From: Ascidiella aspersa
Taxonomy: Eukaryota
Length of the DNA stretch: 64,000 nt
Reading direction: 5' to 3'
Assembly (NCBI GenBank): GCA_963924565.1
Contig: OZ004614.1
Span: forward strand, 3,968,001 to 4,032,000
Shown: in pieces, positions 1 to 64,000 of the stretch
Position numbering within the stretch: the first letter of the stretch is position 1
How the letters are laid out: the number at the start of each line of letters is the position of its first letter
Notes under the pieces: generated by a model
Seen by the model: the letters and a program-made list of their open reading frames with translations, nothing else
What the model was told of the DNA's origin: nothing
The model's database searches: none
Made by a program: the position numbers and the translations under genes

Positions 1-36
1 ACACGAACCCTTGCTAAAGTTGTTTCTTTAACTTAC

Positions 37-500
37 TTCCAACGCAGTTTCCGCTGATCAGAATGTCGAAAAGTATCTCGGCTGTTCTCGTGAATTCGTC
101 CTCGTGCAAATGAAAGGGTAGATTTAGATCGGCGAGCAGCCTCATTTGATCGAGCGACATGCACTGAAATATAGCATGTGTTTTAAAAGTAGTAAACAAT
201 ATTCTGTAATCTATTTGTAAATACTTCGCTGATCGTTAGACGATTAAGCTATCATTACAAAACGCCTTCACTACTGCATTCATATGCTCAGAATGTAAAA
301 CTCACGAAGAGTCTCACTACTCACGTGAATGCATTCGATTTCACACGTGAAACGCTCCTGCAACTTGCTCGTGAGCGTGACGTAACTAGCCTCATCCACG
401 AAACCCTCGGTGCCCAACAGCTCCGTGAGGTGCGAGAAGCTGTCCTCGTGATCATGATCATGATCGTCATCGTGATCGTCACCTTGATCACCGACTACTT
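37..500 (-). CDS. Module 17 (partial): A 500-325, B 163-37; continues beyond the window
   Basis: Intact exons; the array is cut by the window edge. Confidence 0.83.
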
Positions 501-3500
501 CTGCAATATGACGCCCATGTGGTTCAATTGTAAAAGTTCAATAGAAAATTGTAAACAGCTTAAAATTACTGGAAGGTGGAAAGCTGGCACAAGCGGTGTT
601 TTTAGGTGTTTTTGAGTGAGGAACTTATATTCCAAAGTCAGAAAAAAACTTCTTGTTAAGGTAACAAACCAAATGTTTAAAATAGGTAATTTGTTAATTG
701 GAATTTGATTGCTAGTTAATAAAATAGTGAAAAAAATTGTGGTGTACAATGGTCACACTATATGCTAACACAATAAGCAAACTCAAAACTGAACGTCAAT
801 TCACAAATGTGCTTAAAAAGGAACCTCGAGCTTAAACGAACCTGAATTAGGTACATTTTGCGTTTCTACCCCGAAATGGCGGACGTACGACTTTTGAAGT
901 TGGTCTGTGGTCTGATAAACGCAGTGGCCCTCGAAAAAGTTGGCATGTAGTTGAAAAACGCGCTCATCGACTGTCCTTTCCGCCAGAGTTGAAGCATTAA
1001 AGCACTGCAATGAAGACAGATCGTTTATCGAATTAATGTTAGTCTCGGTGCCGACCGCTTTGGCATTCAGCAGCCTTGGGCATTAAAAAGAGCGCTAATT
1101 AACTATTGCATTTTTGTGGCTACCAATAGCTTTTACAAGGTTGGAAATGTCAGATCATAAGAATGGTAAGCTGGAGTAAATCTACGGCTTGCTGATGTGC
1201 TGAGTTATTTAAACGATCATTACAGGGCGATTATTTTTTGACATAAAAATGAGAAAGTTTGACATAAAAAATTTTAAATTTTGACCAATTTTAAAATTTT
1301 GACCTATAAGAAATACATTGATTTAAACAACATAATGTTGTTTGAAATACTGCATTCGAGTCTTGGCGTCCTCTGCAAGCTCCGTATATAACATATTGCT
1401 CTAATGAAGATAAAATACAGTTAAAATTTCGTTGCATATAACTTAAAGCTAATTTTGTTTGACAAAATGGTAACTGAACGACAATTTCAAAAAACTGACT
1501 AGAGTTTTTCTATTTCGCAAATGATTTTTGAGCATTATTAATCGATTTGACTACAAAACAATTTGACGAACTATGCCTAACGTGTAAATTTTAACAAAGA
1601 TTTTGACTTTTTTGACGAGTCAAAAAATAATCGCCCTAGTCTTAGTAGAAAACACGTCTACCCACCATCTTTGTGTCTTGCTCGTGTTCGTACTTTGGCG
1701 TCAACTTGGCGAGCAGCAGTTCGATTCCCGCCTCGGAAGAAAGGTCAAAAGACGCAAGTGAATCAGGCGAAACTAAGAACCAAACAAATAAGTAATGTTT
1801 AAGTAATATGTAGTAGAATTAAAAAGCCACTAAATATAATGGGAGCCCAAAACACTCTGGTGTTATTTCTTGCGTCCATATACATTACACGAACCCTTGC
1901 TAAAGTTGTTTCTTTAACTTACTTCCAACGCAGTTTCCGCTGACGAGAATGTCGAAAAGTATCTCGGCTGTTCTCGTGAATTCGTCCTCGTGCAAATGAA
2001 AGGGTAGATTTAGATCGGCGAGCAGCCTCATTTGATCGAGCGTCATGCACTGAAATATAGCATGTGTTTTAAAAGTAGTAAACAATATTCTGTAATCTAT
2101 TTGTAAATACTTCGCTGATTGTTAGACGATTAAGCTTTCATTACAAAACGCCTTCACTACCGCATTCATATGCTCAGAATGTAAAACTCACGAAGAGGCT
2201 CACTACTCACGTGAATGCATTCGATTTCACACGTGAAACGCTCCTGCAGCTTGCTCGTGAGCGTGACGTAACTAGCCTCATCCACGAAACCCTCGGTGCC
2301 CAACAGCTCCGTGAGGTGCGAGAAGCTGTCCTCGTGATCATGATGATGATCGTCATCGTGATCGTCACCTTGATCACCGACTACTTCTGCAATATGACGC
2401 CCGTTTGGTTCAATTGTAAATGTTCAATAGAAAATTGTAAACAGCTTAAAATTACTGGAAGGTGGAAAACTGGCACAAGCGGTGTTTTTAGGTGTTTTTG
2501 AGTGACGTACTTATATTCCAAAGTCAGAAAAAAATTCTTGTTAAGGTAACTAACCCAATGTTTTAAATAGGTAATTTGTTAATTGGAATTTGATTGCTAG
2601 TTAAAAAAAAACAGTGAAAAAAATTGTGGTGTACAATGGTTATTATATGCTAACACAATAAGCAAACTCAAAACTGAACGTCAATTCACAAATGCGCATC
2701 AAAAAGTAACCTCGAGCTTAAACGAACCTGAATTAGGTACATTTTGCGTTTCTACCCCGAAATGTCGGACGTACGACTTTTGAAGTTGGTCTGTGGTCTG
2801 ATAAACGCAGTGGCCCTCGAAAAAGTTGGCGTGTAGTTGAAAAACGCGCTCATCGACCGTCCTTTCCGCCAGAGTTGAAGCATTAAAGCACTGCAATGAA
2901 GACAGTTCGTTTATCGAATTAATGTTAGTCTCGGTGCCGACCGCTTTGGCATTCAGCAGCCTTGGGCATTAAAAAGAGCGCTAATTAACTATTGCATTTT
3001 TGTGACTACCACTAGCTTTGACAAGGTTGGAAATGTCAGATCATAAGAATGGTAAGCTGTAGTTAATCTACGGCTTGCTGATGTGCTGAGTTATTTAAAC
3101 GATCATAAGTAGGGCGATTATTTTTTGACATAAAAATGAGAAAGTTTGACATAAAAAATATTGAATTTTGACCAATTTTAAAATTTTGACCTATAAGAAA
3201 TACATTAATTTAAACAACATAATGTTGTTTGAAATACTGCATTAGTGTCTTGGCGTCTTCTGCAAGCTCCGTATATAACATATTGCTCTAATGAAGATGA
3301 AATACAGTTAAAATTTCGTTGAATATAACTTAAAGTTAATTTTGTTTGACAATATGGTAACTGAACGACAATTTCAAAAACTGACTAGAGTTTTTCTATT
3401 TCGCAAATGATTTTTGAGCATTATTAATCGATTTTGACTGCAAAACAATTTGACAAACTTTGCCTAACGTGTAAATTTTAACAAAGCTTTTGACTTTTTT

Positions 3501-6500
3501 AACGAGTCAAAAAATAATCGCCCTATAGTCTTAGTAGAAAACACGTCTACCCACCATCTTTGTGTCTTGCTCGTGTTCGTACTTTGGCGTCAACTTGGCG
3601 AGCAGCAGTTCGATTTCCGCCTCGGAAGAAAGGTCAAAAGACGCAACTGAATCAGGCGAAACTAAGAACCAAACAAATAAATAATGTTTAAGTAATATGT
3701 AGTAGAATTAAAAATCCACCAATTATAATGGGAGCCCAAAACACCCTGGTTTTAATTCTTGCGTCCATATACATTACACGAACCCTTGCTAAAGTTGTTT
3801 CTTCAACTTACTTCCAACGCAGTTTCCGCTGATCAGAATGTCGAAAAGTATCTCGGCTGTTCTCGTGAATTCGTCCTCGTGCAAATGAAAGGGTAGATTT
3901 AGATCGGCGAGCAGCCTCATTTGATCGAGAGACATGCACTGAAATATAGCATGTGTTTTAAAAGTAGTAAACAATATTCTGTAATCTATTTGTAATACTT
4001 CGCTGATTGTTAGACGATTAAGCTTTCATTACAAAACGCCTTCACTACCGCATTCACATGTTCAGAATGTAAAACTCACCAAGAGGCTCACTACTCACGT
4101 GAATGCATTCGATTTCACACGTGAAACGCTCCTGCAACTTGCTCGTGAGCGTGACGTAACTAGCCTCATCCACGAAACCCTCGGTGCCCAACAGCTCCGT
4201 GAGGTGCGAGAAGCTGTCCTCGTGACCATGATCATGATCGTCATCGTGATCGTCACCTTGATCAACGACTACTTCTGCAATATGACGCCGTTATGGTTCA
4301 ATTGTAAATGTTCAATAGAAAATTGTAAACAGCTTAAAATTACTGGAAGATGGAAAACTGGCACAAGCGGTGTTTTTAGGTGGTTTGAATGACGTACTTA
4401 TATTCCAAAGTCAGCAAAAAACTTCTTGTTAAGGTAATTAACCAAATGTTTAAAATAGGTCATTTTGTTAATTGGAATTTGATTGCTAGTTAAAAAAAAA
4501 ACAACAGTGAAACAAATTGTGGTGTACAATGGTCATTATATGCTAACACAAAAAGAAAACTCAAAACTGAACGTTAATTCACAAATGCGCATCAAAAAGT
4601 AACCTCGATCTTAAACTAACCTGAATTAGGTACATTTTGCGTTTCTACCCCGAAATGGCGGACGTTCGACTTTTGAAGTTGGTCTGTGGTCTGATAAACG
4701 CAGTGGCCCTCGAAAAAGTTGGCATGTAGTTGAAAAACGCGCTCATCGACTGTCCTTTCCGCCAGAGTTGAAGCATTAAAGCACTGCAATAAAACAGTTC
4801 GTTTATCGAATTAATGTTAGTCTCGGTGCCGACCGCTTTGGCAATCAGCAGCCTTGGGCATTAAAAAGAGCGCTAATTAACTATTGCATTTTTGTGGCTA
4901 CCAATAGCTTTGACAAGGTTGGAAATGTCAGATCATAAGAACGATAAGCTGGAGTTAATCTACGGCTTGCTGATGTGCTGAGTTATTTAAACGATCATAA
5001 GTAGGGCGATTATTTTTTGACATAAAAATGAGAAAGTTGACATAAAAAATGTTAAACTTTGACCAATTTTAAAATTTTGACCTATAAGAAATACATTGAT
5101 TTAAACAACATAATGTTGTTTGAAATACTGCATTAGTGTCTTGGCGTCCTCTGCAAGCTCCGTATATAACATATTGCTCTAATGAAGATAAAATAAAGTT
5201 AAAATTTTGTTGAATATAACTTAAAATTAATTTTGTTTGACAAAATGGTAACTGAACGACAATTTCAAAAAACTAACTAGAGTTTTTCTATTTCGCAAAT
5301 GATTTTTGAGCATTATTAATCGATTTTGACTACAAAACAATTTGACGAACTATACTTAACGTGCAAATTTTAACAAAGATTTTGACTTGTTTGACGAGTG
5401 AAAAAATAATCGCCCTATAGTCTTAGTAGAAAACACGTCTACCCACCATCTTTGTATCTTGCTCGTGTTCGTACTTTGGCGTCAACTTGGCGAGCAGCAG
5501 TTCGATTCCCGCCTCGGAAGAAAGGTCAAAAGACGCAACTGAATCAGGCGAAACTAAGAACCAAACAAATAAGTAATGTTTAAGTAATATGTAGTAGAAT
5601 TAAAAAGCCACTAAATATAATGGGAGCCCAAAACACCCTGCTGTTATTTCTTGCGTCCATATACATTACACGAACCCTTGCTAAAGTTGTTTCTTTAACT
5701 TACTTCCAACGCAGTTTCCGCTGATCAGAATGTCGAAAAGTATCTCGGCTGTTCTCGTGAATTCGTCCTCGTGCAAATGAAAGGGTAGATTTAGATCGGC
5801 GAGCAGCTTCATTTGATCGAGCGACATGCACTGAAATATAGCATGTGTTTTAAAACTAGTAAACAATATTCTGTAATCTATTTGTAAATATTTCGCTGAT
5901 TGTTAGACGATTAAGCTTTCATTACAAAACGCCTTCACTACCGCATTCATATGCTCAGAATGTAAAACTCACGAAGAGGCTCACTACTCACGTGAATGCA
6001 TTCGATTTCACACGTGAAACGCTCCTGCAACTTGCTCGTGAGCGTGACGTAACTAGCCTCATCCACGAAACCCTCGGTGCCCAACAGCTCCGTGAGGTGC
6101 GAGAAGCTGTCCTCGTGACCATGATCATGATCGTCATCGTGATCGTCACCTTGATCACCGACTACTTCTGCAATATGACGCCCGTTTGGTTCAATTGTAA
6201 ATGTTCAATAGAAAATTGTGAACAGCTTAAAGATACTGGAAGGTGGAAAACTGGCACAAGCGGTGTTTTTAGGTGTTTTGAAGGATGTACTTATATTCCA
6301 AAGTCAGAAAAAAACTTCTTGTTAAGGTAACTAACCAAATGTTTAAAATAGGTCATTTGTTAATTGGAATTTGATTTCTAGTTAAAAAAAAAACAGTGAA
6401 AAAAATTGTGGTGTACAATGGTCATTATATGCTAACACAATAAGCAAACTCAAAATTGAACGTCAATTTACAAATGCGCATCAAAAAGTAATCTCGAACT

Positions 6501-9500
6501 TAAACGAACCTGAATATGGTACATTTTGCGTTTCTACCCCGAAATGGCGGACGTTCGACTTTTGAAGTTGGTCTGTGGTCTGATAAACGCAGTGGCCCTC
6601 GAAAAAATTGGCGTGTAGTTGAAAAACGCGCTCATCGACCGTCCTTTCCGCCAGAGTTGAAGCATTGAAGCACTGCAATAAAACAGTTCGTTTATCGAAT
6701 TAATGTTAGTCTCGGTGCCGACCGCTTTGGCATTCAGCAGCCTTGGGCATTAAAAAGAGCGCTAATTAACTATTGCATTTTTGTGGCTACCACTAGCTTT
6801 TACAAGGTTGGAAATGTCAGATCATAAGACCGGTAAGCTGGTGTAAATCTACGGCTTGCTGATGTGCTGAGTTATTTAAACGATCACATGTAGGGCGATT
6901 ATTTTTTAAAATAAAAATGAGAAAGTTTGACATAAAAAATGTTAAATTTTGACCAATTTTAAAAATTTGACCTACAAGAAATACATTGATTTAAACAACA
7001 TAATGTTGTTTGAAATACTGCATTCGAGTCTTGGCGTCCTCTGCAAGCTCCGTATATAACATATTGCTCTAATGAAGATAAAATACAGTTAAAATTTCGT
7101 TGAATATAACTTAAAATTAATTTTGTTTGACAAAATGGTAACTGAACGACAATTTCAAAAAACTGACTAAAGTTTTTCTATTTCGCAAATGATTTTTGAG
7201 CATTATTAATCGATCTTGACTACAAAACAATTTGACAAACTTTGCCTAACGTGCAAATTTTAACAAAGATTTTGACTTTTTTGACGAGTCAAAAAATAAT
7301 CGCCCTAGTCTTAGTAGAAAACACGTCTACTCACCATCTTTGTGTCTTGCTCGTGTTCGTACTTTGGCGTCAACTTGGCGAGCAGCAGTTCGATTCCCGC
7401 CTCGGAAAAAAGGTCAAAAGACGCAACTGAATCAGGCGAAACTAAGAACCACACAAATAAATAATGTTTAAGTAATATGTAGTAGAATTAAAAAGCCACT
7501 AAATATAATGGGAGCCCAAAACACCCTTCTGTTATTTCTTGCGTCCATATACATTACACGAACCCTTGCTAAAGTTGTTTCTTCAACTTACTTCCAACGC
7601 AGTTTCCGCTGATCAGAATGTCGAAAAGTATCTCGGCTGTTCTCGTGAATTCCTCCTCGTGCAAATGAAAGGGTAGATTTAGATCGGCGAGCAGCTTCAT
7701 TTGATCGAGCGACATGCACTGAAATATAGCATGTGTTTTAAAAGTAGTAAACAATATTCTGTAATCTATTGGTAAATACTTCGCTGATTGTTACACGATT
7801 AAGCTTTCATTACAAAACACCTTCACTACCGCATTCATATGCTCAGAATGTAAAACTCACGAAGAGGCTCACTACTCACGTGAATGCATTCGATTTCACA
7901 CGTGAAACGCTCCTGCAACTTGCTCGTGAGCGTGACGTAACTAGCCTCATCCACGAAACCCTCGGTGCCCAACAGCTCCGTGAGGTGCGAGAAGCTGTCC
8001 TCGTGATCATGATGATGATCGTCATCGTGATCGTCACCTTGATCACCGACTACTTCTGCAATATGACGCCCGTTTGGTTCAATTGTAAAAGTTCAATAGA
8101 AAATTGTCAACAGCTTAAAATTACTGGAAGGTGGAAAGCTGGCACAAGCGGTGTTTTTAGGTGTTTTTGAGTGAGGAACTTATATTCCAAAGTCAGAAAA
8201 AAACTTCTTCTTAAGGTAACAAACCAAATGTTTAAAATAGGTAATTTGTTAATTGGAGTTTGATTGCTAGTTAATAAAATAGTGAAAAAAATTGTGGTGC
8301 ACAATGGTCACACTATATGCTAACACAATAAGCAAACTCAAAACTGAACGTCAATTCACAAATGCGCATCAAAAAGTAACCTCGAGCTTAAACGAACCTG
8401 AATTAGGTACATTTTGCGTTTCTACCCCGAAATGGCGGACGTACGACTTTTGAAGTTGGTCTGTGGTCTGATAAACGCAGTGGCCCTCGAAAAAGTTGGC
8501 ATGTAGTTGAAAAACGCGCTCATCGACTGTCCTTTCCGCCAGAGTTGAAGCATTGAAGCACTGCAATAAAACAGTTCGTTTATCGAATTAATGTTAGTCT
8601 CGGTGCCGACCGCTTTGGCATTCAGCAGCCTTGGGCATTAAAAAGAGCGCTAATTAACTATTACATTTTTGTGGCTACCACTAGCTTTTACAAGGTTGGA
8701 AATGTCAGATAATAAGAACGGTAAGCTGGAGTAAATCTACGGCTTGCTGATGTGCTGAGTTATTTAAACGATCATAAGTAGGGCGATTATTTTTTGAGAT
8801 AAAAATGAGAAAGATTGTTTTGTAGTCAAAAAGTCTTAGTAGAAAACACGTCTACCCACCATCTTTGTGCCTTGCTCGTGTTCGTACTTTGGCGTCAACT
8901 TGGCGAGCAGCAGTTCGATTCCCGCCTCGGAAGAAAGGTCAAAAGACGCAACTGAATCAGGCGAAACTAAGAACCAAACAAATAAATGATGTTTAAGTAA
9001 TATGTAGTAGAATTAAAAAGCCACTAAATATAATGGGAGCCAAAAACACCCTGGTGTTAATTCTTGCGTCCATATACATTGCACGAACCCTTGCTAAAGT
9101 TGTTTCTTTAACTTACTTCCAACGCAGTTTCCGCTGATCAGAATGTCGAAAAGTATCTCGGCTGTTCTCGTGAATTCGTCCTCGTGCAAATGAAAGGGTA
9201 GATTTAGATCGGCGAGCAGCTTCATTTGATCGAGCGACATGCACTGAAATATAGCATGTGTTTTAAAAGTAGTAAACAATATTCTGTAATATATTTGTAA
9301 ATACTTCGCTGATTGTTAGACGATTAAGCTTTCATTACAAAACGCCTTCACTACCGCATTCAAATGCTCAGAATGTAAAACTCACGAAGAGGCTCACTAC
9401 TCACGTGAATGCATTCGGTTTCACACGTGAAACGCTCCTGCAACTTGCTCGTGAGCGTGACGTAACTAGCCTCATCCACGAAACCCTCGGTGCCCAACAG

Positions 9501-12500
9501 CTCCGTGAGGTGCGTGAAGCTGTCCTCGTTATCATGATCATGATCGTCATCGTGATCGTCACCTTGATCACCGACTACTTCTGCAATGTGACGCCCGTTT
9601 GGTTCAATTGTAAATGTTCAATAGAAAATTGTCAACAGCTTAAAATTACTGGAAGGTGGAAAACTGGCACAAGCGGTGTTTTTAGGTGTTTTTGAGTGAG
9701 GTACTTATATTCCAAAGTCAGAAAAAAACTTCTTGTTAAGGTAACAAACCAAATGTTTAAAATAGGCAATTTTGTTAATTGGAATTTGATTACTAGTTAA
9801 AAAAAAAAGTGAAAAAAATTGTGGTGTACAATGGTCATTATATGCTAACACAATAAGCAAACTCAAAACTAAACGTCAATTCACAAATGCGCATCAAAAA
9901 GTAACCTCGAGCTTAAACGAACCTAAATTAGGTACATTTTGCGTTTCCACCCCGAAATGGCGGACGTTCGACTTTTGAAGTTGGTCTGTGGTCTGATAAA
10001 CGCAGTGGCCTTTGAAAAAATTGGCGTGTAGTTGAAAAACGCGCTCATCAACTGTCCTTTCCGCCAGAGTTGAAGCATTAAACCACTGCAATGAAGACAG
10101 TTCGTTTATCGAATTAATGTTAGTCTCGGTGCCGACCGCTTTGGCAATCAGCAGCCTTGGGCATTAAAAAGAGCGCTAATTAACTATTGCATTTTTGTGA
10201 CTACCACTAGCTTTTACAAGGTTGGAAATGTCAGATCATACGAACGGTAAGCTGAAGTTAATCTTCGGCTTGCTGATGTGCTGAATTATTTAAACGATCA
10301 TAAATAGGGCGATTATTTTTTGACATAAAATGAGAAAGTTTGACATAAAAAATGTTAAATTTTGAAAAATTTTAAAATTTTGACCTATAAGAAATACATT
10401 GATTTAAACAACACAATGTTGTTTGAAATACTGCAGTAGTGTCTTGGCGTCCTCTGCAAGCTCCGTATATAACATATTGCTCTAATGAAGATAAAATACA
10501 GTTAAAATTTCGTTGAATATAACTTAAAATTAATTTTGTTTGACAAAATGTTAACTGAACGACAATTTCAAAAAACTGACTAGAGTTTTTCTATTTCGCA
10601 AATGATTTTTGAGCATTATTAATCGATTTTGACTACAAAACAATTTGAAAAACTTTATCTAACGTGTAAATTTTAACAAAGTTTTTGAATTTTTTGACGA
10701 GTCAAAAAATAATCGCCTTAGTCTTAGTAGAAAACACGTCTACCCACCATCTTTGTGTCTTGCTCGTGTTCGTACTTTGGCGTCAACTTGGCGAGCAGCA
10801 GTTCGATTCCCGCCTCGGAAGAAAGGTCAAAAGACGCAACTGAATCAGACGAAACTAAGAACCAAACAAATAAATAATGTTTAAGTAATATGTAGTAGAA
10901 TTAAAAAGCCACTAAATATAATGGGAGCCCAAAACACCCTGGTGTTATTTCTTGCGTCCATATACATTACACGAACCCTTGCTAAAGTTGTTTCTTTAAC
11001 TTACTTCCAACGCAGTTTCCGCTGATCAGAATGTCGAAAAGTATCTCGGCTGTTCTCGTGAATTCGTCCTCGTGCAAATGAAAGGGTAGATTTAGATCGG
11101 CGAGCAGCCTCATTTGATCGAGCGACATGCACTGAAATATAGCATGTGTTTTAAAAGTAGTAAACAATATTCTGTAATCTATTTGTAAATACTTCGCTGA
11201 TCGTTAGACGATTAAGCTATCATTACAAAACGCCTTCACTACTGCATTCATATGCTCAGAATGTAAAACTCACGAAGAGGCTCACTACTCACGTGAATGC
11301 ATTCGATTTCACACGTGAAACGCTCCTGCAACTTGCTCGTGAGCGTGACGTAACTAGCCTCATCCACGAAACCCTCGGTGCCCAACAGCTCCGTGAGGTG
11401 CGAGAAGCTGTCCTCGTGATCATGATCATGATCGTCATCGTGATCGTCACCTTGATCACCGACTACTTCTGCAATATGACGCCCGTTTGGTTCAATTGTA
11501 AATGTTCAATAGAAAATTGTAAACAGCTTAAAATTACTGGAAGGTGGAAAACTGGCACAAGCGGTGTTTTTATGTGTTTTGAATGACGTACTTATATTCC
11601 AAAGTCAGAAAAAACTTCTTGTTAAGGTAACAAACCAAATGTTTAAAATAGGTAATTTTGTTAATTGGAATTTGATTACTAGTTAAAAAAAAAACAGTGA
11701 AAAAAATTGTGGTGTACAATGGTCATTATATGCTAACACAATAAGCAAACTCAAAACTGAACGTCAATTCACAAATGCGCATCAAAAAGTAACCTCGAGC
11801 TTAAACGAACCTGAATTAGGTACATTTTGCGTTTCTACCCCGAAATGGCGGACGTTCGACTTTTGAAGTTGGTCTGTGGTCTGATAAACGCAGTGGCCCT
11901 CGAAAAAGTTGGCATGTAGTTGAAAAACGCGCTCATCGACTGTCCTTTCCGCCAGAGTTGAAGCATTAAAGCACTGCAATGAAGACAGTTCGTTTATCGA
12001 ATTAATGTTAGTCTCGGTGCCGACCGCTTTGGCAATCAGCAGCCTTGGGCATTAAAAAGAGCGCTAATTAACTATTGCATTTTTGTGACTACCACTAGCT
12101 TTTACAAAGTTGGAAATGTCAGATCATAAGAATGGTAAGCTGTAGTTAATCTACGGCTTGCTGATGTGCTGAGTTATTTAAACGATCATAAGTAGGGCGA
12201 TTATTTTTTGACATGAAATGAGAAAGTTTGACATAAAAAATGTTAAATTTTGAAAAATTTTAAAATTTTGACCTATAAGAAATACATTGATTTAAACAAC
12301 ACAATGTTGTTTGAAATACTGCAGTAGTGTCTTGGCGTCCTCTGCAAGCTCCGTATATAACATATTGCTCTAATGAAGATAAAATACAGTTAAAATTTCG
12401 TTGAATATAACTTAAAATTAATTTTGTTTGACAAAATGGTAACTGAACGACAATTTCAAAAAACTGACTAGAGTTTTTCTATTTCGCAAATGATTTTTGA

Positions 12501-15500
12501 GCATTATTAATCGATTTTGACTACAAAACAATTTGAAAAACTTTATCTAACGTGTAAATTTTAACAAAGTTTTTGAATTTTTTGACGAGTCAAAAAATAA
12601 TCGCCTTAGTCTTAGTAGAAAACACGTCTACCCACCATCTTTGTGTCTTGCTCGTGTTCGTACTTTGGCGTCAACTTGGCGAGCAGCAGTTCGATTCCCG
12701 CCTCGGAAGAAAGGTCAAAAGACGCAACTGAATCAGACGAAACTAAGAACCAAACAAATAAATAATGTTCAAGTAATATGTAGTAGAATTAAAAAGCCAC
12801 TAAATATAATGGGAGCCCAAAACACCCTGGTGTTATTTCTTGCGTCCATATACATTACACGAACCCTTGCTAAAGTTGTTTCTTTAACTTACTTCCAACG
12901 CAGTTTCCGCTGATCAGAATGTCGAAAAGTATCTCGGCTGTTCTCGTGAATTCCTCCTCGTGCAAATGAAAGGGTAGATTTAGATCGGCGAGCAGCTTCA
13001 TTTGATCGAGCGACATGCACTGAAATATAGCATGTGTTTTAAAAGTAGTAAACAATATTCTGTAATCTATTGGTAAATACTTCGCTGATTGTTACACGAT
13101 TAAGCTATTATTACAAAACACCTTCACTACCGCATTCATATGCTCAGAATGTAAAACTCACGAAGAGGCTCACTACTCACGTGAATGCATTCGATTTCAC
13201 ACGTGAAACGCTCCTGCAACTTGCTCGTGAGCGTGACGTAACTAGCCTCATCCACGAAACCCTCGGTGCCCAACAGCTCCGTGAGGTGCGAGAAGCTGTC
13301 CTCGTGATCATGATGATGATCGTCATCGTGATCGTCACCTTGATCACCGACTACTTCTGCAATATGACGCCCGTTTGGTTCAATTGTAAAAGTTCAATAG
13401 AAAATTGTCAACAGCTTAAAATTACTGGAAGGTGGAAAGCTGGCACAAGCGGTGTTTTTAGGTGTTTTTGAGTGAGGAACTTATATTCCAAAGTCAGAAA
13501 AAAACTTCTTCTTAAGGTAACAAACCAAATGTTTAAAATAGGTAATTTGTTAATTGGAATTTGATTGCTAGTTAATAAAATAGTGAAAAAAATTGTGGTG
13601 CACAATGGTCACACTATATGCTAACACAATAAGCAAACTCAAAACTGAACGTCAATTCACAAATGCGCATCAAAAAGTAACCTCGAGCTTAAACGAACCT
13701 GAATTAGGTACATTTTGCGTTTCTACCCCGAAATGGCGGACGTACGACTTTTGAAGTTGGTCTGTGGTCTGATAAACGCAGTGGCCCTCGAAAAAGTTGG
13801 CATGTAGTTGAAAAACGCGCTCATCGACTGTCCTTTCCGCCAGAGTTGAAGCATTGAAGCACTGCAATAAAACAGTTCGTTTATCGAATTAATGTTAGTC
13901 TCGGTGCCGACCGCTTTGGCATTCAGCAGCCTTGGGCATTAAAAAGAGCGCTAATTAACTATTACATTTTTGTGGCTACCACTAGCTTTTACAAGGTTGG
14001 AAATGTCAGATCATACGAACGGTAAGCTGAAGTTAATCTACGGCTTGCTGATGTGCTGAGTTATTTAAACGATCATGAGTAGGGCGATTATTTTTTGACA
14101 TAAAAATGAGAAAGATTGTTTTGTAGTCAAAAAGTCTTAGTAGAAAACACGTCTACCCACCATCTTTGTGTCTTGCTCGTGTTCGTACTTTGGCGTCAAC
14201 TTGGCGAGCAGCAGTTCGATTCCCGCCTCGGAAGAAAGGTCAAAAGACGCAACTGAATCAGGCGAAACTAAGAACCAAACAAATAAATGATGTTTAAGTA
14301 ATATGTAGTAGAATTAAAAAGCCACTAAATATAATGGGAGCCCAAAATACCCTGGCGTTAATTCTTGCGTCCATATACATTGCACGAACCCTTGCTAAAG
14401 TTGTTTCTTTAACTTACTTCCAACGCAGTTTCCGCTGATCAGAATGTCGAAAAGTATCTCGGCTGTTCTCGTGAATTCGTCCTCGTGCAAATGAAAGGGT
14501 AGATTTATATCGGCGAGCAGCTTCATTTGATCGAGCGACATGCACTGAAATATAGCATGTGTTTTAAAAGTAGTAAACAATATTCTGTAATATATTTGTA
14601 AATACTTCGCTGATTGTTAGACGATTAAGCTTTCATTACAAAACGCCTTCACTACCGCATTCAAATGCTCAGAATGTAAAACTCACGAAGAGGCTCACTA
14701 CTCACGTGAATGCATTCGGTTTCACACGTGAAACGCTCCTGCAACTTGCTCGTGAGCGTGACGTAACTAGCCTCATCCACGAAACCCTCGGTGCCCAACA
14801 GCTCCGTGAGGTGCGTGAAGCTGTCCTCGTTATCATGATCATGATCGTCATCGTGATCGTCACCTTGATCACCGACTACTTCTGCAATGTGACGCCCGTT
14901 TGGTTCAATTGTAAATGTTCAATAGAAAATTGTAAACAGCTTAAAATTACTGGAAGCTGGAAAACTGCACAAGCGGTGTTTTTAGGTGTTTTTGAGTGAG
15001 GTACTTATATTCCAAAGTCAGAAAAAAACTTCTTGTTAAGGTAACAAACCAAATGTTTAAAATAGGCAATTTTGTTAATTGGAATTTGATTACTAGTTAA
15101 AAAAAAAAGTGAAAAAAATTGTGGTGTACAATGGTCATTATATGCTAACACAATAAGCAAACTCAAAACTGAACGTCAATTCACAAATGCGCATCAAAAA
15201 GTAACCTCGAGCTTAAACGAACCTGAATTAGGTACATTTTGCGTTTCTACCCCGAAATGCCGGACGAACGACTTTTGAAGTTGGTCTGTGGTTTGATAAA
15301 CGCAGTGGCCCTCGAAAAAATTGGCGTGTAGTTGAAAAACGCGCTCATCGACTGTCCTTTCCGCCAGAGTTGAAGCATTAAAGCACTGCAATAAAACAGT
15401 TCGTTTATCGAATTAATGTTAGTCTCGGTGCCGACCGCTTTGGCATTCAGCAGCCTTGGGCATTAAAAAGAGCGCTAATTAACTATTGCATTTTTGTGGC

Positions 15501-18500
15501 TACCACTAGCTTTTACAAGGTTGGAAATGTCAGATCATACGAACGGTAAGCTGAAGTTAATCTACGGCTTGCTGATGTGCTGAGTTATTTAAACGATCAT
15601 AAATAGGGCGATTATTTTTTGACATAAAATGAGAAAGTTTGACATAAAAAATGTTAAATTTTGACCAATTTTAAAATTTTGACCTATAAGAAATACATTG
15701 ATTTAAACAACATAATGTTGTTTGAAATACTGCATTAGTGTCTTGGCGTCCTCTGCAAGCTCCGTATATAACATATTGCTCTAATGAAGATAAAATACAG
15801 TTAAAATTTCATTGAATATAACTTAAAATTAATTTTGTTTGACAAAATGGTAACTGAACGACAATTTCAAAAAACTGACTAGAGTTTTTCTATTTCGCAA
15901 ATGATTTTTGAGCATTATTAATCGATTTTGACTACAAAACAATTTGACAAACTTTGCCTACCGTGTAAATTTTAACAAAGATTTTGACTTTTTTGACGAG
16001 TGAAAAAATAATCGCCCTAGTCTTAGTAGAAAACACGTCTACCCACCATCTTTGTGTCTTGCTCGTGTTCGTACTTTGGCGTCAACTTGGCGAGCAGCAG
16101 TTCGATTCCCGCCTCGGAAGAAAGGTCAAAAGACGCAACTGAATCAGGCGAAACTAAGAACCAAACAAATAAATAATGTTTAAGTAATATGTAGTAGAAT
16201 TAAAAAGCCATTAAATATAATGGGAGCCCAAAACACCCTGGTGTTATTTCTTGCGTCCATATACATTACACGAACCCTTGCTAAAGTTGTTTCTTTAACT
16301 TACTTCCAACGCAGTTTCCGCTGATCAGAATGTCGAAAAGGATCTCGGCTGTTCTCGTGAATTCGTCCTCGTGCAAATGAAAGGGTAGATTTAGATCGGC
16401 GAGCAGCTTCATTTGATCGAGCGACATGCACTGAAATATAGCATGTGTTTCAAAAGTAGTAAACAATATTCTGTAATCTATTTGTAAATACTTCGCTGAT
16501 TGTTAGACGATTAAGCTTTCATTACAAAACGCCTTCACTACCGCATTCATATGCTCAGAATGTAAAACTCACGAACAGGCTCATTACTCACGTGAATGCA
16601 TTCGATTTCACACGTGAAACGCTCCTGCAACTTGCTCGTGAGCGTGACGTAACTAGCCTCATCCACGAAACCCTCGGTGCCCAACAGCTCCGTGAGGTGC
16701 GAGAAGCTGTCCTCGTGACCATGATCATGATCGTCATCGTGATCGTCACCTTGATCACCGACTACTTCTGCAATATGACGCCGTTATGGTTCAATTGTAA
16801 ATGTTCAATAGAAAATTGTAAACAGCTTAAAATTACTGGAAGATGGAAAACTGGCACAAGCGGTGTTTTTAGGTGTTTTGAATGACGTACTTATATTCCA
16901 AAGTCAGAAAAAAACTTCTTGTTAAGGTAATTAACCAAAAGTTTAAAATAGGTAATTTTGTTAATTGGAATTTGATTGCTAGTTAAAAAAAAACAACAGT
17001 GAAACAAATTGTGGTGTACAATGGTCATTATATGCTAACACAAAAAGAAAACTCAAAACTGAACGTCAATTCACAAATGCGCATCAAAAAGTAACCTCGA
17101 GCTTAAACGAACCTGAATTAGGTACATTTTGCGTTTCTACCCCGAAATGGCGGACGTTCGACTTTTGAAGTTGGTCTGTGGTCTGATAAACGCAGTGGCC
17201 CTCGAAAAAATAGGCGTGTAGTTGAAAAACGCGCTCATCGACTGTCCTTTCCGCCAGAGTTGAAGCATTAAACCACTGCAATAAAACAATTCTTTATCGA
17301 ATTAATGTTAGTCTCGGTGCCGACCGCTTTGGCATTCAGCAGCCTTGGGCACTAAAAAGAGCGCTAATTAACTATTGCATTTTTGTGGCTACCAATAGCT
17401 TTTACAAGGTTGGAAATGTCAGATCATAAGAACGGTAAGCTGGAGTAAATCTACGGCTTGCTGATGTGCTGAGTTATTTAAACGATCATAAGTAGGGCGA
17501 TTATTTTTTGACATAAAAATGAGAAAGTTTGACATAAAAAATGTTAAATTTTGACAAATTTTAAAATTTTGACCTATAAGAAATACATTAATTTAAACAA
17601 CATAATGTTGTTTGAAATACTGCATTAGTGTCTTGGCGTCTTCTGTAAAGTCCGTATATAACATATTGCTCTAGTGAAGATAAAATACAGTTAAAATTTC
17701 GTTGAATATTACTCAAAATTAATTTTATTTGACAAAATGGTAACTGAACGACAATTTCAAAAAACTGACTAGAGTTTTTCTATTTCGCAAATGATTTTTG
17801 AGCATTATTAATCGATTTTGACTGCAAAACAATTTGACAAACTTTACCTAACGTGTAAATTTTAACAAAGATTTTGACTTTTTTGACGAGTGAAAAAATA
17901 ATCGCCCTAGTCTTAGTAGAAAACACGTCTACCCACCATCTTTGTGTCTTGCTCGTGTTCGTACTTTGGCGTCAACTTGGCGAGCAGCAGTTCGATTCCC
18001 GCCTCGGAAGAAAGGTCAAAAGACGCAACTGAATCAGGCGAAACTAAGAACCAAACAAATAAATGATGTTTAAGTAATATGTAGTAGAATTAAAAAGCCA
18101 CTAAATATAATGGGAGCCCAAAATACCCTGGCGTTAATTCTTGCGTCCATATACATTGCACGAACCCTTGCTAAAGTTGTTTCTTTAACTTACTTCCAAC
18201 GCAGTTTCCGCTGATCAGAATGTCGAAAAGTATCTCGGCTGTTCTTGTGAATTCGTCCTCGTGCAAATGAAAGGGTAGATTTAGATCGGCGAGCAGCTTC
18301 ATTTGATCGAGCGACATGCACTGAAATATAGCATGTGTTTCAAAAGTAGTAAACAATATTCTGTAATCTATTTGTAAATACTTCGCTGATTGTTAGACGA
18401 TTAAGCTTTCATTACAAAACGCCTTCACTACCGCATTCATATGCTCAGAATGTAAAACTCACGAACAGGCTCATTACTCACGTGAATGCATTCGATTTCA

Positions 18501-21500
18501 CACGTGAAACGCTCCTGCAACTTGCTCGTGAGCGTGACGTAACTAGCCTCATCCACGAAACCCTCGGTGCCCAACAGCTCCGTGAGGTGCGAGAAGCTGT
18601 CCTCGTGACCATGATCATGATCGTCATCGTGATCGTCACCTTGATCACCGACTACTTCTGCAATATGACGCCGTTATGGTTCAATTGTAAATGTTCAATA
18701 GAAAATTGTAAACAGCTTAAAATTACTGGAAGATGGAAAACTGGCACAAGCGGTGTTTTTAGGTGTTTTGAATGACGTACTTATATTCCAAAGTCAGAAA
18801 AAAACTTCTTGTTAAGGTAATTAACCAAAAGTTTAAAATAGGTAATTTTGTTAATTGGAATTTGATTGCTAGTTAAAAAACAACAACAGTGAAACAAATT
18901 GTGGTGTACAATGGTCATTATATGCTAACACAAAAAGAAAACTCAAAACTGAACGTCAATTCACAAATGCGCATCAAAAAGTAACCTCGATCTTAAACTA
19001 ACCTGAATTAGGTACATTTTGCGTTTCTACTCCGAAATGGCGGACGTTCGACTTTTGAAGTTGGTCTGTGGTCTGATAAACGCAGTGGCCCTCGAAAAAG
19101 TTGGCGTGTAGTTGAAAAACGCGCTCATCGACTGTCCTTTCCGCCAGAGTTGAAGCATTAAAGCACTGCAATGAAGACAGTTCGTTTATCGAATTAATGT
19201 TAGTCTCGGTGCCGACCGCTTTGGCAATCAGCAGCCTTGGGCATTAAAAAGAGCGCTAATTAACTATTGCATTTTTGTGACTACCACTAGCTTTTACAAG
19301 GTTGGAAATGTCAGATCATAAGAACGATAAGCTGGAGTTAATCTACGGCTTGCTGATGTGCTGAGTTATTTAAACGATCATAAGTAGGGCGATTATTTTT
19401 TGACATAAAAATGAGAAAGTTTGACATAAAAAATGTTAAATTTTGACCAATTTTAAAATTTTGACCTATAAGAAATACATTGATTTAAACAACATAATGT
19501 TGTTTGAAATACTGCATTAGTGTCTTGGCGTCCTCTGCAAGCTCCGTATATAACATATTGCTCTAATGAAGATAAAATACAGTTAAAATTTCGTTGAATA
19601 TAACTTAAAATTAATTTTGTTTGACAAAATGGTAACTGAACGACAATTTCAAAAAACTGACCAGAGTTTTTTTATTTCGAAAATGATTTTTGAGCATTAT
19701 TAATCGATTTTGACTGCAAAAAAATTTGACAAACTTTGCCTAACGTATAAATTTTAACAAAGATTTTGACTTTTTTGACGAGTCACGTCTGCTCACCATC
19801 TTTGTATCTTGCTCGTGTTCGTACTTTGGCGTCAATTTGGCGAGGAGCAGTTCGATTCCCGCCTCGGAAGAAAGGTCAAAAGACGCAATTGAATCAGGCG
19901 AAACTAAGAACCAAACAAATAAATAATGTTTAAGTAATATGTAGTAGAATTAAAAAGCAACTAAATATAATGGGAGCCCAAAATACCCTGGCGTTAATTC
20001 TTGCGTCCATATACATTGCACGAACCCTTGCTAAAGTTGTTTCTTTAACTTACTTCCAACGCAGTTTCCGCTGATCAGAATGTCGAAAAGTATCTCGGCT
20101 GTTCTTGTGAATTCGTCCTCGTGCAAATGAAAGGGTGGATTTAGATCGGCGAGCAGCTTCATTTGATCGAGCGACATGCACTGAAATATAGCATGTGTTT
20201 TAAAAGTAGTAAACAATATTCTGTAATCTATTTGTAAATACTTCGCTGATTGTTAGACGATTAAGCTTTCATTACAAAACGACTTCATTACCGCATTCAT
20301 ATTCTCAGAATGTAAAACTCACGAAGAGGCTCACTACTCACGTGAATGCAGTCGATTTCACACGTGAAACGCTCCTGCAATTTGCTCGTGAGCGTGACGT
20401 AACTAGCCTCATCCACGAAACCCTCGGTGCCCAACAGCTCCGTGAGGTGCGAGAAGCTGTCCTCGTGAATATGATCATGATCGTCATCGTGATCGTCACC
20501 TTGATCACCGACTACTTCTGCAATATGACGCCCGTTTGATTCAATTGTAAATGTTCAATAGAAAATTGTAAACAGCTAAAAATTACTGGAAGGTGGAAAA
20601 CTGGCACAAGCGGTGTTTTCAGGTGTTTTGAATGACGTACTCATATTCCAAAGTCAGAAAAAAACTTCTTGTTAAGGTAACAAACCAAATGTTTAAAATA
20701 GGTAATTTTGTTAATTGGAATTTGATTGCTAGTTAAAAAAAAAACAGTGAAAAAATTGTGGTGTACAATGGTCATTATATGCTAACACAATAAGCAAACT
20801 CAAAACTAAACGTCAATTCACAATTCGCATCAAAAAGTAACCTCGAGCTTAAACGAACCTGAATTAGGTACATTTTGCGTTTCTACCCCGAAATGGCGGA
20901 CGTTCGACTTTTGAAGTTGGTCTGTGGTCTGATAAACGCAGTGGCCCTCGAAAAAGTTGGCGTGTAGTTGAAAAACGCGCTCATCGACTGTCCTTTCCGC
21001 CAGAGTTGAAGCATTAAAGCACTGCAATAAAACAGTTCGTTTATCGAATTAATGTTAGTCTCGGTGCCGACCGCTTTGGCATTCAGCAGCCTTGGGCATT
21101 AAACAGAGCGCTAATTAACTATTGCATTTTTGTGGCTACCAATAGCTTTTACAAGGTTGGAAATGTCAAATAATAAGAACGGTAAGCTGAAGTTAATCTA
21201 CGGCTTGCTGATGTGCTGAGTTATTTAAACGATCATAAGTAGGGCGATTATTTTTTGACATAAAAATGAGAAAGTTTGACATAAAAAATGTTAAATTTTG
21301 ACCAATTTTAAAATTTTGACCTATAAGAAATACATTGATTTAAACAACATAATGTTGTTTGAAATACTGCATTAGTGTCTTGGCGTCCTCTGCAAGCTCC
21401 GTATATAACATATTGCTCTAGAGAAGATAAAATACAGTTAAAATTTCGTTGAATATAACTTAAAATTAATTTTGTTTGACAAAATGGTAACTGAACGACA

Positions 21501-24500
21501 ATTTCAAAACACTGACTAGAGTTTTTCTATTTCGCAAATGATTTTTGAGCATTATTAATCGATTTTGACTACAAAACAATTTGACAAACTTTGCCTAACG
21601 TGTAAATTTTAACAAAGGTTTTGACTTTTTTGACGAGTCAAAAAATAATCGCCCTAGTCTTAGTTGAAAACACGTCTACCCACCATCTTTGTGTCTTGCT
21701 CGTGTTCGTACTTTGGCTTCAACTTGGCGAGCAGCAGTTCGATTCCCGCCTCAGAAGAAAGGTCAAAAGACGCAACTGAATCGGGCGAAACTAAGAACCA
21801 AACAAATAAATCATTTTCAAGTAATATGTAGTAGAATTAAAAAGCCACTAATTATAATGGGAACCAAAAACACCCTGGTTTTAATTCTTGCGTTCATAAT
21901 AATTACACGAACCCTTGCTAAAGTTATAATAAGAATATCAAAGCCCATACAGAAGTAGGTCTCATTTTGGACGTTTCGAATAACTCTGTTGAACATGAAT
22001 AAAGAGTTATGCGAAACGTCCAAAATGATACCTACTTCTGTATAGGCTTTGATATTCTTATTACGTCTTACTACAACTTCCAAACATTATGCCCCAAACT
22101 TGCGAAAGTTGTTTCTTCAACTTACTTCCAACGCAGTTTCCGCTGATCAGAATGTCGAAAAGTATCTCGGCTGTTCTCGTGAATTCGTCCTCGTGCAAAT
22201 GAAAGGGTAGATCCAGATCGGCGAGCAGCCTCATTTGATCGAGCGACATGCACTGAAATATAGCATATGTTTTAAAAGTAGTAAACAATATTCTGTAATC
22301 TATTTGTAAATACTTCGCTGATCATTAGACGATTAAGCTTTCATTACAAAACGCCTTCACTACCGCATTCATATGCTCAGAATGTAAAACTCAAGAAGAG
22401 GCTCACTACTCACGTGAATGCATTCGATTTCACACGTGAAACGCTCCTGCAATTTGCTCGTGAGCGTGACGTAACTAGCCTCATCCACAAAACCCGCGGT
22501 GCCCAACAGCTCCGTGAGGTGCGAGAAGCTGTCCTCGTGAATATGATCATGATCGTCATCGTGATCGTCACCTTGATCACCGACTACTTCTGCAATATGA
22601 CGCCCGTTTGATTCAATTGAAAATGTTCAATAGAAAATTGTAAACAGCTTAAAATTACTGGAAGGTGGAAAACTGGCACAAGCGGTGTTTTTAGGTGTTT
22701 TGAATGACGTACTTATATTCCAAAGTCAGAAAAAAACTTCTTGTTAAGGTAACAAACAAAATGTTTAAAATAAGTAATTTTGTTAATTGGAATTTGATTA
22801 CTAGTTAATAAAACAGTGAAAAAAATTGTGGTGTACAATGGTTATTATATGCTAACACTATAAGCAAACTCAAAACTGAACGTCAATTCACAAATGCGCA
22901 TCAAAAAGTAACCTCGAGCTTAAACGAACCTGAATTAGGTACATTTTGCGTTTCTACCCCGAAATGGCGGACGTTGGACTTTTGAAGTTGGTCTGTGGTC
23001 TGATAAACGCAGTGGCCCTCGAAAAAGTTGGCGTGTAGTTGAAAAACGCGCTCATCGACTGTCCTTTCCGCCAGAGTTGAAGCATTAAAGCACTGCAATA
23101 AAACATTTTGTTTATCGAATTAATGTTAGTCTCGGTGCCGACCGCTTTGGCATTCAGCAGCCTTGGGCATTAAAAAGAGCGCTAATTAACTATTGCATTT
23201 TTGTGGCTACCACTAGCTTTTACAAAGTTGGAAATGTCAGATCATAAGAACGGTAAGCTAGAGTTAATCTTCGGTTTGGTGATGTGCTGAGTTATTTAAA
23301 CGATCATAAGTAGGGCGATTATTTTTTGACATAAAAATGAGAAAGTTTGACATAAAAAATGTTAAATTTTGACCAATTTTAATTTTTTAACCTATAAGAA
23401 AAACATTGATTTAAACAACATAATGTTGTTTGAAATACTGCATTAGTGTCTTGGCGTCCTCTGCAAGCTCCGTATATAACATATTGCTCTAATGAAGATA
23501 AAATACAGTTAAAATTTCGTTGAATATAACTTAAAATTAATTTTGTTTGACAAAATGTTAACTGAACGACAATTTCAAAAAACTGACTAGAGTTTTTCTA
23601 TTTCGCAAATGATTTTTGAGCATTATTAATCGATTTTGACTGCAAAACAATTTGACAAACTTTACCTAACGTGTAAATTTTAACAAAGATTTTGACTTTT
23701 TTGACGAGTGAAAAAATAATCGCCCTAGTCTTAGTAGAAAACACGTCTACCCACCATCTTTGTGTCTTGCTCGTGTTCGTACTTTGGCTTCAACTTGGCG
23801 AGCAGCAGTTCGATTCCCGCCTCGGAAGAAAGGTCAAAAGACGCAACTGAATCAGGCGAAACTAAGAACCAAACAAATAAATCATTTTCAAGTAATATGT
23901 AGTAGAATTAAAAAGCCACTAAATATAATGGGAGCCCAAAATACCCTGGTGTTATTTCTAGCGTCCATATACATTGCACGAACCCTTGCTAAAGTTGTTT
24001 CTTTAACTTACTTCCAACGCAGTTTCCGCTGATCAGAATGTCGAAAAGTATCTCGGCTGTTCTCGTGAATTCGTCCTCGTGCAAATGAAAGGGTAGATTT
24101 AGATCGGCGAGCAGCTTCATTTGATCGAGCGACATGCACTGAAATATAGCATGTGTTTCAAAAGTAGTAAACAATATTCTGTAATCTATTTGTAAATACT
24201 TCGCTGATTGTTAGACGATTAAGCTTTCATTACAAAACGCCTTCACTACCGCATTCATATGCTCAGAATGTAAAACTCAAGAAGAGGCTCACTACTCACG
24301 TGAATGCATTCGATTTCACACGTGAAACGCTCCTGCAACTTGCTCGTGAGCGTGACGTAACTAGCCTCATCCATGAAACCGTCGGTGCCCAACAGCTCCG
24401 TGAGGTGCGAGAAGCTGTCCTCGTGATCATGATCATGATCGTCATCGTGATCGTCACCTTGATCACCGACTACTTCTGCAATATGACGCCCGTTTGGTTC

Positions 24501-27500
24501 AATTGTAAATGTTCAATAGAAAATTGTAAACAGCTTAAAATTACTGGAAGGTGGAAATCTGGCACAAGCGGTGTTTTTAGGTGTTTTTGAGTGAGGAACT
24601 TATATTCCAAAGTCAGAAAAAAACTTCTTCTTAAGGTAACAAACCAAATGTTTAAAATAGGTAATTGTGTTAATTGGAATTTGATTACTTGTTAATAAAC
24701 CAGTGAAAAAAATTGTGGTGTACAATGGTCATTATATGCTAACACAATAAGCAAACTCAAAACTGAACGTCAATTCACAAATGTGCATCAAAAAGTAACC
24801 TCGAGCTTAAACGAACCTGAATTAGGTACGTTTTGAGTTTCTACGCCGAAACGGCGGACGTTCGACTTTTGAAGTTGGTCTATGGTCTGATAAACGCAGT
24901 GGCCCTCGAAAAAATTGGCGTGTAGTTGAAAAACGCGCTCATCGACTGTCCTTTCCGCCAGAGTTGAAGCATTAAAGCACTGCAATAAAACATTTTGTTT
25001 ATCGAATTAATGTTAGTCTCGGTGCCGACCGCTTTGGCAATCAGCAGCCTTGGGCATTAAAAAGAGCGCTAATTAACTATTGCATTTTTGTGACTACCAC
25101 TAGCTTTTCCAAGGTTGGAAATGTCATATCATATGAACGGTAAGATGAAGTTAATCTACGGCTTGCGAATGTGCTGAGTTATTTAAACGATCATAAGTAG
25201 GGCGATTATTTTTTGACATAAAAATGAGAAAGTTTGACATAAAAAATGTTAAATTTTGACCAATTTTAAAATTTTGACCTATAAGAAATACATTGATTTA
25301 AACAACATAATGTTGTTTGAAATACTGCATTAGTGTCTTGGCGTCCTCTGCAAGCTCCGTATATAACATATTGCTCTAATGAAGATAAAATACAGTTAAA
25401 ATTTCGTTGAATATAACTTAAAATTAATTTTGTTTGACAAAATGGTAACTGAACGACAATTTCAAAAAACTGACCAGAGTTTTTTTATTTCGAAAATGAT
25501 TTTTGAGCATTATTAATCGATTTTGACTACAAAACAATTTGACAAACTTTGCCTAACGTATAAATTTTAACAAAGATTTTGACTTTTTTGACGAGTCACG
25601 TCTGCTCACCATCTTTGTATCTTGCTCGTGTTCATACTTTGGCGTCAATTTGGCGAGGAGCAGTTCGATTCCCGCCTCGGAAGAAAGGTCAAAAGACGCA
25701 ATTGAATCAGGCGAAACTAAGAACCAAACAAATAAATAATGTTTAAGTAATATGTAGTAGAATTAAAAAGACACTAAATATAATGGGAGCCCAAAACACC
25801 CTGGTGTTATTTCTTGCGTCCATATACATTACACGAACCCTTGCTAAAGTTGATTCTTTAACTTACTTCCAACGCAGTTTCCGCTGATGAGAATGTCGAA
25901 AAGTATCTCGGCTGTTCTCGTGAATTCGACCTCGTGCAAATGAAAGGGTAGATTTAGATCGGCGAGCAGCTTCATTTGATCGAGCGACATGCACTGAAAT
26001 ATAGCATGTGTTTTAAAAGTAGTAAACAATATTCTGTAATCTATTTGTAAATACTTCGCTGATTGTTAGACGATTAAGCTTTCATTACAAAACGACTTCA
26101 TTACCGCATTCATATTCTCAGAATGTAAAACTCACGAAGAGGCTCACTACTCACGTGAATGCAGTCGATTTCACACGTGAAACGCTCCTGCAATTTGCTC
26201 GTGAGCGTGACGTAACTAGCCTCATCCACGAAACCCTCGGTGCCCAACAGCTCCGTGAGGTGCGAGAAGCTGTCCTCGTGAATATGATCATGATCGTCAT
26301 CGTGATCGTCACCTTGATCACCGACTACTTCTGCAATATGACGCCCGTTTGATTCAATTGTAAATGTTCAATAGAAAATTGTAAACAGCTAAAAATTACT
26401 GGAAGGTGGAAAACTGGCACAAGCGGTGTTTTTAGGTGTTTTGAATGACGTACTTATATTCCAAAGTCAGAAAAAAACTTCTTGTTAAGGTAACAAACAA
26501 AATGTTTAAAATAGGTAATTTTGTTAATTGGAATTTGATTACTAGTTAATAAAACAGTGAAAAAAAATTGTGGTGTACAATGGTTATTATATGCTAACAC
26601 TATAAGCAAACTCAAAACTGAACGTCAATTCACAAATGCGCATCAAAAAGTAACCTCGAGCTTAAACGAACCTGAATTAGGTACATTTTGCGTTTCTACC
26701 CCGAAATGGCGGACGTTGGACTTTTGAAGTTGGTCTGTGGTCTGATAAACGCAGTGGCCCTCGAAAAAGTTGGCGTGTAGTTGAAAAACGCGCTCATCGA
26801 CTGTCCTTTCCGCCAGAGTTGAAGCATTAAAGCACTGCAATGAAGACAGTTCGTTTATCGAATTAATGTTAGTCTCGGTGCCGACCGCTTTGGCATTCAG
26901 CAGCCTTGGGCATTAAAAAGAGCGCTAATTAACTATTGCGTTTTTGTGGCTACCAATAGCTTTTACAAGGTTGGAAATGTCAGATCATAAGAACGGTAAG
27001 CTAGAGTTAATCTTCGGCTTGGTGATGTGCTGAGTTATTTAAACGATCATAAGTAGGGCGATTATTTTTTGACATAAAAATGAGAAAGTTTGACATAAAA
27101 AATGTTAAATTTTGACCAATTTTAATTTTTTAACCTATAAGAAAAACATTGATTTAAACAACATAATGTTGTTTGAAATACTGCATTAGTGTCTTGGCGT
27201 CCTCTGCAAGCTCCGTATATAACATATTGCTCTAATAAAGATAAAATACAGTTAAAATTTCGTTGAATATAACTTAAAATTAATTTTGTTTGACAAAATG
27301 GTAACTGAACGACAATTTCAAAAAACTGACTAGGTTTTTCTATTTCGCAAATGATTTTTGAGCATTATTAATCGATTTTGACTGCAAAACAATTTGACAA
27401 ACTTTACCTAACGTGTAAATTTTAACAAAGATTTTGATTTTTTGACGAGTGAAAAATAATCGCCATAGTCTTAGTAGAAAACACGTCTACCCACCATCTT

Positions 27501-30500
27501 TGTATCTTGCTCGTGTTCGTACTTTGGCGTCAACTTGGCGAGCAGCAGTTCGATTCCCGCCTCGGAAGAAAGGTCAAAAGACGCAACTAAATCAGGCGAA
27601 ACTAAGAACCAAACAAACAAATCATTTTCAAGTAATATGTAGTAGAATTAAAAAGCCACTAAATATAATGGGAGCCCAAAATACCCTGGTGTTATTTCTA
27701 GCGTCCATATACATTGCACGAACCCTTGCTAAAGTTGTTTCTTTAACTTACTTCCAACGCAGTTTCCGCTGATCAGAATGTCGAAAAGTATCTCGGCTGT
27801 TCTCGTGAATTCGTCCTCGTGCAAATGAAAGGGTAGATTTAGATCGGCGAGCAGCTTCATTTGATCGAGCGACATGCACTGAAATATAGCATGTGTTTTA
27901 AAAGTAGTAAACAATATTCTGTAATCTATTTGTAAATACTTCGCTGATTGTTAGACGATTAAGCTTTCATTACAAACGCCTTCACTACCGCATTCATATG
28001 CTCAGAATGTAAAACTCACGAAGAGGCTCACTACTCACGTGAATGCATTCGATTTCACACGTGAAACGCTCCTGCAGCTTGCTCGTGAGCGTGACGTAAC
28101 TAGCCTCATCCACGAAACCCTCGGTGCCCAACAGCTCCGTGAGGTGCGAGAAGCTGTCCTCGTGATCATGATCATGATCGTCATCGTGATCGTCACCTTG
28201 ATCACCGACTACTTCTGCAATATGACGCCCGTTTGGTTCAATTGTAAATGTTCAATAGAAAATTGTAAACAGCCAAAAATTACTGGAAGGTGGAAAACTG
28301 GCACAAGCGGTGTTTTCAGGTGTTTTGAATGACGTACTCATATTCCAAAGTCAGAAAAAAACTTCTTGTTAAGGTAACAAACCAAATGTTTAAAATAGGT
28401 AATTTTGTTAATTGGAATTTGATTGCTAGTTAAAAAAAAAACAGTGAAAAAATTGTGGTGTACAATGGTCATTATATGCTAACACAATAAGCAAACTCAA
28501 AACTAAACGTCAATTCACAATTCGCATCAAAAAGTAACCTCGAGCTTAAACGAACCTGAATTAGGTACATTTTGCGTTTCTACCCCGAAATGGCGGACGT
28601 ACGACTTTTGAAGTTGGTCTGTGGTCTGATAAACGCAGTGGCCCTCGAAAAAGTTGGCGTGTAGTTGAAAAACGCGCTCATCGACTGTCCTTTCCGCCAG
28701 AGTTGAAGCATTAAAGCACTGCAATAAAACAGTTCGTTTATCGAATTAATGTTAATCTCGGTGCCGACCGCTTTGGCATTCAGCAGCCTCGTGCACTAAA
28801 CAGAGCGCTAATTAACTATTGCATTTTTGTGGCTACCACTAGCTTTTACAAGGTTGGAAATGTCAGATCATAAGAACGGTAAGCTGAAGTTAATCTACGG
28901 CTTGCTGATGTGCTGAGTTATTTAAACGATCATAAGTAGGGCGATTATTTTTTGACATAAAAATGAGAAAGTTTGACATAAAAAATGTTAAATTTTGACG
29001 AATTTTAAAATTTTGACCTATAAGAAATACATTGATTTAAACAACATAATGTTGTTTGAAATACTGCATTTGTGTCTTGGCGTCCTCTGCAAGCTCCGTA
29101 TATAACATATCGCTCTAATGAAGATAAATACAGTTAAAATTTCGTTGAATATAACTTAAAATTTATTTTGTTTGACAAAATGGTAACTGAACGACAATTT
29201 CAAAAAAATGACTAGAGTTTTTCTACTTCTCAAATGATTTTTGAGCATTATTAATCGATTTTGACTACAAAACAATTTGACAAACTATACCTAACCTTTA
29301 AATTTCAACAAAGATTTTGACTTTTTAGACGAGTGAAAAAATAATCGCCCTAGTCTTACTAGAAAACACGTCTACCCACCATCTTTGTATCTTGCTCGTG
29401 TTCGTACTTTGGCGTCAACTTGACAAGCAGCAGTTCGATTCCCGCCTCGGAAGAAAGGTCAAAAGACGCAACTGAATCAGGCGAAACTAAGAACCAAACA
29501 AATAAATAATGTTTAAGTAATATGTAGTAGAATTAAAAAGCCACTAATTAAAATGGGAGCCAAAAACACCCTGGTTTTAATTCTTGCGTCCATAATAATT
29601 TCACGAACCCTTGCTAAAGGTATTATAAGAATATCAAAGCCCATACAGAAGTAGGTGTCATTTTGGACGTTTCGAATAACTCTGTTGAAAATGAATAAAG
29701 AGTTATTCGAAACGTCCAAAATGATACCTACTTCTGTATGGGCTTTGATATTCTTATTACGTCTTACTACAACTTCCAACCATTATGCCCCAAACTTGCT
29801 AAAGTTGTTTCTTTAACTTACTTCCAACGCAGTTTCCGCTGATCAGAATGTCGAAAAGTATCTCGGCTGTTCTCGTGAATTCGTCCTCGTGCAAATGAAA
29901 GGGTAGATTTAGATCGGCGAGCAGCTTCATTTGATCGAGCGACATGCACTGAAATAAAATGGAGATGATGTTTTAAAAGTAGTAAACAATATTCTGTAAT
30001 CTATTTGTAAATACTTCGCTGATTGTTAGACGATTAAGCTTTCATTACAAAACGCCTTCACTACCGCATACATATGCTCAGAATGTAAAACTCACGAAGA
30101 GGCTCACTACTCACGTGAATGCATTCGATTTTACACGTGAAACGCTCCTGCAACTTGTTCGTGAGCGTGACGTAACTAGCCTCATCCACGAAACCGTCGG
30201 TGCCCAACAGCTCCGTGAGGTGCGTGAAGCTGTCTTCGTGATCGTGATCGTGATCATGATCGTCACTTTGATTATCGACTACCTCTGCAATATAAAGATT
30301 ATTGACTACCTCTGCCCTTTTAGTTTATTTGAAAACGTTCATTAGAAAAATAGAGTTAGTTTATATAGCTGACACGGTCAGACCCTAATGCTCAGTTATC
30401 ACTTAACAATTTTGTTTAGTTTTGTTCTAGTTGTATTCTGGGTATTGATTTGACATAATGTCTCGCCTAAAATATTAGTTTCTGTCGCAGTTTCGACTTG

Positions 30501-33500
30501 CACAATTTTTTATTGTACCTTTCTGCCTTTGAATAAGTTCGCCCCAAGGTGCTACATTTCCACCCTTATGTGTGCAGTGGAACCCCAACCTGTGTCATAA
30601 CGCCTTTTGAAATCTATAGACTGCGGTTGGCCTCATTACTAGACTTTGCTCGCTTGGTAATGTCGCAAAACTATACCCGAATTATTTATTTAAGATAAAT
30701 TTTAAGTAGATTGTCGCTCATTCTCTCAGTCGCTCAGTTAATTTAAAGAGAATTAACGGGAGAACGGGAAACAAGCGCAAGCAAGCAACTCTCACCAATA
30801 GAAGAGAAATATATGACTGGTATATTTGAGAATTTGTGCAAGCCTGAATTTACCGACCTTGTTTGCAAACCTAAAAACCAATGCCATTAACCTATGATTG
30901 TCAACGTTTTCAAGACCCAATATTTGCCAATGTAACCCAACTTGCGTCATATAGCCTTGAAGATTCAAGAGGGTCTCACAGCCTTAGACTTTGTTCGTCT
31001 GGCGATGTCGCAACATTTGTCAAATCTGTTTATGTTAAATATATTATGAGTAGAATATGATCAAACTTTTGGTCGCTTAGTTTATTAAAAGAGAATAAAG
31101 AGGAGAACTGGAAATATGCGCAAGCCAGTCGCACGCATCGCCATTATTTAAAAGAGAACTAGATGGCTGGCATGTTTAAAGAGTAGTTGCATAAGACTGA
31201 GTTTGCAGAAGTTATTAACCCATGATTGCCCGCGTTTCCAAGAACCCTGTTTGTCAATGTAACCCAACCCGCGTCATATAGCCTTGAGAATACGAGAGGG
31301 TCTCACAGCCCTAGACTTTGTTCGTCTGTCGATGTCGCAACATTTTCCAAACACGTTTATTAAAGTTAATTTTTGTTAAATAGATTTTCGCTCATTCGCT
31401 TGGTCGCTCAGTTCATTAAAAGAAAATTAACGGGAGACCGGAAAACATGGGCAAGCGAGCAACTCACATCATCAATAGTTAAAGAGAACTAGATTGGTGA
31501 CGTACTTAAAGAGTAGTTGCGCAATCCTGAATTTTCCCACGTCAGTTACCGATGGTGTCCCCTATTTTTAAGACCCTATGTTTGCAAATGTTACCCAACT
31601 TGCGCTATACAGTCCTGCGGAATTTATAGAGTCCGATTGCCTTGATTAATGGACTTTTTTCAACATTCTCCAAATTTCTTCATGCAAGATATGCTTTGAG
31701 TTTATTCGCGATAAAACTGTCAGTCGATCAGTTGATTAAAAGAGAATATACGGGATGACGGAAAACATGCGTAATCGAGCGACCCACAACACCAATAGTT
31801 AAAAGAGAACTAGATAGATGATATTTTTGAAAAGTAGTTGCGCAAGCCTAAAACCGGTGCCATTAACCCATGATTGTCCGCGTTTCCAAGAACTGATGTA
31901 GAAATATGATCTGAGTACAATATGAACAAACCTTTGGTCGCTCGGTTAATTAAAAGAGAATAAAGAGGAGAACTGGAAATATGCGCAAGCCAGTCGCACG
32001 CATCGCCATTAGTTAAAAGAGAACTAGATTGCTGGCATGTTTAAGAGTAGTTGCGCAAGTCTGAGTTTGCCGACCTCGGTCGTCTCATTTCGAGCCCCAT
32101 GTTTGCCATTGTAACCCAACCTACGTCATACAGTCATGCGGACTCAAGAGGGTCGCACAGCCTTTACAACTAGACTTTGTTCGCTTGATGATGTCGCAAC
32201 ATTTTCGAGCCATTTATTTAAGATATGCCTTGAGTATATTCGTAATCAGACTGTTGGTCGCTCAGTTTTTTAAAAGAGAATTAACACGAGCTCGAAAAAC
32301 ACGCGCAAGCAATCAAATCACATCACCAATAGTTAAAAGAGAACTAGATTGCTGGCATGTTTAAATAGTAGTTGCGCAAGCATGAAACCGGTGTCATTAA
32401 TCAATGATTGTCCGCGTTTCCAAGAACTTATGTTTGCCAGTGTAACCCAACCTGCATCATACAGCCTTGAAAATTCGAGAGGGTTTCACAGCCCTAGACT
32501 TTGTTCGTCTGGCTATATCGCAACATTTTCCAAACACATTTATTAAAGGTACATTTTTAAGTAGATTGTCGCTCATTCGCTTGGTCGATCAGTTCATTAA
32601 ATGAGAATTAACACGAGCTCGGAAAACACGCGCAAGCAATCAAATCACATCACCAATAGTTTAAAGAAAACTAGATTGTTAATGAGTAGTTGCGCAAACC
32701 TAAATTTACCGACTTTGGTCGTCTCATTCCCCATGTTTGACAAAATAACCCAACCTACGTCATACAGTCGTGCGGACTCAAGAGGGTCGCACAGCCTTTA
32801 CAACTAAATTTTGTTCGCTTAATGATGTCGCAATATTTTCCTAACCATTTTATTTTAAATATGTTTTGGGTATCGAAATCAACTTGTCAGTCGCTTAGTT
32901 CATTAAAAGAGAATAAACAGGAGGACAGAAAACTTGCGCAAGCGGCAACTCACATCACCAAATAGTTAAAAGAGAACTAGATGACTGGCCTGTTTAAAGA
33001 GTAGTTGCGCAAGCATAAGGCGGGTGTTATTAACCCATAACCATTTCCAAGAACCCATGTTTGCCAAAGTAACCCAATTGGCGTCATACAGTCTTGCGAA
33101 ATCTAGATTGCACCATTGCCTTTATTACTAGCTTCTTTATTATAGGCTTTGTTCAACATTTTCCAAATCTACTTATTGAAAATATCGAAAAAATATACAT
33201 TTAAAGAGTAGTTGATCAAGTCTGAGTTTACAAAATTAGTCACACTGATGTTCCCTCATTTAGACCCTTATGTTCTAGTGGACACCCAACTTACGACATT
33301 AAGCCTTGGGAAATCTAGAGTGCTTAATTGCCTTTATTACTAGACTGTGTTCGCTTAGCGATGTCGCAATGATTTCCAAACCCATTTATTTAAAATATAT
33401 TTTAAGTAGAATGTTGCTCTCAGTCGCTTAGTTCATTAAAAGAAACTAAACGGGAGGACCGGAAATATGCGCAAGCGAGCAACTCACTTTACTAATAGTT

Positions 33501-35217
33501 AGAAGAGAACTAGATGTCTGACATACAAGAGTTGCGCAAGCCTAAATTAACGATCTCGGTGCTCACATTTCCAAGAACCCATGTTTGCCAGTGTAACCCA
33601 ACCTACGTCATACAGTCGTGCAGCATTTAGCGAGTGGGGTTGCCTTGATAACTAGACTTTGTTCAACATTTTTCAAATTTATTTATTTAAAATATGCTTC
33701 GAGTAGATTCGCAATCAAACTGTCGGTCGCTCAGTTCTTTAAAAGAGAATAAACAAGAGTACCGGACACATGCGAAATCGAGCGACGTTCGAGTGTCACG
33801 CATCACCCAAACAGTTAAAAGAGAACTAGATGGCTGGCATATTTAAAGAGTAGTTGCGCAAGTCTGAATTTTCCGCCCTCGGTCATCCCATCCCCAGTAA
33901 CCGGGTTTGTATAATTATGTAACCCTAACTGACGCCATTCAGCCAATTTTTCTAACATGTTCAAGGGGTTTGTCGCTCATTCTATTGTTTCTTTTGTAGG
34001 ATATTCTGTTTTTTTTTAAAGAATATTACGGTAGGGATAAACTGTCACGAGCAGTGTTTTTTAAAGTTTCTTAAAGGACCGAAACTGTATTTCAAATTTC
34101 ATCAACGGTCTCTGCTTGACGGCCTGTCACTGACCGGACGTCGCACTCAAGTTAATTAGTATTTATTGTCAGAATGGCCGTGTGAACGCCAACACTGGGC
34201 TCAATCTGTAGCACAGCGGCTAGCAAGTGCGCTAGCTCGCTTGCTCATAAAACCAACCGCTGTTTACCTAACAACGCCCAAAACCAGACTGCCGTGGTTC
34301 TTTAGCTTCAACAGTTGCAAAAACTAAGTAATTGCCCTTAAATATTAAAACAAAAGTGGTCATATGATGAAAACCCAAAAGTAGAAAGGCGGCAGAACAA
34401 ATCAAATGAGGTGAAGTAAATTAAAAAACGACAAAGTGAAATAAAGCAAAAAAAATATAATTTTGCATTACACACACCCGGAATCTGGGGTAGACTGAGC
34501 GAAACATTGCGTTCGTTGCACAGTAAATCCTTTACAGCGCCAATACGCCAAGCAACATTTCAAATGAACCTAAAGACGACAGTAAGAATAATCTATTTAA
34601 CCTGGAAAAATCCGCGCATTTCGTCTAGTTACTTATAGTAACTTTTAAATGGGCAAACGATAAGGCACTGACCAGGCGATGTTTCGCGCTTGACAGCGAC
34701 ATGCAAGAATTGTGTCTAGTTATATATACCAGTGGTTCCCAACACGTTTTTTAGGCGAACCATTTCGAAAAAAAAAAATTTTGGTATAATCTTGCAACCC
34801 AAGCAAATACAAAATTGCGTTGCAAACAAACTGTACTACAAAAGCAGTTACCTTTTCCGAAAATAATGTGTATATTAATTTACTAATGAGATAGTTGTGC
34901 TCGCTTGCTCTCAGTGAGTTTTAAAATCGAGGCGTTATTCTGCTTGAGCATAGAGTCACGCATGTCAGCTTTAACTTTCAGCCGGTTTCACCGTTTAGTT
35001 TTCATATTTTGTGATTATGATTTCCAGTTTTGTGAAAAGATACAATATGCCTGAAAAACAAGCGACCCCCAAAAATAATCAGGCGACCCATGCGTTGGGA
35101 ACCGCTGATATATACCACTAAATGAAGAAGGCACAACTTACCCACTGTTCTTCCACTGGTGATGCATAACATCAGAAAAGTACAAAAAAGCAAACGCTTT
35201 GTAGACAAAAACATCAT
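37..35217 (-). CDS. ZIP-ectodomain tandem-repeat protein: signal exon plus 16 full and 1 partial four-exon modules; at least 3180 aa, 3' end outside the window
   Basis: 67 exons with canonical splice sites and matching phases. Exon lengths A 176 (170 in module 1), B 127, C 107, D 163 match ZIP exons 2-5. No stop or frameshift seen; 9541 coding nt in the window. Confidence 0.85.
842..2386 (-). CDS. Module 16: A 2386-2211, B 2049-1923, C 1772-1666, D 1004-842
   Basis: Intact exons, 573 nt. Confidence 0.83.
1225..1636. mobile_element. ~412-bp MITE in the C-D intron of every unit (also e.g. 28939-29350; truncated in four units)
   Basis: TIRs GGGCGATTATTTTTTGAC ... GTCAAAAAATAATCGCCC, flanked by TA in most copies; no coding capacity. 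Confidence 0.75.
2728..4274 (-). CDS. Module 15: A 4274-4099, B 3938-3812, C 3661-3555, D 2890-2728
   Basis: Intact exons, 573 nt. Confidence 0.83.
4621..6167 (-). CDS. Module 14: A 6167-5992, B 5830-5704, C 5553-5447, D 4783-4621
   Basis: Intact exons; D donor is gttagt. Confidence 0.83.
6510..8055 (-). CDS. Module 13: A 8055-7880, B 7718-7592, C 7441-7335, D 6672-6510
   Basis: Intact exons, 573 nt. Confidence 0.83.
8398..9580 (-). CDS. Module 12: A 9580-9405, B 9243-9117, C 8966-8860, D 8560-8398
   Basis: Intact exons; ~363-bp deletion confined to the C-D intron. Confidence 0.83.
9923..11468 (-). CDS. Module 11: A 11468-11293, B 11131-11005, C 10854-10748, D 10085-9923
   Basis: Intact exons; first Cys of D changed to Trp. 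Confidence 0.83.
11811..13356 (-). CDS. Module 10: A 13356-13181, B 13019-12893, C 12742-12636, D 11973-11811
   Basis: Intact exons, 573 nt. Confidence 0.83.
13699..14881 (-). CDS. Module 9: A 14881-14706, B 14544-14418, C 14267-14161, D 13861-13699
   Basis: Intact exons; ~363-bp deletion confined to the C-D intron. Confidence 0.83.
15223..16767 (-). CDS. Module 8: A 16767-16592, B 16430-16304, C 16153-16047, D 15385-15223
   Basis: Intact exons, 573 nt. Confidence 0.83.
17113..18657 (-). CDS. Module 7: A 18657-18482, B 18320-18194, C 18043-17937, D 17275-17113
   Basis: Intact exons; first Cys of D changed to Trp. Confidence 0.83.
19003..20517 (-). CDS. Module 6: A 20517-20342, B 20180-20054, C 19903-19797, D 19165-19003
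   Basis: Intact exons; D donor is gttagt. Confidence 0.83.
20859..22589 (-). CDS. Module 5: A 22589-22414, B 22252-22126, C 21790-21684, D 21021-20859
   Basis: Intact exons; 185 bp of extra sequence in the B-C intron. Confidence 0.83.
21924..22108. mobile_element. Foldback (palindromic) MITE-like element, 185 bp, in the module 5 B-C intron
   Basis: AAGAATATCAAAGCCCATACAGAAGTAGGT...ACCTACTTCTGTATAGGCTTTGATATTCTT; same family as the copies in ZIP introns. Confidence 0.8.
22930..24475 (-). CDS. Module 4: A 24475-24300, B 24138-24012, C 23861-23755, D 23092-22930
   Basis: Intact exons, 573 nt. Confidence 0.83.
24817..26330 (-). CDS. Module 3: A 26330-26155, B 25993-25867, C 25716-25610, D 24979-24817
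   Basis: Intact exons, 573 nt. Confidence 0.83.
26672..28214 (-). CDS. Module 2: A 28214-28039, B 27878-27752, C 27601-27495, D 26834-26672
   Basis: Intact exons, 573 nt. Confidence 0.83.
28556..30284 (-). CDS. Repeat module 1: A 30284-30115, B 29948-29822, C 29486-29380, D 28718-28556
   Basis: GT-AG exons; A is 170 nt, as in ZIP exon 2. Confidence 0.85.
29620..29804. mobile_element. Foldback MITE-like element, 185 bp, in the module 1 B-C intron
   Basis: Long inverted repeat bounded by the direct repeat CTTGCTAAAG. Confidence 0.8.
30560..33940. repeat. Degenerate ~330-bp tandem repeat (about 10 copies) in intron 1 of the repeat gene
   Basis: Recurring blocks GTAACCCAAC, AAAAGAGAACTAGAT, GAGTAGTTGCGCAAG, GTCGCTCAGTT, with many indels. 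Confidence 0.85.
34730..35107. mobile_element. hAT-type MITE, 378 bp
   Basis: TIR CAGTGGTTCCCAAC ... GTTGGGAACCGCTG, with a perfect 8-bp TSD ATATATAC. Confidence 0.88.
35142..35217 (-). CDS. Signal-peptide exon of the repeat gene, MMFLSTKRLLFCTFLMLCITSGRTV
   Basis: Same 76-nt length, phase-1 G|gtaagtt donor and LSTK-x-LL-x-C pattern as ZIP exon 1; AG acceptor at 35229. Confidence 0.85.
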
Positions 35218-36076
35218 GATTTTATTCTCTAAACAAGCTCCAAAACAGCTATAAAAGAAAATCATCTTTGTTAGCGTTTTGTTTGCTTACGGATTTCGAT
35301 ATTGTCTTGTAGGCCATCCAATGGAATTATGGTGCGTATTTAGAAAAATATTTTCTATAAAAGTAGTCTGTTTTAAATAATAAAAGCGGCAACACGCAAA
35401 ATAATATGTGAAGTTAAGATTAAATACATCATAATGACCTAATGCAAACAAGTCCTGTAGACTTTCGTGTATTTCCATAAAAATAAAATTGTCCGAGTCT
35501 ATATAAAGTCTATAATCTCTTTAGTAAAAGCAAAATATTTTATACGCTGTGAATTAGGCTTTGCCGTTTGAAACCTCAATGAGCTACGTTGACCGAAAAG
35601 GTGCAAAACAAAAATTAGTGTTTCATATATTTTTAGTATTTGTTTCATCTGCATCATGGCAATCTTCCGATTACGAAGAGATTCGTTACACTTTCAATTT
35701 AGGTCACACAGGGCAATCTACTCTTTTTCGTCAGACATCCTTAAGCATTCAACAGCTTCCTTCGTTCTTTTTTCTTTGCAAAGCTTCTTCGCCGCGCTTT
35801 GGCACAACTCAGAAAAAATCGCCCTTTTTATATTTTGGCGCTGCATTAAAAAAACAAGGACGCGGCGCGGTATGACGTTGCTGATGGTAACTTAGCTTTT
35901 TTAATTGCATTGTGCCCGCCGAAATTTACCAACGGACGTTAACTCTGGTTGAACCCTTTCCAAATCGTCGTGTTTGCTCAAGGAGCTCAACTTGCGTCAT
36001 TTGGCCTTGCGAAATTTTCAGCGTCCGATTGTTTTACGTCTTGCCTTTGTTTGCTTTACATTACAGGTACTTGAGT

Positions 36077-36318
36077 TTTTAGCTTGGCGCAGCAAAAAAA
36101 TCAAAATTTTAGCTTGGCGCAGCAAAAAAAAATCAAAATTTTGGCTTTGCGCAGCATGAAAATCGAAATTTTGGCTTTGCGCAGCATGAAAATCAAAATT
36201 TTGGCTTGGCTCAGCAAAAAAAATCAAAATTTTAGCTTGGCGCAGCAAAAAAATCAAAATTTTAGCTTGGCGCAGCACAAAAATCAAAATTTTAGTTCGG
36301 CGCAGCAAAAAAATCAAA
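36077..36318. repeat. ~30-bp minisatellite, about 8 copies
   Basis: Unit TTTAGCTTGGCGCAGCAAAAAAATCAAAAT. Confidence 0.93.
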
Positions 36319-39300
36319 TATGTTTTTGTGGACGTCCGAAAGATTTTACTATTGTTGCTTCCCCAATTACCGATCTAAGCTCATATGAACCGTGATGCAG
36401 TGCAGATCGCAAATCATATGAGCCGCAACGAACATTTGTCGAATCATGTAAACCGCAGTTATCATGTGAATCGTTCTCCATATATGCAGAACAGTTCAAA
36501 ACAGGAAACCCTGCGTGGACAAATAAAAACGATTTGCCGCAATTCTAAGCTGCAAAAATAAAGTAGAAAAATCCACAGTTGTGAATTTCCTCCCTTCAAA
36601 AAAAAAATCTTACAACTACTTAACAAGTGTAGTACATTTTTAGACAAATAAACTATTCATAATTTCTTACAAGGGTCGAGTTGCTTCCACATTATTTTCA
36701 ACATGATTTCGTAACTGAATCAAACACATTGCGCAAACAAATGTGAAACACAATCAATAAAATGTAGTTAAACATTATCTAAACGAATCGCTTAACACGC
36801 CGTGTGGAACATTTTGAATGGAAACTCGTACTCTGAAAAGCCAGCCGAGAAATATAAGTTCTAAATGGTTCACAATTCAAATTGTTTGATTTTCATGAAA
36901 AAATGACATTTCACATTCTTTTAAATAGTTGCTCGTGCGTTAATATAAGATGCAACTCGTTCAAAATATTTGCCAGAAAACCGTTTGCAAATTGCAAGCA
37001 AATGTTGAACACTCTAGGCACCAATTTTTTTAGCCTGGTGTGTTGTGTCTCCAAACCGTCCGTGTGTGCAGACCATTTAAACCCTACATTAACAAGGTTT
37101 TATAGTTAGTGGTATTTTACGTCATGGCGAAACTTTCTGCGTTTGGCACCAGCTAAAATGTTACAGTGTCTAGAATTAATTGACAATTCACCTTTAACGG
37201 AATGGTCACTTTAAAGTTGTCACAATCTATATCTGTCCTACCCGGGTATGTATCAGTGTTTCTCGAGCTAGGACTTTTGTGAGTGTTGTTGTAAAATTGG
37301 TAAATAACTGCTGATCTCAATCTTGTCAACGTTAGCGCAGGCTGAAAACACCTTGGCACCAAGTCGAAGTTAGCTTCTCTAAAATCTTCGAAATGTATTG
37401 TCACTGTAAACATGCCTACACTGTGCTGAGGCATACAGACAGTGCTTGTACCAGCATTAGCTCTCCAGTCTACACAAAAAATCGAATATACCTTACTTTG
37501 TTAGAATAATTGCGCCATTCTATGCAGTAGTTTTAACCTCTATGAGCCTAACTGCGGTTGTCGGCCTGAGTGTTTCACATCGTATAAAGTTAAAAATAAA
37601 TATACAACGAGCTGCTTTTTTAGCGTTGCCTTGGTCGATACAAAGTTATTTTTTTAAATGTACATAATTTTGTTTTTGACTCGTGTTTTTTTGGAAGCCG
37701 TTTTTACTCGTATACATCTATGTAACTTAATTTATGTGTATTATATTTATGTATTATGTATATTTTATATTTATGTAGGTCTATATTAAAATTCTCATTA
37801 CATTTTTGGATCTTGATCTAGTGGGTGCTATTTATAGCATTTGCTTTCTACAAAAATTGGGTTTAATGGCTGCCACGATAATTCGGTAAACAACACAGAG
37901 AAACTTTGCTTCGGCGATACGATGTTTCCAACTCTGTTTCTCCTTTTAAAATATCTGCTCTACAATAATTACAAATTGACTCTTGTTGTTAGACGATTTG
38001 GCACATGATATTATTTGGCGATCATATAAGAAACAAATACAGGCGTGCTTATTACAATGGAAAATCAAGTAACTAAAACATTAAGTGTTTTGAAATTGAA
38101 ATGTCGAATTGGTTTCACAATAAGTGCACATATGTTTACCATGCCTTATACTGAGCGATACCCGAAATGTATTCACCGTTTTTCAATTGATTTTTAAGCG
38201 TTCGAATCATCAAAAGAGACCCAATACAAGATTGGTAATACGCGAAAAATGCAAAGTTTCCAGTTTCAACGTTCATGGTTGAATATATTTGGCCTAAACA
38301 GGCAGCTGTAAAACTTTACAAGCAAACACACAATTTGGTGAAAAGAAAGAAATCGAATTCAAGTCCAAATGAGATACGTTAAAGTTGCAACGAAAGAGAA
38401 AATATTGATGCTGATGCTTAATATGGTACCGTGACATTCCAAAATTAAAATTAGATAAATACATTTATTTAAAAGCAAAAATTAGGTATATGAGTGGTGC
38501 CTAATGATGGGTAAGGCCGTAAGGTGGGGTATCGTGCTTCAATTTTCTAGGTCAAACAAATAAATTTGGTCATATCAAAATAGGCTTGAAAAAATCATGT
38601 TTGCTCTAACTTTGTTCCGGTCATACACCTACAATCATAATTGTTTTTGACGTTTTTGAAATCACGTAATATTTCGACCTATTCAGTGAAACTCGAATTG
38701 GCCAACACAAGAGCAATGCGAGTTTTGTTGTAGATATAAAGGCCATTTTTTCGGTGTCGCCAAAAACAACACAATGAAAATGAAAAGAGTAAAACATTAA
38801 AAAGATGCATTGAACGCGAAAGTATATAAACAAAAGAAAAAGAGAATTAAGACACAATTAAAATGGTGGCGCTTTTTGACAAAAGCTTGATTAGAAAAAT
38901 TAATTAAAGTCGAAAAGAAGGAAATACAGTTAATAATAATAAAGGCACATTATCTTGATTTTTTTGTGAAGGTTTTTTAAATAAGGGGAGTAAATAAAGA
39001 TGTGAATAAAAATTATAACAAAAATAGACACGACGAACACGAGTAGTATATTTTTGTTAATAAATTATAATTTAAATTAGTGGCAAAAAATTAACAAAAC
39101 CAATAGATTATTAAGTATGTTGGTAATAAAAATAATTGTATTTAAAAGGTACACTAAACAAATGGATGAATGTTCATAGTCGAGGGTAAAAAAATATCCA
39201 CAAGTATTTAATTTTTGTAAGCTTTCGACTTAAAATTTCGCTATAACGCCCAAAACCCAGTGACTGTAATTAAACCTGTGGACATTAGCCGCTTCCAGTA

Positions 39301-39371
39301 AGATATAGGGTCAATTAGCGAAATTAGTTTAGTAAATACTTGGGTACACTATGCACGGATCTGTAATGTAG

Positions 39372-39479
39372 CTTGATAATAAATTGCAAAGCCAAAAAGG
39401 TCGAGTAGATCGACAGCATCTTGATTAAGACGTTTCGATACTAGCTCGATCCTTTTTGGCTTTGCAATTTATTATCAAG
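39372..39479. repeat. 108-bp imperfect palindrome downstream of the ZIP stop
   Basis: CTTGATAATAAATTGCAAAGCCAAAAAGG ... CCTTTTTGGCTTTGCAATTTATTATCAAG. Confidence 0.85.
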
Positions 39480-40063
39480 TTCAGTAAATGCTTAATTAAA
39501 AACTCAAGTACACAGCGATCAAAATAATAAAAAGGGCACTCTGGGCGCAATGGTGACCTAAACATATTACTTAAGTAACAAATATCCAAAAGATTATATA
39601 GACAAATATAATTCGACGGAAAGCATTAGTAAAACTATGCTTAATCTTTAGCGCATTTTCGTTGATAAACTTAAGGTAAATAGGTGTGACCACAATTATT
39701 ATTGGTTAACTCGTAAAAGAAGCACATTAAACGCCAAAGTTACTTTTTTATTAAAAGATTCTCCGAATTGGTTTAACATTATTATATATAAGGTCACAGG
39801 AAACAAAAATCAAACAAGAAACAGTCTTCATTAGGAACAAAAACCGGACCAATGAAAAATAGCACACGATATAAAAACGTATGTAGAAAAGTTGCTTAAA
39901 TTAGAGTTAAAAAACTCACAGGAAACAATGGAAAACGAAAACTACAAATTAAACCCGTATCAACAGCCAATGCTATAGTGCACGAAATCCTTGGTAGCCG
40001 CTCTTAACGACCACGAAGTGTGCGTTAACTTATATCACATATAGCGCTCTCTGGCGGGGTCTA

Positions 40064-40204
40064 TTATCCCCGGATACTGTCCACTAGCTGGTCCTCGTAG
40101 AGTGACAGCACGAGCATGATCGCCCATCCAAGCACCATTCCGAAGTTCTGCAGGAAAAATTGGAGCACGGGAAAGTGTGAATCATCATCCACCATTTCGT
40201 GAAG
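40064..40204 (-). CDS. ZIP exon 14, TM8 and stop
   Basis: ttccag acceptor; LHEM...[31 protein letters not shown] then TAA TAG. Confidence 0.93.
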   Translation of the reverse strand, partial: LHEMVDDDSHFPVLQFFLQNFGMVLGWAIMLVLSLYEDQLVDSIRG

Positions 40205-43200
40205 CTGGAAATTAAGAGGATATTTTTAAAGCATAATGGTTGGAGGTTGTAGTAAGACGTACTAAGAATATCAAAACCCAAACAGAAGAAGCTACAAATA
40301 TGTTAAAAAACGAATAAAGAGTTATAATGAAGTGTTGCTCTTCCAGCAGTATATACAATAGATCGACGTTTTGACGTGCTATACAGAACGTCTTCATCAG
40401 GATACTCACGTATCGTGTAAAACAGTAAAGAGTTGTTCGAAACGTTCAAAATGTTACCTACTTCTGTATGGTCTTTGCTATTCTTATTAATAGGAGATTA
40501 AAAATGGAATGTTGCGCACTGCTGTGTAGGTTCGGTAACGCATTAAGACCGGTTAGTATCTACAAAATGCCAAGCAATCTTTTCAAAAAAATATTTGTTC
40601 TTATTTCTTTCTTTTCAGAAGAAAAATTAAGATCCCAATGAAATACATTTTTTTCTTGCTAGTTTATTTTTCTTAGGATTATGTAGCCATTTTTCAAACA
40701 ATTTCGATGAAAAGTTTAATCATTGCGCCATTTTTATTATCGGTCTTTATCTTTATTAATTTTGTTAGAACTCTTGGAGTTCAAGCTCATTTTTAAGGCA
40801 TTATTATCGATTGCTGGACACAATACTGAAACAACGCTTTTGAATCTTGTTATTACAATTATTACAAAAGCTTAAAAAGAGCTTTACATTTCACGAAACA
40901 ACAAACAGAAGTTACAAGAAAAATATATACAGGAAAATGGTCGGAAAAGTCGTATCATTTACAGTGCACATTTTTTCGGCAGACTAACCTACAAGTTTAT
41001 GCCGGTGATCTCTTTTTATATTGTCAAATAGTCCAAATCTAAAAACTCACCACATTGACAAGTGCTATGTAGAGGAACATTCCAGCCACAATTGCAAGCA
41101 GCCAAGTACGAATATCACTGTCAGACGAGAGGGCAACTCCAATATAGAGACCGATGAAGGCACAGCAAGCAGCCAAGAAGTTAAGTAGAAGGGCTTTCCA
41201 CTTTGTGAGGTCGTTTCTCATATAGATTGCGAAGTCGCCTGTCGAGAAACACGGAGTTAGCAATAGCGTGAAATTATTCAATGAAAGACACACACACATG
41301 TGTGTTCAACAAGCTGAAACACTTAAAAAAGTAAGGATATACCGAGGACAATAAAATGTAAAAGAAAGATTCTTGTCTTCGTATCGAAAGATCTTGAGCG
41401 TTTTTATTTATTAAAACAGATAAAACATAAAATCATTTCTTAAAGTCTTTCAGAAATATATATTACGCCTATAAGACATTCTGTAGAAAAACAAACATGT
41501 AAAAATGCCAATAATCGTGTGTTCAACAACTGTGATCTAGCCCTTCTGAAGCTGCTTTTTGACAAACGATTACGGCTTACTATCGTCCACTTAAAGCCAT
41601 TGCAGACTTACCGAATCATTCGATTAATTAAGGATATTTGTGCAAGGCGGGCTAGAACAATATCTATCCTATGGTGAGGTTCGAACTCACGACCTCCGGC
41701 CATTCAGGGGCCGTCGCTCTACCAACAGAGCTACACAGGCTCAGAGGGGGGCAAGTCGAGAAACAACCATGACACCGTTAATTTCTGCCTCCTGTTCGTA
41801 AAACTAGCCTGTGGTGACGTTCGAACTCACGACCTCCGGCCATACCGGAACTCCACGTCAAATTATTGATAACTTTCGCTAAATACAATCACCAGTTATT
41901 GCGTTGTATGTCGGTAGGTATTTCACAAGAAATATATATTTTGAATTTGTATTTGCGTATAAATGGCGTTTACCGCACCTAAACAATATTGTTAAGAAAA
42001 TTGGTCAAAGATGTGTTGCATAACTTTTTCTACAAGAAAATCATTGTTTTTTACGATTATTCTAATTCGACATTGGTCGTCTTTACTGTATGTGTCATTT
42101 ACAAAAATACGTCTTGGTCAGTATTTTTTTTGTCGCCAAAATATGGCTACGAAAGACAAAACTAACAAGCAGGCAAGTGGTTAAAAACTAGAGGGCAAGT
42201 CTGAATTATATTTAGTTCTTACGCTTTGAAAAAACATCAACAAGCGAAAGCGGTTTTGTGCGTCCAAAGTTAAATTGTTTGATCACAAAGCACCTATTTC
42301 TAGAAGACACACTTGATGTTCTCACGACAATGTGATCAACAAGCATTGCAAAAATATTCTTACATCGCTGACCGAGCAACAAATTTATACATTACAGGTA
42401 GCTTTGAAAGAAACATTTAACTTGTCGTCAAAGAAACATTAACTTGTCACGGTCGCAAATCTTACTTTCCTAATAGTTTGCAAACGCATTATAACCCCGA
42501 GAAGTCATTGCATACCACTACCAATGACAAGTAAACTACATGTAGAGAAGCAAGAGAACCATAGCTTTAGATATGAAAATTAGAGACTGTATATGGCTTA
42601 CCGAATTCGTGTGGCAGCTCGTGGCAGAAGATAGCAAGCGAAGTTCCAATTCCCTGAACCCATGACGAACTGAAAGCTGCTCCAATGGCGATCCCATCCC
42701 CAAAGTTGTGCAATATGTCGCCGAATAAAACCATTATGCACACCGTGTTCAAACCTATAGAAAAATGAGAGTTTTGATTTAAGTTGACGTGTCAACTAGC
42801 ATCACTTTCTTATTTATGTAAACAAAAAAACCTGCGAATTCTGAGCAACCTAGATTCAATATAGGTGTCAAAACGCCAAAACTACTATTCTAAAATCTCA
42901 AACGATTAGGAATGCCAATATGTATACACACTAAAGTTTAAACTCTTAGGTTAGCAATATGAGTACTGAATAACTCAGAACTGTAAGCTATGCTAAAAAG
43001 ATAATACAAGTATTTAAAAACTCAAACGCATTAAAGATGTCCAAATGCGAATACTAAAACACAAAACACTATTAGATCTACCCGAAGGCTAATGCAAGCA
43101 TTTTAACTCATAGCTCTGAAATTCCTGGTGAACTCAGTATATTTCTCTTTGGATGAGTTAAGGAAGTACTTCATTTAACACAGATAAAGCAACAATGAGG

Positions 43201-46200
43201 ACAAACAGAGAACACACGTCTGCATCAGTGACTGCACAATATTCTTGTAACTTTAAGTTTTCCAAATAAAATAATTGAACTTAAACAAAGAAGACCCAAT
43301 ATTCTCGTAGTTCGAAAGATTTTCGAATGCGCTAAGACAAAATAAATTTATTTAAAAACTTTGGTAAGCATTTCGCAATACACATACTCCAGGTATGTGA
43401 TGCCGCCCAAATCTTAAAAACTTACAATTCAACTTAAAAACTCACCAAAGAAAATCTTGTGATCTTTGTCTGTTCCCCAGTCAATCACGTGATGATCGTG
43501 GTGGATGTGTGAAAGCTTTTCTGGATTCTTATCGGTCACCCCGTTTTCAATCTAACCATATTGAAAGGAAAAACGTATTAAGAATATCAAAGCCTAGACA
43601 GAAGTATGCAAAAAAACATGTTAAAAACCTTTGTACATTATTATCTCTATATTACGATGTATTTGCTGAGTAAGCATTGCAATTTCTGTCATGCTTCCCC
43701 AATTGCTTTAAAACAGGGGTTCCCAACCTGTGGTTCGCGTACCACTAATGGTAAAAGGTTTTCATGTGGTACGCGAGTAGCTACCGTTTTTCACAACTTT
43801 ACACTTTGTTTTCTAAACATAAAAAAAAACTCCCCGAAGCCCATTCTTATTGCTGCGTAACTATTCCTGTAGTTTCGAAACAGTGCGATCTTTAAAATAC
43901 AGGCCATGTCAATTGTCAACAAGGAGCACAGTGCTTTGTAAAGCGTACAACGCTGTGGGACAGCGGGCGTTAATTATGTCAAATAATTGCTCTTGATAGA
44001 TATCAACTACTGTTTTAGAGCTTAAGCCTTAAGCTACAAATAGCGTTGAATAATGCTAGTTGTAAGCTAAAAATAGGGTTCGAAGTGGTACGCGTGACGC
44101 TGCAGAGCGTCCAAGTGGTACGAGATCGTTAAAAGCTTGGGAACCCCTGCGTTAAAACATACAAATGGCAAATGATTCTCGGCACATTAAACGAAATCAA
44201 TGAACCTTGGAAACTGTGGCTTCCCCATTGGTTTTCGGGGCATCTCCATTTTCGCTGACGTCGGAAAACTTGGTCACACGTTCATCCATGCTCTTCAGGT
44301 TGTCGTGTTTGAGAACCTGTCTCTTCTGCAAAAAAATGATAATTTTAAACGGACATCGACCAAAATCGAATTTAGATTAAACGTGTTGAACGTTAAACAA
44401 GTACATTTTATGAAACATGTTTTTGCCAATAGAATGCACAGAAGGTTAACTCAAGGTTAATGGCGTAATTTGTGGCGTTATTACAGTAGGCGTAATAAAA
44501 GAATGTTGAAAGTAAAATTACCGTATTTTACGGACCATAAGGCGCACCCGATTATAAGGCGCACTGTCAATAAATTGCTTTGATTAAATTTTTGTTTATA
44601 CATAAGGCGCATGATCAATTTATCCAAATCGCCCAGGCATCCGCAACAAGCTGAGGCCTCCACAAAAAGCCGAGACCAGCCGCGTGGTAAACCGCTTCGC
44701 TCTTTCTCCTACTCCTCCCACTTTTTCTCCGCGCTCCTCTTTTACGTCCATCAGTACTGGTTTTGAGTGTAGGCAATAAAGCATCACTGTACTTAATCCA
44801 TACTATTGGTGCACCGGCTTATAAGGCGCACGATCAATTTATGAGGGAAAAAAGGATTTAAATTGCGCCTTATGGTTCGTAAAATACGATACGTAAAAAT
44901 CAGATACATAAGGTCCAAGCAAAATACAAAACCAAATTTTGCGCATAACGCGTTTCGACGAATAATAATAAGTCTTTAAAATAAAGAACGGAACGATTGC
45001 ACGTCAAAATCGATGAAAGACCAAACAAGGCCAAAATCACTGGTGTTTATTATATTGAGTGTTGCGTTCGGCTGATGTGGGGCTTTCCATAACCAACGTC
45101 ATCAAAACTAATTTAAATTATATCGCCCTTTTCAAGGAAAGTTTTAGATTCGTGCCAACTTTCATAATCGTGCTTCCTAAAGTAAGACTAATTTGAGAAA
45201 TTTTTTCCGCAACGTGATTACTTGCAAGTTTCAATTTAAGGGGCATTGAACGGTAAATAAAAAATACTTTGAATGGAATAAAGCTAAACTATTTTTCAAA
45301 CATAAAACTAAGAAATAAAACAATACTTTTAGCTTGGTCTGTTGCCGTATTAATATATTAACCTTAACCAACTAAGGATGTTCAACTTTGCAATCCGGAT
45401 AATGGTCTCAATTAAAGTAAAAATTCCTCTAATGGTATTGTAAAGTCTATAAATAAACAAGGCAAATTTAATTTCATCATTTGCCATTTTAGTCGCAAAA
45501 ACTCAAAAGGCCTTATTAATTTATGAGCATAATGGTTTAAGGTTATAGTAAGACGTATTAAGAATATCAAAGCCCATACAGAATTAGATGTTGAAAATGA
45601 ATAAAGAGTTATTCGGAAGGTCCAAAATGATACCTACTTCTGTATGGGCTTTGATATTCTAATTACGCCTTATTGATTATTTTTAAAGTGCAAAAGTTTG
45701 CAATAGAGGTTTTACCTTGCGGCTGTTGACGAAGACCTTGATGGCGTTCTCGAAGATAAATAGCATCCAGATGCCAGCCACAACCACCAGTAGCTTCCAA
45801 ACGTAACTTTTGTCCTCATTCTCATGATCGTGAGCCGCTCCCGCCTCGTGATTGTGAAGTCCCACGATCTGACGAATCAAAACACTTGTATTCACTCACT
45901 TTGCGCGATTGTTTCGGTCTAAAACTTGGGCGAGTCCGTTAATTTGAAAATTTTGCCATTGTTCGTTGTCTTACCACAAGAACAGCAAAATAGTTTCCCC
46001 ATTGAAGAAACTACTGAAGGTTTTTGAAATGTCTACTAGAACGGTTTACCGTGTCACAACTTACCAGCATATTATTTACATAAATATACTTTAGTGTGCA
46101 ATACTAAATAAAAAAAAATTTGAACTTCAGCAAAGGACCAATTCCATAGCAGGGATCGCATCAAACAACGTACCCATAATAAATGACAAAAATGGCTTAA

Positions 46201-49200
46201 CATATATAAAAGTGTGTAACTCAGCCAAGGGACCATTTCGATATCAGGGATCGCATCAAACAACGAGCCCACAACTCGAAAATTGACAAAACAGTTGAAA
46301 AAGTTGGCTTTGCAATTTATTATCAAGTTGAAAAAGTATTTGGCTAACATTTTTATTTGGCGCTTGCATTTCTATTTAGCGCCTGCAGATGTACAACAAT
46401 GCATTCGCCGAGATCACTCAGCGTCATACATCATATTCTATGTGAGAAGTATATTGATTGATAGTTGAAGTTCATTTGTTCTTTGATATACAAGGGAACA
46501 AGACAAATGTTATTAAAGTAGGATATTAAAACTGTCTAAAGTTGACATATCTTTGCAAAGTTCATCGTAGTTTGAATTGCAAAGAAACCACTCGGTAGTG
46601 ACCTAACACAAACACAAACAACATAAACTAGTCTGTTAAAAAAGTACTTGGCCCAGGACTTCAGTCCAAGCTGCAAAGCTTACGGTTAGCCGTACCACAA
46701 CTTACCAGCGAATATTCTAACTCGACTTTAGTATCTAATATAAAAATGTTCATCTCAAACAAAGGACCACTTCCAGAGCAGGGATCGCATCAAACAACGA
46801 TCTCACAATTCGAACGATAATTCAAAAAAGTGGAAAATATATTTTAAGCTCCTCTGCAAATCTACAGCGATGCAATCGATAACATGCACAATCAGATACA
46901 CATAAAACCCACATAGAATGGTTATCAGTTGAAGTTCACTTCCACATTTATCCGTTGATATACAAGGGAACAAAGATTAACCAAATATTTCTGATGAAGA
47001 ATATTGGAACTGTCAAAAGTTGACATATATTTGTAAAGTTTATCTTGGTTTTAATTGTAGAAAAACTACTCAGTAATAACTTAACACAAACACGAACAAC
47101 ATATACGAGTCTGTTTTAAAAGTACTTGGCCCGGCACAAAATTCGAAAGTTGTCAAGCTGCAAAGCGCTCACGGTTATCCTTGTCACAACTGCTAAATAG
47201 GTTTAGTATGGTATATCTATAAAAATGCTCATAATTATTAAACAAAGGACCACTTCCATAGCAAGGATCGCATCAAACAACGTGCCCACAACTCAAACTA
47301 TAAATTACAAATGTTGGAAAGGTGTGAAGCTGTAAAGCGCTCAATATAGTAAGAATCAACCCACGAGCCCATCGTTTGAACGATAAATGACAAAAAGTTG
47401 GAAAGCTATTTGGTTGCATTAAAGCAAGGGTCTCAAACACGCGGCCCGCGGGCCGCATGCGGCCCGCGAGAACATTTTGTGCGGCCCGTGTCGAAATTTT
47501 GGATTTTCAAGTATTTGACAATACTCAAGTGCCACATATCTTTTTTCAGTTTTGAAAAGTTAAAATTCCCTCTAAAAATGACCCAAAAAACTGAAACTAA
47601 TCATCAAACTTCACCATCTCTCCATTAAACGTTAACATTATGCGGTGAAAGATCTGCTATTACGTCACATTGCCTATTCACATATGTAAAGTTGTCACAA
47701 TAACGTTGGAAATTGCGCCGGTCAAATGTTAGTCAAAATGGTCATAATGTTCAAATTGATTGTCGAAGTATAGGCTAGCCTAGTATTGAATTTACTATAG
47801 TTTTAAAAGCTAAATTAACCTTGTCTTCTGCTTCGAAAATGAGTAAAATCACAGACGAAAACAAAGTTTTTTAAGATAAAAGTAGGAGGAGTTATATTTT
47901 GTCACCGCGGTCAGAGATACTAGTCATTGCCTTATTTGCCAGCAAAAAATAACTGTGGTGAAGGAGTACAGTAAAACATGTGTCGGCACTTCGAAACAAT
48001 GCACCGCGATAAATATGATGCTTACCAGGGCAAAGTAAGAGACAGAGACAACTAAAACCAGCATTTTGCAAACAAAGAGGTTTCTTGGCCAATATTAAGC
48101 AGTCCACATCTGCAAGCAACTCTAAGATTGGTTTCTGCTGACAAGTTGAAGCCCAATATCGAGGTCCTTGTCCATGAAAAACGCTGCCAGTAAAGTAGCC
48201 AGAACAAACAAAAAACTAGCCTAAATCATCAGCCTACTTATGTTTATCTTTTATTTTGTTCTTGTTGGTTGACATTTCATTGTAAATTGCGGCCCTTGGG
48301 CATTTTGCATGTCCTCATTTGGCCCTCAGAGCAATTTGAGTTTGAGACCCTTGCATTAAAGCATCTGCAGATCTGCAACGATACACTCGCCAAGAAAACA
48401 TGCACATTCAGCTACACATACATCACACATAGAATGGGTATTAACTGTAGTCCATTACAACACGGTTAGCCGTGCCACAACTCCTTAATAGGCTTTAGTA
48501 TGGTATATTACTACATAAATGACCCAAATAAGGGATCACTTCCATAGCAGGGATCGCACCAAACAACATATCCATAACTCGAACAATATATGGCAAAACG
48601 TTAGAAAGCTATTTAGCTGTATTAAAGCGCGAGTGACCATTTGAAAGCATATGATCGTGGCATCTAACATGCCCACAACTCGAAAGATAAATAACAAAAC
48701 AGTAGGAAAGGGATTTGATGGCTGAATTAAAGCGCTTACCTCCGGAATAATGTGAAGGATTGAATCTCCTGAGAGTGTTCCGACACCCAGAGCGATGAAG
48801 AACTGCATGACCAGCTTGAATCCCACTGAGGATAGGACCGGGAAAAATAGGATGCCCACAAAAGCGAGGAGACTGATCAGAGCAACCGACGCTGTTCCGT
48901 AACCGTACTCTGTAAAAGAACAATAGGGATTTGTCGTTAACGTACAAACATGCCTTTTCCCTAACAGAAATCATGAAGCTATTGTTCCGTAAACGTATTC
49001 TGCAAAAGAACAATAGGTAGTTTTTATTATTAAAAACACACCATTCCCCAAATACAAACATGCCTTTTCCCTTAAATCATGAAACTATTGTTCGGTGACC
49101 GTACTCTATACACAAGCGGATTTTTCAGTAATTTGTTTAATAAAATCATTAAAATGCATTGAAAAGAATATGCTTCGCCCGATATAATTTAATAGTCAAT

Positions 49201-59638: not shown

Positions 59639-61074
59639 TTTTTTTTTTTCAAGTCTATTCCTGAAAAAATGTTTCATGAAAAAAACATTTAGAATGTTTC
59701 ATGAAAAAAACATTTAGCTTTGATCACATTTAAACCATTGTTAGGTTAAGTCAAAGAACTTTATTTTAAACAAAGCATAGTCACAATGCAATTTAGATGC
59801 CTCCTTAAATTATTGAATTTATTTACTAATTTGTCCGATTCAAAGACATCAATAGCCAAACAATAGTTTCATACAACATCACCTATTACAAAGCGTTACA
59901 AGTAAATAAAAAATGGTCAATTTAATTAATATTAATAAAAAACAGCTCCTCCAGTAATTGTAATTGTTAACGTTTTGTCAACCTATTGTAAAATAGTTCC
60001 TCCGGCAAAATTTTATTAAAGTGACAACGTTTTAAATACTTATTCGGTCAATCTTCTTCAGGGCAGTATAACTGCAACTATGGGCGAAAACAAATCTTCT
60101 TTATATATATATAGAATAGAAATTTTTTCGGCCGGCGGTCGTCAACACAATCGCGTTTTAGGGAGACAAACAGAGCAACCTCGCTCATACTGCTCCCTCT
60201 TACGCAAGAAGCCAGAGGAGAGGGTGAAATAGAAAGAAACTCGTGTGCGCCCAGACGGAAAAAAGTGTTTCTTTCTATGAGAGAAAGTCGCGCATCTCAA
60301 GCTAGCGCCGTCTGGTTAGGTAACAATCAATAAAAACTGCCAAAAGATAAAGTTTAAAAATACATAAAATTTGCGCAAACAAATGTTGAACAACGTTCGT
60401 AAACTAGACAAACATTGCATAAGCCAAAGTTTTCAGTTGAACGCTGGTTGGCTTAACTGGTGAACATTTACAATAATGCAACCTCCCATCTTAACAGCAT
60501 TTAACGATTACAAAGCTCCCTTTTTAGCCTTTAGCACGCTTTTTCGCATTAATATTGATTACAAATCGAAATGATCATGAAAATAGGCTTAAAGGCATAA
60601 AAGCGTTACAGCAGTGATACCTAAACTGGTGTGCCTTAAGAGATGTAAACTTTGTTTTCTGTATTTCCAATAGGCATACACGCAAGCATTTTAGACTTAA
60701 ATAGGCACTTTCCATTACAGATGAATTGTATTGAGACATTTAAATCTAGTTTGTCGCGTGTTAAGGACGATTGTAAAGTTACTATATTGTTGTTCTGTTA
60801 AAAGTGCGCCGCAAACAATATAAGATTTGTTTAGTGTGCCACAACTTCCACAAGCTAAAAAAAGTTGCGAGTCACTGCAGCACAGCCTCACGTTTATGAG
60901 AAAAAAGCGAACGTTGGCAGACCGCGTGGTTTGCTACAGCGTCGAAGCTTGAAAGCTCGATTGCTCATGCGCTGTATATAATTACAGCATGGTCGTGAGC
61001 TAGTCAAGCCTATCTCAAAAACCAGCGTTTGGCAGCAACTCTTGTCTTGCTCAACTTTGAGAATAAGTCTAGTC

Positions 61075-61320
61075 GGAATATCAAAGCCCATACAGAAATA
61101 AGCAGCACTTTGTAAACGTTTCGAATAAATCTTCAAAATAATGGCAAAAGGTTGTAGTTGTACGTAGTAAGAACATACAAGCCATTTTTGAACATTTTCA
61201 CTAAATCGTTAGACTATGTTGACAAATGAAAATTGTTAAAGGGATATTCGAAACATTCACAAAATGCTACCTACTTCTTTATTTGATTTAATGTTCCTAC
61301 TACGTCTAGCTACAACCTAC
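61075..61320. mobile_element. Degenerate foldback family copies upstream of the ZIP gene
   Basis: AATATCAAAGCCCATACAGAA; GGTTGTAGTT..ACGTAGTAAG ... CTACTACGTCTAGCTACAACC. Confidence 0.6.
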
Positions 61321-63077
61321 AAAGTTTTTAAATTAACAAAAACTGCGTCTCTATATCCATAGTGCTAAACAAACAACAGAAAAGGGCAGGCTTCAAATAT
61401 GCGCTGACAACTCATTTCACTAACCTACAAAACCGAGCTGACATTCTTGCTAAAGCGGCTACTTGATAAATTTGAATTGAACACGACTGACGCGATACGA
61501 ACTGGGCTGAAATTCAAAAACTCTACAAATCGCACGTAATAAAGAGAAACCGGTTTAAGACGTCGTCACCAGGCTTATTACAACGTGTAAACAGCCTATA
61601 GTGTTCACCGCCCGGTGCCTGCTTTATAACTAAAACTCCAAGCACCAATTTGTCGGTTTTTTTCACAGCTGGGAGCCCATTGAGTTCGAGTGACGTGGTA
61701 TCCGGGGAGTTTAGGATATTTTTAAAGCTCAGTTGCTAAAGGTCGAGCTTTAGTTGGAGAGACGTGGCAATATGACACATGCTAAAGGAAGTTGGTAAAC
61801 CAATCGTATACTTATAGGGTTTTATTTGATATCTCCATTCAAGGCGTGTTGTACTTTCTGTTTTTGTAGTTTGTAAAAAATGCGTAAACACTATTGGGCG
61901 AAACTTTATTGGTTAGTGCATTATGAGCAAAGTTTTCCATGCGTAAAATCAAATCTATAGAAGGATTAACATGAAACGTGATCTTTTATTTACGATTAAA
62001 CTAAGCGTATACGTAAAAAATAAAATGTCAATTTTACTTTTAATACTACTGATATAACTATATAAGTCTTACGTCTAAATTGTTGCATTACATTTCTGAC
62101 CTTTCTGGGTTCGGGAAAGTGTCACTGCGATGATCAGCCTAGGTTAAATTCTGCGTTAGCTTGTGTTAAGCGTTTTACACCAAGGCGAAATAATCGCACT
62201 AAATTCTTTGCTTTGTAATAACTCCGGAAATGAGTCGGGCAATGAGCTAAAATGGCTACACAGTACAAGTATACCTGTCCTACATCTAGTTCCACGCAAA
62301 AAATAAATAAAACTTCACATATAAATATCAGAACATTTTTGTATAATTTTTCTAGTTAAACTAACTTTTATAATTTTTCTAGCAAACTAACTTCCGGGTA
62401 CATCACACTCTCAACCTTTCAGCGCACTTATATGGCCTGTTTGTAGGTTTATGTTTGCACGAGATTCTTACGGAAGGAGCCGCTTTGCCTAAGGAGAGAG
62501 TTTTAGTTTTCAACAAAATAAACTTTTCACTTTCTCGTATTGAGTCATCAAACCCAAGCCAGCATATTGTACATTTTCTACACTATGCTCCAAAAACAGA
62601 AAAACGTGGTTACGTGACATTTTCCCCGAAAAACCTAAACCACGACAGATATATTTTTGTGGATTGTCGACTATAAAATTATTTTTTGAAAAATGTTTCG
62701 CAATAAAAAAGTTAGATAAAAGCTTAATTTCACAAATCATAAATAAAAACTCCTTACAGTCCAATTATTTGGCAGCCTTTTACCTCTACCTCTATCTCGC
62801 AGTTGTACAAATATTAACTTACAGTCCCAAAAATGTTAACTTACGGCCGTAAAAATATATTTATTTACAGCTGAAAAAATGTAAACTTACAGCCGAAAAA
62901 ACGTTAAATATATCGTTTATTCAAAGCAGTGATTGCGGGTTACGAATGAACAAGTAACCATACGCCAAATCGTCAGGTATTTAGAAATATTAAACGCCAG
63001 TTTAATGCATTGTGGCTGCTGTAAGTCTCTTTGTTACGCTAATTTACTTATAATATCAAAAACTAATCCAGTTTTAA

Positions 63078-63233
63078 AAATATCAAAGCCCATACAGAAG
63101 TAGGTATCCTTTTGAACGTTGGTTGATGTTAAAAATAATAAAGAGTTATTCGCAACGTTCAAAATGATACCTACTTGTGTATGGGCTTTGATAATCTTAT
63201 TACGTCCTACTACAACCTCCAACCATAATGCTC
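63078..63233. mobile_element. Foldback family copy
   Basis: TATCAAAGCCCATACAGAAGTAGGTATC ... GATACCTACTTGTGTATGGGCTTTGATA, plus terminus CAACCTCCAACCATAATG. Confidence 0.75.
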
Positions 63234-63329
63234 CATAATCCAGTTTTTCTAAACTTTTAAACCGAAAGCCGTAAAAATTGGACCTTTCCAAAGCCGACCT
63301 TTTCCCATTCTAACTTTTTGCTCCGCTTT

Positions 63330-63500
63330 ACATTTGTCATCTCAGCGGCCCTTTGTAGGTTTGAAAGTCGCCGCCGAAAAAAAGGGCTGCACTGTGACGT
63401 CATCGGTCGTGACTCAGTGCTTTTTTTGTTCCGGGTTGCCGCAAGATTAGGCCGGCAGTCGTGCGTAATGGTGACGCAATGCTAGCTGGATTTATTATTA
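63330..63500. promoter_or_regulatory. Locally GC-rich patch with adjacent CRE (TGACGTCA, 63395) and AP-1 (TGACTCA, 63410) motifs
   Basis: Motif matches only; 3.7 kb upstream of the ZIP ATG. Confidence 0.25.
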
Positions 63501-64000
63501 TGCGATTTTAGATTTTAAAAAATAAGAATTTTCAGTTAAGTCCATTTTATTCTTTGCAAATTGTCGCTTGTGATTATCAAAAGGCGACGGACGCGATAAT
63601 TTACTTCAAAGAAAAAAAAGTTGCGCAGAGAAATATGCGTTTAGAATAAAGTTTTTCTTTTTTGTTATGTCAGTATTTAGTATTGTTTTGGTCGAAGCTC
63701 TATTTAGTTCAAAAAATAACTTATTAAAAATCCAAAGTCAGTAAAAGAAGTTCGGAAATCATGCTGAAAATGCCATTTAGATTTCATGAAATCAGTATCA
63801 AATATAGCTAGCATATTCCATTTACTAACTTTGAAGATTTTTTTGTTTCCACCGAAAATCATTACCATTAAAAACGATGTCTTTGGGCAAGTAAACCACT
63901 CTACGTGTGATGAACCGTCTTCAACATGCACCTTTGCGTCACCATATTTATCGCTGCAAATACGCCATGTTATGCATAAACTACACCATGCGGTATTTTA

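Follow-up and report, generated by a model that had tools for sequence, protein, structure and literature searches.

The window, a 64,000-nucleotide stretch of Ascidiella aspersa contig OZ004614.1 (G000:C8, positions 3968001-4032000), was examined together with 120 kb on its left and 40 kb on its right. Two neighbouring paralogous genes, designated A and B, are encoded there on the minus strand (Table 1). A tandem array of ~1.9-kb units fills the left half of the window, each unit carrying four minus-strand exons that are copies of gene A exons 2-5. These exons form the modules of gene B, 16 of which are complete inside the window; the whole array holds 21 and is 39 kb long in the assembly. 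A genome-wide search with exon D matched all 22 candidates, 21 in the array of gene B and one in gene A.

The array runs out of the window at its left edge, as the sequence-only reading made earlier of this DNA had stated, and leaves exons A and B of module 17 inside. The same reading had noted that counterparts of ZIP exons 6-14 are missing from the units. This holds: tblastn with eight of these nine gene A exons (exon 11 left out) gave no meaningful score inside any unit. The DNA to the left of the window, where it had proposed to search for them, contains one further match to each of gene A exons 7-10 and 12-14.

Table 1. Features of genes A and B. Window positions count from the first letter of the window; contig positions are those of OZ004614.1.
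Feature	Position	Strand	Details
Gene A, tandem paralogue	window 40064..59638	minus	14 coding exons, 682 aa, one module, furin-type RRRR, HNFGDG and HELPHE
Gene B first coding exon (signal peptide)	window 35142..35217	minus	76 nt, phase 1; length and phase as in first coding exon of gene A
Gene B modules 1-16	window 842..30284	minus	exons A (170-176 nt), B (127), C (107), D (163)
Module 17 exon A	window 325..500	minus	His/Asp patch and start of helix-rich domain
Module 17 exon B	window 37..163	minus	
Intron crossing left window edge	window 1..36	minus	
Rest of module 17 and modules 18-21	contig, down to 3959340	minus	
His/Asp exon	contig 3958922-3957919	minus	1,004 nt
PAL exon	contig 3957655-3957478	minus	
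TM1-2 exon	contig 3956411-3956242	minus	
TM3 exon	contig 3954698-3954546	minus	
Two loop exons	contig 3954208-3954095 and 3953251-3953149	minus	
TM4-5 exon	contig 3951569-3951417	minus	
TM6-7 exon	contig 3950127-3949940	minus	
TM8 and stop exon	contig 3948791-3948651	minus	

Gene structure and module fold

The gene B model has 94 exons separated by 93 introns, all GT-AG, with phases matching those of the 14-exon gene A. Its 14,301 coding nucleotides have no stop and no frameshift, and the predicted product of 4,766 amino acids, ~540 kDa without the signal peptide, is read from one open frame with ~4,400 residues outside the cell. Residues 1-20 form a hydrophobic segment in the hydropathy profile. 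Each membrane exon of gene A has an in-frame counterpart in gene B, and both predicted proteins end on TM8. The hydropathy of the membrane part gives an identical set of seven segments in the two proteins, the polar TM5 falling below threshold in both. The motifs ATTAAA and AATAAA are found 32 and 834 nt past the gene B stop, respectively.

The TM4-5 and TM6-7 exons, each taken alone, score 38.1 and 46.1 bits against Pfam Zip (PF02535, cut-off 35.1 bits), with three more exons under the cut-off. The PAL exon matches PF21116 below the cut-off (E 0.0065), and the PAL motif reads C-P-G-F in both genes. Gene B is a ZIP by profile, and it is a ZIP4/12-like gene by descent. Its architecture is very probably a signal peptide, 21 modules, a His/Asp tract, a PAL-type domain and an entire ZIP membrane domain. 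The ectodomain has 377 His, 928 Asp+Glu and 240 Lys+Arg, with a pI of ~4.5; the His/Asp tract accounts for 314 residues, 122 of them His and 108 Asp.

The sequence-only reading had left the carboxyl terminus to be decided between a secreted or GPI-anchored protein and a transporter with an ectodomain of over 3000 residues. At the DNA level a gene for a solely secreted or GPI-anchored product is refuted, the transporter exons continuing in frame to TM8; secreted splice forms may occur. The transporter option stands for the gene structure, with PAL and membrane exons following the last module in frame and an ectodomain even longer than proposed; however, the HNFxDG and HELPHE motifs that it named are themselves altered (CNFGDG and CHEVPRGFGD). 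Since these motifs are changed, the presence of the membrane exons does not imply a working zinc transporter.

Every module has phase 1 at both ends and codes for 190-191 amino acids, which comprise, from the amino to the carboxyl end, a His/Asp patch, a ZIP4-type helix-rich domain (HRD) and the first helix of a PAL-containing domain. Six cysteines are kept in 19 of the 21 modules. In the other two, modules 7 and 11 (window 17275 and 10085), exon D begins with Trp rather than Cys and one cysteine is left unpaired. In the related protein P0001 the helix 215-225 is encoded in exon D and the next helix in the His exon, so the repeat boundary is an exon border inside the PAL-containing domain. The end of exon D is ancestral in module 21, and its hydrophobic residues are replaced in modules 1-19, as would be expected if that helix had turned into a linker.

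The nearest named proteins are the ascidian ZIP12-like P0001 and P0002 of Phallusia mammillata and P0003 of Clavelina lepadiformis. They are colinear with gene A in the signal, module, PAL and membrane parts, with identities of 50-57%. Unlike gene B, these proteins and gene A have a single module, an R-x-K/R-R site and an intact HELPHE. Pfam gave no meaningful match to the single module exons of gene B, and its ZIP4_domain profile (PF18292) matches the module homologues P0006 and P0007 below the cut-off (E 2e-5 and 9e-5). A structural model of P0001 was built from five sequences and has good confidence in the module alone, with a pLDDT mostly of 60-85 at residues 60-210; the membrane part, below 50, was left out. 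Residues 70-222 of this model, from a homologue 39% identical to gene B, superpose on residues 37-200 of the ZIP4 ectodomain 4x82 as the top hit among 48,161 chains (138 residues, rmsd 4.1), with a Z of 10.5 that lies below the caution level of the tool for helical folds. Foldseek also placed 4x82 first (E 0.003). The modules of gene B align to the modelled helix-rich region of P0001, and P0001 aligns to 4x82 over the PAL-containing domain as well. By homology, each module of gene B is identified as a ZIP4 helix-rich domain.

Gene B shares with ZIP4 and ZIP12 (SLC39A4 and SLC39A12, LIV-1 subgroup I) the signal peptide, HRD, ZIP membrane domain and a putative PAL-containing domain, in which a loop rich in histidine joins helices 11 and 12 (4x82, PMC4915132). 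In contrast, ZIP4 has one HRD in an ectodomain of 327 residues (PMC9727157), while gene B has 21, each led by a His/Asp patch. The short loop of ZIP4 is represented in gene B by the His/Asp tract, and three motif positions are occupied by Cys, Arg and Gly. In the prion protein, the model behind the secreted or GPI-anchored option, a ZIP ectodomain likewise went its own way, and the transporter was lost (PMC2745754, PMC5874730). In gene B the entire membrane domain is retained, and it is the HRD that has expanded, not the PAL-containing domain.

A phmmer search with the P0001 module against 1.84 billion representatives gave 12 matches, six of them true (P0002, P0006, P0007, P0008, P0012 and P0015), with one stretch each. 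The six matches with several stretches were rejected as chance: five are bacterial-type proteins that carry secretion, cadherin or PKD domains, and one is a low-complexity repeat. P0001 residues 56-350 matched only P0001 and P0002 among 4,608 candidates of 373-1,189 residues, and a weak search with exon D alone against proteins of 96-2,000 residues returned no candidate. No protein with repeated helix-rich domains was thus found in the protein databases, which is weak to moderate evidence given the length limits and depth of these searches, and a literature search found no study of a multi-module ZIP or of an ascidian ZIP. The ZIP family and the HRD are already known; a ZIP with 21 tandem helix-rich domains appears to be new, and the predicted protein is several times longer than any ZIP found in the database searches.

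Short palindromic elements of MITE-like type, with inverted arms of ~60 bp, are inserted in modules 1 and 5 (window 21927-22088 and 29625-29784). Such elements are spread over many introns of both genes and have a very high depth in the DNA runs. The first intron of gene B (window 30560-33900) carries at least 10 degenerate copies of a ~320-bp unit, 60-90% alike. Rfam gave no match in window 30300-40000.

Selection, array authenticity and expression

Modules 2-19 differ by 44 variants that change an amino acid and by 32 silent ones (pN/pS 0.37, p=4e-5). Their 573 exon sites have no indel while 1,313 intron sites have 39, a contrast somewhat inflated by the clustering of the intron indels in homopolymers. 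Comparison of gene B with gene A gives dN/dS values of 0.18-0.25 for the eight modules tested and of 0.22-0.25 for the membrane part (0.22 for TM4-8), with a dS of 0.5-0.7. The part of the protein after the array has evolved about seven times faster in gene B than in gene A (branch lengths 0.32 and 0.047), and among 150 otherwise invariant columns 14 are changed in B and six in A. As gene B carries most of the protein change, its own dN/dS is probably nearer 0.4, an estimate that assumes equal silent rates. The module pN/pS and the dN/dS against gene A show purifying selection on gene B. The pseudogene that the sequence-only reading had kept as an option is unlikely, in view of the module pN/pS and of the absence of exon indels.

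The 21 genomic units are pairwise distinct, the inner ones differing by at least 0.5% and by a median of 3.5%, and the longest exact repeat is 634 bp. All units being different, the array is not a single unit that was assembled repeatedly. The last two units are 14-22% away from all others. Distinct end units with alike inner units are the pattern expected when the middle of a genuine array has been homogenised. Modules 9 and 12 (window 7335-14881) have in common a shortened C-D intron, in units of 1,525 bp that are 0.8% apart, although the modules next to them show no such pairwise likeness; modules 17/18 and 2/4 form close pairs too. Such pairs are taken as records of patchy exchange. A Dscam-like diversity role of the modules was considered and rejected, the modules being 96-99% alike.

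The gene B membrane-exon region was found in two DNA samples. One RNA run, of which ~6% was read, covers the last-exon bin of gene B at ~1x, on the strand that gene B would be read from. Coverage is zero in the bins for TM6-7, for loop 1 and for the final part of the His/Asp exon, and no exon-exon joint appears among those listed. The reads of this run on the membrane exons are dominated by intronic repeats, 1,398 of 1,416 lying only partly on the stretch. No RNA dataset was listed for the last exon of gene B used as query.

Altered transport site and loss of the furin-type site

LIV-1 proteins are defined in TM5 by the motif HExPHExGD. Gene A and P0001-P0003 have it; in gene B this segment reads HEVPRGFGD in place of HELPHE, and TM4 has CNFGD where the canonical HNFGD carries the site-1 His. 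Gene B is accordingly classed as LIV-1-derived and not as a canonical member. By spacing, in ZIP4 numbering, H507 is replaced by Cys, H540 by Arg and the next Glu by Gly, while N508, D511, H536 and E537 are kept. A contig of the second DNA sample spans the TM4-5 exon with one silent change only, and its identical motif residues show that the replacements are not an assembly slip. Eight other LIV-1-like loci found in the genome keep HNFxD and HELPHE, HEIPHE or EEFPHE where the exon is in view. Motifs of ZIP12 are given in PMC4222902.

Human ZIP4 with the H540R replacement transports at about the wild-type level with a lower zinc affinity, H507A is moderately reduced and H507R abolishes transport (PMC5573306). 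The combination of His to Cys, His to Arg and Glu to Gly has no counterpart in the ZIP4 mutant passages of that paper. From the behaviour of these single mutants, the gene B site is regarded as altered and not as demonstrably dead.

The TM4 Cys of gene B is also present in P0001, whose close paralogue P0002 lacks it. In a six-row tree gene A joins gene B (99/98) and P0001 joins P0002 (100/99). This pairing means that the change of His to Cys arose twice, unless gene conversion masks an older split, and the Cys of the Phallusia paralogue was apparently gained independently of gene B.

The His loop of the four single-module proteins scanned (gene A and P0001-P0003) bears an R-x-K/R-R sequence, which we take to be a putative furin-type cleavage site, and P0006 and P0007 have a similar basic run. 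Neither R-x-K/R-R nor R-x-x-R occurs in the 4,427 ectodomain residues of gene B, in which the site-bearing loop is replaced by the His/Asp tract. The ectodomain of ZIP4 is shed under zinc deficiency (PMC9727157).

Proposed mechanism and possible metal uptake

Gene B would have arisen by tandem duplication of gene A. The four-exon block, with phase 1 at both ends, may then have been amplified through unequal crossing-over with breaks at exon borders. Inner modules would consequently end in an orphan helix, now likely a linker, and only module 21 would complete a PAL domain. As the His/Asp tract occupies the place of the basic cleavage site, the arm is likely to remain attached. PMC4915132 describes a homodimer through the PAL domain and, in ZIP14, an inter-chain disulfide at the position of the Cys that just precedes the PAL-equivalent proline in gene B. 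The gene B protein likely dimerises as well, perhaps through a disulfide at this Cys. Its pore keeps Asn, Asp, His and Glu ligands, and the loss of two histidines could mean weaker zinc binding or a preference for another metal. An acidic, His-rich and uncleaved arm would raise the local metal supply to such a low-affinity or retuned pore, gene A acting as an ordinary importer. From a domain cross-section of 35 angstroms (PMC4915132), 21 domains would reach ~70-80 nm if extended. Taken as a whole, this mechanism, with a membrane-anchored protein of ~540 kDa whose arm likely binds metal and whose low-affinity pore likely still passes ions, is held to be slightly more probable than the alternatives together. 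The scant RNA signal, the dead H507R mutant of ZIP4, the faster evolution after the array and the cysteine lost from two inner modules weigh against it.

It is rather unlikely that the ZIP domain of the same giant membrane protein is non-transporting and serves as anchor or metal sensor for a metal sponge or coat at the cell surface, import being left to gene A. The three adjacent motif changes and the faster evolution, both confined to B, are consistent with this role, and the faster evolution after the array also fits a loss of transport. The other LIV-1-like copies found in the genome keep the usual motifs, with gene A as the intact copy, and human ZIP4 was found to sense zinc through its transport site too (PMC7661102). 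The retained ligands argue for a functional pore instead, as do the ZIP4 mutants H540R and H507A that still transport and the low dN/dS of TM4-8. The same Cys in P0001, which has an ordinary ectodomain, suggests that this change is tolerated or useful.

The main products of gene B might instead be shorter, either because modules are skipped in variable number or because the transcript ends in the intron after the His/Asp exon to yield a secreted metal-binding polymer, the full form being rare. Phase 1 at both ends of the modules would let any number of them be skipped in frame, and read-through of that intron meets a stop after 5 codons and an AATAAA 153 nt in. AATAAA is, however, frequent in gene B introns, with 15 in the first one and presence in five of the eight introns after the His/Asp exon. 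Splice sites and frame are also intact in all 21 modules and the membrane exons are constrained, so that shorter main products are improbable.

A silent or decaying duplicate, or an array inflated by assembly, is very unlikely: the near-zero RNA support in a single run read to ~6% and the youth of the inner modules, which at ~3.5% apart may have had little time to break, are set against the frame open over the whole coding length, the contrast of exon with intron indels, the module pN/pS, a silent divergence from A reached with the frame intact, and the distinct units and two-sample recovery of the membrane exons.

The function of the ZIP4 helix-rich domain is unsettled, accessory and sensor roles having been offered (PMC4915132). 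Of the human ZIP4 disease mutations treated in this literature, half map to the ectodomain. Gene B, with 21 copies of the helix-rich domain under purifying selection, lies beside a one-copy sister with an intact pore and cleavage site. The two genes form a pair suited to test metal capture, shedding and the substrate of the Cys/Arg site. Should the substrate not be zinc, the pair would bear on metal uptake in ascidians.

Phallusia accumulates vanadium, and the A. aspersa genome has two loci, 13 kb apart, that score above the Pfam cut-off for the Vanabin-2 family (L033 and L034, G000:C3, ~25.48 Mb). A decidedly doubtful extension of the favoured mechanism is that vanabin-bearing sea squirts twice retuned a duplicated ZIP4/12-like importer for a non-zinc metal such as vanadyl or iron, the site-1 His being exchanged for Cys. 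A tethered arm of tens of nanometres with several hundred His/Asp ligands would then harvest trace metal at the cell surface, and gene B would be a candidate for the route by which accumulated metals enter ascidians. The convergent Cys, found in two cases, was rejected as proof of vanadium transport.

Other ZIP genes of the genome show separate features. L030 (4575-5045; G000:C9:15.05 Mb) is another ZIP4/12-like gene, with an in-frame stop in TM6-7 at the position of an expected tyrosine, and may be a broken copy or contain a sequence error. Four near-identical ZIP6/10-like LIV-1 loci (L022-L025, G000:C5, ~17.5 and 18.6 Mb), three of them inside a 35-kb stretch, suggest that ZIP genes have recently expanded here as well.

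Follow-up and report, generated by a model that had tools for sequence, protein, structure and literature searches.

The window analyzed here, a stretch of 64,000 nucleotides from Ascidiella aspersa (contig OZ004614.1, positions 3,968,001 to 4,032,000), harbors a complete ZIP gene and part of a predicted second one, both on the minus strand. The complete gene, hereafter the parent, spans 40064..59638. Its model and translation comprise 14 exons and 682 aa, laid out as a signal peptide, one ectodomain (exons 2-5), a His loop, a PAL exon and eight TM helices, and it shares 55% identity with ZIP12 of Phallusia mammillata. Exons 2-5 (56431-56262, 54845-54719, 53780-53674 and 51978-51816, minus strand) are the source of the module that is repeated in the second gene, hereafter the giant. 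The two genes are separated, from the parent stop codon to the giant ATG, by a 4.8-kb spacer (35218..40063), presumably the promoter region of the giant gene. A 30-nt tandem repeat lies inside this spacer at 36077-36318.

Exon 1 of the giant gene (35142..35217, minus strand) was read directly: the ATG stands at 35217, 25 codons plus 1 nt follow, and the donor GT occupies 35141-35140. The encoded signal peptide has a basic n-region, a hydrophobic core and a small-residue c-region, and it is 49% identical in amino acids to that of its paralog, exon 1 of the parent. Intron 1 (30285..35141, minus strand; 4,857 nt, with GT at 35141 and AG at 30286-30285) leads from this exon to module 1. Internal repeats occur inside the same intron.

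Beyond intron 1 lies what looks like a satellite with a period of 1.9 kb. The reading of exons in the window and in the DNA below it indicates, however, that this "satellite" is the middle part of a predicted ~55-kb gene. A unit read directly carries exons A (500..325), B (163..37), C (1772..1666) and D (1004..842) on the minus strand, all with AG/GT flanks. Module 1 (28556..30284, minus strand) is composed of A 30284-30115 (170 nt), B 29948-29822, C 29486-29380 and D 28718-28556, and it is the 5' unit that diverges most, sharing ~95% identity with the core. Modules 2-16 (842..28214, minus strand) carry exons A/B/C/D of 176/127/107/163 nt, with A exons starting at 28214, 26330, 24475, 22589, 20517, 18657, 16767 and 14881 (modules 2-9) and at 13356, 11468, 9580, 8055, 6167, 4274 and 2386 (modules 10-16), and with introns of ~161, 150, 662 (299 in units 9 and 12) and 341 nt. 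For the DNA below the window we use two further coordinate systems, in which L001 position equals window position + 10000 (contig 3958001-3968000) and L002 position equals window position + 20000 (contig 3948001-3958000). Module 17 straddles the window edge, with exons A (500-325) and B (163-37) at window 1..500 and exons C and D at L001 9886-8975; modules 18-21 follow at L001 8633-1340, all on the minus strand. The array thereby extends 8.7 kb beyond the window start.

The splicing of the modules, as read in silico, is regular. All 84 module exons are flanked by AG and GT and are free of stops and frameshifts, and their lengths are constant except for a 6-nt in-frame deletion in two A exons. 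The D-to-A junction falls in phase 1, and the module therefore measures 573 nt, or 191 codons. In its consensus, the module contains 6 Cys and 12 His; protein identity among the modules is 90-99%, and modules 7 and 11 have each lost one Cys of the six. Exon D occurs exactly 22 times in the whole genome, 21 times in the array and once in the parent.

Most of what the earlier note had read from the letters is borne out by this analysis. The apparent satellite is indeed a coding array with in-frame splicing from module to module, preceded by a signal-peptide exon of its own; the four minus-strand exons of 176/127/107/163 nt per 1.9-kb unit are kept throughout; the 191-aa module does have 6 Cys and about 12 His; and the junctions 35142->30284 and 842->500 are exact as exon boundaries. 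Amino acid identity to parent exons 2-5, put earlier at 86/67/58/81% (~75% overall), amounts to 84.5/66.7/57.1/81.5% (74.6% overall). The count of at least 17 modules holds as far as the window goes, with 17 in-register tandem copies, but the array runs on past the window edge to a total of 21.

Downstream of the last module, on the same strand and in frame, come paralogs of every remaining ZIP exon (His loop, PAL, TM1-8 and stop), namely a (Asp-His)n exon of 1,004 nt (L001 922-1 plus L002 10000-9919), the PAL exon (L002 9655-9478) and seven TM exons, of which the first four lie at L002 8411-8242, 6698-6546, 6208-6095 and 5251-5149 and the last three at L002 3569-3417, 2127-1940 and 791-651 (stop). 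The ZIP body of the giant is complete, with a PAL helix pair, eight TM helices and a stop codon. Since the last module splices in frame into these exons, the modules make up the ectodomain at the N-terminus of a second, complete ZIP paralog. By direct reading, the giant gene extends over ~54.6 kb (contig positions 3948651-4003217, minus strand) and its model counts 94 exons, a CDS of 14,301 nt and 4,766 aa, with a terminal stop only and with AG/GT at 186 of 186 splice sites. The predicted protein contains 390 His, which corrects the previous figure of at least 3,180 aa with roughly 200 His. A secreted metal sponge devoid of a transporter, as formerly envisaged beside the importer, was rejected because the reading frame continues beyond the repeats, through the exons for the His loop, the PAL helices and the eight TM helices, to its only stop. 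The presence of the ZIP body instead makes the giant gene a predicted second importer with a giant ectodomain, in which capture and uptake would therefore share one chain.

The assignment to the ZIP family was examined by searching Pfam Zip (PF02535) exon by exon, and the Zip domain is found over the eight TM helices of both genes. Matches were obtained at E-values of 4.6e-7, 5.8e-3, 3.4e-14 and 3.8e-12 for the parent exons and of 1.5e-6, 8.9e-3, 1.4e-9, 5e-12 and 0.061 for those of the giant, values near or below the whole-protein cut-off for single exons, as expected because exons are only pieces of the domain. The giant matches are collinear on the profile (6-59, 67-100, 175-221, 223-290 and 294-322). 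The parent displays the LIV-1 metal-site motif, with HNFGDG in TM4 and HELPHEFGD in TM5, whereas the giant, with CNFGDG and HEVPRGFGD, departs from its strict form (HNF..DG in TM4, HEXPHEXGD in TM5) and so represents a diverged descendant of a LIV-1 gene. At the PAL motif site, both genes read CPGFLQQ versus SPALLQQ in ZIP4, keeping the Pro and the LQQ context; elsewhere this site reads TAF or PSF in Phallusia and PSL in sea urchin. Pfam EF-hand_Zip gives single-exon matches on the PAL exon (E 0.056 for the parent and 0.0065 for the giant), and a local PCD profile matches the parent with E 2e-17.

The ectodomain was searched with Pfam and with local profiles. Single module exons have no match in Pfam, and PF18292 (ZIP4_domain) was not detected by Pfam in the ascidian proteins P0001 and P0003; an HRD-only profile gives E ~3e-4, and a full-ectodomain profile of non-ascidian ZIP4/ZIP12 proteins is collinear with parent residues 54-325 (E 6e-24). 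The proteins retrieved as homologs of the ascidian ectodomain contain Pfam ZIP4_domain (PF18292), EF-hand_Zip and Zip, the closest database protein being the ZIP12 of Phallusia mammillata. All 17 ectodomain homologs retrieved are proteins of 549-732 aa with a single ectodomain. In line with the earlier remark that no poly-ectodomain ZIP derivative is known, no multi-ectodomain ZIP was found in protein libraries of 1.8 and 5.8 billion proteins, nor in the literature searched, and the protein libraries searched held no protein from the source species. Likewise, the exon-D open frame gave no homolog candidate among proteins of 49-155 aa, and the TM4-5 exons of both genes had no match among PDB sequences. 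An AlphaFold2 model of P0001, built on a 16-sequence alignment, has a mean pLDDT of 51.7, with the ectodomain below 55. Two further matches were set aside: the sub-threshold FAM180 matches to P0001 residues 50-235 in the protein atlas (0.76-0.78) were taken as chance, and P0002, a bacterial repeat protein matched in a representative protein search, as spurious.

The units of the array differ from one another in ways that bear on the assembly. Spacing among the 17 window copies is mostly 1855-1893 nt, with two units of 1525 nt and three of ~2030-2075 nt, and core units are 95-100% identical. An array of ~40 kb made of 1.9-kb units at 95-99% identity is hard to assemble and its copy number comes from one assembly only, so that the number or order of units could be wrong through over-expansion or mis-joining of a shorter array. 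We regard such an artefact as very improbable, however, given that every unit bears private substitutions and indels, that a 363-nt dispersed-repeat insertion is missing from two units and extra insertions are present in three, that divergence is graded toward the array edges (93%, then 82-87%, then 80-85%), and that neither the window nor the 40 kb directly below it contains runs of N. With more or fewer units, the giant would still be the same kind of gene.

Variation among the units also reveals the imprint of selection. Diversity (pi) is 0.0245 in exons versus 0.0447 in introns, i.e., about half, and pN/pS is 0.33, an estimate that concerted evolution can blur, with a pS of 0.052 near the intron value. 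Variant alleles comprise 32 synonymous and 44 non-synonymous changes (binomial p = 3.5e-5; p = 0.017 in the same test with a generous 30% synonymous expectation), and no stop is observed in the module exons versus 2.8 expected. Small indels among units amount to 53 events in introns, 48 of them of frameshifting size, and to only two in exons, both of 6 nt. Introns would predict ~13-21 frameshifting exon indels, and none is observed; with low-complexity contexts removed, 12.7 are expected and the count is still 0 (P ~3e-6). Judged by these patterns, purifying selection has kept the giant ZIP intact.

The same data weigh on a second alternative, in which the gene is expressed but its modules are used variably, yielding proteins with one or a few ectodomains and leaving the array as a length-variable or cassette region. 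The D-to-A, exon 1-to-A and D-to-His-exon junctions all lie in phase 1, and therefore anything from 1 to 21 modules could be included in frame; in addition, splice sites that are nearly identical 21 times over would make skipping mechanistically easy. Nevertheless, a choice among modules 90-99% identical in protein would generate almost no diversity, and variable use would imply weak selection on each module, which sits poorly with the lack of frameshifts in 84 exons. We thus consider this alternative unlikely.

Comparison between the two genes raises the question of a paralog that is silent or recently dead, in which a young amplification of exons 2-5 would have stayed intact through its youth and gene conversion. 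The parent-giant alignment is confined to exons (76-87% identity in nucleotides), the introns no longer aligning, and dS is 0.57, dN 0.14 and omega 0.24, for body and module alike. In the ZIP body, the giant has accumulated 34 lineage-specific changes versus 10 in the parent, evolving 3.4 times faster (p = 3e-4). This acceleration, together with two to three changed invariant metal-site residues in the canonical HEXPHEXGD and HNF motifs, also fits a relaxation toward gene loss, and the Cys lost in two modules points the same way. Against it, synonymous and intron divergence reaches ~4.5-5% among core units and ~16-19% for edge units, the intron indels have no frame-shifting counterpart in the exons, pN/pS and the omega to the parent argue for constraint, and the 94 exons and 186 splice sites show no lesion. 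A dead gene is, in our view, an improbable explanation.

With a probability of about 0.6, we favor the reading in which the array forms the coding interior of a genuine gene of ~54.6 kb and 94 exons, a tandem paralog of the adjacent zinc importer of LIV-1 subgroup I (ZIP4/ZIP12-type). Behind it stand the observed gene structure and homology, an uninterrupted frame with canonical splice sites, and purifying selection acting on all of the modules. On this favored reading, the giant ZIP gene would be transcribed, with all modules joined in one mRNA, and its product would bind and transport metal.

As to its origin, the whole ZIP gene may have been duplicated first, as suggested by the dS of ~0.57 and the unalignable introns, and exons 2-5 would then have been multiplied by unequal crossing-over to 21 in-frame copies, which the shared phase 1 of the two flanking introns makes workable. 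The His-rich-loop exon would have grown as a 60-nt minisatellite to 334 residues. The predicted product begins with the signal peptide and 21 modules, each consisting of an Asp/His tract, a helix-rich 6-Cys ectodomain and the first PAL-domain helix, and, after a (Asp-His)n loop containing 122 His and a PAL-type helix pair, ends in an 8-TM ZIP core. It would be a membrane protein with a strongly acidic, His-rich ectodomain of 4,427 residues, which may be a low-affinity, high-capacity binder of divalent metal and raise the metal's local concentration over the pore.

Genes of giant size are known to arise by amplification of phase-compatible exon blocks, as in mucins, the super-repeats of titin and nebulin and the kringle IV arrays of apolipoprotein(a); in arrays of symmetric-phase exon blocks, unequal crossing-over drives amplification, the center is homogenized and the edges diverge, as proposed for the giant ZIP array. 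To our knowledge, none of them amplifies an accessory ectodomain of a solute carrier. Closer to the present case, tunicate multimodular metallothioneins have a binding capacity that scales with repeat number, BscMT1 of Botryllus schlosseri binding 36 Zn with nine 12-Cys repeats (PMC8476144). BscMT1 and OdiMT2 of Oikopleura resemble the giant ZIP in the lineage-specific tandem amplification of a metal-binding module within one gene, but they are unrelated to it in fold and chemistry, being small cytosolic proteins with Cys-thiolate clusters and units of ~40 aa, whereas the giant ZIP has a His/Asp-rich extracellular domain fused to a transporter, with units of 191 aa over four exons. Beside them, the giant ZIP would stand as a second, independent tunicate case of a metal-handling protein enlarged by modular amplification.

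The giant ZIP shares with ZIP4 and ZIP12 (SLC39A4 and SLC39A12) the signal peptide, a putative helix-rich domain with conserved Cys at the N-terminus, a probable PAL-type domain split by a His-rich loop and the 8-TM Zip core, in the same order, the ectodomain being collinear with those of echinoderm, hemichordate, fish and cnidarian ZIP4/ZIP12. It differs from them in having 21 putative helix-rich modules versus one, a His loop of 334 aa with 122 His versus a few tens of residues, CNF versus HNF in TM4, HEVPRGFGD versus HEXPHEXGD in TM5, and PGF at the PAL motif. Mutations in the helix-rich domain of ZIP4/ZIP12 cause acrodermatitis enteropathica, and the PAL-type helix pair is the dimerization element in ZIP4. 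Deletion of the HRD cuts the Vmax of hZIP4 by 50-60%, and the ZIP4 PCD bears a disordered His-rich loop (PMC4915132). A helix-rich domain multiplied 21-fold under purifying selection suggests that the domain is useful in itself and, together with the 122-His loop, hints at a role in capturing or sensing metal on the outer side of the membrane.

The transport site of the giant carries a His-to-Cys change in TM4 and His-to-Arg and Glu-to-Gly changes in TM5. The changed residues align to BbZIP H177 and E211, a mapping obtained through P0001 as intermediate, and their hZIP4 equivalents are H507, H540 and E541 (PMC5573306). The hZIP4 mutant H540R remains active, though its apparent affinity is lower, and H507A shows only a moderate impairment (PMC5573306). 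The substitutions in the giant predict a transport site of lower affinity that is probably still conducting.

One further possibility, which we hold only tentatively, is that evolution has equipped this solute carrier with an antenna for harvesting metal, feeding a low-affinity pore or the neighboring parent ZIP. If so, a PAL-mediated dimer would display 42 helix-rich domains and ~750 extracellular His as a brush tens of nanometers long, concentrating trace metal from sea water or body fluid. The metal could be zinc or, in a metal-accumulating tunicate, another ion that binds His/Asp, for instance Ni, Cu, Co or vanadyl, and it would be passed to a deliberately low-affinity CNF/HEVPRGFGD pore or to the parent ZIP via heterodimerization. 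Transporter capacity set by ectodomain copy number would then have its first example from nature, and such a protein would amount to a natural experiment on what the ZIP4 helix-rich domain does. For binding and transport assays, the gene provides ready material in its single modules, its loop and its TM core with a natural equivalent of hZIP4 H540R. For genome annotation, the locus is a warning, since a 40-kb "satellite" is normally masked and a 4,766-aa gene is then lost or split.

Finally, one feature counts against the favored reading: modules are cut within the PAL-containing domain, where alpha10 gives way to alpha11, and twenty copies of alpha10 are therefore left without their partner helices. 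Within exon D, diversity among units peaks in the alpha10 part.

A repeat search of the window recovers a unit present 16-17 times in register, mostly at intervals of 1855-1893 nt, with two short (1525 nt) and three long (about 2030-2075 nt) outliers; copies in the array core are 95-100% identical. Each unit carries, on the minus strand, four open segments with AG and GT at their borders, exemplified by exon A (500-325, 176 nt), exon B (163-37, 127 nt), exon C (1772-1666, 107 nt) and exon D (1004-842, 163 nt). The last base of exon D supplies codon position one and the next exon A the remaining two bases; because D and A share this one split codon, the 573-nt unit is in frame throughout. Exon lengths and AG/GT flanks are constant in all copies, the sole length changes being two in-frame deletions of 6 nt that shorten the exon A Asp/His tract. 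The consensus module contains six Cys and 12 His, and the module peptides are 84.5, 66.7, 57.1 and 81.5% identical (74.6% overall) to those of the same-strand exons at 56431-51816 of the parent ZIP gene. The unit described in the earlier note was therefore reproduced in its coordinates, exon lengths, frame and identity to the parent. Its count of at least 17 modules holds as a lower bound, and rises to 21 once the flanking DNA is included, since the array extends 8.7 kb below the window start. Genome-wide, exon D has exactly 22 copies, 21 in the array and one in the parent, with stops in none.

The array lies within a larger predicted gene, the giant. Exon 1 (35217-35142) encodes a typical signal peptide, is a paralog of parent exon 1 and ends in the identical phase. 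On the 3' side of the last module, with strand and frame unchanged, follow a 1,004-nt His-loop exon, a PAL exon, all TM exons and a stop codon. The 1,004-nt exon is a homolog of the parent His-loop exon grown as a 60-nt minisatellite of 16.8 copies, and its 334-aa product holds 122 His and 108 Asp. Searched one exon at a time, this downstream series gives Pfam Zip matches whose profile positions are collinear. When the exons are joined computationally, the resulting model comprises 94 exons with 186 canonical splice sites, and its CDS of 14,301 nt encodes 4,766 aa (390 His) with a single terminal stop, over a gene span of 54.6 kb (positions 3948651-4003217 of contig OZ004614.1). The predicted ectodomain comprises 4,427 aa; acidic residues outnumber basic ones 928 to 240, and there are 129 Cys and 377 His. 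The giant is classed as a putative ZIP4/ZIP12-type transporter with a poly-ectodomain.

The parent (59638-40064) is a complete ZIP transporter gene of 14 exons and 682 aa. Its exons match Pfam Zip and encode HNFGDG in TM4 and HELPHEFGD in TM5, with CPGFLQQ where the PAL motif is expected and a short His-rich exon. Between parent and giant only exons are alignable (76-87% at the nucleotide level), introns matching solely at shared dispersed repeats. With dS 0.57 and dN 0.14, omega is 0.24-0.25, alike in the PAL and TM body and in the module, and no exon was damaged after the two genes diverged.

Among 18 core units, diversity is 0.0245 in exons versus 0.0447 in introns, and is similar in splice-proximal and deep intron. 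Synonymous diversity (0.052) is at the intron level and three times the non-synonymous value, giving a pN/pS of 0.33. The distinct variant alleles comprise 32 synonymous and 44 non-synonymous ones (binomial p = 3.5e-5 with the site proportion as expectation, 0.017 if a generous 30% is assumed), and 2.8 stop-creating variants were expected and none observed. In the 21-unit alignment, introns show 53 small indel events over about 1,310 positions, 48 of them frameshifting in size, versus two over 573 positions in exons, both of 6 nt; with indels in homopolymer or microsatellite context discarded, 12.7 exon frameshifts were expected and none observed (P about 3e-6). This pattern of indels and diversity is what a serial module arrangement predicts: the frame of each module is guarded like that of a whole gene because a frameshift in any module would truncate the downstream membrane domain. 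It is possible that modules are instead included variably among transcripts, as the one phase common to all junctions would permit, but such variation is hard to reconcile with the strong frame protection of every module.

In addition to being individually distinct, the units of the serial array diverge toward its edges. Identity to the core falls to about 93% in unit 19, 82-87% in unit 20 and 80-85% in unit 21 at the 3' edge, and to about 95% in unit 1 at the 5' edge, which is probably the classical signature of unequal crossing-over. Distinct units and graded edges also argue against assembly collapse or inflation. Copy number is known from one assembly (308.6 Mb in 75 contigs), which has no N runs in the window; an artefact reaching beyond copy number is unlikely.

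To map exons 2-5, they were aligned with the 4X82 structure of the ZIP4 ectodomain and with the Pfam boundaries in the homolog P0004. They encode an N-terminal Asp/His tract, the entire helix-rich domain and alpha10, the first helix of the PAL-containing domain, with alpha11 at the start of the His-loop exon; the limits of the repeat unit are thus fixed by intron positions, not by domain borders. As a consequence, 20 copies of alpha10 stand without partner helices. The alpha10 stretch, in the 3' third of exon D (e.g. 842-890), is the most variable coding segment (pi 0.067), and one of its codons reads Asn, Tyr or Phe depending on the module. The first codon of exon D, a conserved Cys, reads Trp in modules 7 and 11 (17275 and 10085), which leaves them five Cys. 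The four N-x-S/T sequons of parent exons 3-4 (NIT, NLT, NLT and NTT; 54845-54719, 53780-53674) are all missing from module exons B and C, and the only module sequon is NAS at the start of exon D.

When 1.84 billion representative proteins were searched with the exon D profile, the only true relative recovered was an ascidian protein of 670 aa, annotated as zinc transporter ZIP12 of Phallusia mammillata, with a single matching stretch; no representative with more than one such stretch was recovered. This ZIP12 shares 55% identity with the parent and 58% with the body of the giant. A search with its ectodomain led to another ZIP12 of Phallusia and to a ZIP4-like protein of a sea urchin; the sea-urchin protein in turn retrieved 13 further echinoderm, hemichordate, fish and cnidarian proteins, all of 549-732 aa. 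Twelve of the 13 match Pfam ZIP4_domain, EF-hand_Zip and Zip, the Holothuria ZIP4 being without a ZIP4_domain match; the ascidian proteins gave no match to ZIP4_domain. A profile of the non-ascidian ectodomains is collinear with parent residues 54-325 (E 6e-24), and one of the helix-rich part alone is weakly significant against the parent. The AlphaFold2 model of the Phallusia ZIP12 has an ectodomain pLDDT below 55, too uncertain for fold comparison. No ectodomain homolog longer than 732 aa was retrieved in the two ectodomain searches, whose upper length limits for candidates were about 1,170 and 1,260 aa, and the literature searched held no description of a ZIP with repeated ectodomains.

The transport site was compared in an alignment of the parent and the giant with both Phallusia ZIP12 proteins and the ZIP4-like one of the sea urchin. 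In the giant, Cys replaces His in TM4 (CNFGDG), and the TM5 motif reads HEVPRGFGD, with Arg-Gly in place of the His-Glu of its second half. Through the alignment of the 670-aa Phallusia ZIP12 (P0001) with the bacterial BbZIP, the changed positions are H177 and E211, equivalent to human ZIP4 H507 and H540, ligands of metal site M1 (PMC5573306). In human ZIP4, H540R has activity comparable to wild type with reduced apparent zinc affinity, H540A more than twofold activity and H507A moderate impairment only, and H507R, H536R and E537R are dead (PMC5573306). The giant retains the residues whose replacement by Arg abolishes transport, and those altered in it are the ones tuning affinity and release. 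With Phallusia as outgroup, its body has 34 lineage-specific replacements versus 10 in the parent (p = 3e-4), which implies relaxation or a shift of function. This faster evolution and the changed motif would fit a silent or dying paralog, with which neither the pN/pS value nor the indel contrast between exons and introns agrees. The second Phallusia ZIP12 (P0003) also has Cys for His in the TM4 HNF, with an unchanged HELPHEFGD; since it is so similar to P0001 (91-93% identical), its change looks independent of that in the giant.

Beyond the gene structure, homology and selection shown above, a model of metal capture can be proposed, inferential throughout. The ZIP4 ectodomain dimerizes via its PAL domain, which contains a disordered His-rich loop, and its helix-rich domains overhang the membrane, their removal halving Vmax (PMC4915132). 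By analogy, the giant product would form a dimer in the membrane. Above its pore would hang the (Asp-His)n loop of 334 residues, together with a string of 21 domains stabilised by disulfides, every one of them beginning with a further Asp/His tract. Loop and domains could bind many divalent ions weakly and retain them close to the mouth of a pore whose intrinsic affinity is lowered, combining capture and feeding in one polypeptide. In this regard, the multimodular tunicate metallothioneins, in which nine repeats bind 36 Zn, come closest as a functional precedent (PMC8476144).

A dispersed repeat about 420 nt long, with copies on many chromosomes at 72-82% identity, lies in the C-D intron of the units (e.g. 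about 1224-1640). Units 9 and 12 (1525 nt; about 13699-14161 and 8398-8860) lack 363 nt of it and are mutual nearest relatives (99.2% identity), which points to a probable recent three-unit duplication within the array. Units 1 and 5 carry an extra B-C intron insert of about 185 nt (29711-29812, 22025-22119), akin to short repeats that recur in intronic sequence of the parent and the giant (e.g. 45589-45672, 40426-40489 and 58695-58755). The 4.8-kb spacer from the parent stop codon to the giant ATG contains a 30-nt tandem repeat of eight copies with 89% matches (36077-36318). Finally, three similar open segments on the plus strand of the giant's 4.9-kb intron 1 (32065-32361, 32337-32543 and 32741-32962, within 32065-32962) indicate an internal repeat or transposon remnant.

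Follow-up and report, generated by a model that had tools for sequence, protein, structure and literature searches.

Candidate first coding exon of a predicted giant ZIP4/ZIP12-like transporter gene in the ascidian Ascidiella aspersa

Introduction

Does a short ATG exon lying upstream of a long array of repeated ZIP-type exons open a gene of its own? The question arises in a window of 64,000 nucleotides from Ascidiella aspersa (GenBank assembly GCA_963924565.1, contig OZ004614.1, positions 3,968,001 to 4,032,000 of the forward strand), whose own coordinates are used here unless the contig is named. A first-pass annotation had placed a hidden signal-peptide exon at 35142-35228 and proposed that it makes the array an independent gene, here called gene B. 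Its neighbor, gene A (40064..59638, minus strand), encodes an ordinary ZIP4/ZIP12-like transporter with 14 coding exons, 682 amino acids, and one module. Known ZIP transporters are 300-900 residues long and have at most one helix-rich domain (HRD), whose role in ZIP4 is known only from deletions. A natural ZIP about 7 times longer, with 21 HRDs under purifying selection, would make the HRD a free-standing module that can be multiplied, and gene B would give a direct test of the HRD's role.

Results

It was found that MMFLSTKRLLFCTFLMLCITSGRTV-G, followed by the donor gtaagtt, is a candidate signal-peptide exon on the minus strand at 35217-35142 and a paralogue of the first coding exon of gene A (59563..59638, minus strand). 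Both exons have 76 coding nucleotides (in gene B, 25 codons plus one nucleotide) and end in phase 1 at donors whose 7 bases are identical, as the annotation had stated. They are identical at 50 of 76 nucleotides and 13 of 25 amino acids, with a dN/dS of about 0.31 over the 25 codons; beyond the donor, the identity drops to 17 of the next 56 nucleotides. The ungapped BLOSUM62 score of the pair is 69, while the best of 407,846 background windows of 25 codons in 204 kb scored 36 (mean -25.8, SD 11.2), and none of 100,000 residue shuffles reached the score or the identity. The claimed paralogy was borne out by these values. Between 30285 and 40060, the exon is the sole open candidate running from an ATG to a phase-1 GT[AG]AG (3 rows, all with the same donor). 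At the encoded N-terminus, a basic N-region precedes a hydrophobic core whose 7-residue hydropathy reaches 2.7, and small residues then lead into an acidic stretch; this N-terminus is homologous to those of two Phallusia mammillata proteins, CAB3266267.1 (P0001) and CAB3266265.1 (P0002).

The annotated interval was right about the coding exon (35142..35217), but it also took in 11 nucleotides upstream of the ATG. A pyrimidine-AG acceptor lies 31 nucleotides upstream of the ATG in gene B and 22 in gene A. Since both ATG exons stand behind such an acceptor, each probably opens the coding sequence but not the transcript. The stretch 35218..35248 (minus strand) is likely the 5′ UTR part of the gene B exon, and it would be bordered by an upstream non-coding exon or a trans-splice site, as would 59639-59660 of gene A with the same layout. 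Intron 1 (30285..35141, minus strand; 4,857 nucleotides) carries a degenerate tandem repeat of about 330 bp at about 30555-33895 and ends at the acceptor 30284, where the exon joins the first module exon with the frame kept, in agreement with the in-frame join over 4.86 kb that had been proposed. Further upstream, a 22-nucleotide element at 36729..36750 (minus strand) is common to the upstream region of gene A (60371..60392, minus strand; E 0.018), and a pattern written from both sites has only these two exact matches in 308.6 Mb. It is a candidate for a duplicated regulatory element. A search for metal-response elements in 4 regions, upstream or within intron 1, gave one in each, matching chance expectation, and an Rfam search of 30200-40100 gave 0 matches.

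Might genes A and B share one transcription unit, with 35142..35217 as an alternative first coding exon that receives, at 35249, a splice from gene A read-through or from a leader lying upstream of gene A, or might the array be variably skipped, giving isoforms with 1-21 modules? The AG acceptor before both first coding exons would suit a shared unit, and since every module runs from phase 1 to phase 1, any number of modules could be skipped in frame. However, gene A has its own stop codon and 3′ UTR, gene B owns a copy of the 22-nucleotide element, and the depth in the one RNA run is 0 across 35244-37847, with no gene A joint into this region among those listed. I therefore regard a shared unit or variable skipping as highly improbable.

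Downstream of intron 1, module 1 (28556..30284, minus strand) consists of exons at 30284-30115, 29948-29822, 29486-29380, and 28718-28556 (567 nucleotides in total), which are homologous to gene A exons 2-5 and run from phase 1 to phase 1. Modules 2-16 and exons 2-3 of module 17 lie at 37..28214 (minus strand), with a unit of about 1.9 kb and 573 coding nucleotides each. Gene B continues through 1..36 (minus strand) and extends 19 kb beyond the left edge of the window. What remains of module 17, together with modules 18-21, reaches contig position 3959340; the His/Asp exon 6 is at contig 3958922-3957919, and exons 7-14, for the predicted dimer and membrane domains, are at contig 3957655-3948651 (both minus strand). 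The model has 94 exons and a CDS of 14,301 nucleotides with no internal stop, and it encodes 4,766 amino acids: a predicted signal peptide, 21 modules in tandem (exons 2-5 in each), a 334-aa His/Asp tract, a putative dimer domain, and the ZIP membrane domain. Homologues of all 14 gene A coding exons are present in identical order and intron phases, and the 3′ UTR homology is collinear. The end of the array lies outside the window seen by the first-pass annotation. Since the 21 modules end in a full ZIP membrane domain, gene B is a predicted giant membrane transporter gene and not a mere array. A secreted array without a membrane part was ruled out, as exons 6-14 continue in frame after module 21. 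All DNA evidence is consistent with the postulated tandem gene duplication and a later amplification of exons 2-5 within the copy. The claim of an independent gene is backed by the stop codon of gene A upstream (about 40064) and by the complete set of exon homologues, but not by the one RNA run described below.

AG/GT ends were found in 84 of 84 module exons, and exon 5 is present exactly 22 times in the genome. Each module scores as one ZIP4-type HRD with a His/Asp linker, and an HMM of the HRD region from 75 other ZIP4/12-like proteins has 21 matches in gene B and one in gene A; modules 7 and 11 are without one Cys. Exon 6 contains 122 His and 17 His/Asp runs. The whole gene B ectodomain has 377 His in 4,403 residues, and that of gene A has 24 in 316. 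Gene A has a furin-like KRRRR site in exon 6; no R-x-K/R-R site was found in the gene B protein. In both contig runs (the first of which may be the assembly's own source), array contigs are covered clearly more deeply than single-copy sequence, a depth that is not to be read as a copy number but speaks against an assembly artefact. Such an artefact is unlikely also because the modules stand 2-52 nucleotides apart in sequence. Compared with single-copy sequence, the array is less deep in the second contig run than in the first, which hints at a variable copy number.

Is the array maintained by selection? Modules 2-19 (18 of the 21) contain 76 distinct variants, namely 32 synonymous, 44 missense, and no nonsense ones, where 2.8 nonsense variants were expected. 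The synonymous excess has a p of 4e-5 (ratio about 0.39), and exon lengths are unchanged, against 38 distinct gap spans in introns. Genes A and B differ by a dS of about 0.54 and share 304 of 405 residues in exons 7-14. Their dN/dS is 0.19-0.26 for modules 1, 10, and 21 and 0.18-0.27 across every part of exons 7-14, the dimer-domain exon being the most conserved (0.18) and TM4-5 (0.21) being as low as other parts. These results show that gene B is under purifying selection, and gene conversion among modules can account for part of the signal. With the Phallusia pair as reference, the gene B tail has 28 changes and that of gene A 8 (chi2 11.1), and the branch lengths are 0.31 and 0.06; this faster evolution of gene B also fits relaxation.

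In one RNA run, of which about 6% (1,177 million letters) was used, gene A is weakly expressed, with a depth of 6-9 at its 3′ end. Gene B RNA is nearly absent: the bins that cover module-1 exons have mean depths of 0, 0.16, and 0.15. Reads of many modules should collapse onto these exons, yet the depth stays near zero. The expected splice from 35142 to 30284 and a transcription start within 35.2-39 kb were both missing in this run. Neither that joint nor an exon5-to-exon2 joint was among the joints listed, and a run search with the last exon and 3′ UTR of gene B returned no RNA run among the matches listed. Gene B might then be a silent or decaying duplicate, its array drifting neutrally by unequal crossing-over with the frame kept by phase symmetry and gene conversion. 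The scarcity of RNA, the accelerated protein change on the gene B branch, and the array depth differing between contig runs would agree with decay. It is difficult to reconcile with 94 exons free of stops, frameshifts, and splice-site losses after such a synonymous divergence, with the synonymous excess among modules whose indels fall only in introns, or with a 22-nucleotide element kept while the introns no longer align. Silence or decay is thus distinctly improbable.

For the membrane domain, Pfam PF02535 matched exon 12 alone at 38.1 bits and exon 13 alone at 46.1 bits (cut-off 35.1), and the same 7 hydropathy peaks were seen in genes A and B. P0002, the Phallusia orthologue, has 8 long helices in its AlphaFold model (mean pLDDT 80); its membrane part matches BbZIP (8J1M) with Z 17.9, and its residues 71-334 match ZIP4-ECD 4X82 with Z 11.9 (rmsd 6.0, 202 aligned), the protein modelled being the orthologue and not gene B. 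The Cys/helix pattern of a PAL-motif dimer domain is seen in exons 6-7, where both genes read CPGFLQQ instead of CPALLQQ. Pfam EF-hand_Zip matched the Phallusia orthologues with E 1e-5 to 1e-6 and gene A exon 7 with E 0.056.

The LIV-1 TM5 signature is HExPHExGD. Gene A is canonical (HNFGD and HELPHEFGD), while gene B has CNFGD in TM4 and HEVPRGFGD in TM5. Since gene B has neither HNxxD in TM4 nor the TM5 signature, it is LIV-1-derived but no canonical LIV-1 member; the motif HEIPHE is named for LIV-1, according to the available text of PMC4222902. Two of the four predicted M1 metal ligands are altered, His to Cys and His to Arg, by codons at contig 3951525 and 3951426 (minus strand). Cys4622 aligns to hZIP4 H507 (BbZIP H177) and Arg4655 to hZIP4 H540 (BbZIP E211). 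No change affects the M2 ligands, the bridging Asp, the Asn, the first His, or the Glu. Among 172 ZIP proteins compared, the TM4 position is His in 165, Cys in 2, and a gap in 5; none has Arg at the second TM5 His or Gly at the following Glu, the latter being the Glu-to-Gly change of gene B.

These rare changes raise the possibility that gene B is expressed with a dead or nearly dead pore, the membrane domain serving as an anchor or sensor and the protein as a surface metal sponge or buffer, or as a regulator in a heterodimer with gene A. The high conservation of the dimer-domain exon would suit a heterodimer partner, and hZIP4 also uses its transport site for zinc sensing, as described in part of PMC7661102. 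On the other hand, a dead pore would hardly be expected to retain its bridging Asp and the Asn, first His, and Glu, or a TM4-5 dN/dS as low as elsewhere. Moreover, in the available text of PMC5573306, hZIP4 H540R has about wild-type activity with lower zinc affinity, H507A is moderately reduced but still active, and D511 is essential. A dead pore is therefore considered unlikely.

The closest relatives are the Phallusia ZIP12-like pair. The tree groups gene A with gene B and P0001 with P0002. An ancient orthology of B and P0001 over the whole tail was rejected (AU p 7e-6 for a B+P0001 clade), also by site patterns: 49 tail sites unite A+B against the Phallusia pair, 2 sites (one being the Cys) unite B+P0001 against A+P0002, and one shows the third pattern. 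Thus, the TM4 Cys either arose in parallel or is an old patch that escaped gene conversion.

Discussion

Taken together, it is likely that 35142..35217 is the first coding exon of an independent tandem ZIP4/ZIP12-like duplicate, and that its 4,766-aa product imports metal at low affinity, catching it with a giant ectodomain. The combination of 21 outer domains, a His-rich stretch, and an altered metal site points to this predicted function. The duplicate may have arisen by unequal crossing-over, which may then have enlarged and homogenised the module array. The ectodomain would remain tethered and, judging from its composition, bind metal ions along its His/Asp runs. The pore is proposed to turn over still, since gene B has retained the bridging Asp and the M2 ligands, and its Arg corresponds to the hZIP4 H540R change. 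The metal would most likely be Zn, or else another divalent ion, and expression may be limited to tissues, stages, or conditions of metal starvation that the RNA run does not represent. In ZIP4, HRD deletion lowers Vmax by 50-60%, and ECD deletion leaves Km unchanged, according to part of PMC4915132.

A bolder scenario is a long shot, about as improbable as silence of the gene: ZIP4/12 duplicates of metal-hoarding, Ascidiidae-like sea squirts would have been retuned repeatedly (M1 His to Cys in gene B and in Phallusia) for a non-zinc metal such as vanadyl or iron. Gene B would then encode a surface antenna of 540 kDa, with 21 folded domains and about 380 His, that harvests the ion from seawater or blood for a low-affinity, high-throughput pore, a missing step in vanadium accumulation by ascidians. 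The genome has two Vanabin-2 matches above the cut-off, and the ascidian uptake pathway is described as poorly understood in the available part of PMC9486056. If the organism's metal hoarding is involved, gene B bears on vanadium uptake. Whatever the metal, gene B is a natural counterpart of the laboratory hZIP4 H540R, with a His-to-Cys change recurring in a related ascidian; the two changes make a paired metal-selectivity test of the gene A pore and the gene B pore possible. With 94 near-identical small exons, it is also the type of gene that annotation pipelines miss or fragment.

Are there other such giants? Exon 5 against longer proteins (limit 2,000 aa) gave nothing at E 0.001 among 3 candidates, and the best 150 of 6,501 representative matches have at most 1,081 residues. 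Among 187 ZIP proteins compared, 93 have an HRD match and 22 a second partial match, and none has two full copies. A metagenome scan with P0002 yielded 597 pattern matches and 0 confirmed, and in the ESM Atlas the sole match for the module region was FAM180, whose 0.78 falls short of the lead threshold. These results are weak evidence for the absence of other giant ZIP ectodomains among the proteins compared. In a literature search of mostly open papers, no report was found of a repeated ZIP ectodomain or of a link between ascidian ZIPs and vanadium.

Among known systems, the engineered hZIP4 H540R and H507A variants concern the same positions as Arg4655 and Cys4622, as far as the available text of PMC5573306 goes. 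The gene B changes differ in being natural and combined, with Cys instead of Ala and the additional Glu-to-Gly. The Phallusia proteins are likewise a pair of paralogues, of which P0001 alone has Cys for the TM4 His, but unlike gene B they have a single module, 670-679 residues, and an intact TM5 motif. The ZIP4-like protein P0010 of Styela clava (940 aa) shares a His/acidic repeat expansion in the ZIP4/12 ectodomain; however, only low-complexity repeats are expanded, the folded domain is unrepeated, and the metal motifs are canonical. Finally, the ZIP4/ZIP12 subgroup of LIV-1 (SLC39A4, SLC39A12) has the same domains as gene B: a signal peptide (predicted in gene B), HRD, dimer domain (putative in gene B), and ZIP membrane domain, with a His-rich loop between the first two and last two helices of the PAL-motif dimer domain. 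In contrast, the loop has about 24 residues in ZIP4 and a 334-aa exon in gene B, the TM4 HN..D and TM5 HE.PHE motifs are altered in gene B, and one HRD in 600-750 residues stands against 21 in 4,766.

Probable first coding exon and predicted structure of the duplicate gene

The window contains an ordinary ZIP4/ZIP12-like gene (gene A), which is complete on the minus strand from 59638 to about 40064, with 14 exons encoding 682 amino acids. Its exon 13 has its closest named relatives in two ZIP12-like proteins of Phallusia mammillata (84% and 82%), followed by one from Clavelina (73%), which points to a phlebobranch ascidian as the source. In gene A, two exon ends have been copied locally over short lengths: 48893-49107 is a pseudo-acceptor copy of the exon 8 start and 56058-56274 is a copy of the exon 2 end. 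About 4.8 kb downstream of gene A lies the exon 35217-35142 (-), which starts with an ATG at 35217 and runs for 25 codons and one further base to the donor gtaagtt. The first-pass annotation regarded it as a hidden signal-peptide exon mirroring exon 1 of gene A, and its kinship with that exon was confirmed. The first coding exon of gene A (59638-59563, minus strand) matches it in length, phase, and donor; 50 of 76 nucleotides and 13 of 25 amino acids are identical, and the likeness stops at the donor. When the exon-1 peptide of gene A was scored against 407,846 25-codon windows in 204 kb, the score was 127 for itself, 69 for 35217-35142, and at most 36 everywhere else. None of 100,000 shuffles attained a score of 69 or 13 identities. 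The likeness is homology and not a chance hydrophobic stretch. The dN/dS of the exon pair is about 0.31. A pyrimidine-AG acceptor precedes both exons (35218-35249 and 59639-59661), which points to a non-coding exon farther upstream or to trans-splicing of a spliced leader. Such trans-splicing occurs in ascidians.

The larger result is what this exon opens: gene B, predicted to encode a 4,766-aa ZIP that combines 21 helix-rich domains with a His/Asp tract and has a retuned metal site. Gene B was assembled from the window and the 100 kb to its left, its exons being located by BLAST with those of gene A. The order is 21 ordered sets of exons 2-5 (modules), exon 6, and exons 7-14. AG/GT ends are present in all 84 module exons, and the intron phases equal those of gene A. 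Joined, the 94 coding exons form a frame of 14,301 nt, or 4,766 codons, that no stop interrupts, and they span 54.6 kb. Exon 5 has 22 copies genome-wide (one in gene A, 21 in gene B). Exon 6 grew from 197 nt in gene A to 1,004 nt in gene B, where 17 His/Asp runs are separated by EVTT (122 His and 108 Asp in 334 residues). The KRRRR site of gene A is absent from gene B exon 6, and no R-x-K/R-R match was found in all of gene B. The ectodomain has 4,403 aa with 377 His in gene B and 316 aa with 24 His in gene A; the gene B protein is predicted to be 542 kDa with a pI of 4.5.

Since two blocks of the 3′ UTRs of genes A and B are collinear (68-71% alike) and a 22-nt upstream element is common to both (754 nt before the ATG in A, 1,533 nt in B), the duplication took in the whole gene. 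A pattern written from both 22-nt sites has just these two genome matches, which shows that the element is not a repeat and says nothing of function. The first introns can no longer be aligned. With homology over the whole gene and 21 ordered exon 2-5 sets, the proposed tandem duplication followed by amplification of exons 2-5 holds, and 35217-35142 very probably opens the coding sequence of a duplicate that is a gene in its own right. It is highly improbable that the exon belongs to a shared or variable transcript.

Intron 1 of gene B holds, at 30555-33895, about 10 degenerate copies of a tandem repeat with a unit of about 330 bp (66-88% alike), found at this locus only. Of 14 TTGCGCAA palindromes across 204 kb, nine fall in this repeat, and two more fall in the shared upstream element of A and B. 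As the palindrome resembles a C/EBP site, the repeat could be an amplified enhancer. A 30-nt tandem repeat (eight copies, 36077-36318) lies between the shared upstream element and the ATG of gene B.

The repeated module and its selection

An AlphaFold model was made for P0002 (CAB3266265.1), an orthologue from P. mammillata (101-row alignment, mean pLDDT 80). Its residues 71-334 fit the ZIP4 ectodomain 4X82 (Z 11.9, rmsd 6.0) and its membrane part fits BbZIP. Exons 2-5 correspond to P0002 residues 24-232, namely a His-rich linker, the helix-rich domain (HRD), and the first dimer-domain helix. When an HMM was built on the HRD region of 75 other proteins, it gave 21 matches in gene B (23-33 bits each) and one in gene A. 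In ZIP4, the HRD forms a structurally independent subdomain, and deleting it cuts Vmax by 50-60% (PMC4915132). Gene A's form of the first dimer-domain helix is kept solely in module 21, adjoining exon 6; modules 1-20 have diverged there, as would be expected of a helix without a partner. Four N-x-S/T sites of the gene A module (exons 3-4) are absent from the gene B modules, and exon 5 of modules 1-20 has a single new one.

Variants were counted in modules 2-19 (18 of 21), because those at the two ends have other lengths or have diverged further. The 76 distinct variants comprise 32 synonymous and 44 missense changes, and none is nonsense (2.8 stops expected). The synonymous share is 0.42 against an expected 0.21 (p 4e-5), these counts not being independent events because of gene conversion among modules. 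Exon lengths are invariant in modules 2-19, and the four intron classes have 38 distinct gap spans. Between A and B, dN/dS is 0.18-0.27 in every part of exons 7-14, with an overall dS of about 0.54. Change since the split was faster in B (28 changes vs 8 in A).

The metal site

The TM4 motif is CNFGD in gene B and HNFGD in gene A; the TM5 motif is HEVPRGFGD and HELPHEFGD, respectively. The Cys and the Arg of gene B align to BbZIP H177 and E211, whose positions are those of human ZIP4 H507 and H540, two of the four M1 ligands (PMC5573306). Among 172 fetched ZIP proteins, which are non-independent and include isoforms, 165 have His at the TM4 position, two have Cys, and five have a gap; none has Arg for the second TM5 His or Gly for the next Glu. 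The two Cys cases are P0001 (CAB3266267.1), the partner of P0002 in Phallusia, and one acoel ZIP4-like protein. The His-to-Cys change in gene B required two base changes. Since A pairs with B, and P0001 with P0002, in the tree (support 99/99 and 100/99), and a clade of B and P0001 was rejected by a tree test, the shared Cys is parallel or a surviving old patch. P0001 and P0002 are 97% identical in the module region and 87% in the membrane region, which suggests ectodomain gene conversion with a diverging pore.

In human ZIP4, H540R transports at about the wild-type level, its affinity for zinc being reduced. Affinity is also lower in H540A, which transports faster; there is a moderate loss of activity in H507A, and D511A, H507R, H536R, and E537R are crippled (PMC5573306). 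Because H540R transports and gene B retains the equivalents of D511, N508, H536, and E537, a pore retuned to low affinity is preferred over a dead pore. That the membrane domain serves as an anchor or sensor is unlikely. The gene B protein would rather import metal at low affinity and catch it with its ectodomain, a reading that I consider somewhat probable.

RNA depth and contig coverage

One RNA run (X3, about 6% read) and two contig runs (X1 and X2) were compared with 28300-41300. X3 depth is 6-9 over the last exon and 3′ UTR of gene A, falling off to about 37850. It is 0 over 35244-37847, and 0, 0.16, and 0.15 in the bins with module-1 exons. The depth of 2.7 in the bin of the gene B first exon is not creditable to that exon, because a dispersed repeat lies in the same bin. 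The anticipated splice from 35142 to 30284 was not borne out; neither it nor module-to-module joints were among the X3 joints listed. Gene B is silent or nearly so in this sample, and it is a predicted gene. This near lack of RNA fits a silent duplicate, which is nevertheless a very unlikely reading.

Module contigs are far deeper than single-copy contigs in X1 (about 540-870 vs 55-72) and X2 (about 300-860 vs 85-112). Thus, the array exists in both, and the counts perhaps differ, depth not being copy number. An X2 contig covers the gene B first exon (35051-35542) with six other letters and 21 gaps.

Comparison with known ZIPs

The genome has 308.6 Mb in 75 contigs, and the window is G000:C8:3968001-4032000. 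A third ZIP4/12-like gene (G000:C9:15052673) has an in-frame TAA in the TM6-7 exon in this assembly. The motifs are canonical in a fourth, on C9 at about 26.31 Mb. Another local ZIP expansion lies at G000:C5:17.52-18.64 Mb, where four LIV-1 ZIP genes are nearly identical and three of them fall inside about 40 kb. A ZIP8/14-like gene with an EEFPHE motif (G000:C2:11767.6-11768.7 kb) has its dimer and membrane domains within one uninterrupted open frame.

No ascidian ZIP tied to vanadium was found in the published literature, most subscription papers lying outside the search. Two above-cut-off Vanabin-2 (PF11437) matches lie 13 kb apart at G000:C3:25475213-25475413 and 25488899-25489114. From these, the ascidian lineage (PMC9486056), and the parallel Cys, a link of gene B to vanadium may be speculated.

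No repeated ZIP ectodomain was found in a literature search that takes in few subscription papers. In PMC4222902, an unresolved ZIP4/ZIP12 gene of Ciona is the sole mention of the kind. Two full HRDs occur in none of the 187 proteins fetched, a search that misses long proteins with faulty annotation, and the longest of the 172 fetched ZIP proteins has 1,081 aa. Gene B descends from the ZIP4/ZIP12 subgroup. Single exons of gene B pass the Pfam Zip cut-off, and it is classed as a derived variant because its TM4 and TM5 motifs depart from the canonical ones. The ZIP4-like protein P0010 of Styela clava likewise has a His-rich expansion.
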